64,000 nt of DNA, taken from assembly GCA_965250285.1 (NCBI GenBank), contig OZ252299.1, positions 5,472,001 to 5,536,000 of the forward strand. The letters are read 5' to 3'. Within the stretch, counting starts at the first letter, position 1. Every line of letters begins with the position of its first letter. Origin of the DNA: Myxococcota bacterium (GTDB taxonomy: Bacteria; Myxococcota_A; UBA9160; UBA4427). A program made the translations under genes and the position numbers. The notes beneath the pieces are model-generated. The model was given only the letters and a program-made list of their open reading frames with translations. It did not search any database and had not been told where the DNA came from. This document shows positions 1 through 64,000 of the stretch, one piece after another.

Positions 1-126
1 ACAAGCCGTTGCAGCGGACTTGCTACGGCTGAGGCGTTCTCGGTTCTTGGTAGAATCTCGGGCGTCCGAGGCGTTCAGCCGCTGCGAGCAAGGCCGCCGC
101 AAGCCGCTGAACGCCGACCGTTAGGC
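1..126 (+). repeat. attC site (5' end cut by window edge)
   Basis: L''/L' arms; R' GTTAGGC 120-126. Confidence 0.93.
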
Positions 127-146
127 AGCCGGAACGCCAAGCCAAG

Positions 147-647
147 ATGAAACCCCTCGCCCGCCTTGGCTTCATCCTCCTCGGTGTGTACGGGACCCTG
201 GCGTCGCTGCGAGGTGTCTCCTACTTCATCCGCACGGCGGCGGTCACCCCTCCGGCCGACTCAGGTCAGACGCTCTCTGCTCTCATCATCACCGCGAGCT
301 TGTTCGATCTCGCGCCGCCGATTCTTCTCATCTGGTTCAGCAAGCGCCTCGCAGACTTCGCGTTTCCTTTCGATCAAGAGGCAAGCCTCGATGTTGGCGC
401 CTCATCTTTGGTTTCCGCTGGCGTCTCTGTTCTCGGGGTCTACGTCGCGGCGATCGGTGTCTCGGGCTTGGTTGGTGCTGCGGTCGCTGCGGGTACTTCA
501 GTGCGCTTCCTCGAGAACCCTGCCTTTCGCGAGGGGCTGTTCTCTGGCCTCGGCGAGTCCGTAGCGTTGGTGCTCATCGGCCTGGGCTTGTTCGTCTACG
601 GTCCTCGGCTGGTCTCGGGCCGAGAGGGCAGAGCGCCGGCTGCCTAA
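147..647 (+). CDS. Multi-pass membrane protein cassette (homologue at 34685)
   Basis: Hydrophobic ORF filling the cassette; TAA inside R'' GCCTAAC. Confidence 0.85.
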   Translation: MKPLARLGFILLGVYGTLASLRGVSYFIRTAAVTPPADSGQTLSALIITASLFDLAPPILLIWFSKRLADFAFPFDQEASLDVGASSLVSAGVSVLGVYVAAIGVSGLVGAAVAAGTSVRFLENPAFREGLFSGLGESVALVLIGLGLFVYGPRLVSGREGRAPAA

Positions 648-772
648 CAAGCCGTTGCAGCGGACTTGCTTACGCTGAGGCGATTTTGGTTCTTGCTAGA
701 ATCTCGGGCGTCCGAGGCGTTCAGTCACTGCGAGCAAGGCCGCCGCAAGCCGCTGAACGCCGACCGTTAGCC
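642..772 (+). repeat. attC site, class A (CTTGC/GCAAG inner stem)
   Basis: GCCTAAC...GTTAGCC. Confidence 0.95.
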
Positions 773-782
773 AGCACACGAC

Positions 783-1331
783 ATGCGTTGCCAGATCTTC
801 GTCTCTGTCCTGCTCCTGCTCGCAGCTTCAGGCTCGCGCGCTGAGGAGAACCAACCTGCTTCGAAGGACGAGTTCGGTTCGGTCGTAGTCGTCAGCGAAC
901 GAATCGAAGCCGCGATCGCGGCGGGTGAGCTTCACCGGCAGACGAAGAACTTCGGTTGGGCCAATCCTGGCTGCAAGCTCCAGGGCTATCCGATTCTCGA
1001 GAGATCGCTCGTCCTCGACACCGAGGGGCAGATTCGGCTCTATGATCGCTCGCAGATCGTCTCGCATGGTGCGATTGAGCGTATCCGAAGCTTCTTTGAC
1101 GAGCGCGGTCGCCTGCGGATCGTCGAGCGGAAGCTCGGCAACACGATCGACCTGGTTAGAGTAAGCGAGTCCGGCAAGATTTTGCTCTCCCGGGTATCCC
1201 ATGACCGCGGCGAAACCTGGCATCAGTACTCCGCTGACTTCGACGACTGGTACATGAATCCGCGCACACCGAGCGAAGTCGAGGCTGAGTTCGCTGAATC
1301 AGAGCCGACGTGTGAGCAAGGTGCAGGCTAA
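783..1331 (+). CDS. Secreted hypothetical protein cassette
   Basis: Signal-peptide-like N-terminus; stop in R''. Confidence 0.85.
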   Translation: MRCQIFVSVLLLLAASGSRAEENQPASKDEFGSVVVVSERIEAAIAAGELHRQTKNFGWANPGCKLQGYPILERSLVLDTEGQIRLYDRSQIVSHGAIERIRSFFDERGRLRIVERKLGNTIDLVRVSESGKILLSRVSHDRGETWHQYSADFDDWYMNPRTPSEVEAEFAESEPTCEQGAG

Positions 1332-1456
1332 CAAGCCGTTGCAGCGGACTTGCTAACGCTGAGGCGATCTCGGGTCGTGGTAGAATCTCGGGTGTCCGAG
1401 GTGTTCAGTTGCTGCGAGCAAGGCCGCCGCAAGCCGCTGAACGCCGACCGTTAGGT
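1326..1456 (+). repeat. attC site, class A
   Basis: GGCTAAC...GTTAGGT. Confidence 0.95.
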
Positions 1457-1464
1457 GGCGAAGC

Positions 1465-1890
1465 GTGAAGCTGCTGCTCGCCATACTTGTTCCGGTCGTG
1501 CTCGGTTCTTCATTGGCGCTTAGCTGCGTTCCGGACCCGGTGCCTGTGTTGGTGTTCAACAACTCAGGCTCGCAGCTCTTACTCTTCGTCTACGACCGTG
1601 GCTACCGGCTTAGCCCGGGTGACTCTCAGCAGATTGATTTGTACGGCGATTTCAGCACCATATCTGTCTACCTTCCCCGCGGTCGATTCGAATACCTGGT
1701 CTTCTTCGATGAGCTCACGGTCGACTTTCAGAGGCTGATCGGCGGCGAGTACCGCATCCAGATCGAACCAGACCTCCGTGCATTCATCCTGGAGAAGCGC
1801 ACTCGTCCCCCTGTTGACACTGAGAAGATGGTTCAGCCTCCTGGGTTTCCTCTGGTTCCTAAGCTCGCAGAGGCTTGGTCTGCCACCTAA
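1465..1890 (+). CDS. Putative lipoprotein cassette
   Basis: Lipobox-like LALSC; stop in R''. Confidence 0.8.
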   Translation: MKLLLAILVPVVLGSSLALSCVPDPVPVLVFNNSGSQLLLFVYDRGYRLSPGDSQQIDLYGDFSTISVYLPRGRFEYLVFFDELTVDFQRLIGGEYRIQIEPDLRAFILEKRTRPPVDTEKMVQPPGFPLVPKLAEAWSAT

Positions 1891-2015
1891 CAAGCCGTTG
1901 CAGCGGACTTGCTGACGCTGAGGCGATATCGGGTCGTGGTACCATGTCGGTTGTCAATGGCGTCTCGGCAGGCCGTGCCAGGTCGGCGCAAGCCGCTGAA
2001 CGCCGACCGTTAGGC
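1885..2015 (+). repeat. attC site, class A variant loop
   Basis: ACCTAAC...GTTAGGC. Confidence 0.95.
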
Positions 2016-2290
2016 CGCGTGGCACAAGGCTCTCTAGTTGTTGGGTGCCGATTCCTGCCCACCGCCTTCTCGGATCGAGCAGCTCGATGCGAGCTCGCTA
2101 GCTAGTTGACCCGCTCGCTTCGCCCTTAGGTCGTTCCCGACAGATCGCATGCGACACATCGCCAGTGTGGCCACAACCGGCTCTCTGGGGCGAGCTACGC
2201 CTTCGGCCTTGCTCATCCCACTCGACTGCCGAACTCCAGCTTGGCAGGGGGTAGGGCGGCAGAGGGTCTGCTCTTCGCACGCGGTCTAAC
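2010..2290 (+). ncRNA. ORF-less cassette copy 1 (candidate structured RNA)
   Basis: ~280-bp body repeated five times; non-triplet indels between copies; nested self-complementarity. Confidence 0.55.
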
Positions 2291-2414
2291 AAGCCGTTGC
2301 AGCGGACTTGCTACCGCTGAGGCGCTTTCGGTTCTTGGTAGAATCTCGGTCGTCCCAGGCGCTCAGTCGCTGCGAGCAAGGCCGCCGCAAGCCGCTGAAC
2401 GCCGACCGTTAGGC
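2284..2414 (+). repeat. attC site, class A
   Basis: GTCTAAC...GTTAGGC. Confidence 0.95.
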
Positions 2415-2420
2415 AGCGGG

Positions 2421-3032
2421 ATGAGTGTCCACCCCGACCAAGTCAAGCCGAATCGCAAGAGTGCACTCACCGGTGGGGCTGCGCTTTTCGTCTTCCTCGG
2501 CTTTATCGTGTTCCTCGCGGTCTTCGCCGGCGATACGTCGCTTCTCTGGAAGCTCGGCGCCGTCGGGTTGCTATCAGCTGGGATCCTGGCTTCATTCCTA
2601 TGGTCGGTGCTGGGGCGAGGTGATTCTCCGACTCCACGGGGCCGTGAGCTTCGGATCGAACGGGGCCGCGTAGCTCAGGTCGAAGGCACCAAGGTCGTCG
2701 CCAGTATCGATGCAACGAAGCCGTTCGCGTACTCGATTCTTGATCGGCACATCGCGACAGACTCTCAGTTCCGCCTGTACCAAGGCCGCGTGGAACTGAC
2801 CTTCTTCAACTCCGACCCTGGCGGCGATGCAGTTGTTCGCGACGTCATCCAGATTAGCTGGCCGCCTCCGAGTCGCGGTGCCAGCAGAAGCGTGGGTCCC
2901 TCATGGGTCGATGGGCTGTCTGCTCAGGCCGATGCTCCGCCCGGCCCGAAGCAAGCACGTTGGCTTGAAGCCCTTACTCTACTCGTGGTCGCCGGTGCAT
3001 TCGCGATCGCATTCGTGGTTCTCTGGCGCTAG
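2421..3032 (+). CDS. Membrane protein cassette (homologue at 52212)
   Basis: ATG just after R'; shares TF.NSDPGG and RGASRSVGPS motifs with 52212 ORF. Confidence 0.85.
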   Translation: MSVHPDQVKPNRKSALTGGAALFVFLGFIVFLAVFAGDTSLLWKLGAVGLLSAGILASFLWSVLGRGDSPTPRGRELRIERGRVAQVEGTKVVASIDATKPFAYSILDRHIATDSQFRLYQGRVELTFFNSDPGGDAVVRDVIQISWPPPSRGASRSVGPSWVDGLSAQADAPPGPKQARWLEALTLLVVAGAFAIAFVVLWR

Positions 3033-3048
3033 GGGGGAACGCGCCGCA

Positions 3049-3179
3049 GCCTAACAAGCCGTTGCAGCGGACTTGCTGACGCTGAGGCGGTATCGAGTCA
3101 TGGTAGAATGCCGGGCGTCCGAGGCGTTCGGTCGCTGCGAGCAAGGTCGCCGCAAGCCGCTGAACGCCGACCGTTAGGC
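3049..3179 (+). repeat. attC site, class A
   Basis: GCCTAAC...GTTAGGC. Confidence 0.95.
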
Positions 3180-3186
3180 GGCGCTC

Positions 3187-3603
3187 GTGAGGCTGCTCGT
3201 ACTAGCGACGCTGACAGCATTCCTCGCCTTTCCCCTCGGCGCGTGGGCGCGTTGTCCGCGCGTGTCGGGCCCCCTCGCAGAGTCCGACCTTCGGTCGGTC
3301 GATCTCATCGTCTTCGGTCGCGTCGTGCACGTCGAGCAGGTGCCGAGTGCGCCTCATGAGCGGTTCGCCGACATCCTGGTGCAAGCGCGCTGGCAGGGCG
3401 AGTCACTCGAACGGGTCAGAGTTTGGCCTCCCGACAGCGTTCACGGCCCACGCTTCGTCGCGGGCAGCGAGTTTCTCGTCTTCGCAAACCGGGTCGGCGA
3501 CCGCTACGAAGCCAGCATGTGCCTTCCTTCATGTACCGGGTCCAACTGCCTATACCAGCTAAAACTCCTAGGCGACCCAGTCGAGCGATTCGATACCGGC
3601 TAG
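3187..3603 (+). CDS. Secreted TIMP/NTR-like domain protein cassette
   Basis: Signal peptide, early Cys, DLIVFGRV, WQG, F..G.EFLVFA, terminal Cys cluster. Confidence 0.65.
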   Translation: MRLLVLATLTAFLAFPLGAWARCPRVSGPLAESDLRSVDLIVFGRVVHVEQVPSAPHERFADILVQARWQGESLERVRVWPPDSVHGPRFVAGSEFLVFANRVGDRYEASMCLPSCTGSNCLYQLKLLGDPVERFDTG

Positions 3604-3612
3604 TCAGGCGCC

Positions 3613-3744
3613 GCCTAACAAGCCGTTGCAGCGGACTTGCTTACGTTTGAGCCGATTTGGGTCGTGGTACTATGCCGAATGTCGATGGCGTCTCGGCAGG
3701 CAGTGCCAAATTGGCGCACGCCGCTGAACGCCGATCCGTTAGGC
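3613..3744 (+). repeat. attC site, class A variant loop
   Basis: GCCTAAC...GTTAGGC. Confidence 0.93.
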
Positions 3745-4018
3745 CGCGTGGCACAAGGCCCTCTAGTTCTTGGGTGCCAATTCCTGCCCACCGCCTTGTC
3801 GAGTCGAGCAGCCCGTTGCGAGCTCGGGCGCTAGCTGACCTGCTTGCTTCGCCCTTAGGTCATTCCCGACAGATCGCATGCGACGCATCGCCAAAGTGGC
3901 CACAACCGGCTCTCTGGGGCGATCTTCGCCTTCGGCTTGCTGGTCCAACTCGACTGCCGAACTCCAGCTTGGCAGGGGGTAGGGCGGTAGCGGGCCGGCT
4001 CTTCGCACGCGGTCTAAC
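3739..4018 (+). ncRNA. ORF-less cassette copy 2
   Basis: Homologous to 2010-2290. Confidence 0.55.
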
Positions 4019-4142
4019 AAGCCGTTGCAGCGGACTTGCTACCGCTGGGGTGCTTTCGGTTCTTGGTAGAATCTCGGGTGTCCGAGGCGTTCAGTCGCTG
4101 CGAGCAAGGTCGCCGCAAGCCGCTGAACGCCGACCGTTAGGC
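4012..4142 (+). repeat. attC site, class A
   Basis: GTCTAAC...GTTAGGC. Confidence 0.95.
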
Positions 4143-4416
4143 CGCGTGGCACAAGGCCCTCTAGTTGTTGGGTGCCGGTTCCTGCCCACCGCCTTCTCGA
4201 GTCGGGCAGCTCGTTGCGAGCTCGGGCGCGAGCTGACCTATCTGCTTCGCCCTTAGGTCACTCCCAATAGATCGCATGTGACGCATCGCCAAAGTGGCCA
4301 CAACCGGCTCTCTGCGGCGAGCTTCGCCTTCGGCCTTCTCGTCCTACTCGAGTGCAGAACGCCAGCTTGGCAGGGGGAAGGGCGCCAGAGGGTCCGCTCT
4401 TCGCACGCGGTCTAAC
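4137..4416 (+). ncRNA. ORF-less cassette copy 3 (tandem with copy 2, diverged)
   Basis: Homologous to 2010-2290. Confidence 0.55.
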
Positions 4417-4540
4417 AAGCCGTTGCAGCGGACTTGCTACCGCTGAGGCGGTCCCGGTTGTTGTTAGGATCTCGGGCGTCCGAGGCGTTCAGTCACTGCG
4501 AGCAAGGCCGCCGCAAGCCGCTGAACGCCGACCGTTAGGC
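4410..4540 (+). repeat. attC site, class A
   Basis: GTCTAAC...GTTAGGC. Confidence 0.95.
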
Positions 4541-4545
4541 AGCGA

Positions 4546-4806
4546 GTGCCGAGCTGGCTCCGAAAAATGTACTGGACCGGTATCCAGATACTCGTAGCCG
4601 GGCTCGCGTCTTCCGCCGGCGCGGTCTACTTCTTGTTGCGACCCGTCGGCGAGTATCACGAGCCTTCCGGCTACGGCGAACGACTGGTCGTCGGGCTAGC
4701 CCTGTTCGGCGTTGTCGCGACCATCGGAGGCGCTCGCATTGTCCACCAGGCCAGGCGTTCCGCACCGAATGCCGAGAGTCATCCGAACGAGAATCCACCT
4801 TCGTAG
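4546..4806 (+). CDS. Small two-TM membrane protein cassette
   Basis: ORF fills cassette; two hydrophobic segments. Confidence 0.75.
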   Translation: MPSWLRKMYWTGIQILVAGLASSAGAVYFLLRPVGEYHEPSGYGERLVVGLALFGVVATIGGARIVHQARRSAPNAESHPNENPPS

Positions 4807-4840
4807 GGCTAACGAGCGACGCCATCAGGCCCCGCTCGCT

Positions 4841-4971
4841 GCCTAACAAGCCGTTGCAGCGGACTTGCTAACGCTTAGGCGATATCGGGTCGTGGTAGAA
4901 TCTCGGGCGTCCAAGGCGTTCAGTCACTGCGAGCAAGGTCGCCGCAAGCCGCTGAACGCCGACCGTTAGAT
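4841..4971 (+). repeat. attC site, class A
   Basis: GCCTAAC...GTTAGAT. Confidence 0.95.
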
Positions 4972-4985
4972 GGCGCGAGCGGGTC

Positions 4986-5399
4986 TTGATGCGTTCTCGG
5001 TTGAGCCTTCTTCTGCTGCTCTCGATCGTGCTCCTTCTGTCGATCGCCTGCGACCCCATATACCGTCTACGCGTCACCGGGCCGGTGCCAACGGCGCCGG
5101 TGCCAGACTGCGTGCTCGAATCGCTCGACGCCGACGACCGCGTCACCGAGCCGTCGATAGTGACTCCTGGCGCAATAGCGGCGACGCTAGTCGTACCACC
5201 GAGCATGTCAGTTCCGGAGTCGCATCCCGAACTATCGGTGCACTTCTCCCATACTGAAACGTGGGGTGGTGATCTCGAGATTCAGATGCTGTGGGTGGGC
5301 CCCAAGGCCTCGCGAGAGTACGAGCAGTACGCAACGAATGTCATTCGCGAGCTCCACTTTGTTCTCACCAAGAGGTGCGTTCCGCCCTCCGCCACATAG
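4986..5399 (+). CDS. Putative lipoprotein cassette
   Basis: Hydrophobic leader ending LSIAC. Confidence 0.8.
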   Translation: MMRSRLSLLLLLSIVLLLSIACDPIYRLRVTGPVPTAPVPDCVLESLDADDRVTEPSIVTPGAIAATLVVPPSMSVPESHPELSVHFSHTETWGGDLEIQMLWVGPKASREYEQYATNVIRELHFVLTKRCVPPSAT

Positions 5400-5415
5400 C
5401 AGTTGGGCGCGCGCC

Positions 5416-5544
5416 ATCTAACAAGCCGTTGCAGCGGACGTGGCAACGCCTATGCCGTATCGGTCGTGGTAGGCTTACGGTTTTCGAGGCTTCGGCGTTC
5501 GCGGTGCAAGGTTGCGCCACGCCGCTGAACGCCGACCGTTAGAT
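5416..5544 (+). repeat. attC site, class B (CGTGGC/GCCACG inner stem)
   Basis: ATCTAAC...GTTAGAT. Confidence 0.95.
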
Positions 5545-5558
5545 GGCGGAGACGCGAG

Positions 5559-5906
5559 ATAGGACGTTACAAGTTCAAGCTTGGCCAGAAGCCACGACGA
5601 AAGCGCCGGTTAGATTCCGGGCGTACGCGCATTCGTCGAGGTGGCGATCCGACGGCAGCAGGAAGAGAGCGGGGCGATCCGATTTCTCCCGAAGAGCGTT
5701 GGGTTCCGAGCTTCGACGACGTAATTGCAGCATTGGTCGTCATTTCGCTGATCACATTCTTCATTGCCGCGTTCTGTTCTCTTGGCCACTGTTCATGTGC
5801 GGGGCTGAGTGCTTACTCGAACTCTCGAGTGAGTCTCGTCACTCCGTTGCCCCTGCAGATTCGCCCGCCATCTAACAAGGCGTTGCAGCGGACTTGCTTA
5901 GGCTGA
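5559..5906 (+). CDS. Basic N-terminal single-TM protein, probable ATA start (homologue of 35326 ORF)
   Basis: Hand translation IGRYKFKLGQKPRRKRRLDSGRTR...WVPSFDDVIAALVVISL matches [24 protein letters not shown]...[17 protein letters not shown]; stop inside attC. Confidence 0.65.
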   Translation: MGRYKFKLGQKPRRKRRLDSGRTRIRRGGDPTAAGRERGDPISPEERWVPSFDDVIAALVVISLITFFIAAFCSLGHCSCAGLSAYSNSRVSLVTPLPLQIRPPSNKALQRTCLG

Positions 5907-6000
5907 GGCGATATCGGGTCGTGGTAGACTGCCGGGTGTCCGAGGCATTCAGCCGCTGCGAGCTAGGTCGCCGCAAGCCGCTGAACGCCGACCGTTAGGC
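5870..6000 (+). repeat. attC site, class A
   Basis: ATCTAAC...GTTAGGC. Confidence 0.95.
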
Positions 6001-6040
6001 GGCGACGCATTCGCCCGATCGTCGACGTGGGCGGGCTGCA

Positions 6041-6214
6041 TTGATCGATCTACTCGTCGGTCTCCTAGATCTCAGCCATCTCTGGCGCCTCTTTCTGCCA
6101 CCGGTTCTTCTGGGCGCAGCATGCTTCTTCGCCTGGGGCGGGTCGGCAGCGCAGTACGGTGCTGTAGCCGGTCTTCCTATCGGCCTGGTTTGGGCGCTTC
6201 GACATCGGAGCTAG
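6041..6214 (+). CDS. Small (57 aa) membrane protein cassette
   Basis: TTG-start ORF MIDLLVGLLDLSHLWRLFLPPVLLGAACFF..., below ORF-track size cutoff. Confidence 0.55.
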   Translation: MIDLLVGLLDLSHLWRLFLPPVLLGAACFFAWGGSAAQYGAVAGLPIGLVWALRHRS

Positions 6215-6267
6215 CGCTCATTTCGATCTTCCAAAGGCCGTCTGTTGTCGCGTACTCGCCGGTCGCC

Positions 6268-6398
6268 GCCTAACAAGCCGTTGCAGCGGACTTGCTAACG
6301 CTTGAGCCGATTCGGGTCGTGGTACCATGGCAGCTGTCGATGGCGTCTCGGCAGGCTGTGCCAGATCGGCGCAAGCCGCTGAACGCCGACCGTTAGGC
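6268..6398 (+). repeat. attC site, class A variant loop
   Basis: GCCTAAC...GTTAGGC. Confidence 0.95.
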
Positions 6399-6446
6399 GG
6401 CGGAACTGTGTGCTGAAGCGTGCCGCGGGAATGACGGAGCCCTTCG

Positions 6447-6740
6447 ATGAAGCGAACAGCCTACTCGCCCGAACTGCAGTCGGAACTCGCACATGGTAAG
6501 TATACGAAGTGGGCAGCTGATCTGACTGAAGCCGAGCTTTACAACCTGCTATGGCTCGTAGGCGAGTTCGGCGTTCGCACGCCAGAAGACAGCGAGGGGC
6601 CGGTGATCGGCGCGAGTCACCGACGCGCCGGCGCTCGCTGGGGCATAGTTCAGTATGTCCGCTGCCGGCGAGCGGTGTCGTTCCAGCGCGCCATACGTCG
6701 TTACAATCCAGACGGCTCGTTGAGAAAGCCGAGTGCCTAG
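6447..6740 (+). CDS. Hypothetical protein cassette (duplicated at 13226)
   Basis: ORF fills cassette. Confidence 0.65.
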   Translation: MKRTAYSPELQSELAHGKYTKWAADLTEAELYNLLWLVGEFGVRTPEDSEGPVIGASHRRAGARWGIVQYVRCRRAVSFQRAIRRYNPDGSLRKPSA

Positions 6741-6750
6741 CTCGTCCGCC

Positions 6751-6881
6751 GCCTAACAAGCCGTTGCAGCGGACTTGCTAACGCTGAGGCGATATCGGGT
6801 CGTGGTAGACTGGCCGGTGTCCGAGGCGTTCAGCCGCAGCGCGCAAGGCCGCCGCAAGCCGCTGAACGCCGACCGTTAGGC
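6751..6881 (+). repeat. attC site, class A
   Basis: GCCTAAC...GTTAGGC. Confidence 0.95.
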
Positions 6882-6889
6882 GGCACTCG

Positions 6890-7255
6890 ATGCTTGGCCT
6901 GGCTCGCGCACGGGGCTTGGGTGCTCGCTTGGAGAACGTGGCTCTCTTTGCAGGGCTCACTACTGTGTCCCTGCTCTTCGTGGCCTTGCGCAAGACTTAT
7001 CTCTATCCCGACGATGTCACCATTCCATACCTAAGCGGTCCCAGGCTCTGGTTCTCCGCGAGTCTAATTGCAGGTACCGTCGGCGCCTCTTTGGTGCTTC
7101 GTGTTCGGCGCTCGCAGCGTCTCCGTTTGCGCGGCGTCGCTGCTCTTTCGCTGTCTGCGAGTCCGCTCGTTCTCGTGCTCGCGCTGCTTGTTGTGGTCGC
7201 CGTGGCCTATGTGGCCGGGGTCCAGGTTTTCATCTGGGCGCAAGGTGCCGCCTAA
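6890..7255 (+). CDS. Membrane protein cassette
   Basis: Three hydrophobic segments; stop in R''. Confidence 0.8.
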   Translation: MLGLARARGLGARLENVALFAGLTTVSLLFVALRKTYLYPDDVTIPYLSGPRLWFSASLIAGTVGASLVLRVRRSQRLRLRGVAALSLSASPLVLVLALLVVVAVAYVAGVQVFIWAQGAA

Positions 7256-7380
7256 CAAGCCGTTGCAGCGGACTTGCTCCCGCTGAGGCGATATCGGGTC
7301 GTGGTAGACTGGCCGGCGTCCGAGGCGTTCAGCCACTGCGAGCAAGGCCGCCGCAAGCCGCTGAACGCCGACCGTTAGGC
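7250..7380 (+). repeat. attC site, class A
   Basis: GCCTAAC...GTTAGGC. Confidence 0.95.
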
Positions 7381-7388
7381 GGCCGCTC

Positions 7389-7772
7389 GTGCACGTTCGT
7401 GTGATCTTCATCGGTCTGCTGCTGCTCGGCTCAGCTGCTGGCGACGTCGCTCTTGCAGAACCGGCTTGCCAGATGCCGCCTGATTCTGCCTCGGTCCGAT
7501 CTCGGGTCCTGGGGGCGACGCGTCTGCTTCCAACTTACGTCGATGGAAAGATGGTCGGGCTCACCGTCGACCAGATCGATCCCGACAGTCTCCTGGCACC
7601 TTCCGATCTGCGCGTTGGTGACATGATCGTTGCAGTCAACGGACTCGATATCACCAACCCAAAGTCCGGTAAAGAACTCCTCTGTCGCCTGGGTCGATCA
7701 GAACCGGTCACTATTCATGTTGAGCGAGATTCCGGCGAGCGCGTCCCCATCACCATCGCCGCGGCCGCCTAA
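7389..7772 (+). CDS. Secreted PDZ-domain protein (GspC C-terminal PDZ-like)
   Basis: DGKMVGLTV..IDPDS....LRVGDMIVAVNG...IHVER PDZ pattern; signal peptide. Confidence 0.8.
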   Translation: MHVRVIFIGLLLLGSAAGDVALAEPACQMPPDSASVRSRVLGATRLLPTYVDGKMVGLTVDQIDPDSLLAPSDLRVGDMIVAVNGLDITNPKSGKELLCRLGRSEPVTIHVERDSGERVPITIAAAA

Positions 7773-7897
7773 CAAGCCGTTGCAGCGGACTTGCTAACGC
7801 TGGTTCGATATCGGGTCATGGTAGACTGCCGGGTGTCCGAGGCGTTCAGTCGCTGCGAGCAAGGCCGCCGCAAGCCGCTGAACGCCGACCGTTAGGC
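7767..7897 (+). repeat. attC site, class A
   Basis: GCCTAAC...GTTAGGC. Confidence 0.95.
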
Positions 7898-7905
7898 GGC
7901 CGCGG

Positions 7906-8352
7906 GTGGGTAGCGAAGCCGATCAGATCGAGAAGATCCTTTCTCGCCGCAAGAATGCGCGCGCGAGGCTTTCGCTGTCCTACATGTCCGACACAAAGTG
8001 GGCTCGCGCGCTCACAGCGCTCGCCGAGAAGCACCCGGGCCTCCATTGCACATGGAAGCTGGTAGGCAACCCGGAGCCGTGTCCAGGCCATCTGCCGATC
8101 GAGCCCCCGTTGCGCCAGCAAAGCCACCTCGACGACGGCTGGCTGCTGGCGCCGTTCTTCTTACTCCCGAACTACAGCGATGTCGAATGGCTGGAGGTGC
8201 CAGCTCGAGCCCGTTGGCAGCCGCATCCGAAGCTAGAGCCCGTCACTTCTACTCAAGACATTCAGTCGATCGCCCAAACCCTCGAGGCCGTTGGCTCTCT
8301 CGAACTCGAGGCAACTGAGACGCACCTGCGGCTATACGGCTATCGCCCCTAG
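7906..8352 (+). CDS. Hypothetical protein (DUF6678-like)
   Basis: MSDTKW, Y.DVEWLEV, C-terminal LRLYGYR. Confidence 0.65.
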   Translation: MGSEADQIEKILSRRKNARARLSLSYMSDTKWARALTALAEKHPGLHCTWKLVGNPEPCPGHLPIEPPLRQQSHLDDGWLLAPFFLLPNYSDVEWLEVPARARWQPHPKLEPVTSTQDIQSIAQTLEAVGSLELEATETHLRLYGYRP

Positions 8353-8361
8353 ACGCGCGCC

Positions 8362-8492
8362 GCCTAACAAGCCGTTGCAGCGGACTTGCTCACGCTGAGG
8401 CGTTGTCGGGTCGTGGTAGAGTCACGGGCATCCGAGGCGTTTAGTCGCTGCGAGCAAGGCCGCCGCAAGCCGCTGAACGCCGACCGTTAGGC
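8362..8492 (+). repeat. attC site, class A
   Basis: GCCTAAC...GTTAGGC. Confidence 0.95.
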
Positions 8493-8528
8493 GGCGCGGG
8501 TATCGCTGCAATCGCTAGCGTCACGGGG

Positions 8529-8894
8529 ATGCCGATCGGTAGGTCGCTCACTTATCCGGGCCGCGCAGTAGCCGCTTTCTTGGCCGTCTGGGGCATCGGG
8601 CTGGCCGTAGCATCAGCAGTCTCTCTCGTGCTTGGGCAGTTTCCTGCCTCGCTTGGCCTTGGCGGCGCGATCTCTGCTCTCGTAGTGACTTCCCTTGTGT
8701 CTGCCTACGCAATTCGGTCCGGCCTCGCTCGGCTAGCTCTCGCGTCGTACGCTGCTTGGTCGGTCCTGCTCTTCGGGCTGTTTTTCCATGCCGTCTATGA
8801 CCCTGGTCGTCCACAAGACGTGTTTGGCTATGCGTTTGCGGCTCTCTTTCTCGGCCTTCTGGGTCTCTATCTCGCGCGACAGCTGCGGCACTAG
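8529..8894 (+). CDS. Four-TM membrane protein cassette
   Basis: Hydrophobic ORF filling cassette. Confidence 0.8.
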   Translation: MPIGRSLTYPGRAVAAFLAVWGIGLAVASAVSLVLGQFPASLGLGGAISALVVTSLVSAYAIRSGLARLALASYAAWSVLLFGLFFHAVYDPGRPQDVFGYAFAALFLGLLGLYLARQLRH

Positions 8895-8911
8895 CAGGTT
8901 GTCGCGTCGCC

Positions 8912-9042
8912 GCCTAACAAGCCGTTGCAGCGGACTTGCTAACGCTGAGGCGATATCAGGTCGTGGTAGAATGGCGGGCGTCTGAGGCGCTCAGTCGCTG
9001 CGAGCAAGGCCGCCGCAAGCCGCTGAACGCCGACCGTTAGAT
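8912..9042 (+). repeat. attC site, class A
   Basis: GCCTAAC...GTTAGAT. Confidence 0.95.
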
Positions 9043-9056
9043 GGCGGAGACGCGAG

Positions 9057-9404
9057 ATAGGACGTTACAAGTTCAAGCTTGGCCAGAAGCCACGACGAAA
9101 GCGCCGGTTAGATTCCGGGCGTACGCGCATTCGTCGAGGTGGCGATCCGACGGCAGCAGGAAGAGAGCGGGGCGATCCGATTTCTCCCGAAGAGCGTTGG
9201 GTTCCGAGCTTCGACGACGTAATTGCAGCATTGGTCGTCATTTCGCTGATCACATTCTTCATTGCCGCGTTCTGTTCTCTTGGCCACTGTTCATGTGCGG
9301 GGCTGAGTGCTTACTCGAACTCTCGAGTGAGTCTCGTCACTCCGTTGCCCCTGCAGATTCGCCCGCCATCTAACAAGGCGTTGCAGCGGACTTGCTTAGG
9401 CTGA
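9057..9404 (+). CDS. Duplicate of the 5559 cassette ORF
   Basis: 9037-9492 reads identical to 5539-5994. Confidence 0.65.
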   Translation: MGRYKFKLGQKPRRKRRLDSGRTRIRRGGDPTAAGRERGDPISPEERWVPSFDDVIAALVVISLITFFIAAFCSLGHCSCAGLSAYSNSRVSLVTPLPLQIRPPSNKALQRTCLG

Positions 9405-9498
9405 GGCGATATCGGGTCGTGGTAGACTGCCGGGTGTCCGAGGCATTCAGCCGCTGCGAGCTAGGTCGCCGCAAGCCGCTGAACGCCGACCGTTAAGT
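9368..9498 (+). repeat. attC site, class A
   Basis: ATCTAAC...GTTAAGT. Confidence 0.95.
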
Positions 9499-9516
9499 GG
9501 CACGATCGGCGGCCAG

Positions 9517-9987
9517 GTGGTGACTCTCGAACTCCGGTGGTCCAAGACGAAGCTCTATCTGTATCTGGCCGGCTCTTGCGCTTTCGTAGCTGGCAGCATT
9601 CTGGCCGATCTCCAGTGGTGGGAACGCGCGCTCGCTGCTGTCATTGGTGTCGTCGGCTCGGTGGCTCTTGCGCTGCGCCTTCAGCGGCAGACCCAACCGG
9701 TCTTGGTCATCTCGCCGGAAGGAGTTCAAGACTCCCGACTGACGCCGTCCCTCATGCCGTGGTCAACGATCGAGGCGGTGCAGTTCGAACCCAAGTACTT
9801 CCGCGGTGGTGCGATCCTCGTTGACCTGCACGCCGGTCTTCCAACTCCGACGGTCAACGCCAGCCTCTTCACGACACGAGGTCACTCGCCGACAGCTCAA
9901 GAAGGGCGTGTCAGGCTGCCGCTGTACGATCTGTCCTTCGACTCAGGCGCGGTGCGTCAGGCTCTCGAAGCCACGCGTGCCACCTAA
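9517..9987 (+). CDS. Membrane protein with PH-like soluble domain (STM3941-like)
   Basis: Two TMs then PVLVISPEGV.D....MPWSTI; stop in R''. Confidence 0.7.
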   Translation: MVTLELRWSKTKLYLYLAGSCAFVAGSILADLQWWERALAAVIGVVGSVALALRLQRQTQPVLVISPEGVQDSRLTPSLMPWSTIEAVQFEPKYFRGGAILVDLHAGLPTPTVNASLFTTRGHSPTAQEGRVRLPLYDLSFDSGAVRQALEATRAT

Positions 9988-10112
9988 CAAGCCGTTGCAG
10001 CGGACTTGCTAACGCTGAGGCGATATCGGGTCGTGGTAGACTGGCCGGTGTCCGAGGCGTTCAGCCGCAGCGAGCAAGGCCGCCGCAAGCCGCTGAACGC
10101 CGACCGTTAGGT
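9982..10112 (+). repeat. attC site, class A
   Basis: ACCTAAC...GTTAGGT. Confidence 0.95.
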
Positions 10113-10121
10113 GGCGGGGGA

Positions 10122-10583
10122 ATGGAGCCGGCGACAGACGACGACCTGCGCCCAGTACTCCCCGGAGAGCGCTGGACGCCACCTACTAACTTGGCAGCAA
10201 GACTCTTCTTCACCCTCCTTCGCCGCATACATGACCAACAAGACTGGGTCTGGCGGGGCGACGAGCCACACGTCAGTCTGGTGTTTCTGACTGCCATCCC
10301 CCAGGTTCTAAACGTGGCGACCCTCTTGGAATTCTTCATCCCACGTGAGAACGCCATCAGGCTAGTCGGCCCCGAACTCTCAAGCGCTATCGGCGTCTGC
10401 GCTGTTTCGCTGCCTGTTCTTCTTGAGGTCTGGTGGCTTCGCGAGCCTGGGCGACTCCACGTGGTGATCTGGGAAGCAGATACCTATCGATACTTGTCGG
10501 GCCCTATTGGTACTGCCCTGGTGGTCGCATACGTAGTGGGTTCGTTTCTTCTCTTCGGTCTAGTCGCCACGCCCGCCACCTAA
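10122..10583 (+). CDS. Membrane protein cassette
   Basis: ORF fills cassette; stop in R''. Confidence 0.8.
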   Translation: MEPATDDDLRPVLPGERWTPPTNLAARLFFTLLRRIHDQQDWVWRGDEPHVSLVFLTAIPQVLNVATLLEFFIPRENAIRLVGPELSSAIGVCAVSLPVLLEVWWLREPGRLHVVIWEADTYRYLSGPIGTALVVAYVVGSFLLFGLVATPAT

Positions 10584-10706
10584 CAAGCCGTTGCAGCGGA
10601 CGTGGCAACGCTTATGCCATGCCGGTCGTGGTAGGCTTGCGGAGTCCCAGGCGTCCCGAGCCGCGGTGCAAGGTTGCGCCACGCCGCTGAACGCCGACCG
10701 TTAGGC
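10578..10706 (+). repeat. attC site, class B
   Basis: ACCTAAC...GTTAGGC. Confidence 0.95.
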
Positions 10707-10723
10707 AGCATGGTCGTGTCTCC

Positions 10724-11077
10724 GTGGACGTGATCTCCGTCGAAGAATGGCAGCTCACCTCATTCTTCGAGGTGCTGCCGAGCTACCCCGATCCCGACTC
10801 ACCGTGGCCGTACACGGAAGTGGTCTATGAGGTCACCCGTGGTGACCTCTCGATGACATGCGCCATCTGCCCCGCGTACCGAGATGTCCGTCTCATTGTC
10901 CGTCACGGTGAAGCCGTCTCATACGAGTTGAACGCCACCCAGGTCCAGGATCTTTCCTACACGAAGGACGCTTCGGGCGAATCGTTGCGAATTGCGACCA
11001 GCGATTCTGAGTACATCGACCTGCGCCTCAACCCAGGTATCTCGATCAAGCACACAGTCGACCACCAGTTCGACTAG
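10724..11077 (+). CDS. Hypothetical protein cassette
   Basis: ORF fills cassette. Confidence 0.8.
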   Translation: MDVISVEEWQLTSFFEVLPSYPDPDSPWPYTEVVYEVTRGDLSMTCAICPAYRDVRLIVRHGEAVSYELNATQVQDLSYTKDASGESLRIATSDSEYIDLRLNPGISIKHTVDHQFD

Positions 11078-11087
11078 TGCGCATGCT

Positions 11088-11218
11088 GCCTAACAAGCCG
11101 TTGCAGCGGACTTGCTAACGCTTGGGCGATATCGGGTCGTGGTAGACTGCCGGTTGTCCTAGGCATTCAGTCGCTGCGAGCCAGGTCGCCGCAAGCCGCT
11201 GAACGCCGACCGTTAGGC
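11088..11218 (+). repeat. attC site, class A
   Basis: GCCTAAC...GTTAGGC. Confidence 0.95.
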
Positions 11219-11228
11219 AGCATCTCCC

Positions 11229-11690
11229 GTGCCGGAAGTTCGCGTCGTTATCCCGGACGAAACCTACGGAATCGTCAAGTTTCGCCAAGACGATCTCCCT
11301 GGTGTTGCCGTCATCAACAAGTCGTTGGTTGGATTCGCGTCGCGGGAGGTCTTTCGGTGGCATCTCTCGATCATGGTCCACTTCGAAGAGATCATCGACA
11401 ACGGTATGCCTGCTCAGGCTGACGTTGGTCTCGTAGATCGATTCGGCGATCAGCTAGATCAGGAACTCAAAGTCGACTCTGAGCGTCCGAATGCCCTCTT
11501 CCTGGGGCGTGTGACCTGGAACGAGACTCGTGAGCTCATCTATCGGGTATACGACCCGGAAGTCACGAACGACCTTCTCCAGCGAATCGTGAGCGATCGA
11601 ACGCATCCTCGAGAGTTCGACTATCGCATTGACGATGATCCTGACTGGGGCCTTGCAGAGTGGCATCTGAATGCGTGCGCTCCCGCTTAA
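11229..11690 (+). CDS. DUF695-family protein
   Basis: NGMP, LFLGRVTWNETRELIYRV, DDDPDW motifs. Confidence 0.75.
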   Translation: MPEVRVVIPDETYGIVKFRQDDLPGVAVINKSLVGFASREVFRWHLSIMVHFEEIIDNGMPAQADVGLVDRFGDQLDQELKVDSERPNALFLGRVTWNETRELIYRVYDPEVTNDLLQRIVSDRTHPREFDYRIDDDPDWGLAEWHLNACAPA

Positions 11691-11702
11691 TGCCCCGATG
11701 CT

Positions 11703-11833
11703 GCCTAACAAGCCGTTGCAGCGGACTTGCTTACGCTGAGGCGATCTAGGGCCGTGGTAGACTGACCGGCGTCCGAGGCGTTCAGCCACTGCGAGCAAGG
11801 CCGCCGCAAGCCGCTGAACGCCGACCGTTAGGC
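11703..11833 (+). repeat. attC site, class A
   Basis: GCCTAAC...GTTAGGC. Confidence 0.95.
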
Positions 11834-12107
11834 CGCGTGGCACAAGGCTCTCTAGTTGTTGGGTGCTGAATCCTGCCCACCGCCTTCTCGAGTCGGGCAG
11901 CTCGTTGCGAGCTCTCCAGCTAGCTGACCCGTTCGCTTCGCCCTTAGGTCATCCCCGACAGATCGAGCGCGACGCATCGCCAAAGTGGCCACAACCGGCT
12001 CTCTGGGTCGAACTTCGCCTTCGGCCTGCTCATCCCACTCCACTGCCGAACTCCAGCTTGGCAGGGGGTAGGGCGCCAGAGGGTCTGCTCTTCGCACGCG
12101 GTCTAAC
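11828..12107 (+). ncRNA. ORF-less cassette copy 4
   Basis: Homologous to 2010-2290. Confidence 0.55.
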
Positions 12108-12235
12108 AAGCCGTTGCAGCGGACATCGTCCAGCTGAGGCGATATCGGCTCTGGTAGTTTCTTGGCAACGAACCAAGTGCGTTCAGCGAGACCGGTCAGC
12201 AGCTGGCCGATGCCGCTGAACGCCGACCGTTAGAC
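12101..12235 (+). repeat. attC site, class C (CATCGTCCAGCTG/CAGCTGGCCGATG stem)
   Basis: GTCTAAC...GTTAGAC. Confidence 0.95.
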
Positions 12236-12251
12236 AGCCGGAGCGGCGCCT

Positions 12252-12632
12252 GTGACGCTCGATCAAGCGCTGATCGCGAGCCTCGGAATCGGAATGCTTG
12301 CGTGCATTGCCCTCGTTCTCAGGGGCTATATCGAGGTTCGCATTCGATTCAGTGGCTTTCTCAGGTCCGAGCGCCCGGAACTATGGTCGCAGCTCGCCCC
12401 TTCTCACAACGACTCCGAAGAGTTCGTCACCCTGGGCATTTTGAGCTTCGATCCCACGCCAGCAATTTCGCGTTTTCGACGCGGGGGCTTTCGCGAGCTC
12501 GCCGACACCGAGCTTTCTGCGCGCTGTGCGCATGCGAACCGCGCGGAGCGCATCGGACTTCTCTCGTGGTTCGCCCTGCTCGCGTGGACGTTGGTCGTGT
12601 TCGGAGTCATCATCGCCTTGCGTGCCGCGTGA
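12252..12632 (+). CDS. Two-TM membrane protein cassette
   Basis: ORF fills cassette. Confidence 0.8.
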   Translation: MTLDQALIASLGIGMLACIALVLRGYIEVRIRFSGFLRSERPELWSQLAPSHNDSEEFVTLGILSFDPTPAISRFRRGGFRELADTELSARCAHANRAERIGLLSWFALLAWTLVVFGVIIALRAA

Positions 12633-12639
12633 ACCGGCT

Positions 12640-12771
12640 GTCTAACAAGGCGTTGCAGCGGACACCGAACAGCTGGATCGAATCGACCGTGTTAGCCTCT
12701 TGGCATCAACCCAGGTGCTTCATCGGCCCGGTCAGCGCCGTCCGGTGCCGCTGAACGCCGATCCGTTAGGC
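12640..12771 (+). repeat. attC site, class D (CACCG/CGGTG stem)
   Basis: GTCTAAC...GTTAGGC. Confidence 0.93.
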
Positions 12772-12801
12772 GGCGTTCGAGTTGACTCGAGACGTACTCG
12801 A

Positions 12802-13053
12802 ATGACAAGGTCGCCGTGGTTGACAGGCTTGGCCCTTGGCATCGTGATCGGGGCCATCGCGGCCGGCTTCGCTGTGTTCGCGGCTCTCGATCACAACCCG
12901 CAGGGCGAGTTCCAGCGCGGTGGCTCGGTCCAGGTCGGTCCTCTTCTCTTGATAGGTGGTAGCTGGTTCGGACTCGTGGGCGCCGTTGTGTGGCTTGTGT
13001 TGGGCTCGGCTCTGGCGATTCTCCGACGAAGGCGCGAACACCACGCCGCCTAA
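12802..13053 (+). CDS. Small membrane protein cassette
   Basis: ATG after R'; DHNPQGEF loop between two TMs; stop in R''. Confidence 0.75.
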   Translation: MTRSPWLTGLALGIVIGAIAAGFAVFAALDHNPQGEFQRGGSVQVGPLLLIGGSWFGLVGAVVWLVLGSALAILRRRREHHAA

Positions 13054-13177
13054 CAAGCCGTTGCAGCGGACGTGGCAACGCCTTCGCTCTATCGCTGGTG
13101 GTAGAATTTCCACATCCCAGGCTTCGGCCGTCGTGGTGCAAGGTTGTGCCACGCCGCTGAACGCCGAACCGTTAGGC
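13048..13177 (+). repeat. attC site, class B
   Basis: GCCTAAC...GTTAGGC. Confidence 0.95.
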
Positions 13178-13225
13178 GGCGGAACTGTGTGCTGAAGCGT
13201 GCCGCGGGAATGACGGAGCCCTTCG

Positions 13226-13519
13226 ATGAAGCGAACAGCCTACTCGCCCGAACTGCAGTCGGAACTCGCACATGGTAAGTATACGAAGTGGGCAGCTGAT
13301 CTGACTGAAGCCGAGCTTTACAACCTGCTATGGCTCGTAGGCGAGTTCGGCGTTCGCACGCCAGAAGACAGCGAGGGGCCGGTGATCGGCGCGAGTCACC
13401 GACGCGCCGGCGCTCGCTGGGGCATAGTTCAGTATGTCCGCTGCCGGCGAGCGGTGTCGTTCCAGCGCGCCATACGTCGTTACAATCCAGACGGCTCGTT
13501 GAGAAAGCCGAGTGCCTAG
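13226..13519 (+). CDS. Duplicate of the 6447 cassette ORF
   Basis: Identical translation. Confidence 0.65.
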   Translation: MKRTAYSPELQSELAHGKYTKWAADLTEAELYNLLWLVGEFGVRTPEDSEGPVIGASHRRAGARWGIVQYVRCRRAVSFQRAIRRYNPDGSLRKPSA

Positions 13520-13529
13520 CTCGTCCGCC

Positions 13530-13660
13530 GCCTAACAAGCCGTTGCAGCGGACTTGCTAACGCTGAGGCGATATCGGGTCGTGGTAGACTGGCCGGTGTC
13601 CGAGGCGTTCAGCCGCAGCGCGCAAGGCCGCCGCAAGCCGCTGAACGCCGACCGTTAGGC
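13530..13660 (+). repeat. attC site, class A
   Basis: GCCTAAC...GTTAGGC. Confidence 0.95.
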
Positions 13661-13676
13661 CGCAACTCGAGCTTGA

Positions 13677-14111
13677 ATGATGCGATGGTCGGTAGATACG
13701 GCGGACGCGCACCGTCTTCTTTGGGCGGTCCTTGATCACTTTGAAGGCAATGCGCTTGTCTCGTTCGAGGGCAGGCTTTCCGACCTCGGGCTCTCGCCCA
13801 TTTCTGGTGCCCGATCAGACGAGTCTTCGGTACTTCGCAGGCACACACAGCTCCCAGTTCAAGACTTCGTAGTTCTACCCGTGAACCGTGAGACGATTCG
13901 CGACGTGAAGCGCTGTCTCTCAGACGTCGAGCTCATCGACGAGTCCGGGCCGGTCATTCACGTCCAGGTCCAATCGGGCGACTCCCTAGTTCTCGGGGCG
14001 TACGACAATTTCGATCCCGAGTGCGTCGTGGTCTGGCCCCCTACGCCAGAGGCGTTGCTTCAAGGGCTCCTCGAGGCCGGCGCCCTCCGCTCGTACAACG
14101 TTGCGGCCTAA
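13677..14111 (+). CDS. Hypothetical protein cassette
   Basis: ORF fills cassette; stop in R''. Confidence 0.8.
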   Translation: MMRWSVDTADAHRLLWAVLDHFEGNALVSFEGRLSDLGLSPISGARSDESSVLRRHTQLPVQDFVVLPVNRETIRDVKRCLSDVELIDESGPVIHVQVQSGDSLVLGAYDNFDPECVVVWPPTPEALLQGLLEAGALRSYNVAA

Positions 14112-14236
14112 CAAGCCGTTGCAGCGGACTTGCTACCGCTGAGGCGATATCGGTCCGTGGTAGCATGGCGGGCATCCGAGGCGTTCCGTGACTGCGAGCA
14201 AGGCCGCCGCAAGCCGCTGAACGCCGACCGTTAGGC
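14106..14236 (+). repeat. attC site, class A
   Basis: GCCTAAC...GTTAGGC. Confidence 0.95.
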
Positions 14237-14512
14237 CGCGTGGCACAAGGCCCTCTAGTTGTTGGGTGCCGATTCCTGCCCACCGCCTTCTCGAGTCGGG
14301 CAGCTCGTTGCGAGCTCTCCAGCTAGCTGACCCGTTCGCTTCGCCCTTAGGTCATCCGCGACAGATCGAGCGCGACGCATCGCCAAAGTGCCCACAACCG
14401 GCTCTCTGGGGCGACCTTCGCCTTCGGCCTGCTCTCATCCCACTCGACTGCCGAACTCCAGCTTGGCAGGGGGTAGGGCGCCAGAGGGTCTGTTCTTCGC
14501 ACGCGGTCTAAC
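14231..14512 (+). ncRNA. ORF-less cassette copy 5
   Basis: Homologous to 2010-2290; 2-nt insertion relative to copy 4. Confidence 0.55.
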
Positions 14513-14640
14513 AAGCCGTTGCAGCGGACATCGTCCAGCTGAGGCGACATCGGCTTTGGTAGCTTGTTGGCATCGAACTCTGTGCGTTCAGCGAGAGCGG
14601 TCAGCAGCTGGCCGATGCCGCTGAACGCCGACCGTTAGGC
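14506..14640 (+). repeat. attC site, class C
   Basis: GTCTAAC...GTTAGGC. Confidence 0.95.
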
Positions 14641-14648
14641 GGCGTTGC

Positions 14649-15080
14649 GTGGATGCTGTCGCGTACGTTCGTCGCGTGATCTGGCTGCCCACGGTTGTCC
14701 CGTTCGTACTAGTTGCCGTAATCGCTGTCGTCGGCTCAAGCGATGGGACAGTTCGATACTCCATTCGTGAGTATCTCGACCATTGCCGCTTCTACGGTGC
14801 GTTTCTGTATCCGGTATACGTTGCAATCGCCCTGTACAACTTTCGCGAGTCCGGCGTCAAGGCCCACTGGGCGCTTCTGTTTGCGACGCCGATCGCATTT
14901 CCGATCTTCTACGCCTCGGTCAACGCAACTCTGTGGTACTACGAAACTGATTGGGGCACGGGCCTTTATTCGTTCTTCCTTTACCTCGGGGGTGCGCTTG
15001 GCGTTCCCATTGGGCTCGCTTTCGCATTGATCGCGTGGGGTCTTTGGCGAGTTCGGTTGCTGCGGCGGAACGCCGCCTAA
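14649..15080 (+). CDS. Multi-pass membrane protein cassette
   Basis: Hydrophobic ORF; stop in R''. Confidence 0.8.
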   Translation: MDAVAYVRRVIWLPTVVPFVLVAVIAVVGSSDGTVRYSIREYLDHCRFYGAFLYPVYVAIALYNFRESGVKAHWALLFATPIAFPIFYASVNATLWYYETDWGTGLYSFFLYLGGALGVPIGLAFALIAWGLWRVRLLRRNAA

Positions 15081-15206
15081 CAAGCCGTTGCAGCGGACTT
15101 GCTAACGCCGAGGCGATCTTGGTTCTTGCTAGAATCTCGGGCGTCCGAGGCGTTCAGTCGTTGCGAGCAAGGTCGCCGCAAGCCGCTGAACGCCGATCCG
15201 TTAGGC
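15075..15206 (+). repeat. attC site, class A
   Basis: GCCTAAC...GTTAGGC. Confidence 0.95.
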
Positions 15207-15214
15207 GGCGAAGC

Positions 15215-15589
15215 GTGACTCGGAGCCAATCCGCAGATGAAGCAACGCTGCGGCGGGTTCGCGACAACATCATCGAGTATCTCGAGATCACCTCGTCGAT
15301 CGAACGGCAGAGGGCCGAGCACCATGTCCCGGGTGAGACGCTCAACTCGTGGGACGACTCCTTCAACGAATCCTGGTTCAAGGCCTACCTTCCTCCGGTG
15401 TTCTCGAACGAGGAGCGCGACGCGATGCTGTCGTTTCACGCGTCGCTGGAGCGGATCTGCTCCCTTCTGCCCGAGCCTCTCCCGACCTTTGACGAGCTGG
15501 CTGCAAATCGTGAATGGCAGCAACTCTGCGAGGCTGCCGCCGCCGCGGCCGCAGTCTTCCGCCACCGGGGGCGCTCCTCGTCTGCTTAG
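15215..15589 (+). CDS. Hypothetical protein cassette
   Basis: GTG start after R', in frame with track ORF 14951-15589. Confidence 0.8.
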   Translation: MTRSQSADEATLRRVRDNIIEYLEITSSIERQRAEHHVPGETLNSWDDSFNESWFKAYLPPVFSNEERDAMLSFHASLERICSLLPEPLPTFDELAANREWQQLCEAAAAAAAVFRHRGRSSSA

Positions 15590-15599
15590 CCGGTTCGCC

Positions 15600-15730
15600 G
15601 CCTAACAAGCCGTTGCAGCGGACTTGCTAACTCTGAGGCGATATCGGGTCGTGGTAGACTGGCCGGCGTCCGAGGCGTTCAGTCGCTGCGAGCAAGGCCG
15701 CCGCAAGCCGCTGAACGCCGACCGTTAGGC
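15600..15730 (+). repeat. attC site, class A
   Basis: GCCTAAC...GTTAGGC. Confidence 0.95.
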
Positions 15731-15746
15731 GGCCTGGCCGACCCAC

Positions 15747-16259
15747 ATGCCGGACCCGACAGACACGCTGATGATCCTCGTAGAGGCCGCTGCCGCCGTA
15801 GCGGGTTTCTCGGGCGTAGTGGTCGTCTTCGGTCGCCGTTCGGCTGGCGCCTGGTCCGATCTCGAGCGCACTCGCTTGTTCAATCTTCTCTTCACGAGCT
15901 TCACAGTTCTCTTCTCATCGCTCGGAGCGCTCGTCCTACTTCATGCAGAGCTGAGCGATTCTACGACCTGGCGAATCGGGAGCATTAGCTGGTCCGTTTT
16001 GTCGACTTGGCAGATCGCATCGGTCGCACGAGCCTACTCCTCCCTTTCGCGCAGTGATCCCAATCGCCCACACGTAGCCATTCCGGTAGTTCTTCTCGGG
16101 TTGACGGCTGGTCTTGTGGTTCTCAATCTGTACAACGCCTTTGTAGGCACGCCTGAATTCTGGCGTTTTCTTGCAGCGCTAGTCTGGCTTCTGGCGCTCG
16201 CCTGGTACTCGTTCGCACAACTTCTTCTGGTAGCCAGCCGAGGCGAGCAGGCCGCCTAA
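15747..16259 (+). CDS. Membrane protein, 'E...A.AGF.G' family (5 paralogues in window)
   Basis: EAAAAVAGFSGVVVVFGRR; stop in R''. Confidence 0.85.
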   Translation: MPDPTDTLMILVEAAAAVAGFSGVVVVFGRRSAGAWSDLERTRLFNLLFTSFTVLFSSLGALVLLHAELSDSTTWRIGSISWSVLSTWQIASVARAYSSLSRSDPNRPHVAIPVVLLGLTAGLVVLNLYNAFVGTPEFWRFLAALVWLLALAWYSFAQLLLVASRGEQAA

Positions 16260-16382
16260 CAAGCCGTTGCAGCGGACGTGGCAACGCTGTGCCGATATCG
16301 CGCGTGGTAGAATGTCAGCATCACAGGCTTCGGCCGGCGCGGTGCAAGGTTGTGCCACGCCGCTGAACGTCGACCGTTAGGC
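16254..16382 (+). repeat. attC site, class B
   Basis: GCCTAAC...GTTAGGC. Confidence 0.95.
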
Positions 16383-16390
16383 GGCGCGAG

Positions 16391-16879
16391 TTGCGAGCCT
16401 CTTCGATCCATACCGCCGTGGTTCTCTCAGCCCTCATAGGCTGCGCAACAACCGATCTCGCTGCGATCCCCTCGGAAGAGTGTCACTACTTACTGCCGGC
16501 ATTCTTTGGCGAACAGGACGAGTTTCGCGCGATCCGTCAGGGCGACGACTTTCATGCCGTTCAGGTACCACCCGTCGGGCCGGACGGTGAGTCGCCCGAC
16601 CGCCGCCGCTTCGCCGAGCTAGTGACAGACGTCGATTCTCACTGGTACCGCATCGACGACACCGCTTACGCTTGGTTCGGCGAAGGGCCAGCTCTGCGCT
16701 TTCCCTATTCTGGCTATCTAGCTCGGGTGCGGGAGATCTGTTCCGATTGCGAGGTCGGCGACTCGATCATGCATCCGGCCCCCGGCCTGGAGGCGGAGTG
16801 CATCGCAGTCGACGCTGAGCCGATATCGCTGCCGGACGGGCTTCGATTCCAAGATATCGACCCTGCACACTTCAAGTAG
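16391..16879 (+). CDS. Putative lipoprotein cassette
   Basis: Lipobox LIGC. Confidence 0.8.
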   Translation: MRASSIHTAVVLSALIGCATTDLAAIPSEECHYLLPAFFGEQDEFRAIRQGDDFHAVQVPPVGPDGESPDRRRFAELVTDVDSHWYRIDDTAYAWFGEGPALRFPYSGYLARVREICSDCEVGDSIMHPAPGLEAECIAVDAEPISLPDGLRFQDIDPAHFK

Positions 16880-16904
16880 TCCGCACACGCTCACTTCGCG
16901 CGCC

Positions 16905-17034
16905 GCCTAACAAGCCGTTGCAGCGGACTTGCTAACGCTTGAGCCGTATCGGGGCGTGGTAGAATTGCGAAGTCCGAGGCGTTCAGTCGCTGCGAGCAAG
17001 GCCGCCGCAAGCCGCTGAACGCCGACCGTTAGGC
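16905..17034 (+). repeat. attC site, class A
   Basis: GCCTAAC...GTTAGGC. Confidence 0.95.
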
Positions 17035-17045
17035 CGCGAGAAGCT

Positions 17046-17297
17046 GTGCAGATGCACATCGTCGCATTCGCTGCGTTCGCTGCGGCTTCGGCGGTCTTCC
17101 TCGTCAAGATCGTTCCGCGGCTACTTGTCGATGATCCTCATCAGCCGTGGGCGCTGAGCCTCATGGTTGTGCCCGCCTATCGCCGATACTTCGCGATCTG
17201 TCGAGAGAATCGCGAGTCGCCAATGTGGGCACTCGTTAGCCTTACCCTCTTCGCTGTGTCTGCGGCGGCCGCCGTGGTTGCGGTTCGCTTCGCTTAG
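17046..17297 (+). CDS. Small membrane protein cassette
   Basis: ORF fills cassette. Confidence 0.75.
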   Translation: MQMHIVAFAAFAAASAVFLVKIVPRLLVDDPHQPWALSLMVVPAYRRYFAICRENRESPMWALVSLTLFAVSAAAAVVAVRFA

Positions 17298-17306
17298 CCG
17301 CTCGCG

Positions 17307-17437
17307 GCCTAACAAGCCGTTGCAGCGGACTTGCTACCGCTGAGGCGATATCGGGCCGTGGTAGAGTGACGGGTGTCTGGGGCGTTCAGCTGTTGCGAGC
17401 AAGGCCGCCGCAAGCCGCTGAACGCCGAACGTTAGGC
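17307..17437 (+). repeat. attC site, class A
   Basis: GCCTAAC...GTTAGGC. Confidence 0.95.
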
Positions 17438-17444
17438 GGCGGGA

Positions 17445-17948
17445 TTGCAGGGCCAGCTTTCACTTGAGGCAATTGCGGAGATCTCAATCGCCCTCGCCGG
17501 GTTCTCCGGTCTGATTGCCATGGTCAGAAGTGGCCCCGTCCACGACTGGCACCCGCGGGTTCGACTCGCGTTCTGGATTAGCCTCAACTGGAGTATTGCA
17601 GCGGTGGCCCTGAGCCTGCTCCCGTCGTTGCTAATCACTTTCGGCCCATCAAGCTGGGTACTTCTAAACGGCGTAGCGAGCATCGTTCTTGTTGCTGGAC
17701 TGGCGTTGATGCTCTGCGCGCATCTTCATCTGAATCGCCAAGGATCACCAACGCAGAACCCGTGGCATTGGGTGGCGAACATCTCCGTCATTGCCGTCGG
17801 TGCGGTCGGAACCCTGTCGGCTCTGCTTGGCGCTGGCGACGGCGCGAGCTTCGAGTCGTTCAGATTCGGGGTCATCTCTTGCCTACTGGCTGCGTTGCCG
17901 GGCTTCTTGGCGAGCTTCCGAGTTCGAAGTCCCTCGCCCGCCGCCTAA
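17445..17948 (+). CDS. Membrane protein, 'E...A.AGF.G' family
   Basis: EISIALAGFSGLIAMV; stop in R''. Confidence 0.85.
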   Translation: MQGQLSLEAIAEISIALAGFSGLIAMVRSGPVHDWHPRVRLAFWISLNWSIAAVALSLLPSLLITFGPSSWVLLNGVASIVLVAGLALMLCAHLHLNRQGSPTQNPWHWVANISVIAVGAVGTLSALLGAGDGASFESFRFGVISCLLAALPGFLASFRVRSPSPAA

Positions 17949-18072
17949 CAAGCCGTTGCAGCGGACGTGGCAACGCTGTGCCGATATCGACCGTGGTAGA
18001 CTGGCGGAGTCCCAGGCGTTCTGAGCCGCGGTGCAAGGTCGTGCCACGCCGCTGAACGCCGAACCGTTGGAC
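17943..18072 (+). repeat. attC site, class B (last intact site)
   Basis: GCCTAAC...GTTGGAC. Confidence 0.9.
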
Positions 18073-18090
18073 GTCGTGAAGAGGAGCTCC

Positions 18091-18636
18091 GTGACGATCT
18101 CAGAGTTGGGCGCACTTGGGGAGTTCCTCGGCTCCATCCTCACGCTTGCAACCCTTGCGTATCTGGCGATTCAGATCCGGCAGAATACCGCTCAGCAGAA
18201 GCGCGAAGTGCTTATCTCGATCCAGCACGGCCAGAACGCCGTTGTCGCTCAGCTGCTGGATCCGAGCGTCATGGGCGCGTTCGTGCGCGGAGCTGCTGGC
18301 AAAGATCCATCGATCGAAGACCGTGCAACAGCGCAGAACTGGGTGCTTCAGTACCTGAATCACTTCCAGATCATCCACGATCTCCATCGGAACCGAGCGC
18401 TGGACGAAGAGCAGTACCAGCTGTGGGCTGGCTTCGCGGTAGCCATGATCGCGCCTGCCCGTGTTCGCAAGTGGTGGGAAGAGGAAGACGGTCGGTTTGC
18501 GTTCCATTCTGAGGTCCGCGAGATGATCGACGAGCGACTCCGCGATATCGAGAACCCGCCTCGCCCGATCACGGAGATGTGGAGCACGTTCGATCCCAAT
18601 CCGTGGGAGGCAGACTCGGGCGTGCGCGGCGCGTGA
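18091..18636 (+). CDS. Single-TM protein, 'TL.YLA.QIR' family (10 paralogues in window)
   Basis: ELGALGEFLGSILTLATLAYLAIQIRQN. Confidence 0.85.
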   Translation: MTISELGALGEFLGSILTLATLAYLAIQIRQNTAQQKREVLISIQHGQNAVVAQLLDPSVMGAFVRGAAGKDPSIEDRATAQNWVLQYLNHFQIIHDLHRNRALDEEQYQLWAGFAVAMIAPARVRKWWEEEDGRFAFHSEVREMIDERLRDIENPPRPITEMWSTFDPNPWEADSGVRGA

Positions 18637-18658
18637 TCTATCGACTCGGCGCCACACC

Positions 18659-18792
18659 GCCCAACAAGGCGTAGCAGCCGACCGTCGACGGCCTGGTTCG
18701 ATTGATCTTCTTTGCCATCTGGCGGCATACTTGTGTGGCCGGATCGGATCCGGTCAGCGCTGTCGCTGGCCGCTGAACGCCAACCACTGCGC
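18659..18792 (+). repeat. Degenerate attC (R' lost)
   Basis: GCCCAAC...CCGCTGAACGCC then no GTT. Confidence 0.75.
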
Positions 18793-18818
18793 AGCGCGAA
18801 TAGGGCATTCGGTCGAAC

Positions 18819-19343
18819 GTGACGTTGTCAGACCTAGCAGCGATCGGCGAGGCCGTCGGCGGGGCGGCGGTCCTCATCACGCTTGGCTACCTCGCGTATC
18901 AGTTTCGGCAGACGGCCGCGATCGAGCGAACGGCCGGCCAGAGAGACCTTCTCAGTCGATGCAGATCGTGGGTTGAGCTTACGATCACCCACGACGGGCT
19001 CTTCGAGACGCTCTGCAAGGTCCTCGCTGACTGGGAATCGGCCACCCCGGCAGAGAGAGAACGCGTCAATGCGTGGGCGCTATCCGCCGCGCTGCAAGCC
19101 GAGCAGGCGCTCTACATGCGAAGGGAAGGTCTCATCAACGAGGCCTCCTATCGCGGCTTCGTCAACGTCGCGGTTTCCATCGCTGCGACTCCGGGCGGGC
19201 GGCACTGGTGGAAGAACGCACGAATCGCGCTGGGCGACGATATCTCTGACTTGATCGACCTCGAGCTCGAATCGCGGCCGACGGATGCGCTCGACTGGAC
19301 GCAGATCTTCTCTCATTGGTCCGAGGAGTCGTCTTTCTCGTGA
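18819..19343 (+). CDS. 'TL.YLA.QIR' family protein
   Basis: DLAAIGEAVGG..TLGYLAYQFRQ; TPGGRHWW. Confidence 0.85.
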   Translation: MTLSDLAAIGEAVGGAAVLITLGYLAYQFRQTAAIERTAGQRDLLSRCRSWVELTITHDGLFETLCKVLADWESATPAERERVNAWALSAALQAEQALYMRREGLINEASYRGFVNVAVSIAATPGGRHWWKNARIALGDDISDLIDLELESRPTDALDWTQIFSHWSEESSFS

Positions 19344-19365
19344 GCCACCCCATTACCATGCACCG

Positions 19366-19494
19366 CATGCCGCGCGGTCGGAGCAGATGTGGCAACGCCT
19401 GTGGCCTTCGGCTGGTGGTACACTTTCTGAGTCCAAGGCTTTGGCCGTCGTCGTGCAAGGTCGCGCCACGCCGCTGAACGCCGATTCGTCAGGC
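19366..19494 (+). repeat. Degenerate class B attC (R' = GTCAGGC)
   Basis: TGTGGCAACG...GCCACGCCGCTGAACGCCGA; TGGTACACT retained. Confidence 0.8.
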
Positions 19495-19501
19495 CGCGCG
19501 A

Positions 19502-20296
19502 ATGGCTGCCCGATCGATCCCAGCCGAGCGACGATTCACCTTCGACGAGATCCCTGATCTGTACGATCGGGTTCGGCCCGGCTATCCCGAATCACTCTGC
19601 GACGATCTCGTCGCGATCTCCGGGCTTCCAGCCGGCGGTCGAGTTCTCGAGATCGGCTGTGGGACCGGTCAGTTGACGGTTCCCCTCGCCGAGCGGGGCT
19701 ACTCGATCCTGTGTCTCGAACCCGGTCCTGCGATCGCTGCGTTCGCACGGCAGAAGCTCGAAGCCTTCCCGCGTGTCGAAGTCGTCGAGTCGACGTTCGA
19801 GGCGTGGCCCAGCGAACCCGGCGCCTTCGACCTGGTGGTGTCCGCTCAGGCGTTCCACTGGGTCGAGCCAGAGGTGGGCTTTGCCAAGGCCGCCGAGGCC
19901 CTGACCCGCTCGGGCGTGCTCGCGGTCGTCGGCAATGCACATGGCTCGGAGCGATCGTCGATCGATGATGCCGTCGATGCAGTCTACGCGCGACATGCGC
20001 CGACTCTGTCTGGCCCGCCGGTGACACGCTGGTACGCAGAGGGGGGGCCGGTGGCCGAGCTCTTCTCGTCTTCGGGCCACTTCCAGCCGGTCGAACGTCG
20101 TCACTATCCGTGGTCGGAATCGTACTCGGCCGACGACTACTGCGATCTTCTGCGGACACACTCCGATCATCGGCTTCTCCCTCGAGATCAGCGAGAATCC
20201 TTGCTGCGCGCCCTCTCCGAGGTGATCTCGAGTCACGGAGGCACGATCGACGTCGAGTACACCGCGAATCTCTACGCAGCGGCGCGCGCGGCCTGA
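19502..20296 (+). CDS. Class I SAM-dependent methyltransferase
   Basis: YDRVRPGYP, VLEIGCGTG, FDLVVSAQAFHW. Confidence 0.9.
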   Translation: MAARSIPAERRFTFDEIPDLYDRVRPGYPESLCDDLVAISGLPAGGRVLEIGCGTGQLTVPLAERGYSILCLEPGPAIAAFARQKLEAFPRVEVVESTFEAWPSEPGAFDLVVSAQAFHWVEPEVGFAKAAEALTRSGVLAVVGNAHGSERSSIDDAVDAVYARHAPTLSGPPVTRWYAEGGPVAELFSSSGHFQPVERRHYPWSESYSADDYCDLLRTHSDHRLLPRDQRESLLRALSEVISSHGGTIDVEYTANLYAAARAA

Positions 20297-20431
20297 CCAG
20301 CGGTGGCCGCGGGTGTGGCTCCGGGGCTGCGATCACGCGCGTGGTAGAGTCTCGAATTCTCGGGTGTCAGCAGCCCCGGTGCCCGGTGGCGCCACGCCGC
20401 TGAACGCCGACCGTCAGGCAGAAGCTCAAAG

Positions 20432-20896
20432 ATGAACTGGGATGCAGTCGGCGCAATCGCAGAGCTCGCAGGGGCCATCGCGGTCTTCGCCTCGTTGGCC
20501 TACCTCGCCGTCCAGATTCGCCAGAACACGAAGTCCTCGCGCGAAGCGACGTATCAGGCGATCGTCGGCGATCTCCAGCAGTTTCGGTTGGCGATTGCGC
20601 AGGATCCCGACATATCGCGCCTCTACCGACAGGGTCTGAAGGATCTGGATGCGCTCTCAGAGGAAGACCAATGGCGTTTCGGCGCGTTGATGCAGACGCT
20701 CTACTCGGTCTTCGAGTCGCAGTATCGCGCTCGCAACCACGAGATCTTCAGTCAGGTGCTCGCCGACATGGCGTGGATCGCCGGCCGGCCCGGCGCGCGG
20801 CAGTGGTGGGGGAAGGCGAAGCGAGTGTTCGACCCCGAGTTCGTTCGCTTCGTCGATGCATCGATTGATGATGCACCGCAGCCAGACTCTGCTTGA
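20432..20896 (+). CDS. 'TL.YLA.QIR' family protein
   Basis: NWDAVGAIAE..SLAYLAVQIRQN; RPGARQWW. Confidence 0.85.
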   Translation: MNWDAVGAIAELAGAIAVFASLAYLAVQIRQNTKSSREATYQAIVGDLQQFRLAIAQDPDISRLYRQGLKDLDALSEEDQWRFGALMQTLYSVFESQYRARNHEIFSQVLADMAWIAGRPGARQWWGKAKRVFDPEFVRFVDASIDDAPQPDSA

Positions 20897-21131
20897 TCTG
20901 CGCTGTCGTCGGAGCGCGCGTGGTAGAATCACGGCTTCGAAGGCGTGAGCACGCATTGCGGCGAGCCGCCGCAAGCCGCCGAGCGCCCACCGCTCGAAGG
21001 CGACAGCGGAGGTCGAGACGATCGTCGACTATCCCTACCGATTTCGCTTCAGATGGGCTCGTGGCCCGGGGTCGACCGGTCCAGTCGAGCTCGGCGACCT
21101 GAGAGGCCTGATCGTCAGTGCGGGCATCGCC

Positions 21132-21455
21132 TTGGTGCTCGCTCTCATGGTGCTCACAGAGAGCAAGTTCAAGGGTGCGTTCTCGTACTGGGTCGTTTCG
21201 AGCATCGCTCTCGTCGCGCTCCTCGCGTTCTCGACGGTTGCCTTTGAGTACGTCCCCCGCACTTCCCTGGCGCTGGTGGTGCTTCTCTCGCTTGCGACTT
21301 CGCTCGTTGGGCTCGCTTACGCCTTCTCGATGTTCGGGCTTCGAGGGGCTGAGCCTCGATCGGTACCGATTCTCATCTCGATCTACGGTCTTATCGTGTG
21401 TGCATGTGGCCTACGGGTGGTTCGAGCGTGTACGCGCCTCGAGTCTCGCAATTGA
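21132..21455 (+). CDS. Membrane protein (start uncertain)
   Basis: Hydrophobic ORF between attC remnants. Confidence 0.6.
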   Translation: MVLALMVLTESKFKGAFSYWVVSSIALVALLAFSTVAFEYVPRTSLALVVLLSLATSLVGLAYAFSMFGLRGAEPRSVPILISIYGLIVCACGLRVVRACTRLESRN

Positions 21456-21654
21456 GACGAGTCGACGTGTGCCCTCGCGAAGGCCATGGCAGTGAGCTTG
21501 CACCTGCGAAGGGGGGCCGGATCATTGAAGCTTGGCCGGCGTTCATGCCATTCGGTCGCCGCGCGCTGACCTGTTGCGCAGCAGCGAGACCCGAAGCCCT
21601 GAGCGTCGAAAACCGCTGCACGCGCAGCGCAGCCACAGGGAGAGGTCGCAGGTT

Positions 21655-22005
21655 GTGGACGATTCACTGACCGATGCGCTCGATGGCACCCGCATGGTGT
21701 ACACCTACCCCGAGATGGGCACTGTTCGCGTCGCCTTCGCGGGCGGACGCGTGAGCTTCGAGTGGCTCGCGGGTCCGCTCGAGGGAGAATCGGGTCGTGA
21801 CTTTGCCTACCGTGCACGCAAGGTCGGCGACGATCAGTTCTTCGTGAACTGGCACGAACCCGATGCGCGCGGGTTCGTGACTCTGCACATCGACTTCGAG
21901 ACCGAGCGCGTTCGGAGCTCGGTGCTGGCGGCCTATGCAACCGACGATGAACAGGTCTTCTTTCATGGGGCGGCCATCGACCGCGTGGAGTCTTCTAGCC
22001 GTTAA
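21655..22005 (+). CDS. MoaF-like beta-barrel domain protein
   Basis: VYTYP...WLAGPLEG...FFVNWHE...VTLHIDF. Confidence 0.65.
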   Translation: MDDSLTDALDGTRMVYTYPEMGTVRVAFAGGRVSFEWLAGPLEGESGRDFAYRARKVGDDQFFVNWHEPDARGFVTLHIDFETERVRSSVLAAYATDDEQVFFHGAAIDRVESSSR

Positions 22006-22164
22006 CGAGCCGCCCATGAAGCCGCCGCAGCAGAGTCGCAACCGCTGAGGCGAGGCCAGGCCGTGGTAGCATGCCTGTTTTCCAAGGCGCTCAGCCGCTG
22101 CGAGCCAGTCTGCCGCACGATGCTGAGCGCCGACTGCTAGGCAGCAGCCGCGGAGTCTCAACGG

Positions 22165-22557
22165 GTGAAGACGGTTGCCCGATTCAGAGATCCGTGGGAG
22201 GCGCACCTTGCGCGAGGCCTGCTAGAAGCCGAGTCAATCGAGGCATTCGTCTTCGATGAGACTGTGATCGGCATCGACTGGCGGTACTCGAACGCGCTCG
22301 GCGGTGCTCGAGTCGCGGTTGCTCGAGCCGATGAAGAGGCTGCTCTCGAGCTGCTTCGGGCCCCGCTCGCAGCGCCAGCCGAGCAAGAGCCGTGTCCAGC
22401 GTGCTCTTCTCTCGACGTGACGCTCAGCCGATACTCCCTCTGGTCGCTGGTGCCCTCTCTCTTGTTCGGCGTGCCGTTCTTCTTTCCGCGCAAGCACTGG
22501 CAGTGCGCCAGCTGTGGGCACAGGTGGGGTCGAGGCCACAAGCAAGTCGACGCCTGA
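22165..22557 (+). CDS. DUF2007 domain protein with zinc ribbon
   Basis: EAHLARGLLEAESIEAFVFDE; CPAC...CASC. Confidence 0.8.
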   Translation: MKTVARFRDPWEAHLARGLLEAESIEAFVFDETVIGIDWRYSNALGGARVAVARADEEAALELLRAPLAAPAEQEPCPACSSLDVTLSRYSLWSLVPSLLFGVPFFFPRKHWQCASCGHRWGRGHKQVDA

Positions 22558-22709
22558 CCGGCTCTCGCAGCGAACGTGACACCGCTTCTGTCGGATCGGT
22601 CGTGGTAGGCTGGCTGTTGTCAGGGTGTCGAGGGTGTTCGGGGTGTTCAGCACCGCGGTGCGAGGTCGCGCCACGCTGCTGAAGGCCGAGCGCGAAGGGG
22701 CGGGCGGCA

Positions 22710-23159
22710 TTGCAGTTCACATCCCCGAAACGTCGCCAGCTGCTCAAGCGTGCCGTGACGACCGTCGACGGCCTTCTTGGTCTCGCCGTGGGGGTGCTGC
22801 TCGTCTACTCACTCAGTGAATGGGCGCCAAACTCGGGTGTCATTGTCTCGAGCTTGGCCATGGCCGTTCTCATCCCGGTCGTCACGACCGTCTGGCTTGC
22901 TGCCTTTAGCCCTCACTCGACTGAAAGGATCGAGGTCGGTGAGCATGCGATCAGCTTCAACTCGTACGGTGACGTGATCAGTATCCCGTGGTCTGCTCTC
23001 TCATCGGTGGGCTCGTCGAAGGGTCTCTCTCGGAGCGTGAAGTTCAGCTCGCTCGAGACGTCAGGCTTCTCGGTTTCACAGTGGTCGTTCTCTTCAGAAA
23101 TCTGGGCCGCATTGCTTCGCGAGATCTCTCTGCGAGCCCCGCACGTCACGGCCACCTGA
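22710..23159 (+). CDS. Membrane protein
   Basis: Two TMs; TGA in ACCTGAC R''-like remnant. Confidence 0.7.
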   Translation: MQFTSPKRRQLLKRAVTTVDGLLGLAVGVLLVYSLSEWAPNSGVIVSSLAMAVLIPVVTTVWLAAFSPHSTERIEVGEHAISFNSYGDVISIPWSALSSVGSSKGLSRSVKFSSLETSGFSVSQWSFSSEIWAALLREISLRAPHVTAT

Positions 23160-23286
23160 CGAACCATCGCAGCAGATGCGTTGTCGATCTGGGTGAGTCG
23201 GGTCATGGTCAAGCTGAGAAGTCAGAGGCGTTGTCAGTGGCTGTGCCAGGTCGGCGCAAGCCACTGAACGCCGACCGCTGGGTGGC

Positions 23287-23784
23287 GTGATGGGCGCTCG
23301 AATCGCTCGCGTACTTGCTTGGGTCATAGTCTCAGCTCTCGCACTGCTCACGAGTTGTGCTCTTGTCCCCGTCGCGCTCTTCTCGATCTTCGGTCAGTCC
23401 GAAGTCGTCAGAGTCCCCTCGCCCAATGGTCGCGTCGACGCGGTTCTCGTCGAAACCAACGGCGGTGCGACCACCTCGTTCGGATATCGAGTGATCCTGA
23501 CACGTCACGATTGGCATTGGCGCACGGGGCGCGAGACCGCGAGCTTGTACGGAGCGGTCCGCTCTGAGAACGCATATGGGGCCAATCTCGAATGGCAAGA
23601 CGAGAATTCCCTGTCGGTGCTCTACCTGAGGGCACGGCGGGCGACTGAGCGGGAGCACCCGACGACCATTGCAGGACGAACCGTCACGACGACGCTCCGT
23701 GCAGGTGTCTCGGACCCGACGGCTCCCTCGGGTGGCATGCTCTACAACCTCGAGGGGCGTCCGCATGACGAGCGGAGCGAATGA
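23287..23784 (+). CDS. Exported hypothetical protein
   Basis: SPNGRVDAVLVETNGGATTSFGY. Confidence 0.8.
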   Translation: MMGARIARVLAWVIVSALALLTSCALVPVALFSIFGQSEVVRVPSPNGRVDAVLVETNGGATTSFGYRVILTRHDWHWRTGRETASLYGAVRSENAYGANLEWQDENSLSVLYLRARRATEREHPTTIAGRTVTTTLRAGVSDPTAPSGGMLYNLEGRPHDERSE

Positions 23785-23910
23785 GGGCAGCCGCCTTGCT
23801 TCCGCCGAGGCGATGTCGGCTCGTGTTAGTCTCCCGAGTGTTCGAGGCGTAGGGCCGCCGTGGGCGAGGGCGCCGCGAGTGGGTGATCGCCCACCGCCAG
23901 GTCGCCAGAG

Positions 23911-24333
23911 TTGAACTGGGACCAGATCGAAGCGATTCGAAGGTACGCCGAGAACGCGACGCCTGAAGAGCGGCGCGAGCTCGCCGCTGCGCTGCTCGAA
24001 ATCGACGACGGCGGAAAGCGGGTTGGCTACACCCCGCTATCGCCCGGCACGGTTTGGCTGAGCCGCGCCGCGAGCGTTCCGGCTCTCGCCGCGAATGCGT
24101 ACCTGCTCTCCGGCGTCGCAGTGCATCCACTTCGGATCATCGTGGCCCACGCGTTGCCGCTCTTGTTGGTCTGGTATCCGAACCAGTTCTCGAGCGCCGT
24201 CGGGCACCTCACTCTCTCGAGCTACATCGACCGACCCTCGTCGCCCCGCATCGTGCTGGGCTTGTCGTGGGTCTGGCTGTGTTGGCCCCTGTTGATGTTC
24301 CTCGCACGACTCGTTCGCACCTTCTCGACTTGA
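23911..24333 (+). CDS. Membrane protein
   Basis: ORF between remnants. Confidence 0.7.
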   Translation: MNWDQIEAIRRYAENATPEERRELAAALLEIDDGGKRVGYTPLSPGTVWLSRAASVPALAANAYLLSGVAVHPLRIIVAHALPLLLVWYPNQFSSAVGHLTLSSYIDRPSSPRIVLGLSWVWLCWPLLMFLARLVRTFST

Positions 24334-24490
24334 TGCGCCGTTGCAGCCGAGTTGCGCTCGCTGAGGCGAGATCGCGTCGTGGTAGACTGCCGCCTTCTCG
24401 ATGCGCTCAGACGCTGCGAACCAGGTCGCTTCACGCCGCCGAGCGCCAACCGCTCAACGGGCAGTGGCTTCGAGAACCGCTATGAGAGGC

Positions 24491-25159
24491 ATGATGGATC
24501 CGACACCCACGAGACACGCGCCGAGCCTCATTCTGTGGGGCGGCATCGGCTGGATCGTCTTCTACGTCGCAAGCTTCGCCGCGCTGGGGCAGGATCCTCC
24601 GACGGTGGAATCGACCGGTGCCGAGATCGTCGCCTGGTTCACCAACAACGGAACGGCCGCTCAGATCTACGCATGGACGGCTGCGTTCGCGGCCCTCGGG
24701 CTGACCGTGTTCGGCGCCATGCTGACGGGGCTGCTTCCCAGCCCGCACCGCTACATCCTGTTCGGCGGCGTGCTCATGTGGGTCGTCACGGGGATGGTGC
24801 AGGCTTGGTTCTGGGCCGGGTTGGCATTTCGTCCGGAGAATCTCGATCCGGCCGTGGCTGAGCTTCTGTTCGTCATTCCGCAGTACTGGGGGCCCGTGAT
24901 CAACGGCTCGACCATGACGATGGCGTTGCCCTTCATCCTGCTCGGGTTCGGGGCGAATGCGACGATTCCTCGCTGGTTCGCCTGGCTCAGCGTCGCACTC
25001 TTCGTCGAGCAGGCGATCGAGACGATCACTGTGTTCGGGCGAAGCGGCTTTCTGGCACCGGGGGGTGCGATGAACCTCTATCTGGGCGGCTCGATCGGAC
25101 TGGCCTGGGTCGTTGGAGCCCTGGTTTGGGGCCATCGAGCGTGGCAGGCGCGAAGCTGA
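24491..25159 (+). CDS. Multi-pass membrane protein
   Basis: Long hydrophobic ORF. Confidence 0.8.
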   Translation: MMDPTPTRHAPSLILWGGIGWIVFYVASFAALGQDPPTVESTGAEIVAWFTNNGTAAQIYAWTAAFAALGLTVFGAMLTGLLPSPHRYILFGGVLMWVVTGMVQAWFWAGLAFRPENLDPAVAELLFVIPQYWGPVINGSTMTMALPFILLGFGANATIPRWFAWLSVALFVEQAIETITVFGRSGFLAPGGAMNLYLGGSIGLAWVVGALVWGHRAWQARS

Positions 25160-25673
25160 GCTCGGTTTCGCATGTGACTCGATCGCGTGCTGAAGCAGAG
25201 TGACCCGCCCGAGCAGCCGTCTCATCGAATCAGCGATCGGTCGTTTCGATTCGATCTGGCTGCGAGTGGCCCCAGACTCTCTCGGGCTGGGGCAGGACAG
25301 GTCGTCGCGTTTTGCTTCGCCCTGACCGCCGGTCGTTGAGCGGTATGGACGAAGCCGAGACAGAAAGAGTCGAGGGAAACCCGTGGGCGTGGCTCGGTGC
25401 CGGGGCCTTCGCGCGTGGATCGGGCCTCTTCTGTCTCTACGTCGAATCAGTCGCCGAGATCATCTCCGCACAGCCGCTGACGTAGCCGTGACGAGCCACT
25501 CGACGACATGCGGAAGCGGGCGAGCACACCACGGCTTCGATTGACCTCGGGTGCCGACTGGGGCGATACTTGATTTTCAGGATCGGGGCCGGTCAGCGCT
25601 GTGGCGGGCCGCCGAACGCCGATTCGTCGAGCCCCGCCCGTCTTCGCGGGCAGTGGATGAAGAAGTCGAGACC

Positions 25674-26099
25674 GTGCAGTTCGATTCACTCGTCTACCCC
25701 ATGTTCGCCATGGTCATCCTCACGGCCCTGACCCTCTTTCGCCTCTTCGCGGGGCGCATGTCGGCCGTTCGTTCAGGGGCAGCCGACGCCCGGTACTTCA
25801 AGACGTATCAGGAGGGCGGCGAGCCTGTTGCGACGGCCCAGCTCTCTCGAAACTTTTCGAACCTCTTCGAGGCGCCGACGCTCTTCTACGTCGCCTGCCT
25901 GGCCGCCATGATTGCGGCGCCGTCTTCGACCGCAGTACTGGTGCTCGCATGGCTCTACGTCGTGTCGCGGGTGGCCCACACCTGGGTCCACACGACGAGC
26001 AACACGCTCAATCACCGGATCGCCGCATACTTCGCGAGCTGGGCGGTGCTCTTGGCGCTCTGGCTGGCGGTCGTGTGGGCGGTCGCAAGTCAACCCTAG
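25674..26099 (+). CDS. MAPEG family protein
   Basis: SRNFSNLFEAPTLFY, YVVSRVAHT. Confidence 0.88.
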   Translation: MQFDSLVYPMFAMVILTALTLFRLFAGRMSAVRSGAADARYFKTYQEGGEPVATAQLSRNFSNLFEAPTLFYVACLAAMIAAPSSTAVLVLAWLYVVSRVAHTWVHTTSNTLNHRIAAYFASWAVLLALWLAVVWAVASQP

Positions 26100-26271
26100 T
26101 CGGGTACGGCCCTCTTGGCGGCGGGGAACCCGGCCGGTGGGCTCGCCGATTGCGCTTCGACATCGAGCGCATCGGTCGGGGGTCGGGTTTCGAGAACCGA
26201 GGCGTCGCCGGCTGCCGTGCCACGTCGGCTCGAGCCGCTGGGCGCCGGTGCATCATGCGGCAGGGCCCTCC

Positions 26272-26751
26272 ATGAACTGGGAAGCTGTGGGTGCGATCGC
26301 CGAGCTGCTCGGCGCGCTCGGTGTCATCGCGACACTCGTCTATCTCGCGCGACAGATCAGCGTGAACACGTCCACGGTGCGTGCGTCGGCCGCAGCGTCT
26401 CTGTCCGAAGCGAACACGGGCCTGTCGGCGCTGTTGGCTCAAGATGCCGAAGTCAACCGCCTCTTCTGGAGCTGTCTCACGGATCGAGACAGCCTCTCGG
26501 AACCAGAGAAGCTTCGATCGGATGCCATCATCGCGACCTTCCTCGGCGTGATCGAGCAGTCTCACGACTTCTACGCCGAAGGCGCGATCACGGACGAGAA
26601 GCGCGAAGCGCGCGAGCTGCAGCTCGCCTGGCTGGTGACGCAGCCCGGGTTCTCGGCCTTCTGGGACGCGTACGGTCCGACGTACGCTCGGTCGTTTGCA
26701 GCGCTCGTCGAGCGAGCGCAACAGAGCGGGCCACGGGCGTCCGCCTCGTGA
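26272..26751 (+). CDS. 'TL.YLA.QIR' family protein
   Basis: NWEAVGAIAE..TLVYLARQI; QPGFSAFW. Confidence 0.85.
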   Translation: MNWEAVGAIAELLGALGVIATLVYLARQISVNTSTVRASAAASLSEANTGLSALLAQDAEVNRLFWSCLTDRDSLSEPEKLRSDAIIATFLGVIEQSHDFYAEGAITDEKREARELQLAWLVTQPGFSAFWDAYGPTYARSFAALVERAQQSGPRASAS

Positions 26752-26881
26752 GACCGGCCGCAGCGTCGATGGCCGCCCCGGCGACGGGTCGATGGTGGTA
26801 CGCTCGCCGACCGAGCGGCTTCGGCCGTCGTGGTGCAAAGTTGTGCCCCGACGCCGAGCGCTGATCTGCGAGGGAGCGAGC

Positions 26882-27376
26882 GTGCACCCCGGCGATGTTC
26901 TCTCTCTGACGATCGAAGTCAGCATCGCCATCGCCGGGTTCTCGGGCATCGTCGTCGTGCTCGGGCGAAGGCAGGCCGGCGAGTGGACATCCGTCGACCG
27001 GCTGCGACTGAGGGGGCTGCTCAACGCGAGCTTTGCGCCGATCGGAATCTCGGGCTTCGCGCTCGTGCTTCTCGCGTCTGATCTGCCGGCGGAGACCGTC
27101 TGGAGAGTCGCGAGCGCGCTCTACGCAGCGCTCTTCGTTCTGTTCTTCTCTCACGGCATGCGGCAGGCATCCAATCTTCCACAGGGCGAGGTCAATCGGT
27201 TGCATCTGGTCGTCGTCGGTTGCTCGGGTGTGGCCGTCAGCCTGCTGCTCGTCGTCAACGCGGTCTCGCTCGCCGTGTTCTGGCCCATGGCGGTCGCCCT
27301 GGGGTTTCAGCTCGTGCTGGCGCTGGTCAACTTCGTCGGTCTGCTGAACCGGGCCGTCTCTGCGAACCCCGACTGA
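26882..27376 (+). CDS. Membrane protein, 'E...A.AGF.G' family
   Basis: EVSIAIAGFSGIVVVLGRR. Confidence 0.85.
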   Translation: MHPGDVLSLTIEVSIAIAGFSGIVVVLGRRQAGEWTSVDRLRLRGLLNASFAPIGISGFALVLLASDLPAETVWRVASALYAALFVLFFSHGMRQASNLPQGEVNRLHLVVVGCSGVAVSLLLVVNAVSLAVFWPMAVALGFQLVLALVNFVGLLNRAVSANPD

Positions 27377-27681
27377 CGCGCCGATGCGGCGGGCGTCGCA
27401 TCGCTCTTCGGGCGGTTGGGGGGGCAAGTCGCGGCTCTCGAGGCTTCGTTCGACGCGGTGCAGGGCCGTGCCCCACCACCGTTCTCGCCCATCGACTCGA
27501 GCGCGGCGAGCTCGATCCTTGGCTCGATCTCGTGCCTGCGTGTCGAGCCTCTGCACTGCTGGTGCTTCTGACTGCGTCCGATCACGTCGTGGTAGCGTCT
27601 CGACTCTCGAGGCGTCGACCGTCGCTGCGCCAGGTGAGCGAGCGACGCGGTCGCCGACCGTCAGACGGTGCGATTCGGCCC

Positions 27682-28107
27682 ATGCGAACGGAGCTGACCG
27701 CTCGACCGAGCACGGTGTGGGTGTACTCGGCGATGTGCCTCACGGTTGCCGTCGTGATGCCCATCATCGATCCGTTTCTTCTGCTCGCGACCGTGGTCTT
27801 CGTGCCGCTGGGTCTCTCGGGTCTTCTCTTCTGGCGAGTCTCGATGGATGAGTCGGGCTTCACGGCCGAACGCCGCGGCCGCGTGATCTCGTTCCCGTTC
27901 GAGAAAGTCGCGTACGTATCCGAAGGGGCCATTGGTCTGCCCCACCTCGTGCTCGTTCTGGAGCTGGGCGTAGGCGTCGATCAGATCCGATTTCTGCCCG
28001 AACCGAGCCATGGCCGAATCTGGTGGGGCCACCATCGTCTGCAACAGCAGCTGAGTGACATCATCGAAGCGAGTCGGGATCGGGCTGAGGGTTCGGCCGA
28101 CGCCTAG
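27682..28107 (+). CDS. Membrane protein
   Basis: ATG after GTCAGAC remnant; two TMs. Confidence 0.7.
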   Translation: MRTELTARPSTVWVYSAMCLTVAVVMPIIDPFLLLATVVFVPLGLSGLLFWRVSMDESGFTAERRGRVISFPFEKVAYVSEGAIGLPHLVLVLELGVGVDQIRFLPEPSHGRIWWGHHRLQQQLSDIIEASRDRAEGSADA

Positions 28108-28240
28108 CGGGTGTTTGCACTGGGCTCGCCAGCGCTCAAACGACATGGGTCGTGGTAGACTTTTCCGCGTCCAAGGCGTGCACGGTCGCTGTGCCAGACG
28201 GGCGCGAGCTGCTGAACGCCGACTCGCCAGGCAGCCGAAC

Positions 28241-28741
28241 GTGACGATTCAAGATCTCGGGAGCATCGGCGAGTTCGTGGCGGCGATCGCCACCCTCGTG
28301 ACGCTCGGCTACCTCGCGATTCAGATTCGTCAGCTCTCGAAGGCGACCCGGGCCGAAGCGGCGCGCGGGACCCGGGACAATGACCCGGTTGTTCTCGCGC
28401 TTGCGCAGGACCCGGCTCTCAACGAACTCTTCGTCACGGGGTTGAGCCGTCATGAAGACCTGACGCCCCTCGATCAGGCGAGATTCGCATGGGTTCTGGG
28501 TTTGATCGTCGGCGCGGCGTCGCGCAACTATCACGATGTGACGCTCGGGATCCTCGACGAACGCCACTTCATGGAGAACGCGCGCGGTCAGCTGATGTTC
28601 CTCGAAACCAGCGGGGGCGCCGAGTTCTGGCGCCGGTTCTCACACACGCTTCCGCCGGCGTTTCGTGCCTTCGTCGAACGCGAGCTCGATATCAAGAGGA
28701 CGGCACCAGGCCCAGGCGCCGAGCTCGAGTCGACCGCCTAG
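28241..28741 (+). CDS. 'TL.YLA.QIR' family protein
   Basis: TIQDLGSIGEFVAAIATLVTLGYLAIQIRQ. Confidence 0.85.
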   Translation: MTIQDLGSIGEFVAAIATLVTLGYLAIQIRQLSKATRAEAARGTRDNDPVVLALAQDPALNELFVTGLSRHEDLTPLDQARFAWVLGLIVGAASRNYHDVTLGILDERHFMENARGQLMFLETSGGAEFWRRFSHTLPPAFRAFVERELDIKRTAPGPGAELESTA

Positions 28742-28868
28742 CGAAGGGTTGCCGCGGGTCGGGTCACGCGATGGCGGCTGCTCTCGGTAGAATGTCGGTG
28801 TTCCAATCTTCGACGGTCCGGCGCAGGACCTTGTGCTGCCGCCGAACGCCGACTGCGAGGCACCATCC

Positions 28869-29351
28869 GTGACGGCAGAGACGTTTCTCTCGTCTGCGAC
28901 CGAGGTCGCCATCGGCATCGCCGGGTTCGCCGGCATCATTGCGGCGATTCGCCATCGCGACCTGAGCGCGTGGGCGGCCGAGGATCGACTGCTCCTGCGG
29001 ATGCTGCTGGTCGCATCCGGTGTGTCGGTCCTCTTCTCATGGCTGCCCATCATCCTGTTCGAGGCCGGGGTGGGTCGAGAGATCGTCTGGCGTGGTTCGA
29101 GCCTCGTTCTCCTCGTCTGGCACACGTCGACCGTCGTCTATCGCATCCGTCAGCTCAGGCGACTCGGGCTCGGCAGGATCGCGCCCAATATCTCGGCCGT
29201 CTGGAACGCCGGCATCATCTTGTTCCAGATCGCCAATCTCTATCTGGCCGAATCGTGGCCCTACCTCCTGGGCATCGCGGGCATCTTGATCAACGCGTTC
29301 ATGTTCTTCCTGGTGCTCCTGCTCGGCCGGCCTTCGGATACGCCCGACTAA
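28869..29351 (+). CDS. Membrane protein, 'E...A.AGF.G' family
   Basis: EVAIGIAGFAGIIAAI. Confidence 0.85.
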   Translation: MTAETFLSSATEVAIGIAGFAGIIAAIRHRDLSAWAAEDRLLLRMLLVASGVSVLFSWLPIILFEAGVGREIVWRGSSLVLLVWHTSTVVYRIRQLRRLGLGRIAPNISAVWNAGIILFQIANLYLAESWPYLLGIAGILINAFMFFLVLLLGRPSDTPD

Positions 29352-29445
29352 CGTCGCGCCGACGACGTTGGGCTCTCGAACATCGGGTGCCCGACTCGCA
29401 TCGAGTGCCTGGAACCCACGCGTCATACGCAGGAGCCCTGAAAGC

Positions 29446-29913
29446 ATGCGACCGGTTGGCCCGAGCGACGTCTCTGCCGTGCTTTCGGTTGCCCAGGAGA
29501 GCGGGCTGTTCGCAGCCGACGAGCTCGGCGATGTCCAAGCCATGCTCGAATCGTTTCTGGCTGGCGAATCGGGGCCTGATCACCACTGGGTCACCCACGA
29601 CGGCGATCAGGTATCGGGCGTTGCGTACTTCGCGCCCGAACCGTTCACCGAGGGCGTCTGGAATCTCTACATGCTCGCGGTTGCCCCTGACCATCAGGGC
29701 TCGGGCCTGGGTGCGTCGCTCGTCGAGTATGCAGAGTCGGTGGCGACCGAGTCAGGCGCTCGGCTCATGCTCATCGAGACATCGGGAACGCCGGGATTCG
29801 AACGGACGCGTGCGTTCTACGTGCGGTGTGGCTACGTACAAGAAGCCAGAATCCGCGACTACTACGGTGCCGGCGACGACAAGGTCGTCTTCTGGAAGTC
29901 GTTCGCGGGTTGA
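29446..29913 (+). CDS. GNAT family N-acetyltransferase
   Basis: LAVAPDHQGSGLG, TRAFYVRCGY. Confidence 0.9.
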   Translation: MRPVGPSDVSAVLSVAQESGLFAADELGDVQAMLESFLAGESGPDHHWVTHDGDQVSGVAYFAPEPFTEGVWNLYMLAVAPDHQGSGLGASLVEYAESVATESGARLMLIETSGTPGFERTRAFYVRCGYVQEARIRDYYGAGDDKVVFWKSFAG

Positions 29914-30086
29914 CGTGCGGTCGAGGCGCGTGGCGGATCGGTTCGGGATCGGAGCGCGAGCACCAGGGCTCGGCCTGTTCCCCTCGTGATACGATCCCGA
30001 TCGTCTTGGGCGATGCCAGCCACTGTGCCAGATCGGTGCATGGGGCTGGACGCCGCATCTGCTGAGCGGCCGAGCGCACATGAGTC

Positions 30087-30449
30087 ATGGCTGATCTATT
30101 CCTAGACCTCTTCCAGAACAGAGCGATTCGAAAGAACACGCTCGCGGCCGGTCGAGCAAGCCGAAAAGCAGGCGCCGCGCAGCGGAGTGTTCGCGACCTC
30201 GAGGCGGAGGTCGATCGTCTGAACCTCGTGGCCTTTGCGATGTGGGAGCTTCTGCAAGATCACACGGGCGCCACGGACGAGCAGCTGATCGAGAAGGTTC
30301 GTTCAGTCGACCTTCACGACGGTCACCGCAACAATCGAGCGAAGCCGCCCCCCATCGACTGTCCAGAATGCGGTCGAACGATCAACGCGCGACACGTCAA
30401 GTGTCTCTACTGCGACGCGGAGATCTCGACCAGCCCCTTCGGCAAGTAG
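30087..30449 (+). CDS. Hypothetical protein with C-terminal zinc ribbon
   Basis: CPEC...CLYC. Confidence 0.8.
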   Translation: MADLFLDLFQNRAIRKNTLAAGRASRKAGAAQRSVRDLEAEVDRLNLVAFAMWELLQDHTGATDEQLIEKVRSVDLHDGHRNNRAKPPPIDCPECGRTINARHVKCLYCDAEISTSPFGK

Positions 30450-30619
30450 GCGCGGTTGATCACTTGCTCTGACTTTTTGGCCCCGACAGGCGGCGTGGCC
30501 GCCGAGGGATTCGCGCGTTCGGCAGAGCGGCGCGTGGTAGGCTCACTTCGACCGAGGCGTACATCGCCACTGTGCCAGATCGGTGCAAGGGGCTGGACGT
30601 CGATCGTTGGGTGACGGCG

Positions 30620-31027
30620 ATGCGATCTGGATCGTGGCGCTTGGCTTGCGTGATCGTGCTTGCTCTGACCTTCGGCTCATGTCGGACGCCTTCGATGGCA
30701 ACGCCCCGAGCGTGCCCTTCGTTCTCTGAGCTGCCGCCTCAGGTCGATACGGCGTGTGCCCCCTCGGACGTCATGAGTCGATACTCGACCAAGATCTTCA
30801 AGCGCTGGATCGAGGGGCTGCATCTGGGGTCGAGGGGGCCGCTTTCGTTCCCGTGGTTGACACTCGTCTACGGTGAGGGTCCGACGGTCGAGCTCGCCTG
30901 CTACCGCCTAGTTGATGACTCGATCCCCGAGAAGAGAGTGGCTATCGCCGCGAAATCCGTCGCGCGGGTTCGGGTTCCGCGCGAGCTCGCATGCTTTGCG
31001 GGTGGGCGTCTCGACCTCGCTCAGTAA
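30620..31027 (+). CDS. Putative lipoprotein
   Basis: LTFGSC leader. Confidence 0.65.
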   Translation: MRSGSWRLACVIVLALTFGSCRTPSMATPRACPSFSELPPQVDTACAPSDVMSRYSTKIFKRWIEGLHLGSRGPLSFPWLTLVYGEGPTVELACYRLVDDSIPEKRVAIAAKSVARVRVPRELACFAGGRLDLAQ

Positions 31028-31175
31028 TGGGACGTCCTGACGGACCGGCGCTTCATCCTGGCTCGTTCTTCGCGGTTGCGCGCGCGTGGTAGACTGCCGC
31101 CGAAGTGAGCGAGACGAGCCGCCGCGTCGGGTGTTCGCGACGCGGCTCCTGCTGAAGGCGAGGCGACGAGAGACA

Positions 31176-31661
31176 GTGCTGGAGCGAGTCGGAGAGCATT
31201 TCGATCGGGTCTTGTTCGCGCTCGACCTGCCGCGGTTCGAGCCCTGCGCAGCCACGACGCGCCTCCCTACGGATCACTTCCTCTGTCTGCTCGCCGCCGA
31301 CTTCACCTCTGCATCGGACGGTGAGATTTCGATGCTTGCGAACTCGCTCATCGAGCGCGGTGCATCGTATTTCGTGTGCTGGGGGCCGGGTTGCTCGCGT
31401 GTGCACGCTTTGATCGACGACCTGACGCTCCTTGTCGAGGCACCCACGTCGGATGGCTCCGTCATCATGACGACATCGCACGGGGGTGAGACCCTGTCGG
31501 AGGCGCTCTTCTTCTTGCTCTGCACGGCCTGGCCCGATACGGGCTACCAGGATTCGAGCGGTTGCATCGTGGCCGTCTCTGTGGGCGGTGGGTCGATTGC
31601 GGCCGAGATTCGCGAGGCCCTCGCCGAACCCGAGGCCTTCGTCGCGAAGATGTCGGCGTGA
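31176..31661 (+). CDS. Hypothetical protein
   Basis: YFVCWGPGCSRVH..IDD, IMTTSH motifs. Confidence 0.75.
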   Translation: MLERVGEHFDRVLFALDLPRFEPCAATTRLPTDHFLCLLAADFTSASDGEISMLANSLIERGASYFVCWGPGCSRVHALIDDLTLLVEAPTSDGSVIMTTSHGGETLSEALFFLLCTAWPDTGYQDSSGCIVAVSVGGGSIAAEIREALAEPEAFVAKMSA

Positions 31662-31728
31662 CCTTCGGTCGCCGAGCCCGTTGGCGCCTTGGCTGAAACC
31701 CACTTCTTCGAGCTTCATCCCTGAACTC

Positions 31729-32592
31729 ATGCCGTCGAACGTCAACCTGTTCTCAGCACTCGAGAGCATCACTGCCCGGCCCGAGCCCTTCGCGGTGTAC
31801 ACCGCCGCCGAGCTGTGGACGAACCCGCACACGTCGGCGCGAATGCTCGCGTTTCATCTCGACGAGAACGCCGACGTGTCGTCGCGCCGAGCCGACTTCA
31901 TCGATCGCTCGGTCGAGTGGATCAGCGACCGCTTCGAGGTCGGCCGCGGTACGAAGGTCGTCGACTTCGGCTGCGGCCCCGGGCTGTACGCCGAGCGGCT
32001 GGCTGCGCGAGGCGCCCGGGTGACGGGCGTGGATTTCTCGCTGCGCTCGATCAAGTACGCACGAGAAGTGGCCCGAGAGAAGAGTCTCGCAATCGACTAC
32101 GTCCACCAGAACTACCTCGAGTTCGAAGCTACGGGTTCGTTCGATCTCGTTCTGATGATCATGTGTGACTTCTGCGCACTCAGCCCCGCCCAGCGCAGGC
32201 ACATGCTCGCGAAGTTTCGGGACGTGCTTCGGCCCGGTGGTTCGGTTCTGCTCGACGTGTACTCGATGAACGCTTTCCATCAGTGTGAAGAAAGGCAGAC
32301 CTTCGAGGTCAACCTGATGGATGGCTTCTGGTCACCGGACGAGTACTACGGGTTCTTGGGGACCTTCAAGTACGAACGCGAAGGGGTCTTGCTCGACAAG
32401 TACACGCTGATCGACTCCACGGGCACGCGTGTCGTCTACAACTGGCTGCAGTACTTCAGCGCCACCGCGCTCGAAGCCGAGATCCGTGGTTCGGGCTTCG
32501 AGGTCGAGGCGTTCTACGGCGACGTGGCCGGTCGGCCCTTCGACGCGGGCGGCGCCGAGTTCGCCGTCGTCGCGCGAAAGCGACGCGGCTGA
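31729..32592 (+). CDS. Class I SAM-dependent methyltransferase
   Basis: VVDFGCGPGLY, VTGVDFS. Confidence 0.9.
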   Translation: MPSNVNLFSALESITARPEPFAVYTAAELWTNPHTSARMLAFHLDENADVSSRRADFIDRSVEWISDRFEVGRGTKVVDFGCGPGLYAERLAARGARVTGVDFSLRSIKYAREVAREKSLAIDYVHQNYLEFEATGSFDLVLMIMCDFCALSPAQRRHMLAKFRDVLRPGGSVLLDVYSMNAFHQCEERQTFEVNLMDGFWSPDEYYGFLGTFKYEREGVLLDKYTLIDSTGTRVVYNWLQYFSATALEAEIRGSGFEVEAFYGDVAGRPFDAGGAEFAVVARKRRG

Positions 32593-32720
32593 GAGGCAAA
32601 GGGCGAGAGGGGGTCTCGACGCGTAGCCGCGTGGTAGGATCCTGCGTGTCGGCAGGCTAAAAGTGGCTATGCCATCGCTACGCGAGCAGCGGAGCCTCGA
32701 TCTCGAGTCAGGAGGTCACG

Positions 32721-33218
32721 GTGGATCTCGATGCATTGGGCAACATCGGCGACTTCGTGGGCGGCCTCGCCGTCGTCGTCACGCTGATCTATCTCGCTTA
32801 TCAGATCCGTCAGAACGGACGGCACGTGGAACAGGCCCTCGAAGTCTCTCGCGCGCAAGCCGTTCGCGAGACGCTGATCAATGATTGGACGCTCGAAGTT
32901 GCACGCGACCCTGATTTGGCACGTCTCTACTCACGAGGCCTTCGCGATCCCGAGCAGCTGGCAGAGAATGATCTCGTCCGGTTCCTCTTCTTGATGGGCA
33001 CCGCCTTCGCGACGGTCGAGAAGTGTCTCTTGATGCACCAGCGGGGACTTCTCACCGACGAGCGTTGGAATGCTCAGTTGAGGACGCTCGGCATGTTCCT
33101 CGCCCAGCCGGGTGGCACCTACTACTGGAAGCGGTTCAGCTCGATGCATACGAGTGCCTTTGCGAGCGTGGTCGAGCAGGTCGCTCCAGGGATCGAGGCC
33201 TCGCTGCCCGCTGCGTAG
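32721..33218 (+). CDS. 'TL.YLA.QIR' family protein
   Basis: LGNIGDFVGG..TLIYLAYQIRQN; QPGGTYYW; AGGAGG SD. Confidence 0.88.
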   Translation: MDLDALGNIGDFVGGLAVVVTLIYLAYQIRQNGRHVEQALEVSRAQAVRETLINDWTLEVARDPDLARLYSRGLRDPEQLAENDLVRFLFLMGTAFATVEKCLLMHQRGLLTDERWNAQLRTLGMFLAQPGGTYYWKRFSSMHTSAFASVVEQVAPGIEASLPAA

Positions 33219-33292
33219 TGCGGCAACCTTGCCAACGTCGAACGCTCGATGGTCGAGCGGGACGCGATGGCTCGACGAGGACTCGATCTGCC

Positions 33293-33739
33293 ATGCGAGA
33301 ATCGATCTCGGGCGGGTGTCTCTGTGGTGACGTTCGGTTCGAAGTCGTCGATCCTCCTGGCTCGGCATACCTCTGCCACTGCCGAAATTGCCAGAAGGCG
33401 CACGCCGCTCCCTATGCTGCTTTGATCATCGTTCAGCCAGCGCAGCTTCGACTCACTCGGGGTTCGCCGGTTCGCTACGAGCGCACGTCGGATAGCGGCA
33501 ACATGACTTTCCGTGAGTTCTGCGGCACGTGTGGCTCGCAGCTCTTCTCTGGCAACGTCGCCTTCGAGCAATTCAAAGCCGTGAAGATCATGACGTTCGA
33601 CGATCCGAATCGGATCGAACCCGATCGACACGTGTGGGTCGAGAGCGCCGTCGACTGGGTGTGCATGAACGACGGATTGCCCCGGATGGCCCAGCAACAA
33701 TCGACGGATGACTTCGTCGACGACCTGCCCGCGCCGTAG
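33293..33739 (+). CDS. GFA (CENP-V) family zinc protein
   Basis: GGCLCG, CHCRNCQK, FCGTCGS. Confidence 0.9.
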   Translation: MRESISGGCLCGDVRFEVVDPPGSAYLCHCRNCQKAHAAPYAALIIVQPAQLRLTRGSPVRYERTSDSGNMTFREFCGTCGSQLFSGNVAFEQFKAVKIMTFDDPNRIEPDRHVWVESAVDWVCMNDGLPRMAQQQSTDDFVDDLPAP

Positions 33740-34003
33740 AGCATGTTGCCCGTTCGTCGGCGCCGGCGGAGTCGGGCGGGATGCGATCGGTGCTCTCGAA
33801 GCCGGGCGGCTCCGGTCGCGCTCTGACCGTGCCGCTCGCGCTCGCGGCCGAGCAGGGTGGGCGGCCATACCGCGAGCCATCCCTCCTGTCTCACCGCGAC
33901 TTCTCGGCGACCCACCCGTGGTACGCTTCGCGTCTCCTTCGCGCCGATCGATTCGTCGGGAGCCCGGGACGAATCAAGTGGCGCCGACCGACGGGTGGCG
34001 CAC

Positions 34004-34477
34004 GTGTCGATCCAGGATCTCGGCAGTATCGGGGAGCTGGTCGCTGCCATCGCGACGGTGGTGACGCTCGTGTATCTGGCGATCCAGATTCGTGCGAACA
34101 CGCGCGCGCTCCGCTCGGAATCGAGGCGACATGAGCAGCAGGCCTCGAATCCGTTCTTGATGGCGATCGTCGAAAACGAAGATGTTGCGCGGCTCTTCGT
34201 TGCGGCTCTGTCTGATCCCGACTCGCTTTCGCCCGAAGACTCGGTGCGCTTCTCCCTCCTGCTTGGCCAGCATGTCGGGGCGGCAGCGCAGCATTACGAC
34301 GAGATCCTGCTCGGCTCGGCGTCCCGCTCGACGCTGGCCCGCCGAAGCCGGAGCATTGGAGTGTTCCTGAACACGCGGGGCGGGCGCCGGTTCTGGTCGC
34401 AGTACGCAGACCAGTACCCGGACGAGTTCCGCGAGTACGTCGAGAAGGAAGTCCTCAGGCGCTCGACGGTTGCGTGA
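34004..34477 (+). CDS. 'TL.YLA.QIR' family protein
   Basis: SIQDLGSIGELVAAIATVVTLVYLAIQIR. Confidence 0.85.
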   Translation: MSIQDLGSIGELVAAIATVVTLVYLAIQIRANTRALRSESRRHEQQASNPFLMAIVENEDVARLFVAALSDPDSLSPEDSVRFSLLLGQHVGAAAQHYDEILLGSASRSTLARRSRSIGVFLNTRGGRRFWSQYADQYPDEFREYVEKEVLRRSTVA

Positions 34478-34684
34478 TCACATGGCAGTTTCGACCTGTC
34501 AGCGACTCGAACCGGAGCCTCTCTCGACTGCGCCGGATCTGGTCGGGGGAGGTCCCCTGCGCGCACACCGGACGCGAGCTATTTGGGGTCTTGGGCTCGA
34601 GGTCGCCTCGGGCTCGATGGCTGCGGGCGAAGCGGGCCCGCGATCAGGCTGCACCGATCGGGCGCCAAGCCGTGGGAGATCGTC

Positions 34685-35195
34685 GTGAGCGCACTCGCAA
34701 GGCTCGCATTCGTGCTGCTCGGCCTCTATCTGATGCTTGCGCCTTTCGGTGCGATCTTCTCGACGCTCCTGATCTTTCAGCAGTCTCCAGAGTTCGCCGA
34801 TCGGGGCGAGATCGAGGTCTGGCTGGTGGCGTGGTACGTGTTTCTGGTCGCCGCGCCGGGTGTCTTTCTGGTCGTGCGGGCGCAACGGATCGCGGAGTGG
34901 CTCTTCCCCGACGAGCCTCCCATCGACTCGGATGTCTCTTTTCGCACCGTCCTCCCGGCGCTCGTCGCGGCCGTTGGGATCTGGTTCGTGATCACGGGGA
35001 GCCATGGCTTCGCCGCCAAGCTGTACGCGATCGTCGTACCGGTGCCCGGTTTCGAACAGCTCTCGGGGTGGAGCGCGTGGGGAGTGGGCGACCTCACGAG
35101 CGCGGCCGTTCAGATCGGCATCGGGGTCTTCCTGGCTCTGCGCGCGCGCGGTCGCAGCGTTCCTGGCGCGCGAAGGTCGGTCTTCAGGAGACTGA
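34685..35195 (+). pseudogene. Membrane protein homologous to the 147 cassette, frameshifted at a (CG)5 run
   Basis: N-terminus LARLAFVLLGLY; natural end ...AREGRSSGD* is in another frame after 35141-35150. Confidence 0.6.
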
Positions 35196-35325
35196 CGTCC
35201 TGTTGCATCTGGCTCGCTCGCTCTGTCTCGCGAGAGGGGCGTGGTAGAGTCGAGTCGTCCAAGGCGTCATCGCCGCAGTGCTCAAGGCCGTTTGCCATTG
35301 AACGACGCCCCCTCGGTGGCAGGAG

Positions 35326-35640
35326 GTGGCCATCAGTCGGTACAAGTTCAAGCTGCCGACGAAAGGCACGCGGCGTCGTCGCTTGAAGTCGGATCGAACG
35401 CGGCTGACCTCACTCGGCGATCCGAATGCACCGCCGTCGCCCGATGGCCAACGCCCCGATGCGCTCCATGATGTGGCCTGGCGCGTACCGAGCTTCTCTG
35501 AGCTGCTCGCGTTCCTGATCATCGTCAGCGTGTTTGCGATCATCGTCGCGACGGCGACGTGCCCGGGCGAGCACATGTCGCTGCCGAAGGGGCCGACCGA
35601 CCAACCGGCCGAGCTCGTCAATGGCGAGGAGATGCGTTGA
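35326..35640 (+). CDS. Basic N-terminal single-TM protein (homologue of 5559/9057)
   Basis: RYKFKL motif. Confidence 0.75.
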
Positions 35641-36545
35641 TGCGCCTGCACGCGCTCGTTCTGGTCGGCCTCGCGGCTTGGTCCTGCTCGGCCTTCGAGA
35701 CTCGGCCGGCCGAAGGGAACCCCCCGCCCGAGTCGACCGCCGAGGTGGTTGCGATCGGTGATGTCGAGTGGGAGGCGCTCAACCCGGCAAGGGGCGATCA
35801 GAGCCCGAGGGCCGGCACGCTCTGGGGCGATCGCAACGCCGCCGTGCCCACGGGCTTTCTCGCTCGCTTCGAGGATGGCTTTTCGTCGCCGCCCCACATT
35901 CACAACGCGACCTACCGGGCCGTCGTGATCAGTGGGCTCATTCACAACGATGATCCCGAGGCCGCACCGATGTGGACGCCCGCTGGATCGTTCTGGACGC
36001 AGCCCAAGGGCGAGGTACACATCACCGCCGCCCAGGGCGCGAACAACATGGCGCTGGTCGAGATCGACGAGGGCCCGTACCTCGTCCGCCCGCCCAGCGA
36101 GGCCTTCGACCCCGGCGAGCGGCCCGTCAACCTCGACGTGTCGAACATCGTCTGGGTGACGCCCCTGGGCATGCCCGCTACAGCCGGCGGGCCAAAGCAG
36201 GCCTTCTTGTGGGGCCGCCTCGAACCGGGTGAGTCGAATGGCACCTTCCTCTCGCTGCCAGCAGGCTTCGAGGGGGCGATTCACAGTCGGGGCGACACGT
36301 TTCGGGCGGTCGTCATCCGGGGCCGACTGCAGGTCGGCGAAGCGGGGGGCGCTTCGCTCGAGCCTGGCAGCTACTTCGGCTCGAGGGGCGATGCGCTTCA
36401 TCGCGTCGCGGCGGCCCCCGGTGGCGACAGCGTGCTCTACATCCGAACCGATGGCGCATATGAGATCGTGCACCCGGATGGGCGCACGTCGGCCGCGTCG
36501 AATCGGTCGCCGGCGACTGAACGTGCGGCGGCGTCTGGCGAATGA
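35640..36545 (+). CDS. DUF4437 cupin-like lipoprotein
   Basis: [32 protein letters not shown]. Confidence 0.85.
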
Positions 36546-36591
36546 AGGTGGGTGGACACGCGCCTTTCTTCGAACGCATGGGGTGGCCTGA

Positions 36592-37353
36592 ATGACCGAT
36601 CGAGTCGCACGCATTCGGGCGCTTCTGAAGGGCATCGAGACCGGTGACCCCGACGCGGTCTCGGTGATCAGCCCGGCGCAGTACATTCAGCACAACCCGC
36701 AAACGCAGACGGGGCGCGAGGGGCTCGCCGCGCTCTTTGCGCGTCTGTCGAAGACGGCGCCGCGGGTCAACGTGGTTCGGGCGTTCGCCGACGGTGACTT
36801 CGTCTTCGGTCACACCGAGTACGACTTCGCGACCCGCCGAATCGGCTTCGAGGTGTTTCGTTTCGAGGGCGACTTTGCCGTCGAGCATTGGGACAACATT
36901 CAGCCGCGGCAGGGGCCCAACGCGTCGGGCCGAAGCATGGTCGATGGCCCGACGCGAGCGATCGACCTCGACCGAACCGAATCGAACCGTGCCCTGGTTC
37001 GGGCGTTCATCGAAGACGTTCGGATCGCGGGCGATACCGATCGACTCGACCGATTCATCCACGCACGTCACTACGCCGAGCACAGCCCAGACGCGGCCGA
37101 CGGCATCGCGTCATTGCGCGCGCGACTCGAAGGCGCGGCGAGCGGGTTGGATGCGGTGGCGTACACCCGACTTCACCGCACGCTGGCGTGCGGCAACTTC
37201 GTGCTCACGGTGTGCGAAGGCTCGCGCTCGGCGGTGCACACCGCGTTCTACGACCTCTACCGCGCCGAGGCCGACCAGATCGTGGAGCATTGGGATACCG
37301 TCGAAGCCGTCGCACCGCCCGAAGAGTGGGAGCACGACAACGGCAAGTTCTGA
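36592..37353 (+). CDS. Tandem SnoaL/NTF2-like protein
   Basis: YIQHNP and two VEHWD motifs. Confidence 0.85.
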   Translation: MTDRVARIRALLKGIETGDPDAVSVISPAQYIQHNPQTQTGREGLAALFARLSKTAPRVNVVRAFADGDFVFGHTEYDFATRRIGFEVFRFEGDFAVEHWDNIQPRQGPNASGRSMVDGPTRAIDLDRTESNRALVRAFIEDVRIAGDTDRLDRFIHARHYAEHSPDAADGIASLRARLEGAASGLDAVAYTRLHRTLACGNFVLTVCEGSRSAVHTAFYDLYRAEADQIVEHWDTVEAVAPPEEWEHDNGKF

Positions 37354-37763
37354 CCGGATCGTCGGTGCCTTGTCGTATTCGCCCGAAAGCTTCGCGACGC
37401 CCGGGCTTGGTTCGATCGGCATCGCGTTATTGAGAGGGCGCGTGGTCGAGTCGCGCTCGTCATTCTCATGGCGCTGATCCCCCTCGCGGTCATCCTGCGC
37501 GGCGGCGACGCTGAGCAGGCCTAGTCCGGGTTCGACGAGCCTCGCATCGCCGACTCGACCGAGACGAGGCGAGGTCGCGCCCCGTGCCGGCATCGGCACG
37601 GGGCGCGATCGGGTCCGACGCACGCCGCCGAGCGCGCCGGGGCTTCGGCGAGACCGGGCCGTGATAGAATGTCGGGGTGTGAGGCGTTCGCAGCCGACGT
37701 GCCAGATCGGTGCCCGTCATCGCAAGGCGGTCGCTGCCCAGCGAACCAACCCAGGAGACACTC

Positions 37764-37997
37764 GTGGCCAAGACGCTTTCTCTCATGCTCGGCGTGCTCG
37801 CCTTGCTCGTCACCCCGCTCGCGGCCGCGGCGCACGGCGGCCACGGTGCGTCGCATCCCGGCGACAGCGCTGCGCACTATCTCACCGAGCCCGAACACGT
37901 GCTCGTCACGTTGCTCGCCATCGGCCTCGCGGGCGTCGGCGTGGCCTTTCTCGGCCGGCTGCGACCGCTGCGCTCGACGCGGGACGATCGTCGCTAG
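37764..37997 (+). CDS. Small His-containing membrane protein (HupE/UreJ N-terminus-like)
   Basis: AAAHGGHG...HYLTEPEH; AGGAG SD. Confidence 0.6.
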   Translation: MAKTLSLMLGVLALLVTPLAAAAHGGHGASHPGDSAAHYLTEPEHVLVTLLAIGLAGVGVAFLGRLRPLRSTRDDRR

Positions 37998-38018
37998 TCG
38001 GCCGCTCCGGCCGCTGAT

Positions 38019-38426
38019 GTGGTCCGCCGCGCCCTCGTCTATTTCGCCTGTGCCTTCGGGTTGGGCTTCGTGCTCGGGGCGATCCGCGTCCCTTGGCTGG
38101 TGCCCCGGGTCGGCGAACGCGCGGCCGAGCTCATCGAGACGCCGATCATGTGGGCCGGCCTCTTCTTCATCGCGCGTTGGCTGATCCGCCGGTATCCGGC
38201 GCCGCGGCGCCTGCACCACCTCGGGTCGGGCGTGCTCGCCCTCGCGTTGATGATCGCGATCGAGTTCACGGTCGTCTTGTGGCTTCGGGGCCTCACGCTG
38301 TTGGACTACGTCGAGACGCGTGACCCGATCGCTGGATGGGTCTACGTCGTCTCGCTGGGGCTCTTCGCCGTCCTGCCGTGGGTACTTGCGAGGTCGAGTG
38401 GGCGCAGCGGCTCGGCGGAGGCCTGA
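38019..38426 (+). CDS. Membrane protein
   Basis: GFVLGAIRV..LVPRVGERAAELIE. Confidence 0.8.
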   Translation: MVRRALVYFACAFGLGFVLGAIRVPWLVPRVGERAAELIETPIMWAGLFFIARWLIRRYPAPRRLHHLGSGVLALALMIAIEFTVVLWLRGLTLLDYVETRDPIAGWVYVVSLGLFAVLPWVLARSSGRSGSAEA

Positions 38427-38520
38427 AGCTCGGCGGCGGCCCGTGTCGTCGGACCGCGCCGTGATAGCATCGTGACATTCGAGATGGTCTGATCCACCAA
38501 GCCGGATCCACGGGAGTTCG

Positions 38521-39027
38521 ATGCTCGACGCGCTCGGCAACATCGGTGACTTCATCGGGGGCATCGCGGTCGTGGTGACGCTCGTCTACCTGGCTGTGCA
38601 GGTGCGACAGAACACGCGCGCCGTCGATACGGCGAGCCGACAGGAGATCGTCGCCGGCTTCAGGTCGCACAATCGTCTCTATCTCGAGCCCGGGGCCAGC
38701 AACGCGTTCACGGCCGGCATGCGTCGCTATCCCGATCTGCCGCAAGAGCAGCTGAATCTGTATACGGCGATCCAGACCGATCACGCGCTCTTCTTTCAAG
38801 GGGCGTTCGCTCTGCACGAGGCCGGCACGCTCGAAGACGAGACCTACGAGGCCTATCTCGCCTACTTCTGCGCCTCGATCGCGACGCCCGGGGGCGCCCG
38901 GTGGTGGTCGGAGATCGGTCCGATCTTCACGCGGCGAATGGCCGAGGCCGTCGACCGTCGGGTCGCGGCGGGCGGGTTGGCCGACCTGCGCTCGCTCGAA
39001 ACGTTCCGCGAGCCGCTGGCCCCCTGA
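38521..39027 (+). CDS. 'TL.YLA.QIR' family protein
   Basis: LGNIGDFIGG..TLVYLAVQVRQN; TPGGARWW. Confidence 0.88.
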   Translation: MLDALGNIGDFIGGIAVVVTLVYLAVQVRQNTRAVDTASRQEIVAGFRSHNRLYLEPGASNAFTAGMRRYPDLPQEQLNLYTAIQTDHALFFQGAFALHEAGTLEDETYEAYLAYFCASIATPGGARWWSEIGPIFTRRMAEAVDRRVAAGGLADLRSLETFREPLAP

Positions 39028-39228
39028 CCGATCGGCGAGCCACGTCGCCTGGCGGCCGCGGTTCTGGCCTGGCCTGCCCGCGCCCTCGGCCGATCTCAAC
39101 GGCAGCGCACGGCGCTCCCCATCTGGCGTAGACTCGCCGCAGAACGGGATGCTTGCGTCGTGCAACGCCCGAGCTGCGCGGTCGCACGGTCGCGTCTGCG
39201 CGAATCACCGACCGTGCTGGAGCAACTC

Positions 39229-39909
39229 ATGAGATCCGTCCTGGTCGCCCTCGCGATCCTCGTGCTCGTGCCGGCCTCGGTCGTTCACGCCGCCGACATG
39301 CCGATCTACGTGACGCCGCACTACGACTCGAACGGGCCGGTGGTGCGGGCGGGCGAGTTCAGCGACGGGCTCGCGACCACCGACCCGGCTGTGCTCGCTT
39401 CGACGCTCGCCGAGATGAAGGGCAGCTGGCCGACGCTGCAGGTCGCTCCGATGTACATCGCCGCGATCCGATCGTACGACCTCGGTGACCGCGACGGCGC
39501 CGTCTACTGGTTCTATGCGGCGCAGCATCGCGCGCGCGTCTTTCATGACGGGCTCGACCCCGAGAAGCTGGGGCCGATCGGGTCGCCCGCGTTCGAGCTC
39601 GACGCGGCGCACGGCGCCTTCTTTCAGCTCGCGGGCCAGTTCATCAACGGCTACGCGTTCTGCGATCTCGCGGCGCTCAAGCGCACGCTCGCGCAGGTCG
39701 TGTCGGATAGCGAGGCCACGCCCGACCTGACGAAGGCGTATCCCGATCTCACGTTTCAGGACGCGGCGCGCTTGAATGAGATCTCGGCCGAGACGTCGGC
39801 GGGGCTGCGGGGCTTCATCGACAGCCTCGATGCCGAGTATCCGGCGATCAAGGCCAAGCGAGATGCGTCGGGGGCCACGAAGCGATTCTGTGGGGCCGAT
39901 GCACCGTGA
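39229..39909 (+). CDS. Secreted hypothetical protein
   Basis: Signal peptide ending VHA. Confidence 0.8.
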   Translation: MRSVLVALAILVLVPASVVHAADMPIYVTPHYDSNGPVVRAGEFSDGLATTDPAVLASTLAEMKGSWPTLQVAPMYIAAIRSYDLGDRDGAVYWFYAAQHRARVFHDGLDPEKLGPIGSPAFELDAAHGAFFQLAGQFINGYAFCDLAALKRTLAQVVSDSEATPDLTKAYPDLTFQDAARLNEISAETSAGLRGFIDSLDAEYPAIKAKRDASGATKRFCGADAP

Positions 39910-40008
39910 GTCGTCGCAGCGCGTGCGATTCGACGGGCGCGGCGGATGTACTCGACGCCGGTGACGCCGAGGCGCGACCGATGATGACAGGCAACCGAGG
40001 TCAACGTC

Positions 40009-41139
40009 ATGCCTGATTTCATGAGCGATCAGGCGGTGGTGGAGCGGATTCTCTCGCACGTGCGAGCGGGCACGACCGACGCCGGCGACGACGTCTGGCG
40101 AGAGCCGGTCGAGCACTACCGCAGCGAGGCGCGGTTTCAGCAGGAGCTCGCGCTGCTGCGTCGTCTGCCCGTCCCCTTCTGCCCTTCGGCCGCGCTCCGC
40201 AAGCCGGGCGACTACGTCGCGCGCGAGGCCGCGGGCGTCCCCATCCTGGCCGTTCGTGGTGAGGATGGGCAGGTGCACGCCTACCGCAATGCGTGCCGTC
40301 ACCGCGGCGCCGAGGTGGCGAGCGGCATGGGCTGCACCAAGGCGTTCGTCTGCCCGTATCACGGCTGGACGTACCGGCTCGATGGCCGACTCGCGGGTGT
40401 GCCGCACGAGCGCGGGTTTCCCGAGATCGACAAGAGCGCACACGGTCTCGTGCCCGTGCTCGCCCAGGAACGATCGGGGATCGTGTTCATCACGCAGAGC
40501 GGCGAGCCGAGTGCGGACGATCCCGGTGAGGGGCTGCCCGATCTGATCGGCGCCGATCAGGATCTGATCGACACCCACGACAACGAAGCCGACTTCAACT
40601 GGAAGGTCTCGATCGAAGGCTCGATCGAGGGCTATCACATTCGCTACGGGCACCCCGAGACGTTCTATCCCTACGGCTACGACAACCTGAACGTGGTCGA
40701 GCACAGCGGCCGCCACAGCCGCGTGACCTTTCCCTTTCGCCGGATCGAGAAGCTGGCCGACGTGCCCGAGGCCGATCGGCGCATCGAGGGGCGCGTCACC
40801 TACGTCTATCACCTGTTCCCGAACGCACTGGTCACGGTGCTATCGCATCACACGATTCTGGTCGTGCTCGAGCCGATCGCGCCCGGCCGCACGCGCAACG
40901 TCGCGTACTCGCTCGCAGACACCGGCGGTGACCCGGCTGCGATCGAGAAGGCCAAGCGCGACGCCCGGTTCGTGACCGATACCGGCGCGCCCGAAGACCG
41001 AGCGCTCGCAGAGAGCATTCAGCGAAACATGGAGAGCGGTGCGAACGATCACTTCACGTTCGGTCACTTCGAGAGCGCGGTCATCCACTTTCACCGCAAC
41101 CTCCGGGCGGCGCTCGGCGAAGACGACGCGACCGCGTAG
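40009..41139 (+). CDS. Rieske non-heme iron oxygenase alpha subunit
   Basis: NACRHRG, CPYHGW, NWK...EGYH...H. Confidence 0.93.
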   Translation: MPDFMSDQAVVERILSHVRAGTTDAGDDVWREPVEHYRSEARFQQELALLRRLPVPFCPSAALRKPGDYVAREAAGVPILAVRGEDGQVHAYRNACRHRGAEVASGMGCTKAFVCPYHGWTYRLDGRLAGVPHERGFPEIDKSAHGLVPVLAQERSGIVFITQSGEPSADDPGEGLPDLIGADQDLIDTHDNEADFNWKVSIEGSIEGYHIRYGHPETFYPYGYDNLNVVEHSGRHSRVTFPFRRIEKLADVPEADRRIEGRVTYVYHLFPNALVTVLSHHTILVVLEPIAPGRTRNVAYSLADTGGDPAAIEKAKRDARFVTDTGAPEDRALAESIQRNMESGANDHFTFGHFESAVIHFHRNLRAALGEDDATA

Positions 41140-41253
41140 CCGGCCACGCCGACATCGAATGGTGTATCGTGCGTGGCGCCTCCGGCGCCGAGCCGAGAAG
41201 GGGCGCTTCGGCGCGTCGCGAAGCCGGCGAGCCACGATGCGAGAGCGCTTCAC

Positions 41254-41700
41254 ATGAACGTCACCGTGCGGATCATCTTGGCCTGTCTCGCCGGCATCGT
41301 CGCCGGCAGCGCGGTGAACATGGCGATCGTGACGATCGGGCCGATGGTCGTGCCCCCGCCGCCGGGCGTCGACGTGTCGGACGCCGAGGCGCTGGCCCGC
41401 GGCATTCACCTCTTCGAGCCACGGCACTTCGTCGCGCCGTTTCTCGCACATGCGCTCGGGACGCTGATCGGCGCCTTCGTGGCGTTCTGGGTCGTTCCTG
41501 CGCGCGGTCCCCTGGCTGCATTCGTGGTGGGCGGGTTCTTCTTCGTCGGCGGGGTGGCGGCCTCGTCGATGATCCCGGCGCCGGGGTGGTTCATCGCGCT
41601 CGATCTGCTCGGGGCGTACCTGCCGATGGCGTATCTCGGAGCCGTACTGGGGCGGCGCGCGTTGGGGGGCGGTGACGCGAGCGGGGCTGCCACCGATTGA
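41254..41700 (+). CDS. Membrane protein
   Basis: PFLAHALGTL, AYLPMA. Confidence 0.8.
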   Translation: MNVTVRIILACLAGIVAGSAVNMAIVTIGPMVVPPPPGVDVSDAEALARGIHLFEPRHFVAPFLAHALGTLIGAFVAFWVVPARGPLAAFVVGGFFFVGGVAASSMIPAPGWFIALDLLGAYLPMAYLGAVLGRRALGGGDASGAATD

Positions 41701-41852
41701 CGTTCGCGTGAAGGGGTTCGTGCGGCGCTGAGGCGACACCGTGCCGTGATACGTTTCGGATTCTCGCCCGCGCGGGATCGGCCCCCGCGCTTCGGCCCAA
41801 GCTGCTCGGGGCCTGGTTCGGGGGCCTGCGAACTTTGAGGCACGCCCCACCG

Positions 41853-42689
41853 ATGACGCAAACAACCGATCCGTCGAACCCGCCCTACGTGCTGGGGCAT
41901 GCCGAACGTGAGCTCGCTCGACTGCGCCACCAGGCGCGCCTGCTCGAGCCGGTCACGCGAAGCTATCTAGTCGCAGCGGGCGTGGGCCCGGGCATGCGCG
42001 TGCTCGATGTCGGCAGCGGCACCGGCGCGGTGGCCTTTCTCGCGGCCGAGATCGTCGGCGATACCGGCGAGGTGATCGGGACCGATACGGCGCCGACGGC
42101 GATCGCCGAAGCCACTGACGAGGCGCGCAGCCGCGGTCTTGCGCAGGTTTGCTTCGTCGAAGGCGACCCGGCCGAGCTCGAGTTCGAAGGCCGCTTCGAC
42201 GCGGTCGTCGGCCGCTACGTGCTGCCGTTTCAGGCCCAGCCCGCCGTGATGCTGCGCGGTCTCGCCCGGCATCTGCGGCCCGGCGGGCTGCTCGCCTTCC
42301 ACGAGCCCGACTTCGGCGGTGTGAGATCGCTGCCGCCCGTGCCGCTCTACGACCGCGCGTGTCGGTGGATCATCGACACGTCGGCGGCGAGCGGACAATC
42401 GTGGAGCTTTCTCGCGCGGGTCGCGTCGGCGTTCGCTGACGCGCAGCTGCCGGCGCCCACGGTGCGTATGCAGACGCTCGTCGCGCGGCCCTCGCACGCA
42501 GAGGAGTGGCTGACCGCCGTCGCGTACATGGTCGAGTCGCTGCTGCCCGCCATGGAGCGGCACGGCATCGCGACCGCAGAAGAGGTCGATCTGCCGACCC
42601 TGCGCGACCGCTTGAGTGAGGCGGTCACTGCTGCGGACGGCGTCGTCGTCGGGCGATCCGAGCTCGGCATCTGGGCGCGCGTTAACTGA
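41853..42689 (+). CDS. Class I SAM-dependent methyltransferase
   Basis: GMRVLDVGSGTG, FDAVVGRYVL. Confidence 0.9.
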   Translation: MTQTTDPSNPPYVLGHAERELARLRHQARLLEPVTRSYLVAAGVGPGMRVLDVGSGTGAVAFLAAEIVGDTGEVIGTDTAPTAIAEATDEARSRGLAQVCFVEGDPAELEFEGRFDAVVGRYVLPFQAQPAVMLRGLARHLRPGGLLAFHEPDFGGVRSLPPVPLYDRACRWIIDTSAASGQSWSFLARVASAFADAQLPAPTVRMQTLVARPSHAEEWLTAVAYMVESLLPAMERHGIATAEEVDLPTLRDRLSEAVTAADGVVVGRSELGIWARVN

Positions 42690-42823
42690 GGCACGTCTCG
42701 GACGGGTTTCAGACGCGGTTTCGTGTCGTATGGGGTGAACGCCTGCGTGATAGACTCGAAGGCACGGGTGGAGCTGTGTGTCAATCCGTCTGCTTCCGCC
42801 CCTCGCATCTGGAGGAGCCCTGC

Positions 42824-43138
42824 ATGCCCGATTCACTGTGGATGGGCCTCATGGCTTTGTCGCTGCCTCTGGGCATGATCGGGCTGTTCGTGCTCTGGAT
42901 GCAAGCCGGCAAACGAGGCGGGGTCTTCAAGTGGGCGTTCGTCGCGATCATCGTCGCGTTGATGTCGCTGATGATGTACGACGCTGCACACGATGTCGTC
43001 CGTCTAGCATCCGGAGATGCAACCACACGGTTCGGGGGCGGCTTCGGCGTCGTTCTCGACTTTCTGTGCGCGTGGTCGATGGGCCCCTTCATGGTCTGGG
43101 CCGTCACCGTGCGTGGGGTCTATCCGCCGTCGACGTAG
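42824..43138 (+). CDS. Small membrane protein
   Basis: GGAGGAG SD; three TMs. Confidence 0.75.
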   Translation: MPDSLWMGLMALSLPLGMIGLFVLWMQAGKRGGVFKWAFVAIIVALMSLMMYDAAHDVVRLASGDATTRFGGGFGVVLDFLCAWSMGPFMVWAVTVRGVYPPST

Positions 43139-43350
43139 CGGGTGCCGGGTCGGGTTCCGTCGGGTGTGCGGATCGAGCCCGAACCGCTGAGCCGGGCTGT
43201 CGCGCGGCGAGGCAGAGAGGTCGGCGTCGCGACACCGACGAACGGCTTCATCTGCGCTTCGCTGAAGCCGTGGCTCGACGGAGCGCCCGCGCTCGCACCG
43301 GGTGCGTGAGCCCGTCACACGCCGCGGCAGCCTTCCACGGCGGCCCCGGC

Positions 43351-43827
43351 TTGGGAGATCATCCACTGGGCGAATTCAGCGTGTCGTCGACTCTGGCCAC
43401 ATCGCCTTCGGCCTTGTGGCAGCACGCCGTGAGTCCTTCGGGCGTGAATCGCGAGTTTCGTCCGCTGCTGCGGATGACCTTTCCGCCGCACGTCACCGAT
43501 CTCACCGCAGGCGCCGAGCCGGGCCGACGGCTCTTTCGAAGCTGGATGCTGCTCGGCGGCGTCGTACCGGTCGAGTACGACGATCTCGCCTTCGAAGAAG
43601 TCGAGCCCGGCCACCGCTTTCTCGAGCGGTCTACGCTGCTCTCGCAGCGCGCATGGCAGCACGAACGCATCGTCGAACCCGTGGGCGACGGAGCGCGGCT
43701 CACCGACCGGGTCTCGTTCGCACCGCGGGTGTCGTGGCTCGATGGCCTGTATCGCGTCGTGTTTCTGGCCATCTTTCGCTGGCGGCACCGAAACGTGCGC
43801 GCGCTCTTTGGTGAGATCGAAGAGTGA
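43351..43827 (+). CDS. SRPBCC/polyketide cyclase-like protein (start uncertain)
   Basis: GVNRE..P.LRMT, WQHER, FRWRH. Confidence 0.7.
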   Translation: MGDHPLGEFSVSSTLATSPSALWQHAVSPSGVNREFRPLLRMTFPPHVTDLTAGAEPGRRLFRSWMLLGGVVPVEYDDLAFEEVEPGHRFLERSTLLSQRAWQHERIVEPVGDGARLTDRVSFAPRVSWLDGLYRVVFLAIFRWRHRNVRALFGEIEE

Positions 43828-43985
43828 GAAGACCCGCTGCTTCGAAGGGATGGGCTCGGCGAGCGGCCAGCGCATGATCGAACTCGCACGCTGGGCTGGT
43901 CGTCGCTCGCGCTTGCAAGGCGCCGAGAAGCCGGTCTGGCCTGCTCGGCGCTGCATCTGGCCGATCGTGGCGGCAGCCGGCGGGG

Positions 43986-44414
43986 CTAGCTCGATTCGTC
44001 CGGGCCCGGCGGACGCCCCTCGAACGCGGGCAGGTCACCCCGAATCTCGTGCCAGACGGCCTTCTGTTCGATGAACGCGTGGCGAAATTCGCGGGTGCCC
44101 GGGTCGTCGTCGAGGACGCCGGGGTTGAGGATCACGAAGCCCGAGCCTTCGATCTCGACCGGGAGCGGTGAGCCGCAGCGGTCGCAGAACGAGCGGCGAT
44201 AGGCCGGTGGCGTGTCGAGCAGCGGCGCTTCGTAGGTGCGCACGCGCTCGCGGCCGCGCACCCACGTGAAGCCGGCGGCCGGTGCGAGCATCTCGGGCGA
44301 AGCAGCGCTGCCCGTCGCTTTTCGGCATCGCGTGGCATGACACAGTTGGATCGGCGTAAGGTCACCTTCGACGGCGAACGCGACGTCTCCACACAAGCAG
44401 CTGCCCTTCACCAT
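43986..44414 (-). CDS. GFA family protein
   Basis: GSCLCG, CH..RCRK, FCDRCGS. Confidence 0.88.
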   Translation of the reverse strand: MVKGSCLCGDVAFAVEGDLTPIQLCHATRCRKATGSAASPEMLAPAAGFTWVRGRERVRTYEAPLLDTPPAYRRSFCDRCGSPLPVEIEGSGFVILNPGVLDDDPGTREFRHAFIEQKAVWHEIRGDLPAFEGRPPGPDESS

Positions 44415-44624
44415 GCGACCCCTCCTGGTGGCGGTCATCGTGGCACGGCTGCGCGGGTCGCGCTCGGGTGGGCCGGTGGGGGGGCGGCGCCGTCGACGCC
44501 AGAGAGACCGGCGGCGCCTTCTGCCTGCACCCGTGCGTGATAGACTTCGTTTCGGTCACCGGTTGCCAGCGTCGATGCCAGAGGGGCGTTCGCTGGTGAG
44601 CGACGTTCATCGGGCGGATGCATC

Positions 44625-45107
44625 GTGGGGGCAGGGCCGGACTCGATCGATCCGGAGGGGGTCCTCGACGGGATCCGCTGGGGGGCGGTCGTCTTTGGCG
44701 TCGTCGTCGACCTCGCCGCGAGTCTCGTCGTGACGATCCCGATGCTGCTGATCCTGGCCGGCCCCGATGCGTTCTCGGAGAACGAAGCCATCGCGCAGGC
44801 GGCGCAGGCGCAGGCGCTCGAGTCGGATTTTGCGACGTTGGTCGGGGTCGTCGTCGGTCTCTTCTGCACCGTGATCGGTGCGTTCGTCGGTGCACGCCGC
44901 GCGGCCTGCCACTTCGTTCGCCACGGCGGCTGGATCGGCGTCGGGTCGCTCGTGCTCGGTGTCGCTCTGATCGCCATGCTGCCCCCCGAGCCGGCGTCGC
45001 CGCTCTGGGCCGACATGACGAGTCTGCTCGGGATCGTGCCCGCCGGCATGGCGGGCGGCCTGCTGGCGGCGTTCGTCAGCGGTGATGTGGATGAACGCGC
45101 CGACTGA
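44625..45107 (+). CDS. Membrane protein
   Basis: Four hydrophobic segments. Confidence 0.75.
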   Translation: MGAGPDSIDPEGVLDGIRWGAVVFGVVVDLAASLVVTIPMLLILAGPDAFSENEAIAQAAQAQALESDFATLVGVVVGLFCTVIGAFVGARRAACHFVRHGGWIGVGSLVLGVALIAMLPPEPASPLWADMTSLLGIVPAGMAGGLLAAFVSGDVDERAD

Positions 45108-45167
45108 CAGCGGCGTCTGGTGCGTGGGGCCGCGTCGCCCACGCCTGTTTCGACCGCGAGGGGCGTC

Positions 45168-45536
45168 ATGGAAGCACCCGAACATGTGACCGGGCTGAGC
45201 CTCGAATGGACGGGTCGTCATCACTCGGCCCAGGGCGACTTCGGCGATCTGTCGACCCATACGGTGACCTACGAGACCGACACGACCTGCTACGTCACGT
45301 CGGAGGGGCGACTCGTCGGCGAGGCGACCTACGTGTACGAACGGCTCGACGAGCAGGTCGGGGTCTGCATCTATCGGCCGAAGGTGTGGCAGGGCCGCAC
45401 CGACGCCGTGCTGCACGCGATCTTCAACTTCGCCGAGATGACCGATCGCGCCGTCGTGACGTCGGGTGGCCGCCCCTTCGCCGTCGCCGACGGGCGACTT
45501 CGGAGCGTGCCGACGCCGCCTCGCCCTGCCGATTGA
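45168..45536 (+). CDS. Hypothetical protein
   Basis: Plausible soluble ORF. Confidence 0.7.
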   Translation: MEAPEHVTGLSLEWTGRHHSAQGDFGDLSTHTVTYETDTTCYVTSEGRLVGEATYVYERLDEQVGVCIYRPKVWQGRTDAVLHAIFNFAEMTDRAVVTSGGRPFAVADGRLRSVPTPPRPAD

Positions 45537-45548
45537 GGGTCTGTGCAG

Positions 45549-46214
45549 ATGACCTCGATTCCTTCGGCTGCGCTCTGTCTCGTGGCCGGCCTCATCGTGG
45601 GGTCAGCGTGCCTGGTCGCGCAGGGGCCGCTGCCCGGTGACGTGGGGGTCACGCACCTGCTTCAGGCGGGGCTCGGCGATGCGCCGCGCTGGGCGACATG
45701 GCTGACGAGGACCGCGAAGGCGCCGCTCGTGCTCGCGACGCTCGTCGTGTCGGTTGGGCTCGCGTTCATGCGAGGCGGACGCCGGGCCGCGGTCTTGCCC
45801 GTTGTGACGATCATCGCCGTCTACGGGCTCGATCCCCTGCTGCGTGCGGTCGTCTTCGCGCCCAAGCCGAGCGCCGACCTCGTCGCCGTGGCTGCGGCGA
45901 GCACGTCGTCGGGCGTGCCTTCGACGTTCGGTCTCGTGTACGGCGGGCTCTTCGGTGCGGTGTGCGCGACGCCGAGCGCGGGCACGGCGATGGCGAAGCT
46001 GGCGTCGGGGCTGAGCATCGTCTCGATCGTCGCGGGAGCGGCGGCGCGCATCGTGCTCGGCGGTCACTGGCTGAGCCAGCTCGTCGCGTCGGTGCTGCTG
46101 GCGTTCGCGCTGGTGCTCGCTCTCCAGGCCGCGCTTGGCGCCGTGGGCTTCGGTGTCGAGGCGGGGCCGGCGCCTGCCGAGTCGTCGGAGCCATCGGGTC
46201 GCCACCGCGAGTAG
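45549..46214 (+). CDS. PAP2-like membrane protein
   Basis: KP, PS, ARIVLGGHWLS motifs (degenerate). Confidence 0.7.
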   Translation: MTSIPSAALCLVAGLIVGSACLVAQGPLPGDVGVTHLLQAGLGDAPRWATWLTRTAKAPLVLATLVVSVGLAFMRGGRRAAVLPVVTIIAVYGLDPLLRAVVFAPKPSADLVAVAAASTSSGVPSTFGLVYGGLFGAVCATPSAGTAMAKLASGLSIVSIVAGAAARIVLGGHWLSQLVASVLLAFALVLALQAALGAVGFGVEAGPAPAESSEPSGRHRE

Positions 46215-46401
46215 CCCGCGGCGGGACCACGCGGTGGCGGTGCAGTGGCCGCGTGGAGCACGAGTCTTGGTTCGAGCCGAACGGGCCGCCTCGAGGCCGG
46301 GCGGTGCGCAGTTGCACCGCGGGCCCGTGGTAGCATCGAGCAGCTGATTCGAAGCGAAACGGGGCGGCACGGCGCCGACCCGCGCTCGACTTCGATCGCC
46401 C

Positions 46402-46929
46402 ATGGATGGAGCCGTGCGCGAGCTGCCGCCGCCCGAAGACGACGTCGACCGCAAGATCCTGGCCGATGTCGAGCGTGATGGCTGGCACGTGGTCACGGTG
46501 CCCGGGGGCGCGACGACGCCGGGCTGGGCGTACTCGATCGGGCTGCAACGCACGTTTTCTCACCCCGAAGTGATCCTCTTCGGCCTGCCGGTCGATCCCA
46601 TGCATCGCATGGTCGACGTGATCGGGGATGCGATTCGAGCGGGCGCGCGGTTCGACGCCCACTCGACCTCGACCGAGATCCTCGAGGGCTACACCTGTGC
46701 CTTCGAGCCGGTCGCCGCGCCTTGGTACGAGGTGTTCCTCGGCTACGCGGTCTGGTTTCACCAGGGGGTCGACTTTCCGGTCGTGCAGTGCCTGTGGCCC
46801 GATCAGGACGGGGCCTTGCCGACCGACGAGCGGTTCGATGCCGATCTGCTCGATCTGCAGCCGCTGCTCTGGCACACGACGGCCGAGGCCGCCCGGGCCG
46901 AAGCGATCCTGCACTCGATCGATCTCTAA
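46402..46929 (+). CDS. DUF4262 domain protein
   Basis: WAYSIGL...HPEVILFGL, QCLWPD..G.LP. Confidence 0.85.
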   Translation: MDGAVRELPPPEDDVDRKILADVERDGWHVVTVPGGATTPGWAYSIGLQRTFSHPEVILFGLPVDPMHRMVDVIGDAIRAGARFDAHSTSTEILEGYTCAFEPVAAPWYEVFLGYAVWFHQGVDFPVVQCLWPDQDGALPTDERFDADLLDLQPLLWHTTAEAARAEAILHSIDL

Positions 46930-47122
46930 CGTTCGCGGCGCACACGCGCCTCGCGCCGAGCCAATGCGCGTCGGCTGGCCGAGCCAATGCACTGAGCGTC
47001 GCCTTCAGCGAGGCTCGGCTCGCAGTCGGTTCCGGTGCCACGCACGGTGCGTTCGGTCTGCGGCGCGTCGTGATCGCTTCGCGTCGTCCGCGCCGACAGG
47101 CGCTCGCGAGGTCGTGTCGAAC

Positions 47123-47700
47123 ATGCATCGCTCGGTGGCCTTCGTCTCTGCCGCGACGCTGCTCGTTGCGGGCGGGTTGCTCGTGGTCGACCGGGGAGGT
47201 CTCCTCGCGTGGCTCGGGGGCGTGCTGGGCGCGGGGCTACGCTCAAGGCCGCATTCCGACCGGCGCCGCGCGACGCGGTGTGGGCCGTCGCTGCGCTCGT
47301 TCTCTTCGGCGTCGCCTGGGGCACGGTCTGGTTCTACGTCGTGTCGACGTGGGAATCGGGTGAGGTGGTGCAGCTGACCCTCGCCGACAACCACGTCGCC
47401 CGCGTCTGGGTGCTCGACACCGAGGCGGGGCCGGCGATGTACTACGACGCACCCCCGCGCGTGGCCGAACTGCTGCTGGCGAGCGCACCGGTGACGATGA
47501 CGCGCAATGACGGCGACGTGCAGGGTTGCGCACGCGCTTCGCGCGTCGAGGCGCTGCCCGAAGCACGCGTGCAGCAGCTACTCGGTCGGATGCAGACCAA
47601 GTACGCGCATCGCAACACGGCGACCGCGGTCTACTATGCTCTTCTCGGCGTCAGGCGAAATCGCTTGGGCCTCGTGATCGAGATCGGCCCCTGCGACTGA
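47123..47700 (+). pseudogene. Membrane protein split by an apparent 1-nt frameshift near 47238
   Basis: MHRSVAFV...GVLGAGL continues hydrophobically only in frame TLKAAFRP... Confidence 0.5.
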
Positions 47701-47768
47701 CCCGACGACGGGCCACGCCGAACGCTGTGCGGTCCAGACCCTTCCACTTCAGATCGAAAGGATCTTCG

Positions 47769-48032
47769 ATGCGTCCGATGCTCGCGATCGCCGTCCTCGT
47801 CACCACGCTCGCGTTGAGCGCCCTCTGGCTCAGCCCGACTTCAGAGGCCGCCGTCGGCCCCTTCGGTGAGGCGAAGGTCAGGCTCTATTCGAACGGAGTG
47901 GTCGTCGGCGAGTGGCTCGCCGTCGGCCGCGGTCGCGTCGAGGGCGACACGTTCGTCTTTCCTGTGCGCAAGGGCTCGCGCGACATGGACGTGCGCATCA
48001 GCGGCACCTTCTCGTTCGAAGAGCAGCCGTAG
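47769..48032 (+). CDS. Small secreted protein
   Basis: Signal peptide; ISGTFSFEE end. Confidence 0.75.
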   Translation: MRPMLAIAVLVTTLALSALWLSPTSEAAVGPFGEAKVRLYSNGVVVGEWLAVGRGRVEGDTFVFPVRKGSRDMDVRISGTFSFEEQP

Positions 48033-48095
48033 TCGCCGCTCGACGCGGGGCTGCATCCGACGAGGCCGTCGAACCAGCCGCTCGCCGAACCGCCC

Positions 48096-49466
48096 TCAGG
48101 CTTCGAGCGCGTGGGGCGGCGCTGCCCTCGGGTCGAGCTCGATCGAGACGCCCGAGACGTAGCGGCCCAGACGCGCGTCGACCTCGTCCCGGTCGGCGCC
48201 GGTCAGCATCACGGTCGCTACGGCGTCGTACGTACCCTCCGGTCCGGCGACGATCTCGCCCTCGTGCTTGATGAGTTCGGCCGCGCACTCGTTCTCGAAC
48301 GGCAGATCGTGTGGCAGCGCCACGCGCGTGATCTGCGACCGGGCTCCAGCGAGGAAGAAGTGGAGCAGGGCCGAGGCCGCCGGCGTCTCGTAGCAGCGCA
48401 GGTCGATCGGTGAATCGACCGCGATCTTCAGCGTCTGCTCGACGATGTCGACGCCGTAGCAGGTCTCGATCAGAGGCAGAACCGCCTCGCCGTCGATGCG
48501 GGCGTTGATCTCGTAGAGCTGCGGCCCGCGGTCGGTCATGACGGCGTCGAGGTTCACCGGTCCATCCGAGAGGCCGAACGCCGTGACGACGTCTTCAGCG
48601 AGCATTCGAAAGGCATGCTGATCTTCCCAACCGAGGCGGCTCGGAAACGCGAGCGTCGCGTAGCGATGATCCGACGAAGAGACGCACTGACCATCGGCGA
48701 TCGCGAAGAACACGATCTTGCCATTCTGTACGAGCAGCTCGATGCCGACGCGGCCCAGGCCGAAGGGCTCGAGTCGGGCGGCCGGCGCGAGATACTCTTC
48801 GAGCAGGAAGTTGGCGTGCTGCTCCGAGAAGTCGTCGAGCAGACTCTCGACCAGCTCGGCGGGGATGCGCGTCTGGATCTCGTGCAGCAGCGCATCGAAC
48901 GTCGGGATGATCTCGGCTTTGGTCGCGACGCGCCGGGTGGCGATCGATCCGGCGCCCTGTGCAGGCTTGAAGAAGGCGGGTGTGGGGAACCAGCGCGCCG
49001 CTGCTTCGGCCTCGTGTCGGTCGTCGAGGTGTACGAACCGAGGCACGGGCAGCCCCTTCATCTCGAGGATCTCGCGCATCATCGTCTTGTCGCGGCAGGC
49101 GACCGAACCCCACACGCTGTGGCCACAGTAGTCGAAGTCTCTCTGGAGCCGAGCCGTTGCCTCGCTGCGCTCTTCGATGAAGGTCACGATGCCGTCGAGC
49201 GGCTCACGGTCGATGTAGTGCTGTACGGCCGTATGGCAGGCGGCCTCGTCGGTCGGATCGACGGGCAGCACGGTCTGTGCGTACGCGGCTGCATCCGACC
49301 GGGCACTGCCGAGCAGCACGACCTCGACACCCAGCTCGCTCGCCCGTCGCACATGACCGCTCCCGCGCCGAGGCCATTCGTCGTCGCTTACGCCGACCAC
49401 CAGGACTCGCTTGCCCGCGAGCACGTCACCATCATCGAAATCAGACATCATGTTCGTTCTCTCCAT
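48096..49466 (-). CDS. ATP-grasp domain ligase
   Basis: RDKTMMR, FFKP..GAGS, FLLEEYL, YEINAR; start overlaps upstream stop (TGATG). Confidence 0.88.
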   Translation of the reverse strand: MERTNMMSDFDDGDVLAGKRVLVVGVSDDEWPRRGSGHVRRASELGVEVVLLGSARSDAAAYAQTVLPVDPTDEAACHTAVQHYIDREPLDGIVTFIEERSEATARLQRDFDYCGHSVWGSVACRDKTMMREILEMKGLPVPRFVHLDDRHEAEAAARWFPTPAFFKPAQGAGSIATRRVATKAEIIPTFDALLHEIQTRIPAELVESLLDDFSEQHANFLLEEYLAPAARLEPFGLGRVGIELLVQNGKIVFFAIADGQCVSSSDHRYATLAFPSRLGWEDQHAFRMLAEDVVTAFGLSDGPVNLDAVMTDRGPQLYEINARIDGEAVLPLIETCYGVDIVEQTLKIAVDSPIDLRCYETPAASALLHFFLAGARSQITRVALPHDLPFENECAAELIKHEGEIVAGPEGTYDAVATVMLTGADRDEVDARLGRYVSGVSIELDPRAAPPHALEA

Positions 49467-50644
49467 CAGAAGTAGCTCTCGAGCTCTCCGGTTCGTCGCA
49501 CATCCAAGGTCACGCAGTGAAACCCGCCCCCCAGCTCGCGCCCATGTCGCAGCCGAAGCGGCAGCACGTCGATCCCCACGCCTTCGAGCTGCTCGATCAG
49601 CGCAGTCTGGTGCTGATCGACGACGGCCAGATCGGGCGACAGCATCAGCGTGTTCATGCCGAACCACTTCGAGGCCATGGGCGTGAGGCCGCTGTATCGA
49701 GGCTCGGCCATCTCGGGCGCGTAGAGCACCTGCCAGTCTCGAAGCGGCGCGGGCAGGTTGTCGGCATTCACGCGCTCGGGGTTGGCCAGCACCAGGCCGG
49801 GGCGCAGCAGGGCGAGCGTCGTGTCGATGTGCGCCGACGAGTAGAGATCGCGGCAGGCGTGAACGCGGTAGTCGGGGCCGAGCATCGATCGCAGCCAGGT
49901 GAGCCCCATCTCGTTGCCCGAGTCGGATACGAGATAGAACACGTCGCGCCCGGCCTTGATGACGTTCGCGGCGTCGAAGAGCGGCTCGGCGTTCGTGATT
50001 GCGCTGTCGGCGCCACTCGTGAAGTCGTACGCGTCGTCGGCGAGGATGGGGCGGGGTGCCGAGAGCCAACGCGCGCCGCTCTCGAGATACTCGGCCAGGA
50101 TCTTCTTGTAGGCCCAGGCTTCGAAGTAGCGTGAGCGAAAGACGTTGGGTGTTTCGATGATCGTGTCGCCGATCGAGAGCAGCACGTCACGGGGGCAGTA
50201 GGGGAAGTACCAGCCGCTCTCCCAGAGTGGAGTCTTGATCGTCTCGGTGTACTCGAGCGCTTCGGGTCGACGTACTCGGATGCCGAGCTTCTCGAGCTCA
50301 TTGGCGAAGATCGAAAGGTCTTCCTCGGTCTCCTCGATGATCCAATCGGGAAAGGCCGCTGCGCTCATGTCGCTGTAGATGTCGGGGGAAGCCTGCGACA
50401 GTGCGTCCATGCCGAGATCGTTCGGCAGTTGCGCGAACGCGGCCGTACCGACGATCACCTCTTCGAGCGGATCCCATTCATTGTGCGTTTGCACGAGGCT
50501 CTCGTGTGGCGAAGCGATTCGGGCGGTACACGGGATCGGTGGTGCCTTGTTGCAGTCGGTTCGTTCGCGGGTGTCGATCGGAAAGAGCTGTGCTGCGAAT
50601 GGATCGCTCGCAATCGGTTCAGCGGGAATATTCATGGATGACAT
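49466..50644 (-). CDS. Amidinotransferase (glycine/inosamine-phosphate amidinotransferase family)
   Basis: NEWDPLEEVIVG, YCPRD, FDAAN, HID, GGGFHC. Confidence 0.93.
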   Translation of the reverse strand: MSSMNIPAEPIASDPFAAQLFPIDTRERTDCNKAPPIPCTARIASPHESLVQTHNEWDPLEEVIVGTAAFAQLPNDLGMDALSQASPDIYSDMSAAAFPDWIIEETEEDLSIFANELEKLGIRVRRPEALEYTETIKTPLWESGWYFPYCPRDVLLSIGDTIIETPNVFRSRYFEAWAYKKILAEYLESGARWLSAPRPILADDAYDFTSGADSAITNAEPLFDAANVIKAGRDVFYLVSDSGNEMGLTWLRSMLGPDYRVHACRDLYSSAHIDTTLALLRPGLVLANPERVNADNLPAPLRDWQVLYAPEMAEPRYSGLTPMASKWFGMNTLMLSPDLAVVDQHQTALIEQLEGVGIDVLPLRLRHGRELGGGFHCVTLDVRRTGELESYF

Positions 50645-51024
50645 TCGTTTCGAGCTCCCTTCATTGTTTCGCGTTCTCAACGCTCGAGATCAGCCTAAGC
50701 ACATGAAGGGGCTCGCAAGGCGAATCGCCATGGACTCGATCGAGCTCTGCCCTGCGCTGACGCCCGTCGAGACCGGGCGGTTCCCCGCCCGGCTCGTGGG
50801 CGACGCGTGTGCACGTGCAGCGTGGAGCACCGCGGCCGTGCGGTGTGTGTCCCATCAGGCGCGAATGGCCCATTGGCAGCGCAAGGCGCGCACGAAGTCG
50901 TTTCTTCGAAAGGCCAATTCAGAAGCCTTGCCGCGCCGCGATGCGGACACAGGCTTTCGCCATGAGGCCGGATGGGTGGCCCAACGGCGGCCGGCTCGCG
51001 GCCTCGAGTCGAGGAGGACAGGCG

Positions 51025-51315
51025 ATGCCGCAGATCCACACACTCACGGGCGAGGGTTGGCAGACCGGTGTGCTCGTCGACCCCGCGCCGCGCGGCGCTG
51101 CGACGCCCGCGCTCACGCCGACGCTCGGCGAGTACCCGATCTACGACGGTTCGCTGTACGAGATCATGGCCGGCGACTCGGAGCGCAACGAGCGTTTCTG
51201 CGAGGCGCTCGAACGCTACGCGAGAGATCGCGTCGTCCTCGACATCGGGACCGGGGCCTTCCTCTACTGGGCCCGCGAGAGCCTGCGCTTCGGCGCGCGC
51301 GAGGCCATCGCGATA
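51025..51315 (+). pseudogene. Truncated PRMT-like class I methyltransferase
   Basis: GAGGAGG SD; M..D.ERN...VVLDIGTG...GAR then similarity stops at the next gene. Confidence 0.7.
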
Positions 51316-51325
51316 AGGACACGCC

Positions 51326-51799
51326 ATGAAGAAACTTGCGATCGTCGCGTTTGCCATCGGTTTGGTTCTGGCTTGCTCATCGAGCCGTCGAGAGGGTGTC
51401 GAAGACTTCGATCCGCAGGTTCAAACGGTCGACGTGTTCGGGCAGTGGGGCGTGGAGGATCGCGGCGGCGTGCTTCGGCTCGTCGTCGCCGCCGACACCC
51501 CTTCGGCCTCATCGAATGCCGCCTACCTGCAGTGGCTGAGCCTCAAGAAGGGACCGTTCACCTGGTGGCCCGATGAGGTCGTCGAGTCTCTTCACATCAT
51601 TGAGATCCCTGAATCTGTGCGGATCGTCGACGTCAAGCTGCCGCACTTCGTTCACGATGAGGGCCAGTTCGAGATTCACGGCGTCGGTCCCGATGGCGCC
51701 GTGTTCGTCTATTGCGGCACGTCGCACGAGCTGGGCACCTACCGAATCGAGCCCAGCGCTTGCCCGCTGCCACGAGAGGGCGCGCCCGAAGCGTCTTAG
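51326..51799 (+). CDS. Putative lipoprotein
   Basis: MKK..LVLAC lipobox. Confidence 0.8.
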   Translation: MKKLAIVAFAIGLVLACSSSRREGVEDFDPQVQTVDVFGQWGVEDRGGVLRLVVAADTPSASSNAAYLQWLSLKKGPFTWWPDEVVESLHIIEIPESVRIVDVKLPHFVHDEGQFEIHGVGPDGAVFVYCGTSHELGTYRIEPSACPLPREGAPEAS

Positions 51800-51921
51800 C
51801 CGACCCGGCCGACCCGCAACCGGCACTCCGCGCGTGACGGGCCGGGCCGTTTGAGCGCCGAGCATGCCGGGGTACGATCGCTCCCGACAAGCGACTTCGC
51901 GTCGCTCGAAAGGAGCCGCTC

Positions 51922-52155
51922 GTGGTCATCGAGGCGTTCGGGTTCGCGTCGGTCTCGCTGATGGTTCTGTTCTATGCGCTCGAATCGAGGGCCCCGGTCT
52001 TCGTGCTGGCCTTTGCGGCGTCGTGCCTTTCATCGGCGACGTATGCGGCCCTCATCGAGTCGTGGCCGTTCGCGGCGGTCGAGTCGGTCTGGTCGGTGGT
52101 CGCGCTGCGGCGCTGGCTTCGGCTGTCGCGTGCAGCGGGTGAGGCGGTGGGCTAG
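51922..52155 (+). CDS. Small membrane protein
   Basis: YALE, WPF..VE.VW; AGGAG SD. Confidence 0.75.
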   Translation: MVIEAFGFASVSLMVLFYALESRAPVFVLAFAASCLSSATYAALIESWPFAAVESVWSVVALRRWLRLSRAAGEAVG

Positions 52156-52211
52156 GCGTGGCCGAGGCGCCAGCGGCGGGCGTGCTTCGATGCCGCCGGG
52201 GAGGTTGGCCG

Positions 52212-52721
52212 ATGGGCCAGATCCATGGGCAGCACAAACCCTCGAAGAAGTCGAAGCTGGGCACGGGGTCTGCGCTCTTCACGTTGACTCTGTACCTGGC
52301 GCTTCTGCTGGCGCTGCGCGGTGTGTTCGGCGAGGTCGCCCTCGCGATTGCGTTTCCGGCCACGCTGGTCGCGATCATCGTGGTCCCGCTCTTTCGTGCC
52401 TACGTGTATCCAGCAGAGCCGCCGACACCGCGCGGTCGGCGCGTCGAGGTCGAGCGCGGCACGATGCGGCAATTCGATGACGACGCGCTCGTCGGATCGA
52501 TCGACCTGATGCAGCCCTTCGAGTACGAGATTCTCGATCGGCACCGTGCGCACGACTCGCTCTTTCGGGTCCATCAGCAGGGTGGGGCGCTCACGTTCTA
52601 CAATTCCGACCCGGGTGGTGCGGAGGCGGTTCGTGACGCGCTGCAGATCGAGTGGCCGAGGCCCGCGCGCGGGGCCAGTCGGAGCGTCGGCCCTTCGATC
52701 GAGGATGGGGACTTCCCTTGA
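52212..52721 (+). CDS. Membrane protein (homologue of the 2421 cassette)
   Basis: PTPRGR, ILDRH, NSDPGG, RGASRSVGPS. Confidence 0.85.
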   Translation: MGQIHGQHKPSKKSKLGTGSALFTLTLYLALLLALRGVFGEVALAIAFPATLVAIIVVPLFRAYVYPAEPPTPRGRRVEVERGTMRQFDDDALVGSIDLMQPFEYEILDRHRAHDSLFRVHQQGGALTFYNSDPGGAEAVRDALQIEWPRPARGASRSVGPSIEDGDFP

Positions 52722-53125
52722 CCCGCTCCAACGACGTCGACAGCCGCAGTCGGTTGGGTCGCCGCAAGGGGGGCTGCCACTGCGGCCGAATCCGCTTCGA
52801 GATCGAAGCGCGCGAGCCGCTGGTCGCTTACGCGTGCAACTGCTCGATGTGCCATCGCGTCGGGTTCGTTCATCTGATCGTCGAAGGCGATGCGTTCCGC
52901 CTGACCGAAGGCGAGGATCTGCTCAGTACGTACACGTTCAATACGGGCACGGCCAAGCACTTCTTCTGCTCGGTGTGCGGCGTGAAGTCGTTTTACGTGC
53001 CTCGATCACATCCCGATGGCTACAGCGTCAACGTGCGTTGCCTCGACGACGTCGATCTCGGCGACGTACGGATCGAACCGTTCGACGGGCAGAACTGGGA
53101 AGCGAACGTCGACGATCTTCGTTGA
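52718..53125 (+). CDS. GFA family protein
   Basis: GGCHCG, CNCSMC, FCSVCG, PRSHPDG. Confidence 0.9.
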   Translation: MTRSNDVDSRSRLGRRKGGCHCGRIRFEIEAREPLVAYACNCSMCHRVGFVHLIVEGDAFRLTEGEDLLSTYTFNTGTAKHFFCSVCGVKSFYVPRSHPDGYSVNVRCLDDVDLGDVRIEPFDGQNWEANVDDLR

Positions 53126-53231
53126 TGCGGGCCGAACCGCAACGCCATCCGATCGAGGTCGGTGTATGCTGGACTCGCAGTCGAACCGGTCGTCGGTGTG
53201 TGTCGAGGCACGCACGCAACCAGGGGTGCAC

Positions 53232-53711
53232 TTGACGATTCAAGATCTCGGGAGCCTCGGCGAGCTGGTCGCCGCGGCCGCGACCGTTGCGACGCTCGGT
53301 TATCTCAGCATCCAGATCCGCACGAGCAATCGACTCGCGCGCGCCGAGGCCTCGCGTAGCCCGAACAGCGATCTGAACGCGATCAACGGCGCATTCGGTA
53401 CGAACGCGGCATTCCTGGCAGCCCTGCGCCAGATTCTGACGGGGGCCGAGCGCGCCGACATCGATCCGCTCGACCGCTCGCTGCTCGACATGTACCTGCT
53501 GTCGGTGACGAACCTGCAGGAGCAGCTCTATCGCGAGCTCTGGGCGGGGGTGGTGGACGAAGAGGCGCTCGACTTCGGGGGCAAGGGCCTGTTCCTGCTG
53601 CCGTACTACCGCACCAGCTGGCCGATCTATCGAAACTACCTGACGAGCGCGTTCGTCGAGCAGTTCGAGCAGCGCTACGACCTCGATCCGACGATCGATG
53701 CGGTCGTGTAG
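53232..53711 (+). CDS. 'TL.YLA.QIR' family protein
   Basis: TIQDLGSLGELVAA..TLGYLSIQIR. Confidence 0.85.
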   Translation: MTIQDLGSLGELVAAAATVATLGYLSIQIRTSNRLARAEASRSPNSDLNAINGAFGTNAAFLAALRQILTGAERADIDPLDRSLLDMYLLSVTNLQEQLYRELWAGVVDEEALDFGGKGLFLLPYYRTSWPIYRNYLTSAFVEQFEQRYDLDPTIDAVV

Positions 53712-54023
53712 GTGAGGCCGAGAGCGCGGCCCGCGACGATTCGGCCCGCTCGCTGCCGGCCCGAGTGGCTCGGCCCCTGCGCGTCGACGGCGGACGGGTG
53801 AGGCTGCGGGGTCCACCGGGCGCCGGAGCGCTCCCTCTCGAGCGCGCACCGCGCAGCGAAGGGGTCGGCGCGAACCCATCGAGATCGTGTCTCCGCAAGG
53901 CGCATCCCACGGCCGGGCCAGATCGGTTGCGTGATAGGATCGAGGCCGATGAAGCGGAGTTCGAACGCGACATCGCCACGTTTCGCCCCAGAACGCCGCG
54001 CTCGGCGCGGTCAAGGAGCTGTC

Positions 54024-54488
54024 ATGCGCCCGAGCCTCGCGCTTCTCTTGGCGATCCTCTTCGTTTCGATTCCGATCCAATCCGCATCGACCGATGACGC
54101 GCCGCAGACGCCCGAGGCGTTGGCGCGCGAGCTGATTCGCATCAGCGGCGCGGTCGAGTCGACCGACGACATGATGGCGGCCTATGAAGGTCAGTTCCGC
54201 ATGGCGTTCCCCGACGTGCCCGCCGAGCTTTGGAGCGAGCTCTTCGCTTCGATGAACGCGAACGAGCTCGTCGAGCTCGTGATTCCGATCTACACGAAGC
54301 ACTACACGCGCGAAGATCTCGTCGGCCTGATCGAGTTCTATCAGTCGCCGCTCGGTCAGCGCCTCATCAAGGCCAACCCCGCCATCATGCAGGAGTCGAT
54401 GGCCGTGGGCATGGCGTGGGGGCAACAGAAGGCTGCCGAGGTGTTCGAGAGCCTGCGCGAGCGTGGCTACGAGCCCGTCAACATCTAG
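54024..54488 (+). CDS. DUF2059 domain protein
   Basis: IYTKHYT.EDL..LIEFYQSPLG. Confidence 0.85.
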   Translation: MRPSLALLLAILFVSIPIQSASTDDAPQTPEALARELIRISGAVESTDDMMAAYEGQFRMAFPDVPAELWSELFASMNANELVELVIPIYTKHYTREDLVGLIEFYQSPLGQRLIKANPAIMQESMAVGMAWGQQKAAEVFESLRERGYEPVNI

Positions 54489-54596
54489 CGGGGGACCTCT
54501 CCTATGACGCGCAGCGTGACTCGCATCCCGCCGATGAGCGTGAGCGAGATGTTCGGTGTGTAAGTCGCGGCGTCCAGCAATCACCGGGAAGCAACC

Positions 54597-55094
54597 ATGA
54601 ATGAAGTCGAGATCTGGGTCGAGAAGCAGAAGATTCACGAGCTCTGCGCGCGCTACACGCTCACCATCGATCGGCACGACATCGATGGTTGGGTCGATTG
54701 CTTCACCGAGGACGGTGTTTTCGGCTTCGGCGATCACGCGCTCAAGGGCCGGGAGAAGATCGCGACCTATGGCCGGGTGCATGCCCGAATCGGTTCGCGT
54801 CACCTGAACACGTCGCTGGTGTTCGAGCTCGATGCGAGCGGTGAGCGCGCGCGCGGTGAATCGACGACGGTCGTCGTGTTCATGACGCCCGAGGGCTATC
54901 GCGTCGCTTTTCTCGGGCGCTATGAGGACGAGGTCGTCAAGATCGACGGCGAATGGCGGTTCGCGCGTCGGTGGGTCGTGGCCGACGAGGTGCCCGACGA
55001 TCCGACCTTCGACATGCTGACCGCCGACCCAGCGCTGGCGCCCGTGGTGCAGCAGCTGCTCGACGCGTACGCGACAGAGGGTAAAGTCGAGTAG
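54597..55094 (+). CDS. SnoaL-like (NTF2) protein
   Basis: ID......W.DCFTEDG, GRYEDE...DGEWRF. Confidence 0.85.
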   Translation: MNEVEIWVEKQKIHELCARYTLTIDRHDIDGWVDCFTEDGVFGFGDHALKGREKIATYGRVHARIGSRHLNTSLVFELDASGERARGESTTVVVFMTPEGYRVAFLGRYEDEVVKIDGEWRFARRWVVADEVPDDPTFDMLTADPALAPVVQQLLDAYATEGKVE

Positions 55095-55158
55095 CGCGAA
55101 CTCGCGCGGGTCTCGCCGACGCGCGCGTTGTCGTCGACTGAACGTCTGATGCGCCTCG

Positions 55159-56733
55159 CTACTTCGAGGCTTCGGCCACGTACTTCGAGAGCTGCTCGAT
55201 CTGCTCGGGCGTGAGCGTGTGGTCGTAGGCGGGCATCGCGCCGACGCCCCCCGTGACCGCACTCTCGACGGTCGCGGCATCGGGCTTCAGGTCGTTCAGG
55301 TTGGGGCCGACGGCGCCCTGAGTGCCGGCGTCGGTCAGGGTGTGGCACACGCCGCAGGGGGGCTGGGCCGATTGGAAGATGTCGCGCCCGGCCTGGGCAT
55401 CGGCCGAGAGCGATGCCTTTGGCCGAGCGGCCGTTGGCTCTGCGGGCGGCGGCGCCGATTCGGCTGCGCTCGGTGATTCGGCGGTCGCACGCTCGGGCAG
55501 CTCGGCGACGAGATCGACGCGCAGCGCCGCGTCGAGCCAGCCGTTGTGGCCGTAGCCTCGCTCGTTCGGTTGGCTCGCGCGCGGTTGCACGTCGCCCCGG
55601 GCATCGGTCGCGCGTGAGGCGATCGTATACGTGCCCGGCTCGAGGTCGGTGGTATACGCGAACGTGCGCCACGCGTTGGGGCCGAGATCGGGGCCGACGA
55701 GCTCGGCCGACTGCCACGAGTCGCCTTCGTCGAGCGAGACGTCGACGCCCTGCACGCCGCGCTCCCCCGAGAGCGCGACGCCGTAGAACGTGACGCGGCC
55801 CGCGAGCGTCGGTGTGTCGTCGGCGCCCGGTCCGTTGATCCAGGATTTGACCGGCATGCGCCACATCGACGGCTGCGTCGGAGCGCCCGCTTCGCCGAGC
55901 GGTCGCATGCGATAGCCCGACTGCTGGATCTTGGCCGACGATTCGGTCGAGGTGGCTGCGATGCGGCGCACGTACTTGATGCTGTTGACGCCGTAGTACC
56001 CCGGCACGATGAGCCGCAGGGGGCCGCCATGCGTGAGCGGCAGCGGCTCGCCGTTCATCTCCCAGGCGAGCAGCGCGTCGTCGAGCGCCTTGTCGATCGG
56101 GATCGAACGCTCGACGACCAGGTCGTCGCGGTCGAGTCCGTCGGGTAGCGCTTCGCCCCCGGTCGACGTCAGGTACGGCTTGCCGCTCGTCACGCCGCCG
56201 AAGTGTTCGACCACCGTGCGCACGCGCACGCCTGTCCAGACTGCGCAGCCCGCCGCTCCCGTTCGCCACGGTGAGCCCGAAGGGTCGTGTTCGAAGAACG
56301 CGCGCCCGTTGCCCGAACACTGGAGCACCGCCCCCTCGGTGTCGATGCCGAGCCCCTTCAGCTCGGCCAGGGTGATCGAGCCGGGCTGGGCGACGCCCGC
56401 GACTTCGAGCGCCCATTCGTCGGGGTGCGCCAGGATGGTGTCGGACGGCATCGGCAGGTTGTTGCGAACGAAGAAGCGCGAGATCGGCGTGATGACGCTG
56501 CGGCCGATCTGCGAGCGGCGAACCTCGAGCGCCATCGGAGACCGGCTGTGCACGATGAAGGGCGCCGGGTCGAGCCCTCCGGGCCATCCCGACGTCGCGG
56601 GTGCCGCGGTCGACACCGTCGTCTGGTGGGCCGACGAGCCCGGCCGGCAGCCCGGCAGCGCGAGCGCTGCGCCCGTGGCGAGCATGGCCTGTAGAAACTG
56701 ACGTCGGCTTCGCGTGGGTCTTGCGACCTTCAT
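55159..56733 (-). CDS. Tat-exported sulfite oxidase-family molybdoenzyme fused to C-terminal cytochrome c
   Basis: SRRQFL; FFVRNN; LQCSGNGR; HGGPLRLIVPGYYG; CGVCH...MPAY. Confidence 0.9.
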   Translation of the reverse strand: MKVARPTRSRRQFLQAMLATGAALALPGCRPGSSAHQTTVSTAAPATSGWPGGLDPAPFIVHSRSPMALEVRRSQIGRSVITPISRFFVRNNLPMPSDTILAHPDEWALEVAGVAQPGSITLAELKGLGIDTEGAVLQCSGNGRAFFEHDPSGSPWRTGAAGCAVWTGVRVRTVVEHFGGVTSGKPYLTSTGGEALPDGLDRDDLVVERSIPIDKALDDALLAWEMNGEPLPLTHGGPLRLIVPGYYGVNSIKYVRRIAATSTESSAKIQQSGYRMRPLGEAGAPTQPSMWRMPVKSWINGPGADDTPTLAGRVTFYGVALSGERGVQGVDVSLDEGDSWQSAELVGPDLGPNAWRTFAYTTDLEPGTYTIASRATDARGDVQPRASQPNERGYGHNGWLDAALRVDLVAELPERATAESPSAAESAPPPAEPTAARPKASLSADAQAGRDIFQSAQPPCGVCHTLTDAGTQGAVGPNLNDLKPDAATVESAVTGGVGAMPAYDHTLTPEQIEQLSKYVAEASK

Positions 56734-57004
56734 CCGCGTTCCTCCATGCGAAAGCTTCGCATACACCGACGACGCATCCACGTGATCCGTTCCTCGGTTG
56801 CGGGCCGCCAAGCGTCGAGGTCGCGCATTGGACGCGCGCCCGCGCTGTCACGATCTGGGGGCAACCGACACAGGCCGAACCTGGTAGCCTTCCGACATCA
56901 TTCGATCTGGCTCGACGCGCCCGTTCAGGTCTGACGCGGGCGGGTGAGCGGCACGCTGTATGCCCGTGACATCGACGCGGGTCACACCGGCGAAGGAGTC
57001 TTCG

Positions 57005-57367
57005 ATGCTCGAACGCGTTCAAGGGCTGCCCGACCACGTGCTGGGCTTCTCGGCCAAGGGAAAGATCACGGCGTCGGACTACGAAGACACGCTCGTTCCC
57101 GCGATCGAAGCCGCGCTCGCGCAGGGTGGAAAGCTGCGCCTCTTCTACGAGATGGGTGCCGACTTCGAGGGCATCGAGATGGGAGCGGTGTGGGACGATG
57201 CCAAGGTCGGCGTGCGGCATCCCGCCGCCTGGGAGCGCGTTGCGCTCGTATCGGACGTCGAGTGGATCCGCGTCGTCGGCAAGGCCTTCGGCTTCGCGAT
57301 GCCCGGCCACGTACGGGTGTTCTCGAACGAAGAGGTCGACGCCGCCCGAAGCTGGATCGCCGAGTAG
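57005..57367 (+). CDS. STAS/SEC14 (SpoIIAA-like) protein
   Basis: GKITASDY, AVWDDAK, RVALVSD..W. Confidence 0.85.
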   Translation: MLERVQGLPDHVLGFSAKGKITASDYEDTLVPAIEAALAQGGKLRLFYEMGADFEGIEMGAVWDDAKVGVRHPAAWERVALVSDVEWIRVVGKAFGFAMPGHVRVFSNEEVDAARSWIAE

Positions 57368-57388
57368 GCGAGCTGGCAGAGGAGCCCC

Positions 57389-58078
57389 ATGCCCGACGCC
57401 GATCGCTCCGCGCAGCCCTATGAAGTCGAGTCGGTCGAGGTGATCGCCATGACGCCCGACCTGCGCGTCTCGGTCTTCACCCTGGCCGAGGGCCACGAGG
57501 TGCCGTGGCACGTGCACTCGAATGTCGTCGATACCTTCTATTGCTTGTCGGGTCGCATCTCGGTGCACCACGGGGCACGGCCGATCGTTCATCTGACCAA
57601 GGGCGAGTCGCACGCGGTGCCGGCCAGAACGCCCCATCGCGTCGAAGGCCCGGGGCGTTTTCTGCTCGTTCAGGGCATCGGTGCCTACGACTTCGTGCCG
57701 ACCGACGCGCCGAAGGCGGCTCGCGAGAGCGACGCGGATGTGCAGAACGATTCGAACCCCTTCGTGTGCGACATCGAGGCATTGACATCGGAGCAGCGTG
57801 AGCGACATGGCGCGCTGGCCCGACGGCTGCGTCCGCTGGTGCTCGAGTTCGTCGAGCTGGCCGGTGGCTACGCAGCCCGGTTCGATGCAGCGCCTGGGCG
57901 CCTGGCCGAGGTCGCCGAGTTCATGGAGCTCGAGCGCCTCTGTTGTCCGTTCTTCGTGCTCGAGCTGAAGGCCGAAGCCCCTGTCGAAGCGCAGGCCGGT
58001 GGGCTCAGCCTCATCGTGACCGGGCCCGAGGGCGTGAAGCCGTTCATTCGGGCCGAGTTCGCGATCCCCGGGGCGTAG
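57389..58078 (+). CDS. Cupin domain fused to an 'ERLCCPFF' domain
   Basis: VPWHVH...PHRV; LERLCCPFF. Confidence 0.75.
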   Translation: MPDADRSAQPYEVESVEVIAMTPDLRVSVFTLAEGHEVPWHVHSNVVDTFYCLSGRISVHHGARPIVHLTKGESHAVPARTPHRVEGPGRFLLVQGIGAYDFVPTDAPKAARESDADVQNDSNPFVCDIEALTSEQRERHGALARRLRPLVLEFVELAGGYAARFDAAPGRLAEVAEFMELERLCCPFFVLELKAEAPVEAQAGGLSLIVTGPEGVKPFIRAEFAIPGA

Positions 58079-58157
58079 CGCCGAGAGGGCAACCCACACC
58101 GAGGGCGACTCGCTCGACCGCCGCGGGTCGCATCGAAGAGGCGAAGGGGCTACCAGC

Positions 58158-58667
58158 GTGGAGCACCGAGACACACTGCTGACGATCGCCGAGATCGCGA
58201 TCGCCCTGGCGGGCTTTGCGAGCATCGTGAGTGTGATCGCCCAGCGCGCCGAAGCGTCGGCGCGCGTCGCCGACGCACATCGGCTGCGCCTCATGCTCGA
58301 GGTCGCGCTTCGAAATGCTGGCTTCGCTCTGCTGCCGTTGCCGCTGCTCTCGACGTCCGGGTCGGATCCGCTCCTGTGGCGGGCCGCGAGCGGGCTCTAT
58401 CTCGTGATCGCCCTGCTGCACGGTGTGATTCGGCTCAAGACGCAGCGCGAGGTCGGGCCGCGTTGGTTCACGCTCACCGCGCAGATCTGTCTGGCGGCCA
58501 CGGCGGTCTTCTGTGTCGCCAATGTGTTCGGCGTAGCGGGTGAGCGCGCCTTCTCTCTATATCTCGCAAGTCTGCTCGTCGGGCTCTCGGTGTCGGGGAC
58601 GGCATTCATCGCGGTCGCTGCGTCGGCCCTGGGCCTGGCGCAGCCGACGACGCGCCAGGCAGAGTGA
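58158..58667 (+). CDS. Membrane protein, 'E...A.AGF.G' family
   Basis: EIAIALAGFASIVSVI. Confidence 0.85.
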   Translation: MEHRDTLLTIAEIAIALAGFASIVSVIAQRAEASARVADAHRLRLMLEVALRNAGFALLPLPLLSTSGSDPLLWRAASGLYLVIALLHGVIRLKTQREVGPRWFTLTAQICLAATAVFCVANVFGVAGERAFSLYLASLLVGLSVSGTAFIAVAASALGLAQPTTRQAE

Positions 58668-58668
58668 C

Positions 58669-59022
58669 ATGCAGCTGCGAACCAAGCGCATCTACGAGGC
58701 GGCGAGCGGCGGGGACGGGGTGCGCATCCTCATCGACCGTCTCTGGCCGCGGGGCGTCTCGCGCGACGCCGCTGCCATCGACCTGTGGGCGAAGGATCTC
58801 GCGCCCTCGAGTGAGCTGAGAACGTGGTACCAGCACGATCACGCGAAGTGGCCCGAGTTTCGCAAGCGGTACTTCGCCGAGCTCGACGGGAACCGCGAGG
58901 CGGTGGCCGACGTCGTTTCGATGATCGGCGATGGGGTCGCGACGATCGTGTTCGGCTCGAAAGAGACGGTGAAGAACAATGCGAGCGCCTTTCGTGAATA
59001 CCTCGAGGGGTTCGAGCCGTGA
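58669..59022 (+). CDS. DUF488 (YeaO-like) protein
   Basis: KRIY, RILIDRLWPRG, APSSELR.W. Confidence 0.9.
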   Translation: MQLRTKRIYEAASGGDGVRILIDRLWPRGVSRDAAAIDLWAKDLAPSSELRTWYQHDHAKWPEFRKRYFAELDGNREAVADVVSMIGDGVATIVFGSKETVKNNASAFREYLEGFEP

Positions 59023-59326
59023 CGCGTCGGCGCTTGGCGCCGGCCGGGCTTCGTGGCTGCTCGTGGCCGCATGCCTGTCGTTTTCTGCCGGCTGTGCGGT
59101 GAACGAGCTCGCGCACTGGAAGCGGGCCGAAGCCGACTACCGAAGCTGTGTCGAGGCGTACCCGAGCGAGCCGTCGCGTTGTGCAACGTACAAGGCCGAA
59201 GCGGGGCGGGCGGTCGAGGCGTACGAGCGCGCGGCCGACACCGACCGTTCGGCGGCGTGCCCGCACACCTGGGGCACGTGCGCGCACGATCGAGGACCCG
59301 CCCCAGCCTCGGACCCCGGCTGCTAG
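58979..59326 (+). CDS. Possible small Cys-rich lipoprotein (start uncertain)
   Basis: FSAGC then helical Cys-containing segment. Confidence 0.4.
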   Translation: MRAPFVNTSRGSSRDASALGAGRASWLLVAACLSFSAGCAVNELAHWKRAEADYRSCVEAYPSEPSRCATYKAEAGRAVEAYERAADTDRSAACPHTWGTCAHDRGPAPASDPGC

Positions 59327-59398
59327 CGGCGCGGCTCGAAGCGCGCGCGTGGTAGAGTCGACGGCGCTCGACCTGAAGGCAAGAGAGGCCGTCGTGTC

Positions 59399-60067
59399 AT
59401 GACCAAGGTACTGCTGACCGGCTACGAACCCTTCGGCACGACCCCGATCAATCCTGCCGAGCTCGTAGCGCGAGCGCTCGACGGCGAGACCATCGCCGAC
59501 GCGAAGGTGGTGTCGCGCATTCTGCCGAGCACGTTCTTCGAATCGATCGAGACGGTGGCCGCCGCGATCGAAGCCGAATCGCCCGACCTCGTGATCATGA
59601 TGGGTGAGTACGGCGGCCGCGCCACGATCACCGTCGAGCGCATCGCCCAGAACTTCAACGACTCGACGCGCTACGGGCTCGTCGACAATCGCGGCAAATC
59701 GATGCAGGACGAGCCGACCGTGCCTGGTGGTCCGGCCGCGTACTACGCGACGCTCCCGATTCGCGCGATGGTCAAGGCGATGCGCGAGGCCGGTGTGCCG
59801 GCCGACATCTCCGACGCGCCGGGCACGTTCTGCTGCAACCACCTGATGTACGGGATCCTTCACGTCATCTCGGATCGTGCGCTCGACATCCGGGCAGGCT
59901 GGATCCACCTGCCTCATCTGCCCGAGGTGGCTGCGCTGCCCGACAATCTCGGTGCGCCGAGCATGTCGGCCCAGACGGCGACAAAGGGGGTGCGAGTCGG
60001 GATCGAAGCGGCGCTGACCCACGCGCACGACATCACGGATCCGATCTCGTCGAGGCTTCAGATCTGA
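59399..60067 (+). CDS. pcp: Pyroglutamyl-peptidase I
   Basis: LLTGYEPFG...NP, ERIA.N, GTFCCN, IHLP. Confidence 0.93.
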   Translation: MTKVLLTGYEPFGTTPINPAELVARALDGETIADAKVVSRILPSTFFESIETVAAAIEAESPDLVIMMGEYGGRATITVERIAQNFNDSTRYGLVDNRGKSMQDEPTVPGGPAAYYATLPIRAMVKAMREAGVPADISDAPGTFCCNHLMYGILHVISDRALDIRAGWIHLPHLPEVAALPDNLGAPSMSAQTATKGVRVGIEAALTHAHDITDPISSRLQI

Positions 60068-60092
60068 CGCTCGTGTGGGTCACGAGGAGCCC

Positions 60093-60542
60093 TCAGCGCA
60101 AGACCGCACGCCTCCATTCTTCGGGCGGCACGTCGCGCAGATGCTCGAGGAAGCTCCAGCGGTGCCCCTCGAGATCGAGCGCTTCGTAGCGCCGATCGCC
60201 CCACGGTTGATCTTCGAGCGGCATGACGATCTGGGCCCCTGCGGCTTCGGCCCGGGTGCAGTGACCGGTGACATCGTCGACATAGGCGACGACCATCTGC
60301 GTGCGTGCCTCGAGCGTGGCCGGGCTCTGCAGATCATGCCCGCCGGCGCGGCCGACGATCACGATCCCGCTGCCGAGCTGCATTTCGGTCAGGATCACGT
60401 CGCCTTGGTCGGTTGCGACCCGCGCATCGGCCCGTTCGATGAAGCCGAAGGCCTGCGTGAGCCAGGCGATGGCGCCGGCGGCGTCGCGGTAGGCCAGACG
60501 GGGAAGGATCTGCGGAGTGCCTCGCGGTGGGTTGCTCACCAT
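60093..60542 (-). CDS. VOC/glyoxalase family protein
   Basis: AIAWL..AFGF, DQPWGDR.Y...DLEGHRW. Confidence 0.88.
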   Translation of the reverse strand: MVSNPPRGTPQILPRLAYRDAAGAIAWLTQAFGFIERADARVATDQGDVILTEMQLGSGIVIVGRAGGHDLQSPATLEARTQMVVAYVDDVTGHCTRAEAAGAQIVMPLEDQPWGDRRYEALDLEGHRWSFLEHLRDVPPEEWRRAVLR

Positions 60543-60747
60543 GCGTTCGCCTCCCGATGTGCCAATGGATCGCGCGCCGTGGAGCGCTCGTCGCGCACGA
60601 CCTCAGCGGCTGGTCTGCGCACGCGACGCACCGCATACTAGCCACGGCCGAACGCGATCGGTGCCGCCTCGCCGTGTCGTTCGACGCCATCGACCGATGC
60701 ACGAGCAAACGGGCCGACGCGATGGCCCGTAGCGAGGTGATCCCCCC

Positions 60748-61038
60748 ATGGATCTCAAGCTCTTCGCCACCGTCTTCGCGACGGTGTTCGTCGCCGAGCT
60801 CGGCGACAAGACGCAGCTCGCGACGCTGCTGTACGCATCCGACGGCGCGAACTCGCGGTGGACCGTCTTCGCGGCCTCGGCGATGGCGCTCGTGCTCGCC
60901 TCGGCCCTCGGCGTGCTGGCCGGATCGCTGGTCGCGCAGTTCGTGCATCCGATGGCGCTGCGCTGGATCGCGGGGCTCGGTTTCGTCGCCGTGGGCATCT
61001 GGGTGATCGTGAGCGGCGACGGTGCGACGGTCTCTTGA
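60748..61038 (+). CDS. TMEM165/GDT1 (UPF0016) family protein
   Basis: AELGDKTQ. Confidence 0.92.
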   Translation: MDLKLFATVFATVFVAELGDKTQLATLLYASDGANSRWTVFAASAMALVLASALGVLAGSLVAQFVHPMALRWIAGLGFVAVGIWVIVSGDGATVS

Positions 61039-61120
61039 GACGCCTCGCCCGGGCGCGTGAAGTCACGCTCCCTGGCGACGAGGCCGCTGCGGGGCGAGAC
61101 AGAGAGGAAGTGAACGCGCG

Positions 61121-61612
61121 ATGACTCTTCAAGATCTCGGCAGCGTGGGCGAGCTCGTCGCGGCCCTCGCCACGGTCGCAACCCTTGCGTATCTCGCGCT
61201 GCAGATTCGGCAGAACACCGTACAGCTGCGCGACAACGCACGGGCGATCCGCTTGAGCGAGGTGCGCGCGGCGGCCGACGGTGAGATCGACTTTCGGCGC
61301 CTGCTGCTGACCGACCCGGAGGTCGACGATGTGTTCGATCGCGGCGTGCGGGGCGAACCGCTCGACTCGACGAGCGCTCGCCGATTCGGACATGCCCTGC
61401 TCGAGTACAGCCTGAGGTCGCAGGGTCGTTGGTATCTGGTGCAGCAGTCGATCTTGTCGCAGGCCTACTGGGAGCGCGTCTCTTCGTTCCACCTCGACTT
61501 CTTGAGCCAGGCGCTGGCCCGGCAGTGGTGGGCCGAGAACCGGTATCGATTCGATCCACGATTCGTCGAGGATCTCGATCGTCGCCTCGCCGAACGCGAC
61601 GCGTCGAGCTGA
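61121..61612 (+). CDS. 'TL.YLA.QIR' family protein
   Basis: TLQDLGSVGELVAALATVATLAYLALQIRQN. Confidence 0.88.
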   Translation: MTLQDLGSVGELVAALATVATLAYLALQIRQNTVQLRDNARAIRLSEVRAAADGEIDFRRLLLTDPEVDDVFDRGVRGEPLDSTSARRFGHALLEYSLRSQGRWYLVQQSILSQAYWERVSSFHLDFLSQALARQWWAENRYRFDPRFVEDLDRRLAERDASS

Positions 61613-61733
61613 CGAAGTCGATCGGGCGCCCGAGTCGAACGCCGTCGCGCGAATCGAAACCGGAGCGTCGCCCCGAATCCCATCGCTCGCCGGCAGCCGA
61701 ATCGCAGAACCCACGAGAGAAGGAGTCGAGCCG

Positions 61734-62141
61734 ATGCGCGGAAGCTGTCTGTGTGGGGCCGTTCGCTACCGACTGAACGCTGAGCCCCAGTGGGCGCACA
61801 ACTGCCACTGCTCGCGATGCCGAAAGGCGACCGGGGCGAGCTTCGCTTCGAATCTCTTCGTGTCGCTGGATGCGCTCGAGTTCACGGAAGGCGAGGACCT
61901 CGTCCGTTCGTACAAGCCACCCGAAGCGGAGCGGTTCACGCACGCGTTCTGCGAGATCTGCGGCGGCGGCCTGCCGTTTCGCAACGAGGCGCGAGGACGC
62001 GCGGTGGTGCCGATGGGTAGCCTCGACGACGATCCTGGTCTCGCACCGAAGGCCCACATCTTCGTCGAGTCGCGGGCGCCGTGGCACGAGATCATCGACG
62101 ATCTCCCGCGGCACCCCGAGGCGCTCGGCTCGGGCAGGTAG
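61734..62141 (+). CDS. GFA family protein
   Basis: GSCLCG, CHCSRCRK, FCEICG. Confidence 0.9.
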   Translation: MRGSCLCGAVRYRLNAEPQWAHNCHCSRCRKATGASFASNLFVSLDALEFTEGEDLVRSYKPPEAERFTHAFCEICGGGLPFRNEARGRAVVPMGSLDDDPGLAPKAHIFVESRAPWHEIIDDLPRHPEALGSGR

Positions 62142-62169
62142 CGGGCCTCTCCACGATCCGCGGTGCCAG

Positions 62170-62287
62170 GGCCGGGGCAGGCGGGGGCACCGTGCTCAGA
62201 CATTCTCGGCGCGACCCACCAGGGAAGTTCGTATGGTGCGCCCGTCGCGCCTGCGAACTGCGCGCGGTCCCCCCGCCTGCCCCGGCC
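62170..62287. repeat. 18-bp perfect inverted repeat with nested hairpin
   Basis: GGCCGGGGCAGGCGGGGG / CCCCCGCCTGCCCCGGCC. Confidence 0.8.
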
Positions 62288-62547
62288 TCGGGACGCTTCC
62301 GTTTCACCGCCGCACTCTCCGTCAGGAAGCGCTCGCGGCGAGTGGCCTAGCCCTTCCGCTTCCACGCCTCACCCTCGAACGTCTAGCGGGAAGCCATCGA
62401 GTTCAGCGCCCAGAGCTGTTCTCGCATGCGGGGAGTGAGGTCTGCAGAGCATCCCTAGCGGGGTCGCATGCTCTAATCCACCCTTCGGTTTGGACGGTGC
62501 GCAGCTTGGTCGAGCGCGGCCATCGACTCGCCCGGGAGCCGGCGCGC

Positions 62548-62979
62548 ATGGAAGAGGGCAAGCGGATCTATCGAGGAGTGCCCGAGTCGGCTCGTGCGCT
62601 GCAGGACTATCTCGAGCAGCACGGTGTCGAGTCGGTTCTCGAGAGCCATGAAGAGATCGGGGTGCGCAGCCGTACGCGGATGCTGGCGCGGCAGGACGTG
62701 ATCGTGGGGGCCGAGCATCGCGCGCGCGCCGAAACCCTGCGCGATCAGTGGCAGACGTCTACGGCGCTACGGGCGCGCGGGTTGTCGCGTCGCGCGGCCG
62801 GCGTGATCATGGGCAGCCTCATCCCGGTGGGCGTGTGGTTCGTGTGCGAGCGCCTCGCTCTGGACGGCGTGCCCGAGTTCACACTCGAGCGAGGGATCGG
62901 CGTCTGGTTCGTGACGGTGGTCGTGCTCGGACAGATCGAATCGCAACGCCGGGCGGCCGAACGCATCGAGATGCCGTGA
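62548..62979 (+). CDS. Membrane-associated hypothetical protein
   Basis: ATG with GGGAG upstream; two C-terminal TMs. Confidence 0.7.
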   Translation: MEEGKRIYRGVPESARALQDYLEQHGVESVLESHEEIGVRSRTRMLARQDVIVGAEHRARAETLRDQWQTSTALRARGLSRRAAGVIMGSLIPVGVWFVCERLALDGVPEFTLERGIGVWFVTVVVLGQIESQRRAAERIEMP

Positions 62980-63048
62980 GCGGGCCGGGCGCGGCCGGGA
63001 GATGAAGCCACGGATACGCCGCTTCGCAAGATCCTGACGATCGGCAGC

Positions 63049-63471
63049 ATGGCGCTCGCGTTCGTCTTGCTGGGTGATGGGCTCGCCATGCTGCTGCCTG
63101 GCCCCACGAGCGCAGTCGGCGGGCTGGCGTTGATGCTCGTGGGGCTCATGTGGCTGGTCCTCGCCATGCCGCGCCTGCTCTCGACCGAGGGGCGGCCGTT
63201 CACGGCGATCCTCGTCGCGCGATTCGGGCTGCTCATGGTGCCGCCGCTGGGTGCCCTCATGGCCGGGATCTGGTGGCTCTCGACCCCCGAGGCGCTGTCG
63301 CGCTGGTTTGCCGTTGCGTGGGGCGTCGTCTGGGCGGGCTGTGTCGGGCTTTCGGCGGTCGTGCGTTGTCCGAGCTGCGGGCATCTCTTCAGTCGCCGGG
63401 GGCTTCGGTTCGAGGTTGCCTCGTCGTCATGTCCGCACTGTGGCGCGAACCCGCGAGGCGGGGTCGGGTAG
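63049..63471 (+). CDS. Membrane protein with C-terminal zinc ribbon
   Basis: CPSC...CPHC. Confidence 0.7.
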   Translation: MALAFVLLGDGLAMLLPGPTSAVGGLALMLVGLMWLVLAMPRLLSTEGRPFTAILVARFGLLMVPPLGALMAGIWWLSTPEALSRWFAVAWGVVWAGCVGLSAVVRCPSCGHLFSRRGLRFEVASSSCPHCGANPRGGVG

Positions 63472-63615
63472 ACGGCACCGATGGGGCCCGATAGCGAGAA
63501 GGCGGAGGGGGCCGCGTGGTAGCATCGCGGTGTCACGTCGCTGGCGAGCGCGCGACCAACCGAACGCTCGTTGGGTGATGTGAGCCCTCGCAACGTCCAG
63601 ATAAGGGCCAACGTC

Positions 63616-64000
63616 ATGGCCTACACCCTGCGCGCCGTCGGCGAAGCCGATCTCGACCGTCTCTTCGACCTGCTCTCGATCCCCGACGTGTACGCGTACT
63701 TGAGCGACGGCGTCGCGCCCGACCGCGCGATCGTCGCGGCCTGGGTCACCGAGGCGTTGCAGGCCGCCCCGCCGCAGGGTCTGTGGATTCTCGAGGAGGC
63801 GCCGGGCGAGGCCGCGGGCTGTGTTCGGCTCTCGGCCGTCGAGGACGGCTCGGCCTCGGCCGAGCTTACGTACGTGCTGCACCCGTCGGTCTGGGGCCGC
63901 GGCCTGGCGACGACGATGAGCCGCACGGTGATCGCGCGAGCCTTTGAAACCCCGACCTGTCAGACGATCTTTGCGGGCGCCGACGCGCCCAACGCGCGGT
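63616..64000 (+). CDS. RimJ/RimL-type GNAT acetyltransferase (cut by window edge)
   Basis: Hand translation ELTYVLHPSVWGRGLA...ADAPN. Confidence 0.8.
   Translation, partial: MAYTLRAVGEADLDRLFDLLSIPDVYAYLSDGVAPDRAIVAAWVTEALQAAPPQGLWILEEAPGEAAGCVRLSAVEDGSASAELTYVLHPSVWGRGLATTMSRTVIARAFETPTCQTIFAGADAPNAR

Follow-up and report, generated by a model that had tools for sequence, protein, structure and literature searches.

How are genes expressed when they lie far from the integrase end of a long integron cassette array? This question is raised by a 64,000-nucleotide stretch of DNA from an uncultured Myxococcota bacterium (hereafter the window), which begins with the distal part of such an array. 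Reviews describe cassettes as promoterless, with expression only near Pc (PMC8946536). The array comprises 49 homogeneous long-loop attCs with R''/L''/L'/R' boxes and carries small unknown genes on one strand (Table 1); contigs from four runs cover the array and its repeats. An integron integrase gene lies beside it (TIGR02249, 438.9 bits against a cut-off of 265, without stops), and intI and a putative attI are located 8-9 kb upstream of the window on the strand of the array. The end of intI is approximately 650 nt ahead of the first attC, and ahead of the first cassette is a GTTAGGC core (L001:2657) that lacks a 5' attC arm and that we named putative attI by its position only. Both cores, R'' RYYYAAC and R' GTTRRRY, are present, and the attC bottom strand is predicted to form a hairpin whose extrahelical bases are separated by 6 bp; most minimum free energy folds contained this hairpin, and some an alternative hairpin in the 3' half. 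The first unpaired base on the bottom strand is C, where the canonical base is G. The same cassettes recur at several array positions, indirect signs that the integrase may have catalysed excision and insertion. Rfam gave zero matches in positions 1-40000 of the window, and exact look-ups of the RpoD and IntI sequences returned no match. In its integrase, putative attI, long-loop attC array and small one-strand genes, the locus resembles sedentary chromosomal integrons such as the Vibrio cholerae superintegron (IntI, attI, Pc and attC arrays). Unlike the textbook form, intI is co-oriented with the array and the recombination site of every cassette contains a candidate promoter.

This candidate promoter is the motif TGnTAnnnT, found once in the central loop, on its top strand, in 35 of 35 intact attCs in positions 1-18072. 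The region contains exactly 35 plus-strand and 2 minus-strand occurrences, compared with a genome background of 0.32-0.45 per 10 kb per strand, that is, fewer than one expected. Genome-wide, the motif was present in 53 of 53 distinct intact attCs. A sequence-only reading of this DNA had proposed that the motif is a promoter facing the next cassette, quoting copies at 48-56 and 1378-1386 (TGGTAGAAT), 1937-1945 (TGGTACCAT) and 5922-5930 (TGGTAGACT). These coordinates proved exact, every variant it listed was found, and its four attC classes agree with the 4-6 loop classes that we obtained, depending on threshold.

Table 1 Integron features in the window
Feature	Position	Strand
Distal 35 of 49 intact attC-bounded cassettes, chromosomal integron	1..18072	+
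Example of an intact attC: R'' (GCCTAAC), L'' (two unpaired bases, 6 bp apart), loop of about 80 nt, L', R' (GTTAG)	642..772	+
Extended -10 motif starts, one per intact attC (48..18002, n = 35, first part)	48, 694, 1378, 1937, 2336, 3101, 3665, 4064, 4462, 4893, 5467, 5922, 6320, 6803, 7302, 7819, 8414, 8964	+
Extended -10 motif starts, one per intact attC (48..18002, n = 35, second part)	9420, 10034, 10629, 11140, 11755, 12152, 12690, 13099, 13582, 14158, 14557, 15127, 15652, 16305, 16957, 17359, 17994	+
Decayed attC of another class, TTGATC-18-CATACT in place of the TG motif	18660..18785	+
Decayed attC, broken cores, motif kept at 19416	19378..19493	+
Decayed attC, motif kept at 20342	20293..20418	+
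Decayed attC, motif kept at 20921	20893..20994	+
Decayed attC, weak match, motif lost	21483..21573	+
Decayed attC, motif kept at 22064	22019..22142	+
Decayed attC, motif kept at 22603	22565..22691	+
Decayed attC, motif lost	23156..23280	+
Decayed attC, motif kept at 23824	23787..23900	+
Decayed attC, motif kept at 24380	24337..24452	+
Decayed attC, second class, TTGACC-18-GATACT	25500..25624	+
Decayed attC, weak match, motif lost	26171..26246	+
Further decayed attCs, motif at 26796, 27590, 28153, 29987, 30535; TAnnnT without first T at about 28785	26796..30610	+
Two strongly decayed attCs, motif at 35242 and 37662	35202..37713	+
Probable attC relics, motif only, 40-114 nt ahead of a plus-strand gene (31087..63525)	31087, 32632, 33919, 38462, 41747, 42748, 44538, 46328, 53932, 56882, 59350, 63517	+

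The same reading had held that TG, TA and the final T are fixed. On a tree made without the motif columns, these five columns showed 0 changes each, compared with a mean of 5.5 for the other 66 loop columns. Constraint at -15, -14, -12, -11 and -7, with -13, -10, -9 and -8 free, is the extended -10 pattern; the sigma70 consensus TGnTAnnnT comes from E. coli and Bacillus work. Base pairing in the folded bottom strand had been named as a possible cause of the conservation, and low predicted pairing probabilities led us to reject it: mean values were 0.13 for T-12, 0.29 for A-11, 0.28 for T-7 and 0.33-0.34 for TG, placing the fixed bases, mostly unpaired in the predicted fold, among the least-paired loop positions. 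Another possibility is that shared ancestry and recent homogenisation of the attC repeats preserved the motif, its resemblance to a promoter being chance or an inactive relic. All attC sites are indeed homologous, and three other loop columns, all G/C, are likewise unchanged in this genome. By contrast, the other 22 A/T loop columns all changed at least once, and the columns neighbouring the motif changed 3-18 times on the same tree.

We compared the motif with host promoters. Within 100 nt upstream of 3943 host genes, TGnTAnnnT occurred 238 times in sense and 45 times in antisense orientation. TAnnnT peaked 12-14 nt before start codons without a -35 element (G-14 0.67, G-10 0.46), statistics that are based on our own gene calls and in which in-frame stop codons may feed part of the -12 peak. 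Regions 2.3-3.0 of the host RpoD are intact; a His and a Glu of region 3.0 take part in reading TG. The attC motif matches this native promoter type. Upstream of it, a logo of attC clusters gave no -35 signal, a scan for a TTGACA-like box at 16-18 nt gave 0 matches, and TTGAYC-18-CATACT was seen only in a minor attC class; intact members of the class found decayed at 18660..18785 occur in three relatives (G016, G031 and G164).

The motif is widespread among relatives. In 202 attCs from 49 related genomes, located through their ends only, it was on the top strand in 144 and on the bottom strand in 4. As attCs are homologous, such counts are not independent; after clustering at 70% loop identity, 66 of 104 clusters had the motif on top and 2 on the bottom strand (2.8 expected). 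Metagenome attCs (n = 153) gave 88 versus 4, with 4.4 expected, and other phyla's attCs gave 0 of 44. The strand asymmetry was strict in nine families. TGnTAnnnT ranked first of 1024 gapped patterns, with 79 of 126 divergent representatives against 3.8, and the four most informative A/T loop columns over these representatives were T-7, A-11, T-12 and T-15, which again argues against ancestry alone. The full motif was missing in 58 of the 202 attCs. Where it was lost, shifted TAnnnT, CATACT or -35/-10 type boxes were found instead, such that 94 of 104 clusters had some -10-like box and about 10 had none. Outside the class, this attC type was not found in the phylum, because a phylum-wide pattern search returned matches only at chance level.

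Past the old end of the array we located, with the motif masked, 19 decayed attCs that had lost their crossover cores: none of them retained R'' TAAC, and 2 retained R' GTT. The motif was kept in 10 strictly, or in 10-13 overall, and any box was lost in 3; matched sets of other conserved columns reached 10 in 0, 0 and 56 of 100000 draws. Taken one column at a time, the five motif positions were kept in 71 of 95 cases versus 681 of 969 for all invariant columns (p = 0.41), compared with 54 of 76 versus 184 of 342 against A/T-matched invariant columns (p = 0.007), so the excess retention holds only against A/T-matched columns and jointly. About half of the other invariant A/T bases were lost in the decayed copies. 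The shared-ancestry explanation is already largely refuted, and we regard it as very improbable. Beyond 18072 there are 26 plus- and 0 minus-strand motifs, a one-strand trail reaching 63.5 kb. The motif-only sites in 31087..63525, with flanks near or within background, are probably attC relics, judging from strand, density and spacing. A similar one-strand trail (12 versus 0) lies behind the array of one relative (G043); behind that of G016 there was no clear trail (2 sense, 1 antisense).

A further relative (G291) bears on where transcripts would start. In 7 of 7 of its attC sites, an ATG lies 6-8 nt after the -10 box, the leaderless spacing of the host class, and five of the seven ORFs end on the TAG of R'. 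One further attC, in L251, has an ATG at the predicted start; the ORFs of G291 and L251 have 17-19 codons and end at R'. Of 121 genomes of the class, 1 has the ATG form; no leader ORF was found in the window's own attCs, and in 60 of 65 clusters +1 has no start codon that would be in frame with R', without frame bias. Ribosomes are described as being blocked by attC hairpins in the mRNA, a block that short ORFs lift (ORF-11 in attI1/attC; Jacquier et al. as reviewed, PMC8876359). The ORFs of G291 and L251 resemble such ORFs aiding translation of the next cassette, but would be leaderless, would arise from the attC's own promoter and are absent from the window's genome. Start codons are concentrated at 13-22 nt from the crossover G, with a median host anti-SD pairing of -5.3 kcal/mol; these uncontrolled values offer no more than a lead that the R' core might act as a ribosome site. 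Predicted R' accessibility in centre-started RNA was 0.36 versus 0.16 and higher in 125 of 149, partly so by construction. Because our gene caller overlooks the majority of young cassette genes, calling just 7 across the array, a comparison of ribosome sites between the intact and decayed zones was uninformative.

In 56 of 65 clusters, the predicted +1 is no more than 3 nt away from the attC centre. This is consistent with a real polymerase site that serves recombination, its open complex melting the centre of the long-loop attC and aiding hairpin extrusion, with expression of the next gene a by-product; a long loop has to be melted and thereby impedes cruciform extrusion (PMC8946536, PMC5027507). 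We consider this improbable as the main function, since the motif outlasts the recombination cores, is far off-centre in short and long attC classes, is never a class feature on the bottom strand and has an ATG at +1 in G291. The two roles would nevertheless be compatible rather than exclusive. Alternatively, the motif could be the site of another protein (an integrase accessory factor or a regulator) or a single-strand structural feature merely resembling a -10 box; loop composition influences strand choice (PMC5027507). This seems still less probable than loop melting, given that motif spacing and base choice copy host promoters, that the motif persists without cores, and that swaps to -35/-10 type and CATACT boxes are hard to explain by one sequence-specific factor.

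We therefore favour, with high confidence, the reading that the attC motif is a selected sigma70 extended -10 promoter that drives the next cassette and is kept once cassettes become fixed. The original promoter proposal is supported by the match to host promoters, strand asymmetry over nine families, retention after core decay, replacement by other -10-like boxes and, in one relative, an ATG placed where +1 is predicted. Sigma70 would bind the motif as a promoter of the extended -10 kind that lacks a -35 element, and transcripts would start near the attC middle and run into the next cassette. Each cassette gene would be driven by the attC of the preceding cassette, and excision or insertion would therefore re-pair promoters and genes; once a cassette is excised as a double-stranded circle, its promoter would point at its own gene. 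We infer that the whole array may be expressed. In read-through RNA, the long attC hairpin would bury R' and the AGGCGG just behind it, whereas a centre-started transcript would lack the 5' arm and therefore could not form this hairpin. At the array's old end, erosion of the recombination boxes but not of the promoter would turn former cassettes into fixed, ordinary genes.

Cassette-borne promoters are described for cmlA, qacE, ereA, qnrVC and toxin-antitoxin cassettes and for gene-less promoter cassettes (PMC8876359; bioRxiv 10.1101/2023.11.21.568050). They likewise give Pc-independent expression within arrays, but are located in the 5' leader or within the body of certain cassettes, whereas the candidate promoter here is part of every cassette's attC loop and would serve the neighbour. 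Published promoters overlapping an attC were found in print only as single cases: in Vibrio DAT722 one coincides with a 40-fold transcript step (PMC2945992), and start sites within the attC of Vibrio cassette F2 were taken there as possibly spurious. In contrast to these isolated cases, the element here is conserved lineage-wide.

In the standard integron model, distance from Pc is the expression switch and the attC loop is variable filler. If our reading is true, a selected promoter in nearly every attC loop of a lineage would be a second integron logic and would explain the expression and selection of distal cassettes; since attCs carry a likely next-gene promoter, arrays would not be mostly silent gene stores. 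This suggests that all attC collections merit a scan for strand-biased promoter motifs. We lean slightly towards a class-wide version for Myxococcota, in which the attC would combine a recombination site, a promoter and a translation entry, provided either by the R' core as a ribosome site or by a leaderless leader peptide that terminates on R'. All of the integron would then be expressed, making it a library that shuffles promoters instead of a silent store; it would also be a conveyor that makes old cassettes permanent genes by eroding their boxes and keeping their promoter, leaving a 45-kb fossil trail and a visible path from mobile cassette to fixed chromosomal gene.

We found the motif TGnTAnnnT on the plus strand exactly once in each of the 35 attCs of window positions 1-18072 and nowhere outside attCs in that stretch; the minus strand there holds two copies, with fewer than one expected per strand. 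The variants and coordinates quoted in the sequence-only reading were correct when the sequence was read again. Genome-wide, all 53 distinct intact attCs carry the motif, and mean pairing probabilities in their folded bottom strand are 0.13 at T-12, 0.29 at A-11 and 0.28 at T-7. On a tree built without the motif, none of the five fixed columns changed, and the other 66 loop columns changed 5.5 times on average; three of these 66, all G/C, were also changeless, as were none of the 22 A/T columns among them. Several predicted structures contain a strong local hairpin in the 3' half of main-class attCs (for example window 716-760), in competition with the recombinogenic fold; it would lie at the 5' end of the predicted transcript.

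The genome is a single 6.25-Mb contig (68.6% GC). About 9 kb upstream of the window it encodes an integron integrase that is intact (TIGR02249, 438.9 bits) and co-oriented with the cassettes. Behind the integrase come a probable attI and an array of 49 intact attCs, of which 35 lie within 1-18072; short-read contigs from runs of one study cover the array. A second attC cluster lies about 0.9 Mb away, provided that the chromosome is circular. Two pairs of duplicate cassettes lie far apart in the array, which points to recent integrase activity. Pfam matches were found in 3 of the 20 cassette ORFs scanned in 1-18072 (52 ORFs were scanned overall).

Positions of integron features (window coordinates unless a locus is named; L001 is the locus upstream of the window with the probable attI)
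Feature	Position	Remark
281-283-bp cassette	2009-2290, 3738-4018, 4136-4416, 11827-12107, 14230-14512	window copies
Duplicate cassettes	6389-6688 / 13168-13467	identical or near-identical
Duplicate cassettes	5506-5805 / 9004-9303	identical or near-identical
Candidate Pc	L001:2609-2659	TAGATT box, 43 nt 5' of attI core
Second attC cluster	G000:C1:109240-114100 (L366)	no integrase; five intact attCs, one decayed

Of the order's 193 genomes, 58 were matched by a pattern describing attC ends only. From regions covering most of the matches listed (86 further matches were partly recovered), we extracted at least 202 distinct attCs from 49 genomes and nine families. Among these listed matches, the motif lies on the top strand in 144 of 202 attCs and on the bottom strand in 4 (TAnnnT, 180 versus 25), and 38 of the 49 genomes have at least one motif-bearing attC. 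We then pooled these attCs with those of the window and clustered them by loop identity. Among the matches listed, the motif was present in 91 of 136 clusters at 80%, 66 of 104 at 70% and 49 of 74 at 60%; shuffles gave 2-4 and the bottom strand 1-4. Because attCs are homologous, such counts are evidence of constraint and not of independent origins. Pattern ranking covered the 126 of 353 representatives that are 122-140 nt long: TGnTAnnnT came first of 1024 gapped patterns (79 versus 3.8 expected; z of 34, next best 8), and the most informative A/T loop columns were T-7, A-11, T-12 and T-15. A motif-blind metagenome scan added 153 new attCs, drawn from 123 of 127 loci, with the motif on top in 88 and on the bottom in 4 (4.4 expected); it was absent from several families with longer or shorter sites. 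Neither strand carried it in 44 attCs beside integrases of other phyla (8 of 80 loci).

Among the matches listed, 38 clusters lack the full motif; most of them have a shifted TAnnnT, GGCATACT or TTGACC-18-CATACT, and 94 of 104 listed clusters hold some -10-like box (about 35 expected for TAnnnT alone). In G291, from another order of the class, an ATG follows the box by 6-8 nt in 7 of 7 attCs and opens a frame of 17-18 codons, which in five of them stops at the TAG of R'; this form was found in 1 of 121 genomes of the class and at metagenome locus L251. Two gammaproteobacterial loci with a different attC family, L083 and L073, show top-strand CACAAT or CACACT at the loop tip (10 of 15 and 2 of 5), possibly a weaker -10-like box. 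A 141-144-nt metagenome family (L277, L278, L299, L305, L338, L362) conserves another loop motif, GGAAG/GGAAC then TTGTG-like.

TGnTAnnnT fits the extended -10 consensus of E. coli and Bacillus promoters. Within 100 nt upstream of 3943 host genes (our own gene calls, integron regions excluded), it occurs 238 times in sense and 45 in antisense; control patterns with a different last base or TA swapped showed no such bias. TAnnnT has a sharp maximum 12-14 nt ahead of start codons, as leaderless genes would have it (121, 67 and 42 versus 3-10 at -17 to -30; the -12 count may include in-frame stops, those at -13 and -14 cannot). Free positions at these 232 sites favour G-14 (0.67), G-10 (0.46) and T-15 (0.31), with no -35 signal, and the base profile has the same shape as the attC logo. 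The host RpoD, whose named relatives are Myxococcota or Myxococcales, retains regions 2.3-3.0; a His and a Glu of region 3.0 read the TG of an extended -10 element.

With the motif masked, a profile recovered 19 decayed attCs: 18 at 18660-37713, beyond the final intact site, and a single one following the second cluster (an extra 23-nt minus-strand match was discarded). Whole cores survive in 0 of 19 for R'' TAAC and 2 of 19 for R' GTT, and the whole motif stands at its aligned place in 10 of 19, or 13 by inspection when shifts of up to 4 nt are allowed; of the rest, two belong to the TTGAYC class, a minor one without the TG motif, one keeps TAnnnT only and three have lost the motif. Per column, the five motif positions were retained no better than all invariant columns (p = 0.41) and better than A/T columns (54/76 versus 184/342, p = 0.007). 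Matched sets of five conserved columns reached 10 decayed copies in 0, 0 and 56 per 100,000 draws from three pools, two of which exclude the cores used to define decay. Past 18072 the window holds 26 plus-strand and no minus-strand motifs, growing sparser up to 63517; around the farthest ones, flank similarity is close to or within background, yet they lie 40-114 nt 5' of a plus-strand gene. The same trail follows the array of G043, from another family (12 versus 0 within 20 kb; 0 versus 1 on the opposite side of its integrase), and none follows that of the relative G016 (2 versus 1). At least eight paralogues of 150-175 aa with a hydrophobic N-terminus (repeat family D15, window 18091-61609) sit behind decayed attCs or relic motifs; they have no Pfam match, their Atlas neighbours are hypothetical proteins, and one nearby Atlas cluster has DUF6082 in 32% of members.

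The motif is strand-specific, constrained, predicted to be mostly unpaired, of host promoter type, fixed in its loop place and longer-lasting than the recombination boxes. It is very probably a promoter for the next cassette, as the sequence-only reading had it: sigma70 would initiate about 60 nt before the crossover and transcribe that cassette. The predicted +1 falls within 3 nt of the site centre in 56 of 65 clusters among the matches listed. This central position is the best argument that an open complex at the motif instead helps to extrude long-loop attC sites, which we consider improbable as its main role given attC classes with an off-centre motif and the trail past decayed cores. For promoter function, a central +1 would give an RNA without the 5' arm. 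The predicted unpaired fraction of R'+2 to +9 is 0.36 in centre-started versus 0.16 in read-through RNA, partly by construction; the difference is relevant in view of reports that attC hairpins in mRNA block ribosomes (PMC8876359, section 3.2). Bases past the crossover in R' of all attCs read AGGCGG or AGGTGG (for example window 1450-1467), and in an uncontrolled count start codons concentrate at a distance of 13-22 nt from the crossover G, so the R' core may double as a ribosome-binding site.

No report of a conserved attC-loop promoter was found in the literature searched, mostly open-access main texts. The sources compared include PMC8876359, PMC5027507, PMC8946536, PMC11551772 and two preprints (bioRxiv 10.1101/2023.11.21.568050 and 10.1101/2025.06.18.660453). 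The nearest precedents in this literature are a single sigma70-type promoter that spans an attC in Vibrio sp. DAT722 (PMC2945992) and transcription starts within one attC of a cassette that has no gene. The 281-283-bp cassette has nine copies, four of them upstream of the window, with no conserved reading frame (small indels separate the copies), and matches nothing in Rfam; transcription from an upstream attC promoter would make it a non-coding RNA. Cassette shuffling would re-pair genes with promoters differing in predicted strength, and the predicted attC-loop promoter would set this integron apart as a new variant.

Follow-up and report, generated by a model that had tools for sequence, protein, structure and literature searches.

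How cassettes far from the integron promoter Pc are transcribed, and how cassettes without a ribosome-binding site (RBS) are translated, are questions in integron biology that this locus allowed us to address; about 20% of cassettes have no recognisable initiation region (for both points, accessible sections of PMC8876359). We analysed a window of 64,000 nucleotides from a Myxococcota bacterium (OZ252299.1:5472001-5536000) that carries a long cassette array, for which a preliminary description had proposed that the attC recombination sites supply both promoter and RBS. We conclude, with a probability of a little under 0.6, that in this sedentary chromosomal integron the AGGCGG or AGGTGG half of the R' box acts as a mismatched Shine-Dalgarno (SD) sequence for a start codon 14-16 nt past the crossover G, and that the RNA concerned probably arises from a predicted extended -10 element in the upstream attC. 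For this attC family, both questions would be answered by an R' box that serves as SD sequence together with a promoter inside each attC, and a recombination box used as SD sequence would limit the possible models of cassette formation.

A sedentary chromosomal integron

The locus is an integron of a known type, sedentary chromosomal. Its integrase matches the IntI profile TIGR02249 over the full length with 438.9 bits (cut-off 265), and intI lies about 650 nt 5' of the first attC.

G000:C1:5462834-5463778, + strand: intI; the array runs upstream of the window as far as this gene
1..18072 of the window, + strand: the window's share (35 sites) of a 49-site array, canonical attC length 120-126 nt

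The attC boxes R'' (RYYTAAC), R' (GTTRRRY) and L''/L' with an extrahelical base are present in these 49 and five further sites. A structural attC scanner recovered 49/49 sites and gave 0 hits in 1 Mb of background, and in the bottom-strand hairpin of a cassette's own attC, folded with DNA parameters, R-box pairing averaged 0.97 and L-box pairing exceeded 0.5 in 37/52. Between intI and the first cassette, the candidate attI region near L001:2658 contains, on a by-eye reading, GTTAGGC without an upstream R'' arm. Duplicate cassettes occur at separate array positions, which indirectly points to IntI-mediated excision and insertion. Few of the 23 scanned cassette proteins could be named by Pfam: DUF6678 and DUF695 scored above cut-off, a PDZ domain below. 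A phylum-wide pattern search matched 17/401 genomes, with at most 4 copies outside the host genome, and found no second large array.

Since the crossover falls between G and TT of GTT, the hexamer goes with the downstream cassette and the predicted promoter with the upstream one; that the right half of R' is contributed by the downstream cassette is stated in 10.1101/2023.11.21.568050. The preliminary description, in which the attC supplies both signals, needs amending on this point, as they belong to two cassettes. The hexamer is the complement of its own cassette's 3' arm and is conserved first of all for this pairing, so recombination accounts for its existence.

Many start codons follow an AGGYGG half-site at SD distance

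All ten distances reported previously from the G of GTT to a start codon were exact; the ORFs that begin there are 121-167 aa long and take up their cassettes.

1378..1386, + strand: extended -10-like element TGGTAGAAT, predicted promoter in the upstream cassette's attC, at the junction of GTG 1465
1453..1458, + strand: R' AGGTGG, likely SD for GTG 1465 (ORF 1465-1890); upstream arm mismatched, own arm at 1883 matches
3176..3181, + strand: AGGCGG, likely SD for GTG 3187 (ORF 3187-3603, signal-peptide-like N-terminus); -10 element 3101-3109; predicted unoccluded (P 0.05)
6878..6883, + strand: AGGCGG, likely SD for ATG 6890 (ORF 6890-7255); -10 element 6803-6811; upstream arm at 6749 predicted paired (P 1.0)
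7377..7382, + strand: AGGCGG, likely SD for GTG 7389 (ORF 7389-7772, PDZ-like, under the Pfam cut-off); -10 element 7302-7310; occlusion predicted
7894..7899, + strand: AGGCGG, likely SD for GTG 7906 (ORF 7906-8352, DUF6678); -10 element 7819-7827; 15-nt match, the strongest predicted occlusion
10109..10114, + strand: AGGTGG, likely SD for ATG 10122 (ORF 10122-10583); -10 element 10034-10042; occlusion predicted
14637..14642, + strand: AGGCGG, likely SD for GTG 14649 (ORF 14649-15080); -10 element 14557-14565
15203..15208, + strand: AGGCGG, likely SD for GTG 15215 (ORF 15215-15589); -10 element TGCTAGAAT at 15127-15135; occlusion predicted
16379..16384, + strand: AGGCGG, likely SD for TTG 16391 (ORF 16391-16879, lipoprotein-signal-like N-terminus); -10 element 16305-16313; occlusion predicted
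17434..17439, + strand: AGGCGG, likely SD for TTG 17445 (ORF 17445-17948); -10 element 17359-17367; poor predicted upstream-arm pairing (P 0.22)
17941..17949, + strand: own 3' arm of one cassette (CCGCCTAAC), given as an example; complement of the 5' half-site, containing the ORF's TAA stop

The TTG start at 17445 is matched in 14/16 homologues. ORF 14649-15080 has a paralogous cassette outside the window, on its upstream side, which likewise starts at +15, with ATG.

The host is an SD user whose 16S tail ends in GAUCACCUCCUUUCU. Among 249 host starts chosen blind to SD sequences, GG.GG peaks at -12 (range -15 to -9) with a median duplex energy of -6.8 kcal/mol. Against the same tail, AGGCGG reaches -6.6 and AGGTGG -7.2 to -8.7 kcal/mol, and the weak half-sites AGGCAG and AGGCCG -3.6/-4.0 and -2.7 kcal/mol. 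The GG.GG of the half-site begins at -10 to -12, inside the host's SD range. AGGCGG is enriched 2.6-3.2-fold in this range of host genes (p 0.01-0.02; 8-9 genes), and only some 1% of the genes carry it; AGGTGG shows no enrichment there.

We compared start positions among cassettes of the host genome, keeping those with an own-arm match of at least 7/9, ORF cover of at least 75% and at least 70 aa, and excluding starts inside the R' box (before +9); 52 cassettes gave 40 non-redundant ones, of which 34 were retained as coding. A start at +14..+16 follows 14/20 AGGYGG and 1/14 other half-sites (Fisher p 3.6e-4), where the range was set post hoc, the threshold between strong and weak half-sites was our choice and the 14/20 include one paralogous pair. 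At the in-frame NTG rate of host cassettes (0.044 per codon, 59/1356), 14/20 has a binomial p of 3e-15, and out-of-frame NTG occurs at these positions in 0/40. Elsewhere in the host genome, beyond the stretch described previously, the counts are 4/6 for strong and 1/3 for weak half-sites. The claim that the close starts have no other SD sequence also held, as 0/14 non-redundant AGGYGG cassettes with a start at +14..+16 have an anti-SD match outside R' (best -2.2 kcal/mol). The window contains 16 AGGYGG sites in all, and six, left out of the preliminary description, have their long ORF farther out.

Distant-start AGGYGG sites: 5994 (+47); 6392 and its duplicate 13171 (+55); 8486 (+43); 12765 (+37); 15724 (+23)

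Of 11 cassettes that combine a weak half-site with a distant start, only 6 have an SD sequence of -4.4 or better. The gap between stop codon and 3' arm is the same in the strong and weak classes (p 0.97), hence the effect on start offset is specific to the 5' end. Within one gene family, members in the host genome, at L209 and L224 and at the more distant L147 combine AGGYGG with a start at +14/+15, and members with other half-sites start later: L210 (AGCCGG) at +30 with its own GGAGG, L222 (AGACGG) at +19. Because start position covaries with half-site strength, the spacing fits that of the host and the 3' end serves as a control, an RBS role of the AGGYGG half-site is supported within the host genome at the level of sequence comparison.

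For other genomes, sequence comparison supports such a role weakly. Among their cassettes (165 rows, 133 and finally 62 kept), supplemented by a hold-out (27, 26 and 12), starts at +14..+16 follow 5/27 AGGYGG and 5/47 other half-sites (p 0.48) and starts at +16 or less 9/27 and 6/47 (p 0.07); long attCs alone gave 7/17 versus 2/28 (p 0.017, with a cut-off picked post hoc). The fresh hold-out of 60 loci and 12 usable cassettes ran in the opposite direction (0/4 versus 3/8) and left the link between strength and offset unsupported; permutation within 10 mixed loci gave p 0.42.

A promoter-like element inside every attC

TGnTAnnnT, with its n positions free, occurs in 53/53 distinct attCs, at a background of 0.1% per 35 nt, and TAnnnT at -12 is also found ahead of host leaderless-type genes (18/249). 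The element is selectively kept in decayed sites.

18657..37713, + strand: 19 decayed attC relics, TAAC and GTT mostly lost, -10-like element kept (13/19 TGnTAnnnT, one more TAnnnT)

The A/T positions of the -10-like element are retained at 0.79-0.89 in these 19 relics, those of the R'' TAA at 0.32-0.47, and the A of AGG (9/19) is kept no better than the TT (6/19 and 10/19). A -35 element was not found, and a standard -35/-10 scan of 1300-8500 returned 0 sites. Long attCs elsewhere carry TGnTAnnnT at -59..-70 in 37/76 cases, and those of the hold-out carry it in only 6/19. The conservation pattern together with the selective retention in decayed sites supports the predicted promoter role of this element, and on these comparisons the promoter half of the proposal is better supported than the RBS half.

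Predicted masking of the hexamer depends on the neighbouring cassette

The upstream arm had been suggested to hide the RBS in read-through RNA. Folding predicts this at 7/10 of the sites named and at 11/15 genome-wide, but not where the neighbour's arm differs: the arm is a perfect complement of the hexamer at only 6/10 sites (CCGCCTAAC at 6875, 7374, 7891, 15200 and 16376; CCACCTAAC at 10106) and is a different arm at 1450, 3173, 14634 and 17431. Transcripts from the internal promoter would indeed lack the upstream arm; yet in full-length mRNA the hexamer is predicted to be bound at 10/10 sites by the perfectly matching 3' arm of its own cassette. Opening is predicted to cost 16.3 kcal/mol when the RNA reads through and 10.3 when it begins at the internal start; keeping the upstream arm open gives 10.8 (n=15; p 0.003 and 0.0003), and the host median is 8.2 kcal/mol. 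Such masking most likely arises as a by-product of attC symmetry that varies with the neighbour, rather than as a tuned switch.

Alternative explanations

The +15 start might reflect packing geometry: a cassette template with an inverted arm of 12-13 nt at each end and the ORF fitted flush between them, in which GTTAGGCGGC with a start at +15 is a lineage default and the likeness to an SD sequence is incidental. The complementarity between hexamer region and own arm indeed spans 12-13 nt and ends 2-3 nt before the start, and stop codons are tightly packed as well, 15/34 lying in the R'' TAA and 9/19 of the others at an arm distance of 16-18 nt, almost a mirror image of +15. Only the host genome shows the sharp peak at +15, two unrelated ORFs (1465 and 15215) share a GAAGC linker, and the CGGC tail is kept elsewhere in variants that are not SD-like, such as AGACGGC. 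Packing would, however, place starts equally far behind all half-sites, whereas starts behind weak ones lie farther out (1/14) and the 3' gap is independent of class; the start moves with the half-site inside a single gene family, and 11/14 close starts are GTG or TTG without another SD sequence, although some 80% of host starts are preceded by one. We regard packing as an unlikely explanation. Very unlikely, in our view, is translational coupling, in which ribosomes would read a frame from the R'' TAA to the TAG of GTTAG and reinitiate about 10 nt on, comparable to ORF-11 of attI1 and short attC ORFs; such a mechanism is reported for class 1 integrons (accessible sections of PMC8876359). This frame is open over the whole attC in 35/53 sites and contains TTG and GTG, although the attC copies are homologous, so that the open frame amounts to roughly one observation. 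A start after the -10 element is found in only 22/53 sites and at variable positions, the frame is broken ahead of 15200, and the TAG stands behind weak and strong half-sites alike, which leaves their covariation with start position unexplained. A conserved leaderless mini-ORF from the internal start to the R' TAG was considered and rejected, as it is not conserved among attCs.

Occlusion could also be an evolved switch that silences downstream genes in read-through RNA and permits translation only from the internal promoter, as in T4 gene e, a layout that the locus shares with T4 gene e and I-TevI as described in the accessible part of PMC3014915. The pairing predicted at 11/15 junctions and the extra opening cost of about 6 kcal/mol would suit a switch. 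The masking arm is nevertheless that of a shuffled neighbour, a perfect match of arm and half-site arises in 35% of possible pairings, and the complementarity is already needed for recombination; at equilibrium the own 3' arm is predicted to pair too, and the arm would be opened by any ribosome that terminates on it. An evolved switch appears quite unlikely.

Proposed mechanism and implications

Under the SD reading, selection for expression would have kept the start codon behind a strong half-site at the distance that suits an SD sequence best, and cassettes with weak half-sites would need a longer leader. In read-through RNA, more tentatively, a matching upstream arm may mask the hexamer, and a ribosome terminating on that arm, which often contains the TAA, might unmask it. 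Each junction would then be a self-assembling expression unit, with the upstream attC as promoter, the incoming R' as RBS, the arm match setting read-through translation and terminating ribosomes lifting the mask; we consider this full scheme somewhat doubtful. If true, it would mean that distal cassettes are expressed without Pc, that shuffling retunes translation through the identity of the neighbour, and that decayed attCs persist as domesticated promoters. A search of the integron literature found no statement that R' acts as SD sequence or that a promoter lies wholly inside all attCs, although older class 1 cassette papers may mention either; a built-in expression module of an integron is likely undescribed.

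Comparison with known systems

The array resembles the Vibrio VCR-type sedentary chromosomal integrons in its IntI above the TIGR02249 cut-off, its R''-L''-L'-R' sites of about 122 nt, a single ORF per cassette, the R' right half brought by the downstream cassette and repeated gene-less cassettes. It differs in that VCR-type cassettes are described as mostly lacking promoters, the exceptions lying in the 5' UTR or the body of the cassette, whereas here every attC has a conserved -10-like element; the R' half-site tracks start position, and intI is co-oriented with the cassettes. In Vibrio sp. DAT722, as described in the accessible part of PMC2945992, the cassette 20/21 promoter likewise uses attC sequence to transcribe the downstream cassette, but there only the -35 lies in the attC and the -10 is unique to one cassette, in contrast to the whole extended -10 predicted here in all distinct attCs.

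For class 1 integrons, Hanau-Bercot 2002 and Jacquier 2009, as summarised in the accessible sections of PMC8876359, deal with ORF-11 of attI1, with short attC ORFs and with attC hairpins that hinder ribosome progression. Like our proposal, these models account for cassettes without a recognisable initiation region, have a hairpin lower downstream translation and make use of the core-site TAG; they invoke reinitiation and blocked ribosome movement, where our proposal is that R' pairs directly as SD sequence and can itself be masked. Among class 1 cassettes, only a minority showed altered downstream expression once attCs were deleted (PMC11511950). The T4 genes e and I-TevI also sequester the SD sequence in long transcripts and free it when the promoter omits the 5' arm, but in the accessible account (PMC3014915) the arm is fixed to the gene and the effect is a measured 100-fold, whereas the arm in this array is the recombination box of a shuffled neighbour and its effect a prediction.

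Closest to the proposed use of R' are the class 1 aacC cassettes, which have an AGGTGG half-site, a start at +13 or +16 and a leader without another SD-like stretch (PMC9410878, Table S1). By our by-eye count of that table, starts at +13..+16 occur in 5/5 AGGTGG leaders, all of the one homologous aacC family, and in 3/62 other leaders; the R box is not named as the source of their translation in the accessible part of the paper. Among class 1 cassette leaders in the same source (Fig. S1), AGGAGG matches at -12..-7 gave the best correlation with GFP output (R2 0.69), and a start at +15 places the hexamer at exactly these positions. The use of R' as SD sequence may extend to clinical aacC cassettes; AGGTGG leaders at +13 and +16 are already represented in an E. 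coli reporter collection (PMC9410878).

Integron setting

The source genome (G000) is a single contig (C1) of 68.6% GC, with the window at positions 5472001-5536000. In it, 49 canonical attC sites lie 3' of the integrase, 35 of which end inside the window. The array is an ordinary sedentary integron, accompanied by a separate attC cluster near which no integrase match was found (109-111 kb):

G000:C1:5462834-5463778 (L001:1501-2445, integrase region), + strand, as the cassettes: integron integrase intI (TIGR02249, 438.9 bits, cut-off 265)
G000:C1:109239-111527, plus one relic at 113964: CALIN-like cluster, five attCs belonging to the array's family

A probable attI lies ~210 nt downstream of intI, which is co-oriented with the cassettes; in most integrons the two are divergent. 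Bottom-strand attC DNA folded with the R' of the same cassette gave a mean predicted R box pairing of 0.97, and L box pairing above 0.5 in 37/52 sites. An internal inverted repeat (GGCGTTCAGC / GCTGAACGCC) of most 122-nt attCs, e.g. window 6829-6870, vies with L'' for L', weakens the predicted recombinogenic fold in 15/52 sites and would place a hairpin at the 5' end of the internal transcript. Among recurrent cassettes, an apparently gene-less family of 398-404 bp (window 2009, 3738, 4136, 11827, 14230, plus four more copies 5' of the window) has own arms differing at one R-box position, GTTAGGCC versus GTTAGACC. A 456-bp cassette (window 5538, 9036 and G000:C1:5467438) carries a 110-codon ORF with its ATG inside the R' box (+5); this ORF may be spurious, no such ATG being present in a related cassette near 109.9 kb.

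Start codons and the R' half-site

The preliminary description proposed that R' doubles as a ribosome-binding site, citing ten starts 14-16 nt behind the G of its GTT (+14 to +16). All ten distances are correct, and each start opens a cassette-filling ORF. The window holds 16 sites with the strong half-site AGGYGG, ten followed by starts at +14 to +16 and six by starts farther out. Genome-wide, 34 of 52 cassettes were counted, all non-redundant, matching their own arm at 7/9 or more positions and carrying an ORF of 70 aa or longer that fills at least 75% of the cassette, taking the first in-frame NTG past +9 as start and ignoring Shine-Dalgarno (SD) matches. Starts at +14 to +16, a range originally picked on these same data, follow 14/20 AGGYGG (one paralogous pair counted twice) versus 1/14 other half-sites (Fisher p 3.6e-4); given an in-frame NTG background rate of 0.044, the binomial p is 3e-15. 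Outside the window the counts are 4/6 versus 1/3.

Individual starts agree with this placement. TTG 17445 matches the starting residue of 14/16 aligned homologues (21 hits in all), whose annotated starts may reflect an SD bias common to gene callers, but sequence conservation in the family also sets in there. In a paralogue of the ORF at GTG 14649 an ATG occupies the identical +15, the DUF6678 match behind GTG 7906 begins at residue 19 with the next Met only at 27, and ORFs 1465, 3187, 7389 and 16391 have, by eye, signal-peptide-like N-termini. AGGCGG cassettes at window 6392 and 13171 and G000:C1:5469756 show an in-frame GTG at +16 or +15, whose frame is closed by a stop upstream of the main ORF.

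The host 16S tail is GAUCACCUCCUUUCU, and 249 host starts picked without SD information show a GG.GG peak at -12 and a median duplex of -6.8 kcal/mol. AGGCGG (-6.6) and AGGTGG (-7.2 to -8.7 kcal/mol) form duplexes of this order; the weak half-sites AGGCAG (-3.6/-4.0) and AGGCCG (-2.7) pair less stably. The 14 close-start AGGYGG cassettes, 11 of them with GTG or TTG starts, contain no second anti-SD match better than -2.2. Before host genes AGGCGG is rare, yet 2.6-3.2-fold above chance (p 0.01-0.02); AGGTGG shows no detectable enrichment.

Alternatively, tight cassette packing could set the start distance irrespective of SD strength. Stops are packed as well: 15/34 fall in the R'' TAA, and 9/19 of those left sit 16-18 nt from where the arm ends. 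Packing accounts for the lower limit of ~+13. It does not explain the later starts behind weak half-sites while the 3' gap is equal in both classes (p 0.97), nor the 17445 family, which starts at +14/+15 behind AGGYGG (here and in loci L209, L224 and L147), but at +30 behind AGCCGG (L210) and at +19 behind AGACGG (L222). Translational coupling via a short attC ORF, akin to ORF-11, would draw on the frame shared by the R'' TAA and R' TAG, which is open in 35/53 sites and resembles ORF-11 and short attC ORFs (PMC8876359, PMC4670013); however, this frame does not separate strong half-sites from weak ones and lacks a conserved start within the internal transcript (one is present in 22/53). In two unrelated ORFs (window 1450-1467 and 15200-15217) the half-site is followed by an identical five-base linker and a GTG, possibly a trace of cassette assembly.

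Outside G000 the strength-offset trend has the expected sign, and the sharp +15 peak is peculiar to G000. A set of 200 loci, from metagenomes and from genomes other than this one, gave 62 cassettes, in which +14 to +16 starts follow 5/23 AGGYGG versus 3/39 others (p 0.13), and starts up to +16 follow 9/23 versus 3/39 (p 0.006, post hoc). Twelve cassettes from 60 fresh loci ran in the opposite direction (0/4 versus 3/8). Pooled counts are 9/27 versus 6/47 (p 0.07), or 7/17 versus 2/28 in long attCs alone (p 0.017), and the within-locus permutation gave p 0.42. Spacing, duplex energy and the start-position link in G000 favour R' as a ribosome-binding site, the replication elsewhere being statistically weak; we consider this role likely (probability about 0.6).

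The half-site matches its own cassette's 3' arm at a mean of 8.7/9 (the inclusion filter itself requires 7/9 or more), versus 6.8/9 for the upstream arm, and this complementarity usually spans 12-13 nt. Such a match is expected because crossover cuts R' after G (10.1101/2023.11.21.568050). Recombination therefore accounts for the hexamer's existence, and its SD role can only be, at most, an added use that moves along with its own gene.

A predicted promoter within attC

The proposal that attC supplies both promoter and ribosome-binding site finds support for the -10-like element; the hexamer belongs to the downstream cassette, since R' is split after G. TGnTAnnnT (n positions free) occurs in 53/53 distinct attCs ~63 nt before the G (background 0.1% per 35 nt). 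TAnnnT lies exactly at -12 in 18/249 (~7%) strictly chosen host starts, in genes without room for an SD, a leaderless-gene signature. No -35 element was found for this predicted promoter in a scan of window 1300-8500. Elsewhere, the full element is present in 37/76 long attCs and 6/19 in the hold-out.

In 19 decayed attCs downstream of 18 kb (window 18657-37713), the element's T/A positions are kept at 0.79-0.89 and the full pattern in 13/19, while retention of the R'' TAA is down to 0.32-0.47 and that of the two Ts in GTT to 0.32 and 0.53; the detecting HMM contains the element, a possible bias, though every column of the model has weight. Just 9/19 relics keep the A of AGG, so they back the promoter without speaking for or against the SD. 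A promoter inside attC is, in our judgement, quite probable. Along this decay gradient, intact genes follow sites that have lost TAAC and GTT and kept the -10-like element, which suggests that these cassettes may have become fixed in place and their attCs domesticated as promoters. Eight diverged paralogues of a small protein family (window 18825, 20438, 26278, 28247, 32727, 34010, 38524, 61127), several behind relics, have a common N-terminal coding repeat (family D15).

Predicted masking of the proposed ribosome-binding site

The suggested hiding of the hexamer by the upstream arm in read-through RNA is predicted (P at least 0.8) at seven of the ten named sites, not at 1450, 3173 and 17431, and at 11/15 genome-wide. 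The mean predicted cost of opening the SD-to-start region is 16.3 kcal/mol in read-through RNA and 10.3 from the predicted internal start (host median 8.2); holding the upstream arm open, as under a terminating ribosome, gives 10.8. The masking arm is a shuffled neighbour's, perfectly matched in 35% of pairings. In the full-length mRNA the own 3' arm is predicted to pair with the hexamer at 10/10 sites at equilibrium, although it lies 400-600 nt off and under translating ribosomes. Incidental, neighbour-dependent masking is plausible, and tuned occlusion would be rather unlikely.

Comparison with known systems

The whole scheme of ribosome-binding site, promoter and occlusion is put forward from sequence and predicted folds. 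Our search of the integron literature found no description of R' serving as an SD or of every attC carrying a promoter; older papers and supplements could hold one. As a caution on the masking, attC deletion seldom altered downstream output in class 1 tests (PMC11511950). According to PMC9410878, AGGAGG matches at -12 to -7 are the best correlate of GFP in class 1 leaders (R2 0.69), and a +15 start places the hexamer of this integron at those very positions; by our by-eye count of its Table S1, AGGTGG leaders start at +13 to +16 in 5/5 cases (one aacC family) versus 3/62 others. Partial precedents for the promoter are a single one that spans an attC in Vibrio DAT722 (PMC2945992) and scattered transcription starts inside one attC (10.1101/2023.11.21.568050). 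The gating of T4 gene e (PMC3014915) has a similar working layout, but its fixed arm is missing here.

Follow-up and report, generated by a model that had tools for sequence, protein, structure and literature searches.

In large integron arrays the cassettes with the most copies are often gene-less, a puzzle since 2006, and an array in a Myxococcota bacterium (assembly GCA_965250285.1) offers a clean test of why such cassettes multiply. The window analyzed (the whole stretch of 64,000 nucleotides, positions 5,472,001 to 5,536,000 of contig OZ252299.1) holds repeats that the original prediction, made from the letters alone, had described as five diverged copies of an ORF-less cassette folding into a long nested rod, a candidate new non-coding RNA. 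All five copies were confirmed, each between two attC sites; the predicted lengths comprise the body plus one extra base, and the bodies themselves run TTA..TAA:

2010..2289, + strand: gene-less cassette body c1, 280 bp
3739..4017, + strand: gene-less cassette body c2, 279 bp
4137..4415, + strand: gene-less cassette body c3, directly behind c2, 279 bp
11828..12106, + strand: gene-less cassette body c4, 279 bp
14231..14511, + strand: gene-less cassette body c5, 281 bp

The integrase gene intI and four further copies, u1–u4 (G000:C1 5467040, 5469355, 5470772, and 5471723), lie upstream of the window, in the region G000:C1:5462834-5472001. The family had been called the most abundant cassette of the stretch, and it accounts for 9/49 cassettes of this one chromosomal integron. 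Its nine copies are all full length and 84–97% identical, whereas the next repeated cassette families comprise 3, 2, and 2 copies at 99.7–100% identity. The copies are scattered along the array (positions 5, 10, 13, 15, 19, 22, 23, 38, and 43) with differing neighbors, and they make up nine of its ten shortest cassettes. GTTRRRY and RYYYAAC core sites bound each body, and an attC follows it. An attI-like GTTAGGC junction precedes the first cassette, and the integrase (TIGR02249, 438.9 bits, above the cut-off; G000:C1:5462834-5463778) contains no stops and is co-directional with the cassettes. Three sequencing runs of one study contain these repeats; contigs confirmed the DNA, the cassette variants checked being known copies. 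The repeats are diverged, protein-free gene cassettes (body plus attC) behind an intact intI.

The absence of a protein had been argued from non-triplet indels, which are real (1–2 nt, all in alignment columns 202–203), and frame, pN/pS, and codon-score tests agree that no frame holds a conserved protein. Across six frames, pN/pS was 0.69–0.98, variable columns were spread over codon positions as 20/19/19, and the sole frame open in all copies had a codon score resembling wrong frames. At 63% GC, chance frames of >50 codons occur in the bodies, and these are not conserved as protein. The paralogues are alike over their full length with neither a synonymous-position pattern nor ORF-like conservation, one part of the definition of Boucher et al. 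(2006), which also asks that ORFs >150 bp and protein database matches be absent. Sequence evidence largely refutes a small protein of 41–46 aa from the bottom strand, which we regard as extremely unlikely: 9/9 copies do share a frame on that strand that runs 57 codons without a stop, and a GTG that never varies follows AGAGAG by six bases, but such a frame would be open by chance with probability 0.23, its pN/pS is 0.84, and its codon score falls in the 2nd–4th percentile of true cassette genes. A Pfam search of two bottom-strand frames gave one match, to DUF6396, which is sub-threshold and spans the frameshifted part.

Nor do the bodies carry a recognizable sigma70-type promoter, a mark of gene-less promoter cassettes. 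As had been noted by eye, there is no clear −10: the scan of positions 1800–4600 (three copies) returned 0 sigma70 promoters and no terminator-like sites, and the hexamer TAnnnT is absent from the top strand of 9/9 bodies. A weak TGnCAnnnT occurs on the bottom strand in 7/9, and the top strand is mildly C-rich (C 0.34 vs 0.31 ± 0.02).

The rod itself fared less well. The complementary segments named in the original prediction do exist. The proposed arm GGCCGCGTG/CACGCGGTC is the complement of the cassette ends (attC core), measuring 11 bp in the family and a median of 11 bp in 39 other parsed cassettes. With this arm removed, fold z-scores were −2.6 to +1.0 (mean about −0.5) for top-strand RNA, −0.6 to +0.9 for bottom-strand RNA, and −1.7 to +1.3 for DNA, and 80-nt windows were also near 0. 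Two-sided changes affected 0/36 proposed pairs and 0/82 top-strand pairs covaried; no significant covariation was found, an outcome named in advance as counting against the candidate, at the low power given by nine related copies. Among the shorter pairings, GGTGC/GCGCC is present with one pair broken in 5/9 copies, and CTGCCGA/TTGGCAG with two pairs broken in 3/9. GCCTTCGGC, described as invariant, is so in the five window copies but overall only in 7/9, and the bottom-strand GCGAAGC is intact in 9/9 at one site and in 5/9 at the other. GGCCCTCT/AGAGGGTC held up better, with a pairing probability of at least 0.68 in 8/9 copies. One 8-bp closing helix was predicted consistently, and the long nested rod is otherwise mostly unsupported.

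A highly structured rod-like RNA, or a folded signal in bottom-strand single-stranded DNA, is accordingly very unlikely in our estimate. The top-strand 5′/3′ duplex does rank with the strongest controls (−37 to −42 kcal/mol, reached by only 4/36 other distinct cassettes; per-copy p 0.035–0.185), helices 19–26/253–260 and 45–51/241–247 were 98% paired, and RNAalifold on the bottom strand gave 4/84 pairs with two-sided changes. Against this stand the z-scores of RNA and DNA folds, which stay near 0 whether whole bodies or 80-nt windows are folded (which leaves the suggested single-stranded hairpin role unsupported), the lack of top-strand covariation, an alternative model no better than shuffles (75–119 of 500), and interior helices predicted in just 1–5 of 9 copies. 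In positions 1800–4600 (three copies), Rfam 15 gave only IRES_Bip, at 13–14 bits against a gathering score of 40. Covariation combined with stability above shuffles, the mark of a structured non-coding RNA, was not seen among these nine related copies, whose power is low, and they yielded no credible consensus structure. A kissing-hairpin fold, for which 248–263 served as the one compensatory pair, did not rise above shuffles, and by-eye comparison with consensus patterns showed no fit to a hammerhead, a group II intron domain V, or sigma54.

The attC sites proved more informative than the bodies. Those belonging to the family, the motif that they carry upstream of each window copy, and the decayed part of the array are:

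1..123, + strand: attC of u4; the u4 body finishes on position 1 of the window
2287..2411, + strand: attC of c1, common type, of a sub-lineage common to u1, u4, c2, and c3
4015..4139, + strand: attC of c2, also holding the predicted promoter for c3
4413..4537, + strand: attC of c3
12104..12232, + strand: attC of c4, 129-nt type, intact only behind u2, c4, and c5
14509..14637, + strand: attC of c5, 129-nt type
1937..1945, + strand: TGGTACCAT, extended −10-like motif of the attC preceding c1; a predicted promoter
3665..3673, + strand: TGGTACTAT, extended −10-like motif of the attC preceding c2
4064..4072, + strand: TGGTAGAAT, extended −10-like motif of the attC preceding c3
11755..11763, + strand: TGGTAGACT, extended −10-like motif of the attC preceding c4
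14158..14166, + strand: TGGTAGCAT, extended −10-like motif of the attC preceding c5
18660..37760, + strand: decayed array tail, in which none of the 15 attC relics detected retains both R boxes

A top-strand TGnTAnnnT was found in 54/54 attC sites of this genome (shuffles 4.6 ± 1.9; reverse strand 2), wholly inside the attC and 66–72 nt before its end. Relatives share it (119/149 attC of 13 genomes; shuffles 10 ± 3.5; reverse 7), and 12/15 relics in the decayed tail that have lost their R boxes retain it. We read the motif as a putative sigma70 extended −10, whose consensus it fits. Positions T−12, A−11, and T−7 are conserved on the sense strand, and the motif is enriched upstream of host genes: it precedes 7/57 first tRNAs vs 0.45% of random windows, and in 1900 ORF upstream regions it occurs 84 times in sense vs 23 in antisense (random windows again 0.45%). 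From these sequence patterns, the attC sites of the array probably double as promoters, class-wide, and the top-strand transcription from the upstream attC that had been proposed is plausible, given the motif in every attC and the predicted promoter. As an array-wide feature, such a motif has no description that we found in the open-access literature. It goes against the standard model of promoterless cassettes and an expression gradient from Pc; if confirmed, attC promoters would account for continued expression along long arrays and decayed ones in this group. Rather improbable as a whole is a wider proposal, a class-wide integron type in which every attC would be a promoter, expression would no longer fall with distance from Pc, recombination-dead sites would be kept as promoters, and lineage-own multicopy RNA-only cassettes, this 280-bp family and those of two relatives among them, would serve as mobile regulatory RNAs or insulators.

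The family appears private to its genome. BLAST against 101 relatives gave one 36-bp match, which falls within a protein-coding gene far from any attC; 225 class genomes gave only matches of 20–57 bp (E above 3e-4), none confirmed by nhmmer, and 401 phylum genomes gave matches in the own genome only. The sequence-only model R1 found two weak matches in 151 order genomes (E 7e-4 and 1.6e-3), at loci without attC. Pattern searches of viruses (2 matches) and metagenomes (8) returned only what nhmmer showed to be chance, and a 22-mer had 0 matches in the genome collection. No homologue was found in plasmids and phages, in 45 loci with attC arrays (0 matches; some of 24 of these loci repeat arrays already sampled), or in one same-genus genome (fragmented, 83% complete). 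These negatives mean "not found" rather than "absent", since many assemblies are fragmented, repeated cassettes are often lost from them, and exact patterns miss diverged relatives. Two relatives, G020 and G067, own private gene-less families (412 bp and 341–370 bp). That of G020 likewise has a fold z near 0 and no Rfam match, and a search of 225 genomes yielded nothing homologous to it over its full length. A search for motifs common to the private families of different genomes turned up nothing beyond 8-mers. The sequence family is new; its kind, paralogous non-coding integron cassettes, is already described in Vibrio.

Within the family, conservation of the body sequence is non-random. Variation is clustered (83 runs vs 119 ± 7 expected), and gamma rates beat uniform ones by about 10 BIC units. 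Columns 12–59 (7/48 variable) and 108–123 (0/16 variable) form conserved blocks beside neighbors with 26/48 and 22/35 variable columns. Recombination or homoplasy is evident in 202/496 incompatible informative site pairs, and body identity is uncorrelated with attC identity (rho 0.11). Indels number 3 vs about 144 substitutions, compared with 29 vs 457 in attC relics (p 0.08, not significant). Three CTTCGC repeats, 77–78 nt apart, could be regulator sites in a DNA-level reading; a hidden 77-bp tandem repeat was discarded (TRF, 0 rows). So were a depletion of GGA, which was noticed post hoc and lies within the 5–10% tail of background cassettes, and an excess of C>T over G>A as proof of top-strand RNA (p 0.12).

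We hypothesize, at less than even confidence, that the nine cassettes act in cis as predicted untranslated spacer RNAs that damp read-through into the cassettes that follow, and that integrase-driven duplication keeps them. Every attC motif would drive the cassette behind it, the gene-less family included, the motif being observed and its function predicted. The resulting RNA would be ribosome-free for about 280 nt plus leader, with its ends closed by a short stem. It would be terminated (Rho is present in the host genome) or degraded, cutting read-through from upstream promoters, and the next cassette would then depend on its own attC promoter. Excision and re-insertion by the integrase would spread the cassette, recombination between copies would shuffle bodies and attC types, and the conserved blocks would represent the closing stem and sequence signals instead of a rigid rod. 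A role in cis would account for the retention of many scattered copies. In class 1 integrons of E. coli, untranslated stretches reduce downstream cassette mRNA (PMC11511950). Several observations count against the spacer reading. For Vibrio gene-less cassettes, expression was unchanged by Rho inhibition (bioRxiv 10.1101/2023.11.21.568050). Insulation might bring little benefit if all attC sites are promoters. The decayed tail (18660..37760) holds no copy of the family, and together with a 5-site cluster at G000:C1:109240 it bears the motif with 0/19 family copies (Fisher p 0.053). The three scanned copies lack a terminator-like site and the C-richness is mild; c2 and c3 lie side by side, an arrangement for which a spacer has no use; and polarity follows from any untranslated sequence, leaving the conserved blocks unexplained.

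Almost as likely as this cis-acting spacer, though somewhat improbable in itself, is a passenger, selfish or neutral. Such a cassette, being short and cheap, would be duplicated by the integrase, drift, and be patchily homogenized by recombination, with any RNA a by-product. Its dominance among the shortest cassettes, its restriction to the intact array (absent from the immobilized tail and the small cluster), its privacy to one genome beside unrelated private families in relatives, and the missing fold signal all fit, and a passenger status has already been proposed for Vibrio non-coding cassettes (PMC1382264). Strong block-wise conservation with rate heterogeneity, and nine full-length copies that have diverged where other repeated cassettes are about 100% identical, speak against a passenger, but gene conversion or mutation hot spots could mimic both. 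We consider unlikely a trans-acting small RNA, loosely folded, that would use invariant single-stranded blocks to pair with mRNAs or as protein-binding sites. The upstream promoter motif, invariant pyrimidine-rich blocks, a closing helix predicted in 8/9 copies, three one-sided changes that preserve top-strand pairing, and the precedent of sRNA-Xcc1 (as cited in PMC8876359 and PMC6557892) would suit it. However, no terminator marks a 3′ end in the three copies scanned, conservation stops at the own genome, a single copy would do and none is fixed in the immobilized tail, and no piece of the internal invariant blocks longer than 13 nt recurs exactly anywhere else in the genome. Quite unlikely, too, is a DNA-level cis element or a promoter cassette of the Vibrio/Treponema type working through an alternative sigma factor or regulator: the bodies lack a sigma70 consensus, the attC sites already all carry the promoter motif, and the excess of CTTCGC was chosen post hoc from 11 motifs at a level that other families do not share.

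If each attC carries a promoter, the explanation that gene-less cassettes supply promoters becomes redundant, and the cassette is an RNA, a spacer, or a parasite. Known systems frame that choice. The closest are the paralogous non-coding cassettes of Vibrio (Boucher et al. 2006, PMC1382264), likewise without an ORF, the most repeated type of their array, 84–88% alike over their full length (84–97% here), without reported homologues beyond close kin, and posing the same selfish-versus-regulatory question. The family described here differs in its unrelated sequence, 63% GC, lineage, co-directional intI, and promoter-like motif in every attC. The gene-less promoter cassettes of Vibrionaceae and Treponema (Blanco et al., bioRxiv 10.1101/2023.11.21.568050; Tansirichaiya et al., PMC6557892) share an intact attC in a long sedentary array and, in Treponema, a co-directional intI, and like them our family is predicted to alter its neighbors' expression. 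Their bodies, of 335–515 bp, carry promoters, whereas the bodies of about 280 bp here have no sigma70 motif and the motif lies in every attC. For a small RNA on an integron cassette, sRNA-Xcc1 of Xanthomonas is the precedent given in PMC8876359 and PMC6557892; it is reported as reverse-oriented upstream of symE and present in 13 species, unlike the multicopy, private, ORF-less body here, which has no Rfam match. In Vibrio sp. DAT722 (Michael and Labbate 2010, PMC2945992), an attC-associated promoter element likewise drives the next cassette; the −10 described there is unique to one cassette, whereas here the motif lies inside 54/54 attC sites and most of those in relatives.

The window opens within a chromosomal integron array, whose intact part contains 49 attC sites, corresponding to the 48 cassettes between them and the first one behind attI. 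The five gene-less copies reported for the window lie at the coordinates originally predicted, and four additional copies upstream bring the family to 9 of the 49 cassettes (array positions 5, 10, 13, 15, 19, 22, 23, 38, and 43); the host genome holds no further copy. Identity among the nine copies is 84–97%, whereas the three other repeated cassettes are 99.7–100% identical, so the family is old and not recently duplicated. It is near certain that these repeats constitute a family of gene-less integron cassettes.

Other features of the host integron loci (main array start, L015; second cluster, L016)
Host contig G000:C1:5462834-5463778 (L015:2834-3778), same direction as the cassettes: intI, in an "unusual", Treponema-like layout
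Window 5539-5875 and 9037-9373, and L015:7439-7775: 337-bp cassette present in three identical copies, with a 110-aa ORF starting at base 5 and lacking a Pfam hit; possibly coding, or else another type without a gene
L015:5432-6921: 1490-bp two-gene cassette near attI, of lower GC and far longer than the others; possibly a defence or toxin-antitoxin pair, judging from its layout
G000:C1:109240-111530 (L016): second cluster, with five same-family attC sites and no adjoining integrase
L016, about 2880-3230: cassette whose start resembles, by eye, that of the 337-bp cassette

Several measures argue against a protein-coding family. Variable columns among the nine copies are spread over the codon positions (20/19/19), and pN/pS is 0.69–0.98 in all six frames. 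One bottom-strand frame is open for 57 codons in every copy, an outcome with a probability of 0.23 when the changes seen are placed at random, and its codon score falls at the 2nd–4th percentile of 119 real cassette genes. The sole Pfam hit (DUF6396) was under the cut-off. An antisense peptide is exceedingly improbable.

The original prediction described a long nested rod formed by a structured non-coding RNA, or alternatively a bottom-strand ssDNA role. Fold scores, pair changes, and Rfam left the rod unsupported. The rod's outermost arm consists of the two core sites pairing with each other; it spans 11 bp in the family, against a median of 11 bp in the 39 other parsed cassettes. For the nine bodies without this pairing (40 shuffles each), fold z-scores ranged from −2.6 to +1.0 for top-strand RNA, −0.6 to +0.9 for bottom-strand RNA, and −1.7 to +1.3 for DNA of both strands, with averages in 80-nt windows between −1.2 and +0.6. 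RNAalifold found two-sided changes in 0/82 top-strand and 4/84 bottom-strand pairs; the structure as first drawn, plus one hairpin that we added, had none in 36 pairs, and no Rfam match came near the gathering score. The structural support left over is modest. A helix at 19–26/253–260 is predicted in eight of nine copies, three of its pairs varying one-sidedly with top-strand pairing preserved, and among 36 other distinct cassettes, four reach the 5′/3′ duplex energy (per-copy p 0.035–0.185). Interior helices are predicted in one to five copies. Because nine related copies (tree length 0.56) give low power to detect covariation, weak structure is still compatible with the data; a rigid rod or ssDNA signal is very unlikely.

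Variation along the body is nevertheless clustered (83 runs vs 119 ± 7), and gamma-distributed rates are favoured (alpha 0.81). Some blocks, columns 108–123 among them, are invariant, while neighbouring columns vary at more than half of sites. The indels (3 events vs about 144 substitutions) are confined to a single spot, a scarcity that is not significant relative to decayed attC sites (p 0.08). Recombination among the copies is suggested by two observations: of 496 informative site pairs, 202 proved incompatible, and body identity does not track attC identity, as a distinct 129-nt attC type lies behind u2 (an upstream copy), c4, and c5 (both in the window). Part of the conservation pattern may therefore stem from gene conversion or hot spots. 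The motif CTTCGC occurs three times in the body, 77–78 nt apart (alignment columns 109–114, 186–191, and 265–270), possibly by chance.

The attC context provides a stronger signal than the cassette family itself. Every one of the 54 intact attC sites in the host genome has a top-strand TGnTAnnnT, located 66–72 nt before the attC end, in which T, G, T, A, and the final T never vary (shuffled sequences, 4.6 ± 1.9; reverse strand, 2). This motif matches the sigma70 extended −10 consensus.

Examples of the attC motif
Window 47-55, top strand: attC −10 motif
Window 1937-1945, top strand: attC −10 motif
Window 4064-4072, top strand: attC −10 motif

Among relatives, with C allowed at the first hexamer position, 119 of 149 complete attC sites carry it (shuffles, 10 ± 3.5; reverse strand, 7), a count that weighs more than the host's because host attC sites are related to each other. 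Motif-bearing loci include L049–L068 and several of L077–L100. In the host, the motif is enriched at expected promoter positions, lying upstream of 7/57 first tRNAs (five at 16–20 nt) and of 84/1900 ORFs in sense vs 23 in antisense (random windows, 0.45%). In the decayed tail of the array (window 18660–37760), 12 of 15 detected relics retain the motif and none both R boxes; profile detection is biased toward conserved features, but the training set had R boxes that were no less conserved than the motif. This suggests that the tail cassettes have been domesticated. Many genes there and beyond are members of a single paralogous family that shares a segment at the N-terminus (repeat families D15 and D16). 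Judged from these patterns, a predicted attC-borne promoter is likely across the class. The open-access literature searched held no description of an array-wide attC promoter motif; the nearest cases are a single promoter that spans an attC in Vibrio DAT722 (PMC2945992) and scattered starts inside one attC (bioRxiv 10.1101/2023.11.21.568050).

Each family copy would be transcribed from the attC ahead, whichever cassette owns it. As predicted originally, the body contains no sigma70 motif of its own, so we see no sign of, and no need for, the "promoter cassette" role known for gene-less cassettes (bioRxiv 10.1101/2023.11.21.568050). Read-through would be expected to fall across 280 nt of untranslated RNA; in class 1 integrons, it is lowered by cassettes that are poorly translated and by an untranslated tail of 98 bp (PMC11511950), and Rho is present in the host. 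Our tentative preference is for a spacer whose untranslated RNA would lower read-through in cis, every step of which, transcription and function alike, we infer. A selfish passenger is only slightly less probable: of the 10 shortest cassettes, 9 belong to the family, which is absent from the immobilised tail and small cluster (0/19, p 0.053). Numerous dispersed copies accord more readily with action in cis than with a trans-acting sRNA, which we consider unlikely, and an element acting at the DNA level seems less likely again.

No homologue of the family turned up in samples of the class, order, and phylum, in pattern scans of viral, metagenome, and genome collections, among plasmids and phages, or at 45 loci that hold related attC arrays; many of the genomes covered are fragmented. 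The start of the attC is shared by records whose titles name Myxococcota, Deltaproteobacteria, Binatia, and others. Two of 13 relatives (20 array regions, picked mostly for many attC hits) have gene-less paralogue families of their own, unrelated in sequence to the host family.

Gene-less families in relatives' genomes G020 and G067
L055:361-3157 and L056:1825-2236 (G020): five copies, about 412 bp, 83-90% identity; likewise private and unstructured
L054:6434-6758 and L056:1377-1701 (G020): two copies, 325 bp
L049:13783-19669 (G067): three copies, 341-370 bp

The two larger families are A-poor on the top strand (10–13% A). attC sites bearing a predicted promoter and recurring private gene-less families in the class make the old question of gene-less cassettes testable. 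The host family belongs to an already known kind, paralogous non-coding integron cassettes, and together with those of G020 and G067 it matches the pattern in Vibrio, where, according to Boucher et al. (PMC1382264), non-coding cassettes are paralogous at 84–88%, lineage-restricted, and selfish or regulatory.

What the first reader, a model, noticed from the sequence alone, without database searches (positions are those of the whole stretch)
18073..63530. Cassette domestication gradient: recombination boxes decay but the promoter motif survives for 45 kb
Seen: after 18072 the R/L boxes erode stepwise. R' is lost at ~18790, GTT becomes GTC at 19488, 20413 and 27660, and arms are only fragmentary beyond ~35 kb. 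GTG(G/A/T)TAnnnT persists upstream of genes at about 19415, 20341, 20920, 22063, 22602, 23823, 24379, 26795, 27589, 28152, 29986, 30534, 31086, 32631, 33918, 35241, 37661, 38461, 41746, 42747, 44537, 46327, 53931, 59349 and 63516. Sequence looks more GC-rich distally, and content shifts from unknown membrane proteins to recognisable enzymes. Inference: selection keeps only the promoter part of old attCs, converting mobile cassettes into fixed, self-expressed chromosomal genes. This would be a continuous gene-domestication record that attC-model tools are likely to miss.
Basis: partly seen in the sequence, partly recalled or inferred. Interest (0 to 1): 0.9.

Follow-up and report, generated by a model that had tools for sequence, protein, structure and literature searches.

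The report
Promoter-carrying integron sites leave fossil tail
In this bacterium every recombination site of a gene-capture array (integron) contains a likely promoter, and behind the working array lie 20 kb of broken sites, likely followed by a further 28 kb of the same origin, where the recombination signals have decayed but the likely promoter is mostly kept, which would turn captured mobile genes into fixed, expressed chromosomal genes.

Summary
The window is the distal part of a chromosomal integron in a Myxococcota-like genome: an intact intI, then 49 intact attC sites ending at 18,072. All 25 motif coordinates are exact.

TGnTAnnnT looks like the host's extended -10 promoter (126 sense vs 3 antisense in tandem intergenic DNA; peak at leaderless spacing). 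It lies in the loop of 54 of 54 intact attCs. A second attC type carries a -35/-10 pair instead.

With the promoter columns masked, 22 attC relics are found from 18.6 to 37.7 kb. None keeps both R boxes; 16 keep a full promoter; promoter A/T columns are kept at 80% vs 58% (p=2e-4).

Beyond 38 kb attC homology is not detectable. There the case rests on motif excess (8 vs 0.3 expected), small co-oriented genes, and homologues in relatives' array tails. GC3 rises from 0.69 to 0.85.

Corrections: the R boxes are lost abruptly, not stepwise, and the promoter would serve the next gene downstream. Relatives show similar tails, but the column test there is mixed. No RNA data, so promoter activity is untested. 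I did not find this described.

The parts
1..18072 (+). Distal 35 of 49 intact attC sites and their cassettes; each attC (~130 bp) has TGnTAnnnT in its central loop. intI (G000 5,462,834-5,463,778, same strand) and the putative attI lie 8-9 kb upstream of the window
17943..18072 (+). Last intact attC; boundary of the mobile array; promoter motif at 17993
18659..18792 (+). First relic, second attC type: R'' kept, R' lost, -35/-10 pair TTGATC-N18-CATACT kept
19365..19494 (+). Relic attC, both R boxes broken, extended -10 at 19415
20291..20419 (+). Relic attC, extended -10 at 20341; the R'' TAA stop has become TGA
20863..20995 (+). Relic attC, extended -10 at 20920
21473..21600 (+). Weak relic attC, promoter lost
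   Evidence: 27 bits; control maximum 24.2
22012..22142 (+). Relic attC, extended -10 at 22063
22552..22698 (+). Relic attC, extended -10 at 22602
23154..23283 (+). Relic attC, -10 disrupted
23776..23898 (+). Relic attC, extended -10 at 23823
24332..24458 (+). Relic attC, extended -10 at 24379
25206..25335 (+). Relic of second type, promoter degenerate, in front of a 46-aa remnant
25498..25632 (+). Relic of second type, TTGACC-N18-GATACT kept, in front of a MAPEG gene
26127..26247 (+). Relic attC, promoter lost
26744..26869 (+). Relic attC, extended -10 at 26795
27370..27666 (+). Two adjacent relics with no gene between: the first lost its promoter, the second keeps it at 27589
28102..28232 (+). 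Relic attC, extended -10 at 28152
28736..28861 (+). Relic attC, TAGAAT kept, TG extension lost
29936..30067 (+). Relic attC, extended -10 at 29986
30481..30612 (+). Relic attC, extended -10 at 30534
31086..33927 (+). Three motif-only sites (31086, 32631, 33918), flanks not significant
35191..35317 (+). Relic attC, extended -10 at 35241, in front of a gene 40% identical to an intact cassette
37609..37718 (+). Last independently detectable relic, extended -10 at 37661
38000..64000 (+). Distal zone (continues to ~66.4 kb): small co-oriented genes; eight CGTGRTAnnnT sites at 38461, 41746, 42747, 44537, 46327, 53931, 59349, 63516; only 41746 keeps a significant attC left arm; likely the oldest part of the tail
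52212..52721 (+). Distal gene 46-47% identical to the intact cassette at 2421-3032; no other copy in the genome
48096..50680 (-). Opposite-strand gene pair (ATP-grasp protein and neighbour) interrupting the tail; probably not cassette-derived
55159..56811 (-). Opposite-strand molybdopterin oxidoreductase/cytochrome c gene; probably not cassette-derived

Best explanation
This is a chromosomal integron whose attC sites each contain a likely promoter, followed by a tail of broken attC sites in which that likely promoter is kept more often than the rest of the site, so that old cassettes are predicted to stay expressed after they can no longer be excised. How it works: (1, shown) each intact attC folds as a canonical hairpin and carries TGnTAnnnT, or in one type TTGACC-N18-CATACT, in the loop beyond the L boxes, always on the cassette strand. 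(2, inferred) this fires across the right arm and GTT into the next cassette, so expression would not depend on distance from Pc; in an excised circle it would read into the cassette's own gene. (3, inferred from established attC x attC excision) a broken attC inside the array can still leave with its neighbours, but nothing beyond the last working attC can be excised, so each failure of the terminal site locks one more cassette: a ratchet that gives a sharp boundary and an age gradient. (4, shown statistically) locked sites drift towards GC and lose arm pairing while the -10 letters and stop codons persist, and genes approach host GC3. (5, inferred) beyond 38 kb only the promoter and the genes remain recognisable.
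For: intI over family cut-off, no stops, same strand as array. attC stem 98% paired with compensatory changes. Motif in 54 of 54 intact sites; a promoter of either type in 105 of 110 attCs, 52 of 57 from 8 relatives, 12 of 16 sequence clusters, 0 on the antisense strand. Host-promoter behaviour: 126 vs 3 sense/antisense in 1,651 tandem spacers, final T in 125 of 184 vs 3 of 74; 17 of 84 genomic sites sit 16-17 nt before a start codon. Masked search: 22 relics, 0 with both R boxes, 16 with a full promoter. Promoter A/T columns 61/76 vs 192/331; 64/87 vs 217/457 when every block is masked alike, p=7e-6. Changes are mainly A>G (24 of 37) and T>C (27 of 43), with 0-2 compensated pairs of 11. Distal zone: motif 8 vs 0.26 expected; 7 of 11 TAnnnT-bearing spacers vs 38 of 700 genome-wide; C before the motif 8/8 vs 47/97; 70-115 nt from the start 6/8 vs 22/84; median gene 150 aa, smaller than all 5,061 other 45-gene windows; 11 of 42 genes have >=40% homologues in relatives' array-plus-tail regions vs 149 of 5,123. 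Relatives beyond their last relic, motif sense:antisense 14:0, 5:1, 6:0, 7:0, 3:1, 0:1, and 8:1 further on in G005. A 41.9 kb contig of run X1 matches 17,960-49,000 without a difference; one X3 contig skips two cassettes in GTT register.
Against: No transcript data. No full-length attC homology beyond 38 kb by four methods; 7 of 8 distal sites have non-significant flanks. The R''-type stop context is not enriched distally (RYY-stop-C 1 of 29). In relatives the exact-register column test is flat (71/100 vs 312/451; 50/97 vs 268/539) and is lower for the second type (37/56 vs 266/308); it is positive only with a 2-base shift allowed (78/97 vs 351/539, p=0.003), and not for the 9 A-type relics alone. 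Only 1 of 25 genes at 18-38 kb passed the 40% homologue filter. Homologues checked in G020 (of 52212) and in ten relatives (of 46402) had no attC near them. G016's array ends almost without a tail. Both R boxes are lost in 19 of 22, more than the ratchet alone predicts (p=0.005), which may be an alignment end effect or extra selection. The X3 joint is one contig from one study.
Confidence: 0.75

Rival explanations
1. The tail is real to 38 kb, but 38-66 kb is an ordinary gene-acquisition hotspot whose small monocistronic genes use the host's normal extended -10 promoter; there is no attC ancestry there.
For: The motif is a host promoter found before 2.6% of genes. No arms are detectable. Stop-context test negative. 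Opposite-strand operons interrupt the zone. Other small-gene regions exist at 5.33, 1.18 and 4.69 Mb without relics. GC3 is flat beyond 38 kb (rho -0.11).
Against: The GTG subtype makes up 7 of 11 promoter-bearing spacers vs 38 of 700. attC-like context and spacing. The 41746 left arm. Gene 52212 pairs only with an intact cassette in this genome. The only homologue of 47769 among 40 relatives is in G005's tail. The other small-gene regions carry 0-3 GTG motifs per 45-50 kb.
Confidence: 0.2
2. The conserved loop motif is not a promoter but a binding site for a host or integron protein (or a structural feature), kept for another reason.
For: No RNA evidence; conservation in intact sites could reflect common descent of the attCs.
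Against: It has the -10 pattern (fixed T, A, T with three free positions), genome-wide sense bias and leaderless spacing. A second attC type swaps it for a -35/-10 pair. It persists after recombination is lost.
Confidence: 0.1
3. The 18-38 kb sites are not aged in place but are an older or foreign array, captured or frozen in one step, so distance does not measure time.
For: Identity to consensus drops at once from 85-93% to 56-80% at the boundary; the later decline is noisy; the second attC type occurs in the tail but not in this genome's intact array.
Against: Most relics belong to the same three subtypes as the intact array. Decay and GC3 still trend with distance inside 18-38 kb. Declining scores recur in G005, G020:C28 and the second locus. 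Promoter retention holds either way.
Confidence: 0.15
4. The decay is an assembly or consensus artefact.
For: The genome is a single-contig assembly with a repeat array.
Against: One 41.9 kb contig of run X1 is identical over 17,960-49,000 (X1 may be this DNA's source); X2 and X3 pieces differ at single positions. ORFs are mostly intact; relatives show the same pattern.
Confidence: 0.01

Closest known systems
Sedentary chromosomal integrons (Cury et al. 2016, PMC4889954; abstract end and passages seen)
   Same: intI, GTT-based attC hairpins, more than 19 attC sites, GC-poor cassettes of unknown function.
   Different: That model has one Pc and 'cassettes rarely contain promoters'. Here each attC carries a likely promoter, and a long relic tail follows the array.
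Treponema-type integrons with intI on the cassette strand (as stated in PMC11014356, passages seen)
   Same: [quoted passage not shown]
   Different: Promoters reported there are in gene-less cassettes, not in the attC.
Promoter cassettes and intra-array promoters of Vibrio (PMC11014356; PMC2945992; review PMC8876359; passages seen)
   Same: Distal cassettes are expressed without Pc. One sigma-70-type promoter bridges an attC in Vibrio DAT722, and some TSSs fall in attC.
   Different: Those are scattered, diverse promoters, partly ascribed to AT-richness. Here one fixed element sits in all attCs of a 69% GC genome and across the order.
Cassette de-recruitment and stabilisation (Boucher et al. 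2006, PMC1382264, passages seen; CALINs, PMC4889954; attG insertion, bioRxiv 10.1101/2022.09.11.507474, passages seen)
   Same: Cassettes become sedentary genes after loss of attC or integrase.
   Different: Described for single cassettes at secondary sites, needing a resident promoter, or for arrays that lost intI. Here it happens in place, serially, beside an intact integrase, with the promoter inherited from the attC.
Group IIC-attC introns with outward promoters (PMC3001079, search listing and abstract start only)
   Same: A promoter at an attC position that drives downstream cassettes.
   Different: There the promoter comes from an inserted intron; here it lies within a ~130 bp attC.

Membership tests
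Sedentary chromosomal integron | Integron integrase gene | tested here: met
   TIGR02249 439 bits (cut-off 265), no stops; catalytic motifs read by eye from the translation
Sedentary chromosomal integron | attC sites with R''/L''/L'/R' hairpin and extrahelical bases | tested here: met
   21 pairs, 98% paired, 25 compensatory cells, slid controls <=49%
Sedentary chromosomal integron | More than 19 attC sites (Cury criterion) | tested here: met
   49 intact (criterion)
Sedentary chromosomal integron | attI site and Pc promoter | tested here: inconclusive
   GTTAGGC without a left arm ~200 nt after the intI stop, read from the sequence; Pc not identified
Sedentary chromosomal integron | Promoterless cassettes depending on Pc | tested here: not met
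   Promoter-like element in 54 of 54 attCs; typical rather than strictly defining
Sedentary chromosomal integron | Active attC x attC excision | tested here: inconclusive
   One X3 contig joins 12762 to 13652 in GTT register
Functional attC (for the tail sites) | Intact AAC and GTT with paired arms | tested here: not met
   0 of 22 keep both; 2-8 of 11 pairs kept in the 19 A-type relics
CALIN | attC cluster with no integrase nearby | tested here: not met
   intI is contiguous with this array; the second cluster at G000 109-115 kb does fit
Vibrio/Treponema promoter cassettes | Promoter in the body of a gene-less cassette | tested here: not met
   The element is inside the attC of gene-bearing cassettes too; the nine gene-less cassettes were not tested for their own promoters
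Extended -10 sigma-70-type promoter | TGnTAnnnT, sense-biased upstream of genes, 6-7 nt before the TSS | tested here: met
   (spacing inferred from leaderless starts)
Extended -10 sigma-70-type promoter | Transcription starts there | not testable with these tools
   No RNA holder listed

The most novel reading that the evidence does not exclude
A whole bacterial order uses integrons whose recombination site doubles as a promoter, so arrays have no silent reserve, and the distal end works as a conveyor that turns captured cassettes into permanent, separately transcribed genes. The 48 kb tail here is a datable record of that, and small-gene islands elsewhere in the genome (5.33, 4.69, 1.18 Mb) are older, detached tails.
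Probability: 0.5. Interest if true: 0.88.

Novelty: new variant of a known kind. Interest (0 to 1): 0.78.

Why it matters
The working model of integrons is promoterless cassettes ranked by distance from one promoter, with distal cassettes as a cheap silent store. A promoter built into attC removes that ranking and supplies a simple route from mobile cassette to fixed gene. The papers read propose such stabilisation but do not show it as a series. The tail gives an ordered set of intermediates for measuring amelioration, gene retention and promoter birth from a recombination site, and it implies that attC counts understate how much of a genome came through an integron (here up to ~48 kb behind a 26 kb array).

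Tried and rejected
Rfam: no hit. Full-length HMM, multi-type HMMs, masked profiles and a covariance model beyond 38 kb: nothing significant. Stop-codon context as a trace of R'' in distal genes: negative, except stop followed by C, 16 of 29 vs 948 of 2,952. Folding energy of relics: uninformative, z-scores scatter in this GC-rich DNA, and two of three intact sites folded into an alternative hairpin. Search for relics in the other intergenic DNA of the genome: only the 109-115 kb cluster. Homologues of 46402 in ten relatives and of 52212 in G020 and G035: no attC nearby, apart from one weak half-site. Synteny of the tail with the same-genus genome G001 (83% complete, 460 contigs): one shared tail gene (GDT1 family, 71%), which lies 11 kb behind five relics and has the motif 46 nt upstream, whereas core regions are syntenic. 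A crude attC finder on 80 IntI loci of other phyla recovered clusters in only 4 loci; the three credible ones lacked the extended -10, too few to set the range. RNA: no RNA holder listed. Atlas search of the 10-copy family: only unnamed or DUF4760/DUF6082-like clusters. My gene caller misses most low-GC cassettes, so array genes were taken from attC-to-attC frames; 4 of 93 candidate frames judged spurious were dropped before the Pfam scan. Literature: 9 searches; exact phrases for a promoter in attC gave 0 papers. Subscription papers and all supplements were not seen.


Full report
Setting. The window is G000:C1:5,472,001-5,536,000 of a 6.25 Mb, 68.6% GC, single-contig genome. The five RecA neighbours (of 120 listed) that name an organism, 85-87% identical, are labelled 'Myxococcota bacterium'. 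The closest IntI found (84%, L057) bears a submitter's label Spirochaetaceae, so the host assignment rests on RecA. An intact intI lies 8-9 kb upstream on the cassette strand. It is followed by a putative attI and 49 intact attCs over 26 kb, ending at window 18,072; five more lie at 109-111 kb. On 34 window copies the canonical hairpin is 98% paired with 25 compensatory cells.

The observation. All 25 motif positions are exact and all on +; the motif occurs 182 times in the genome, before 91 of 3,495 genes, against 11 of 23 at 18-38 kb and 8 of 31 at 38-66.5 kb. GC, GC3 and Pfam content shift as described.

Is the motif a promoter? Outside the arrays TGnTAnnnT occurs 126 times on the sense strand and 3 times antisense in 1,651 tandem spacers, while the same pattern with another last base is even (59 vs 71). 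Seventeen of 84 genomic GTG-type sites stand 16-17 nt before a start codon, the spacing of a leaderless transcript (the meaning of that spacing is from my own knowledge). In the attC alignment T, A and T are fixed while the three positions between vary. All 54 intact sites have the motif. Among 110 attCs from this genome and 8 relatives, 101 have it, 4 have TTGAC-N18/19-CAYACT instead, and none has either on the other strand; 12 of 16 sequence clusters carry one. Kin are not independent, and 79 of the 110 come from two clusters. Activity is untested; no RNA holder was listed.

The proximal tail. To avoid circularity I masked the promoter columns in 11 type profiles. Twenty-two relics score 27-103 bits from 18.6 to 37.7 kb; 250 control spacers reach at most 24.2 and a 60 kb control gives none. 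nhmmer and a covariance model agree on the extent. None of the 22 has both AAC and GTT and 19 lack both; 14 keep the extended -10, 2 keep the -35/-10 pair, 1 keeps TAGAAT only, 5 lost it. Two of those five precede a remnant or no gene. In the 19 A-type relics promoter A/T columns match in 61 of 76 against 192 of 331 for other invariant A/T columns, and R-box A/T columns in 30 of 76. With every 10-column block masked in turn the figures are 64 of 87 against 217 of 457. Changes are mostly A>G and T>C, pairs are rarely compensated, and the TAA inside R'' has become TGA or TAG while remaining the stop at seven relics checked. Identity to consensus falls from 0.80 to 0.57, noisily (rho -0.54), after an abrupt step from the 85-93% typical of intact sites.

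The distal zone. Beyond 38 kb no method finds arms, except a left arm at 41,746 and a weak one at 53,931. The indirect case: 8 motifs against 0.26 expected; the GTG subtype in 7 of 11 spacers with any TAnnnT against 38 of 700; attC-like context and spacing; the smallest median gene size in the genome, 87% on one strand; 11 of 42 genes with homologues of 40% or more in 407 kb of relatives' arrays and downstream DNA against 149 of 5,123. Gene 52212 pairs only with an intact cassette in this genome, 47769 only with a gene in G005's tail among 40 relatives, 38521 matches a gene between two attCs in G020. Against: the stop-context test fails, two minus-strand inserts interrupt the zone, and homologues of 46402 and 52212 elsewhere have no attC. 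I put attC ancestry for most of this zone at about 0.7.

Relatives. Sixteen of 41 genomes searched (this one included) match the attC and 18 have an IntI over cut-off. In six fetched arrays scores fall with distance, significantly in G005 and G020:C28, GC rises, and the motif stays in excess on the cassette strand past the last relic in five; G016 ends abruptly. G001 has five relics with broken or missing R boxes on one contig and shares one distal gene, behind the motif. The column test in relatives is flat in exact register, lower for the second type, and positive only with a 2-base shift; profiles there fit less well, so I count it as mixed.

Artefact and activity. One 41.9 kb contig of run X1, possibly this DNA's source, is identical from 17,960 to 49,000; X2 and X3 differ at isolated bases. 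One X3 contig skips two cassettes in GTT register, a hint that the array is polymorphic while the tail is not; other joints listed have short sides and are ignored.

Mechanism. The promoter points through the right arm into the next cassette, so each gene but the first would be transcribed from its neighbour's attC. Excision needs two working attCs (PMC4889954, passage; PMC8876359, passage), so DNA beyond the last one is trapped, and each failure of the terminal site adds a cassette to the tail. This explains the sharp boundary and the gradient; it is inferred. Afterwards selection would see only the gene and its -10. R boxes are lost more often than this alone predicts, which I leave open between an end-of-alignment effect and selection against residual recombination.

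Known work and verdict. Passages of six papers bearing on the question were read: PMC11014356, PMC4889954, PMC2945992, PMC8876359, PMC1382264, bioRxiv 2022.09.11.507474; passages of PMC3607928 and bioRxiv 2026.03.17.712381 added nothing. They describe scattered intra-array promoters, one promoter bridging an attC, de-recruitment at secondary sites and CALINs as a step to stabilisation. None of the passages describes a promoter fixed in all attCs or an in-place fossil tail, and nine searches found none; the library lacks most subscription papers and no supplements were read. Earlier scan notes held nothing on this locus or sequence and two loose analogues of promoter-bearing repeats. Verdict: a member of the sedentary chromosomal integrons, new variant; interest 0.78.

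Noticed in passing
window 2014, 3743, 4141, 11832, 14235 and four copies upstream of the window: A ~270 bp apparently gene-less cassette occurs nine times in the intact array, diverged between copies.
   Followed up: no
G000 108.8-115.5 kb: Second attC cluster without intI: five intact sites of the same type, then three relics, a miniature of the same pattern.
   Followed up: partly
window 18091, 18819, 20432, 26272, 28241, 32721, 33995, 38521, 53232, 61121: Ten diverged copies (23-43%) of one unnamed ~160-aa family lie in the tail against about four in the rest of the genome; relatives carry it between attC sites. It may be preferentially retained.
   Followed up: partly
G000 5.33-5.36 Mb, 4.68-4.70 Mb, 1.18-1.21 Mb: Other runs of small genes; the first two share homologues with relatives' array tails; no attC relics found.
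   Followed up: partly
window 12766-13654: Two cassettes are absent from one contig of run X3, joined in GTT register; one of them duplicates the cassette at 6395-6754.
   Followed up: partly
right arm of the main attC type, e.g. window 9983-10114: A 10-bp inverted repeat forms a hairpin that competes with the canonical attC fold and would lie in the 5' leader of the predicted transcript.
   Followed up: no
window 25345-25485, 27370-27537, 33740-33900, ~47235, 51020-51330: Gene remnants and a frameshift in the tail.
   Followed up: partly
window 62162-62305: A ~140 bp intergenic element with many 72-79% copies in G001; not identified.
   Followed up: no
genome-wide: About a fifth of GTG-type -10 sites (17 of 84) sit at leaderless spacing, suggesting common leaderless mRNAs in this lineage.
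   Followed up: no
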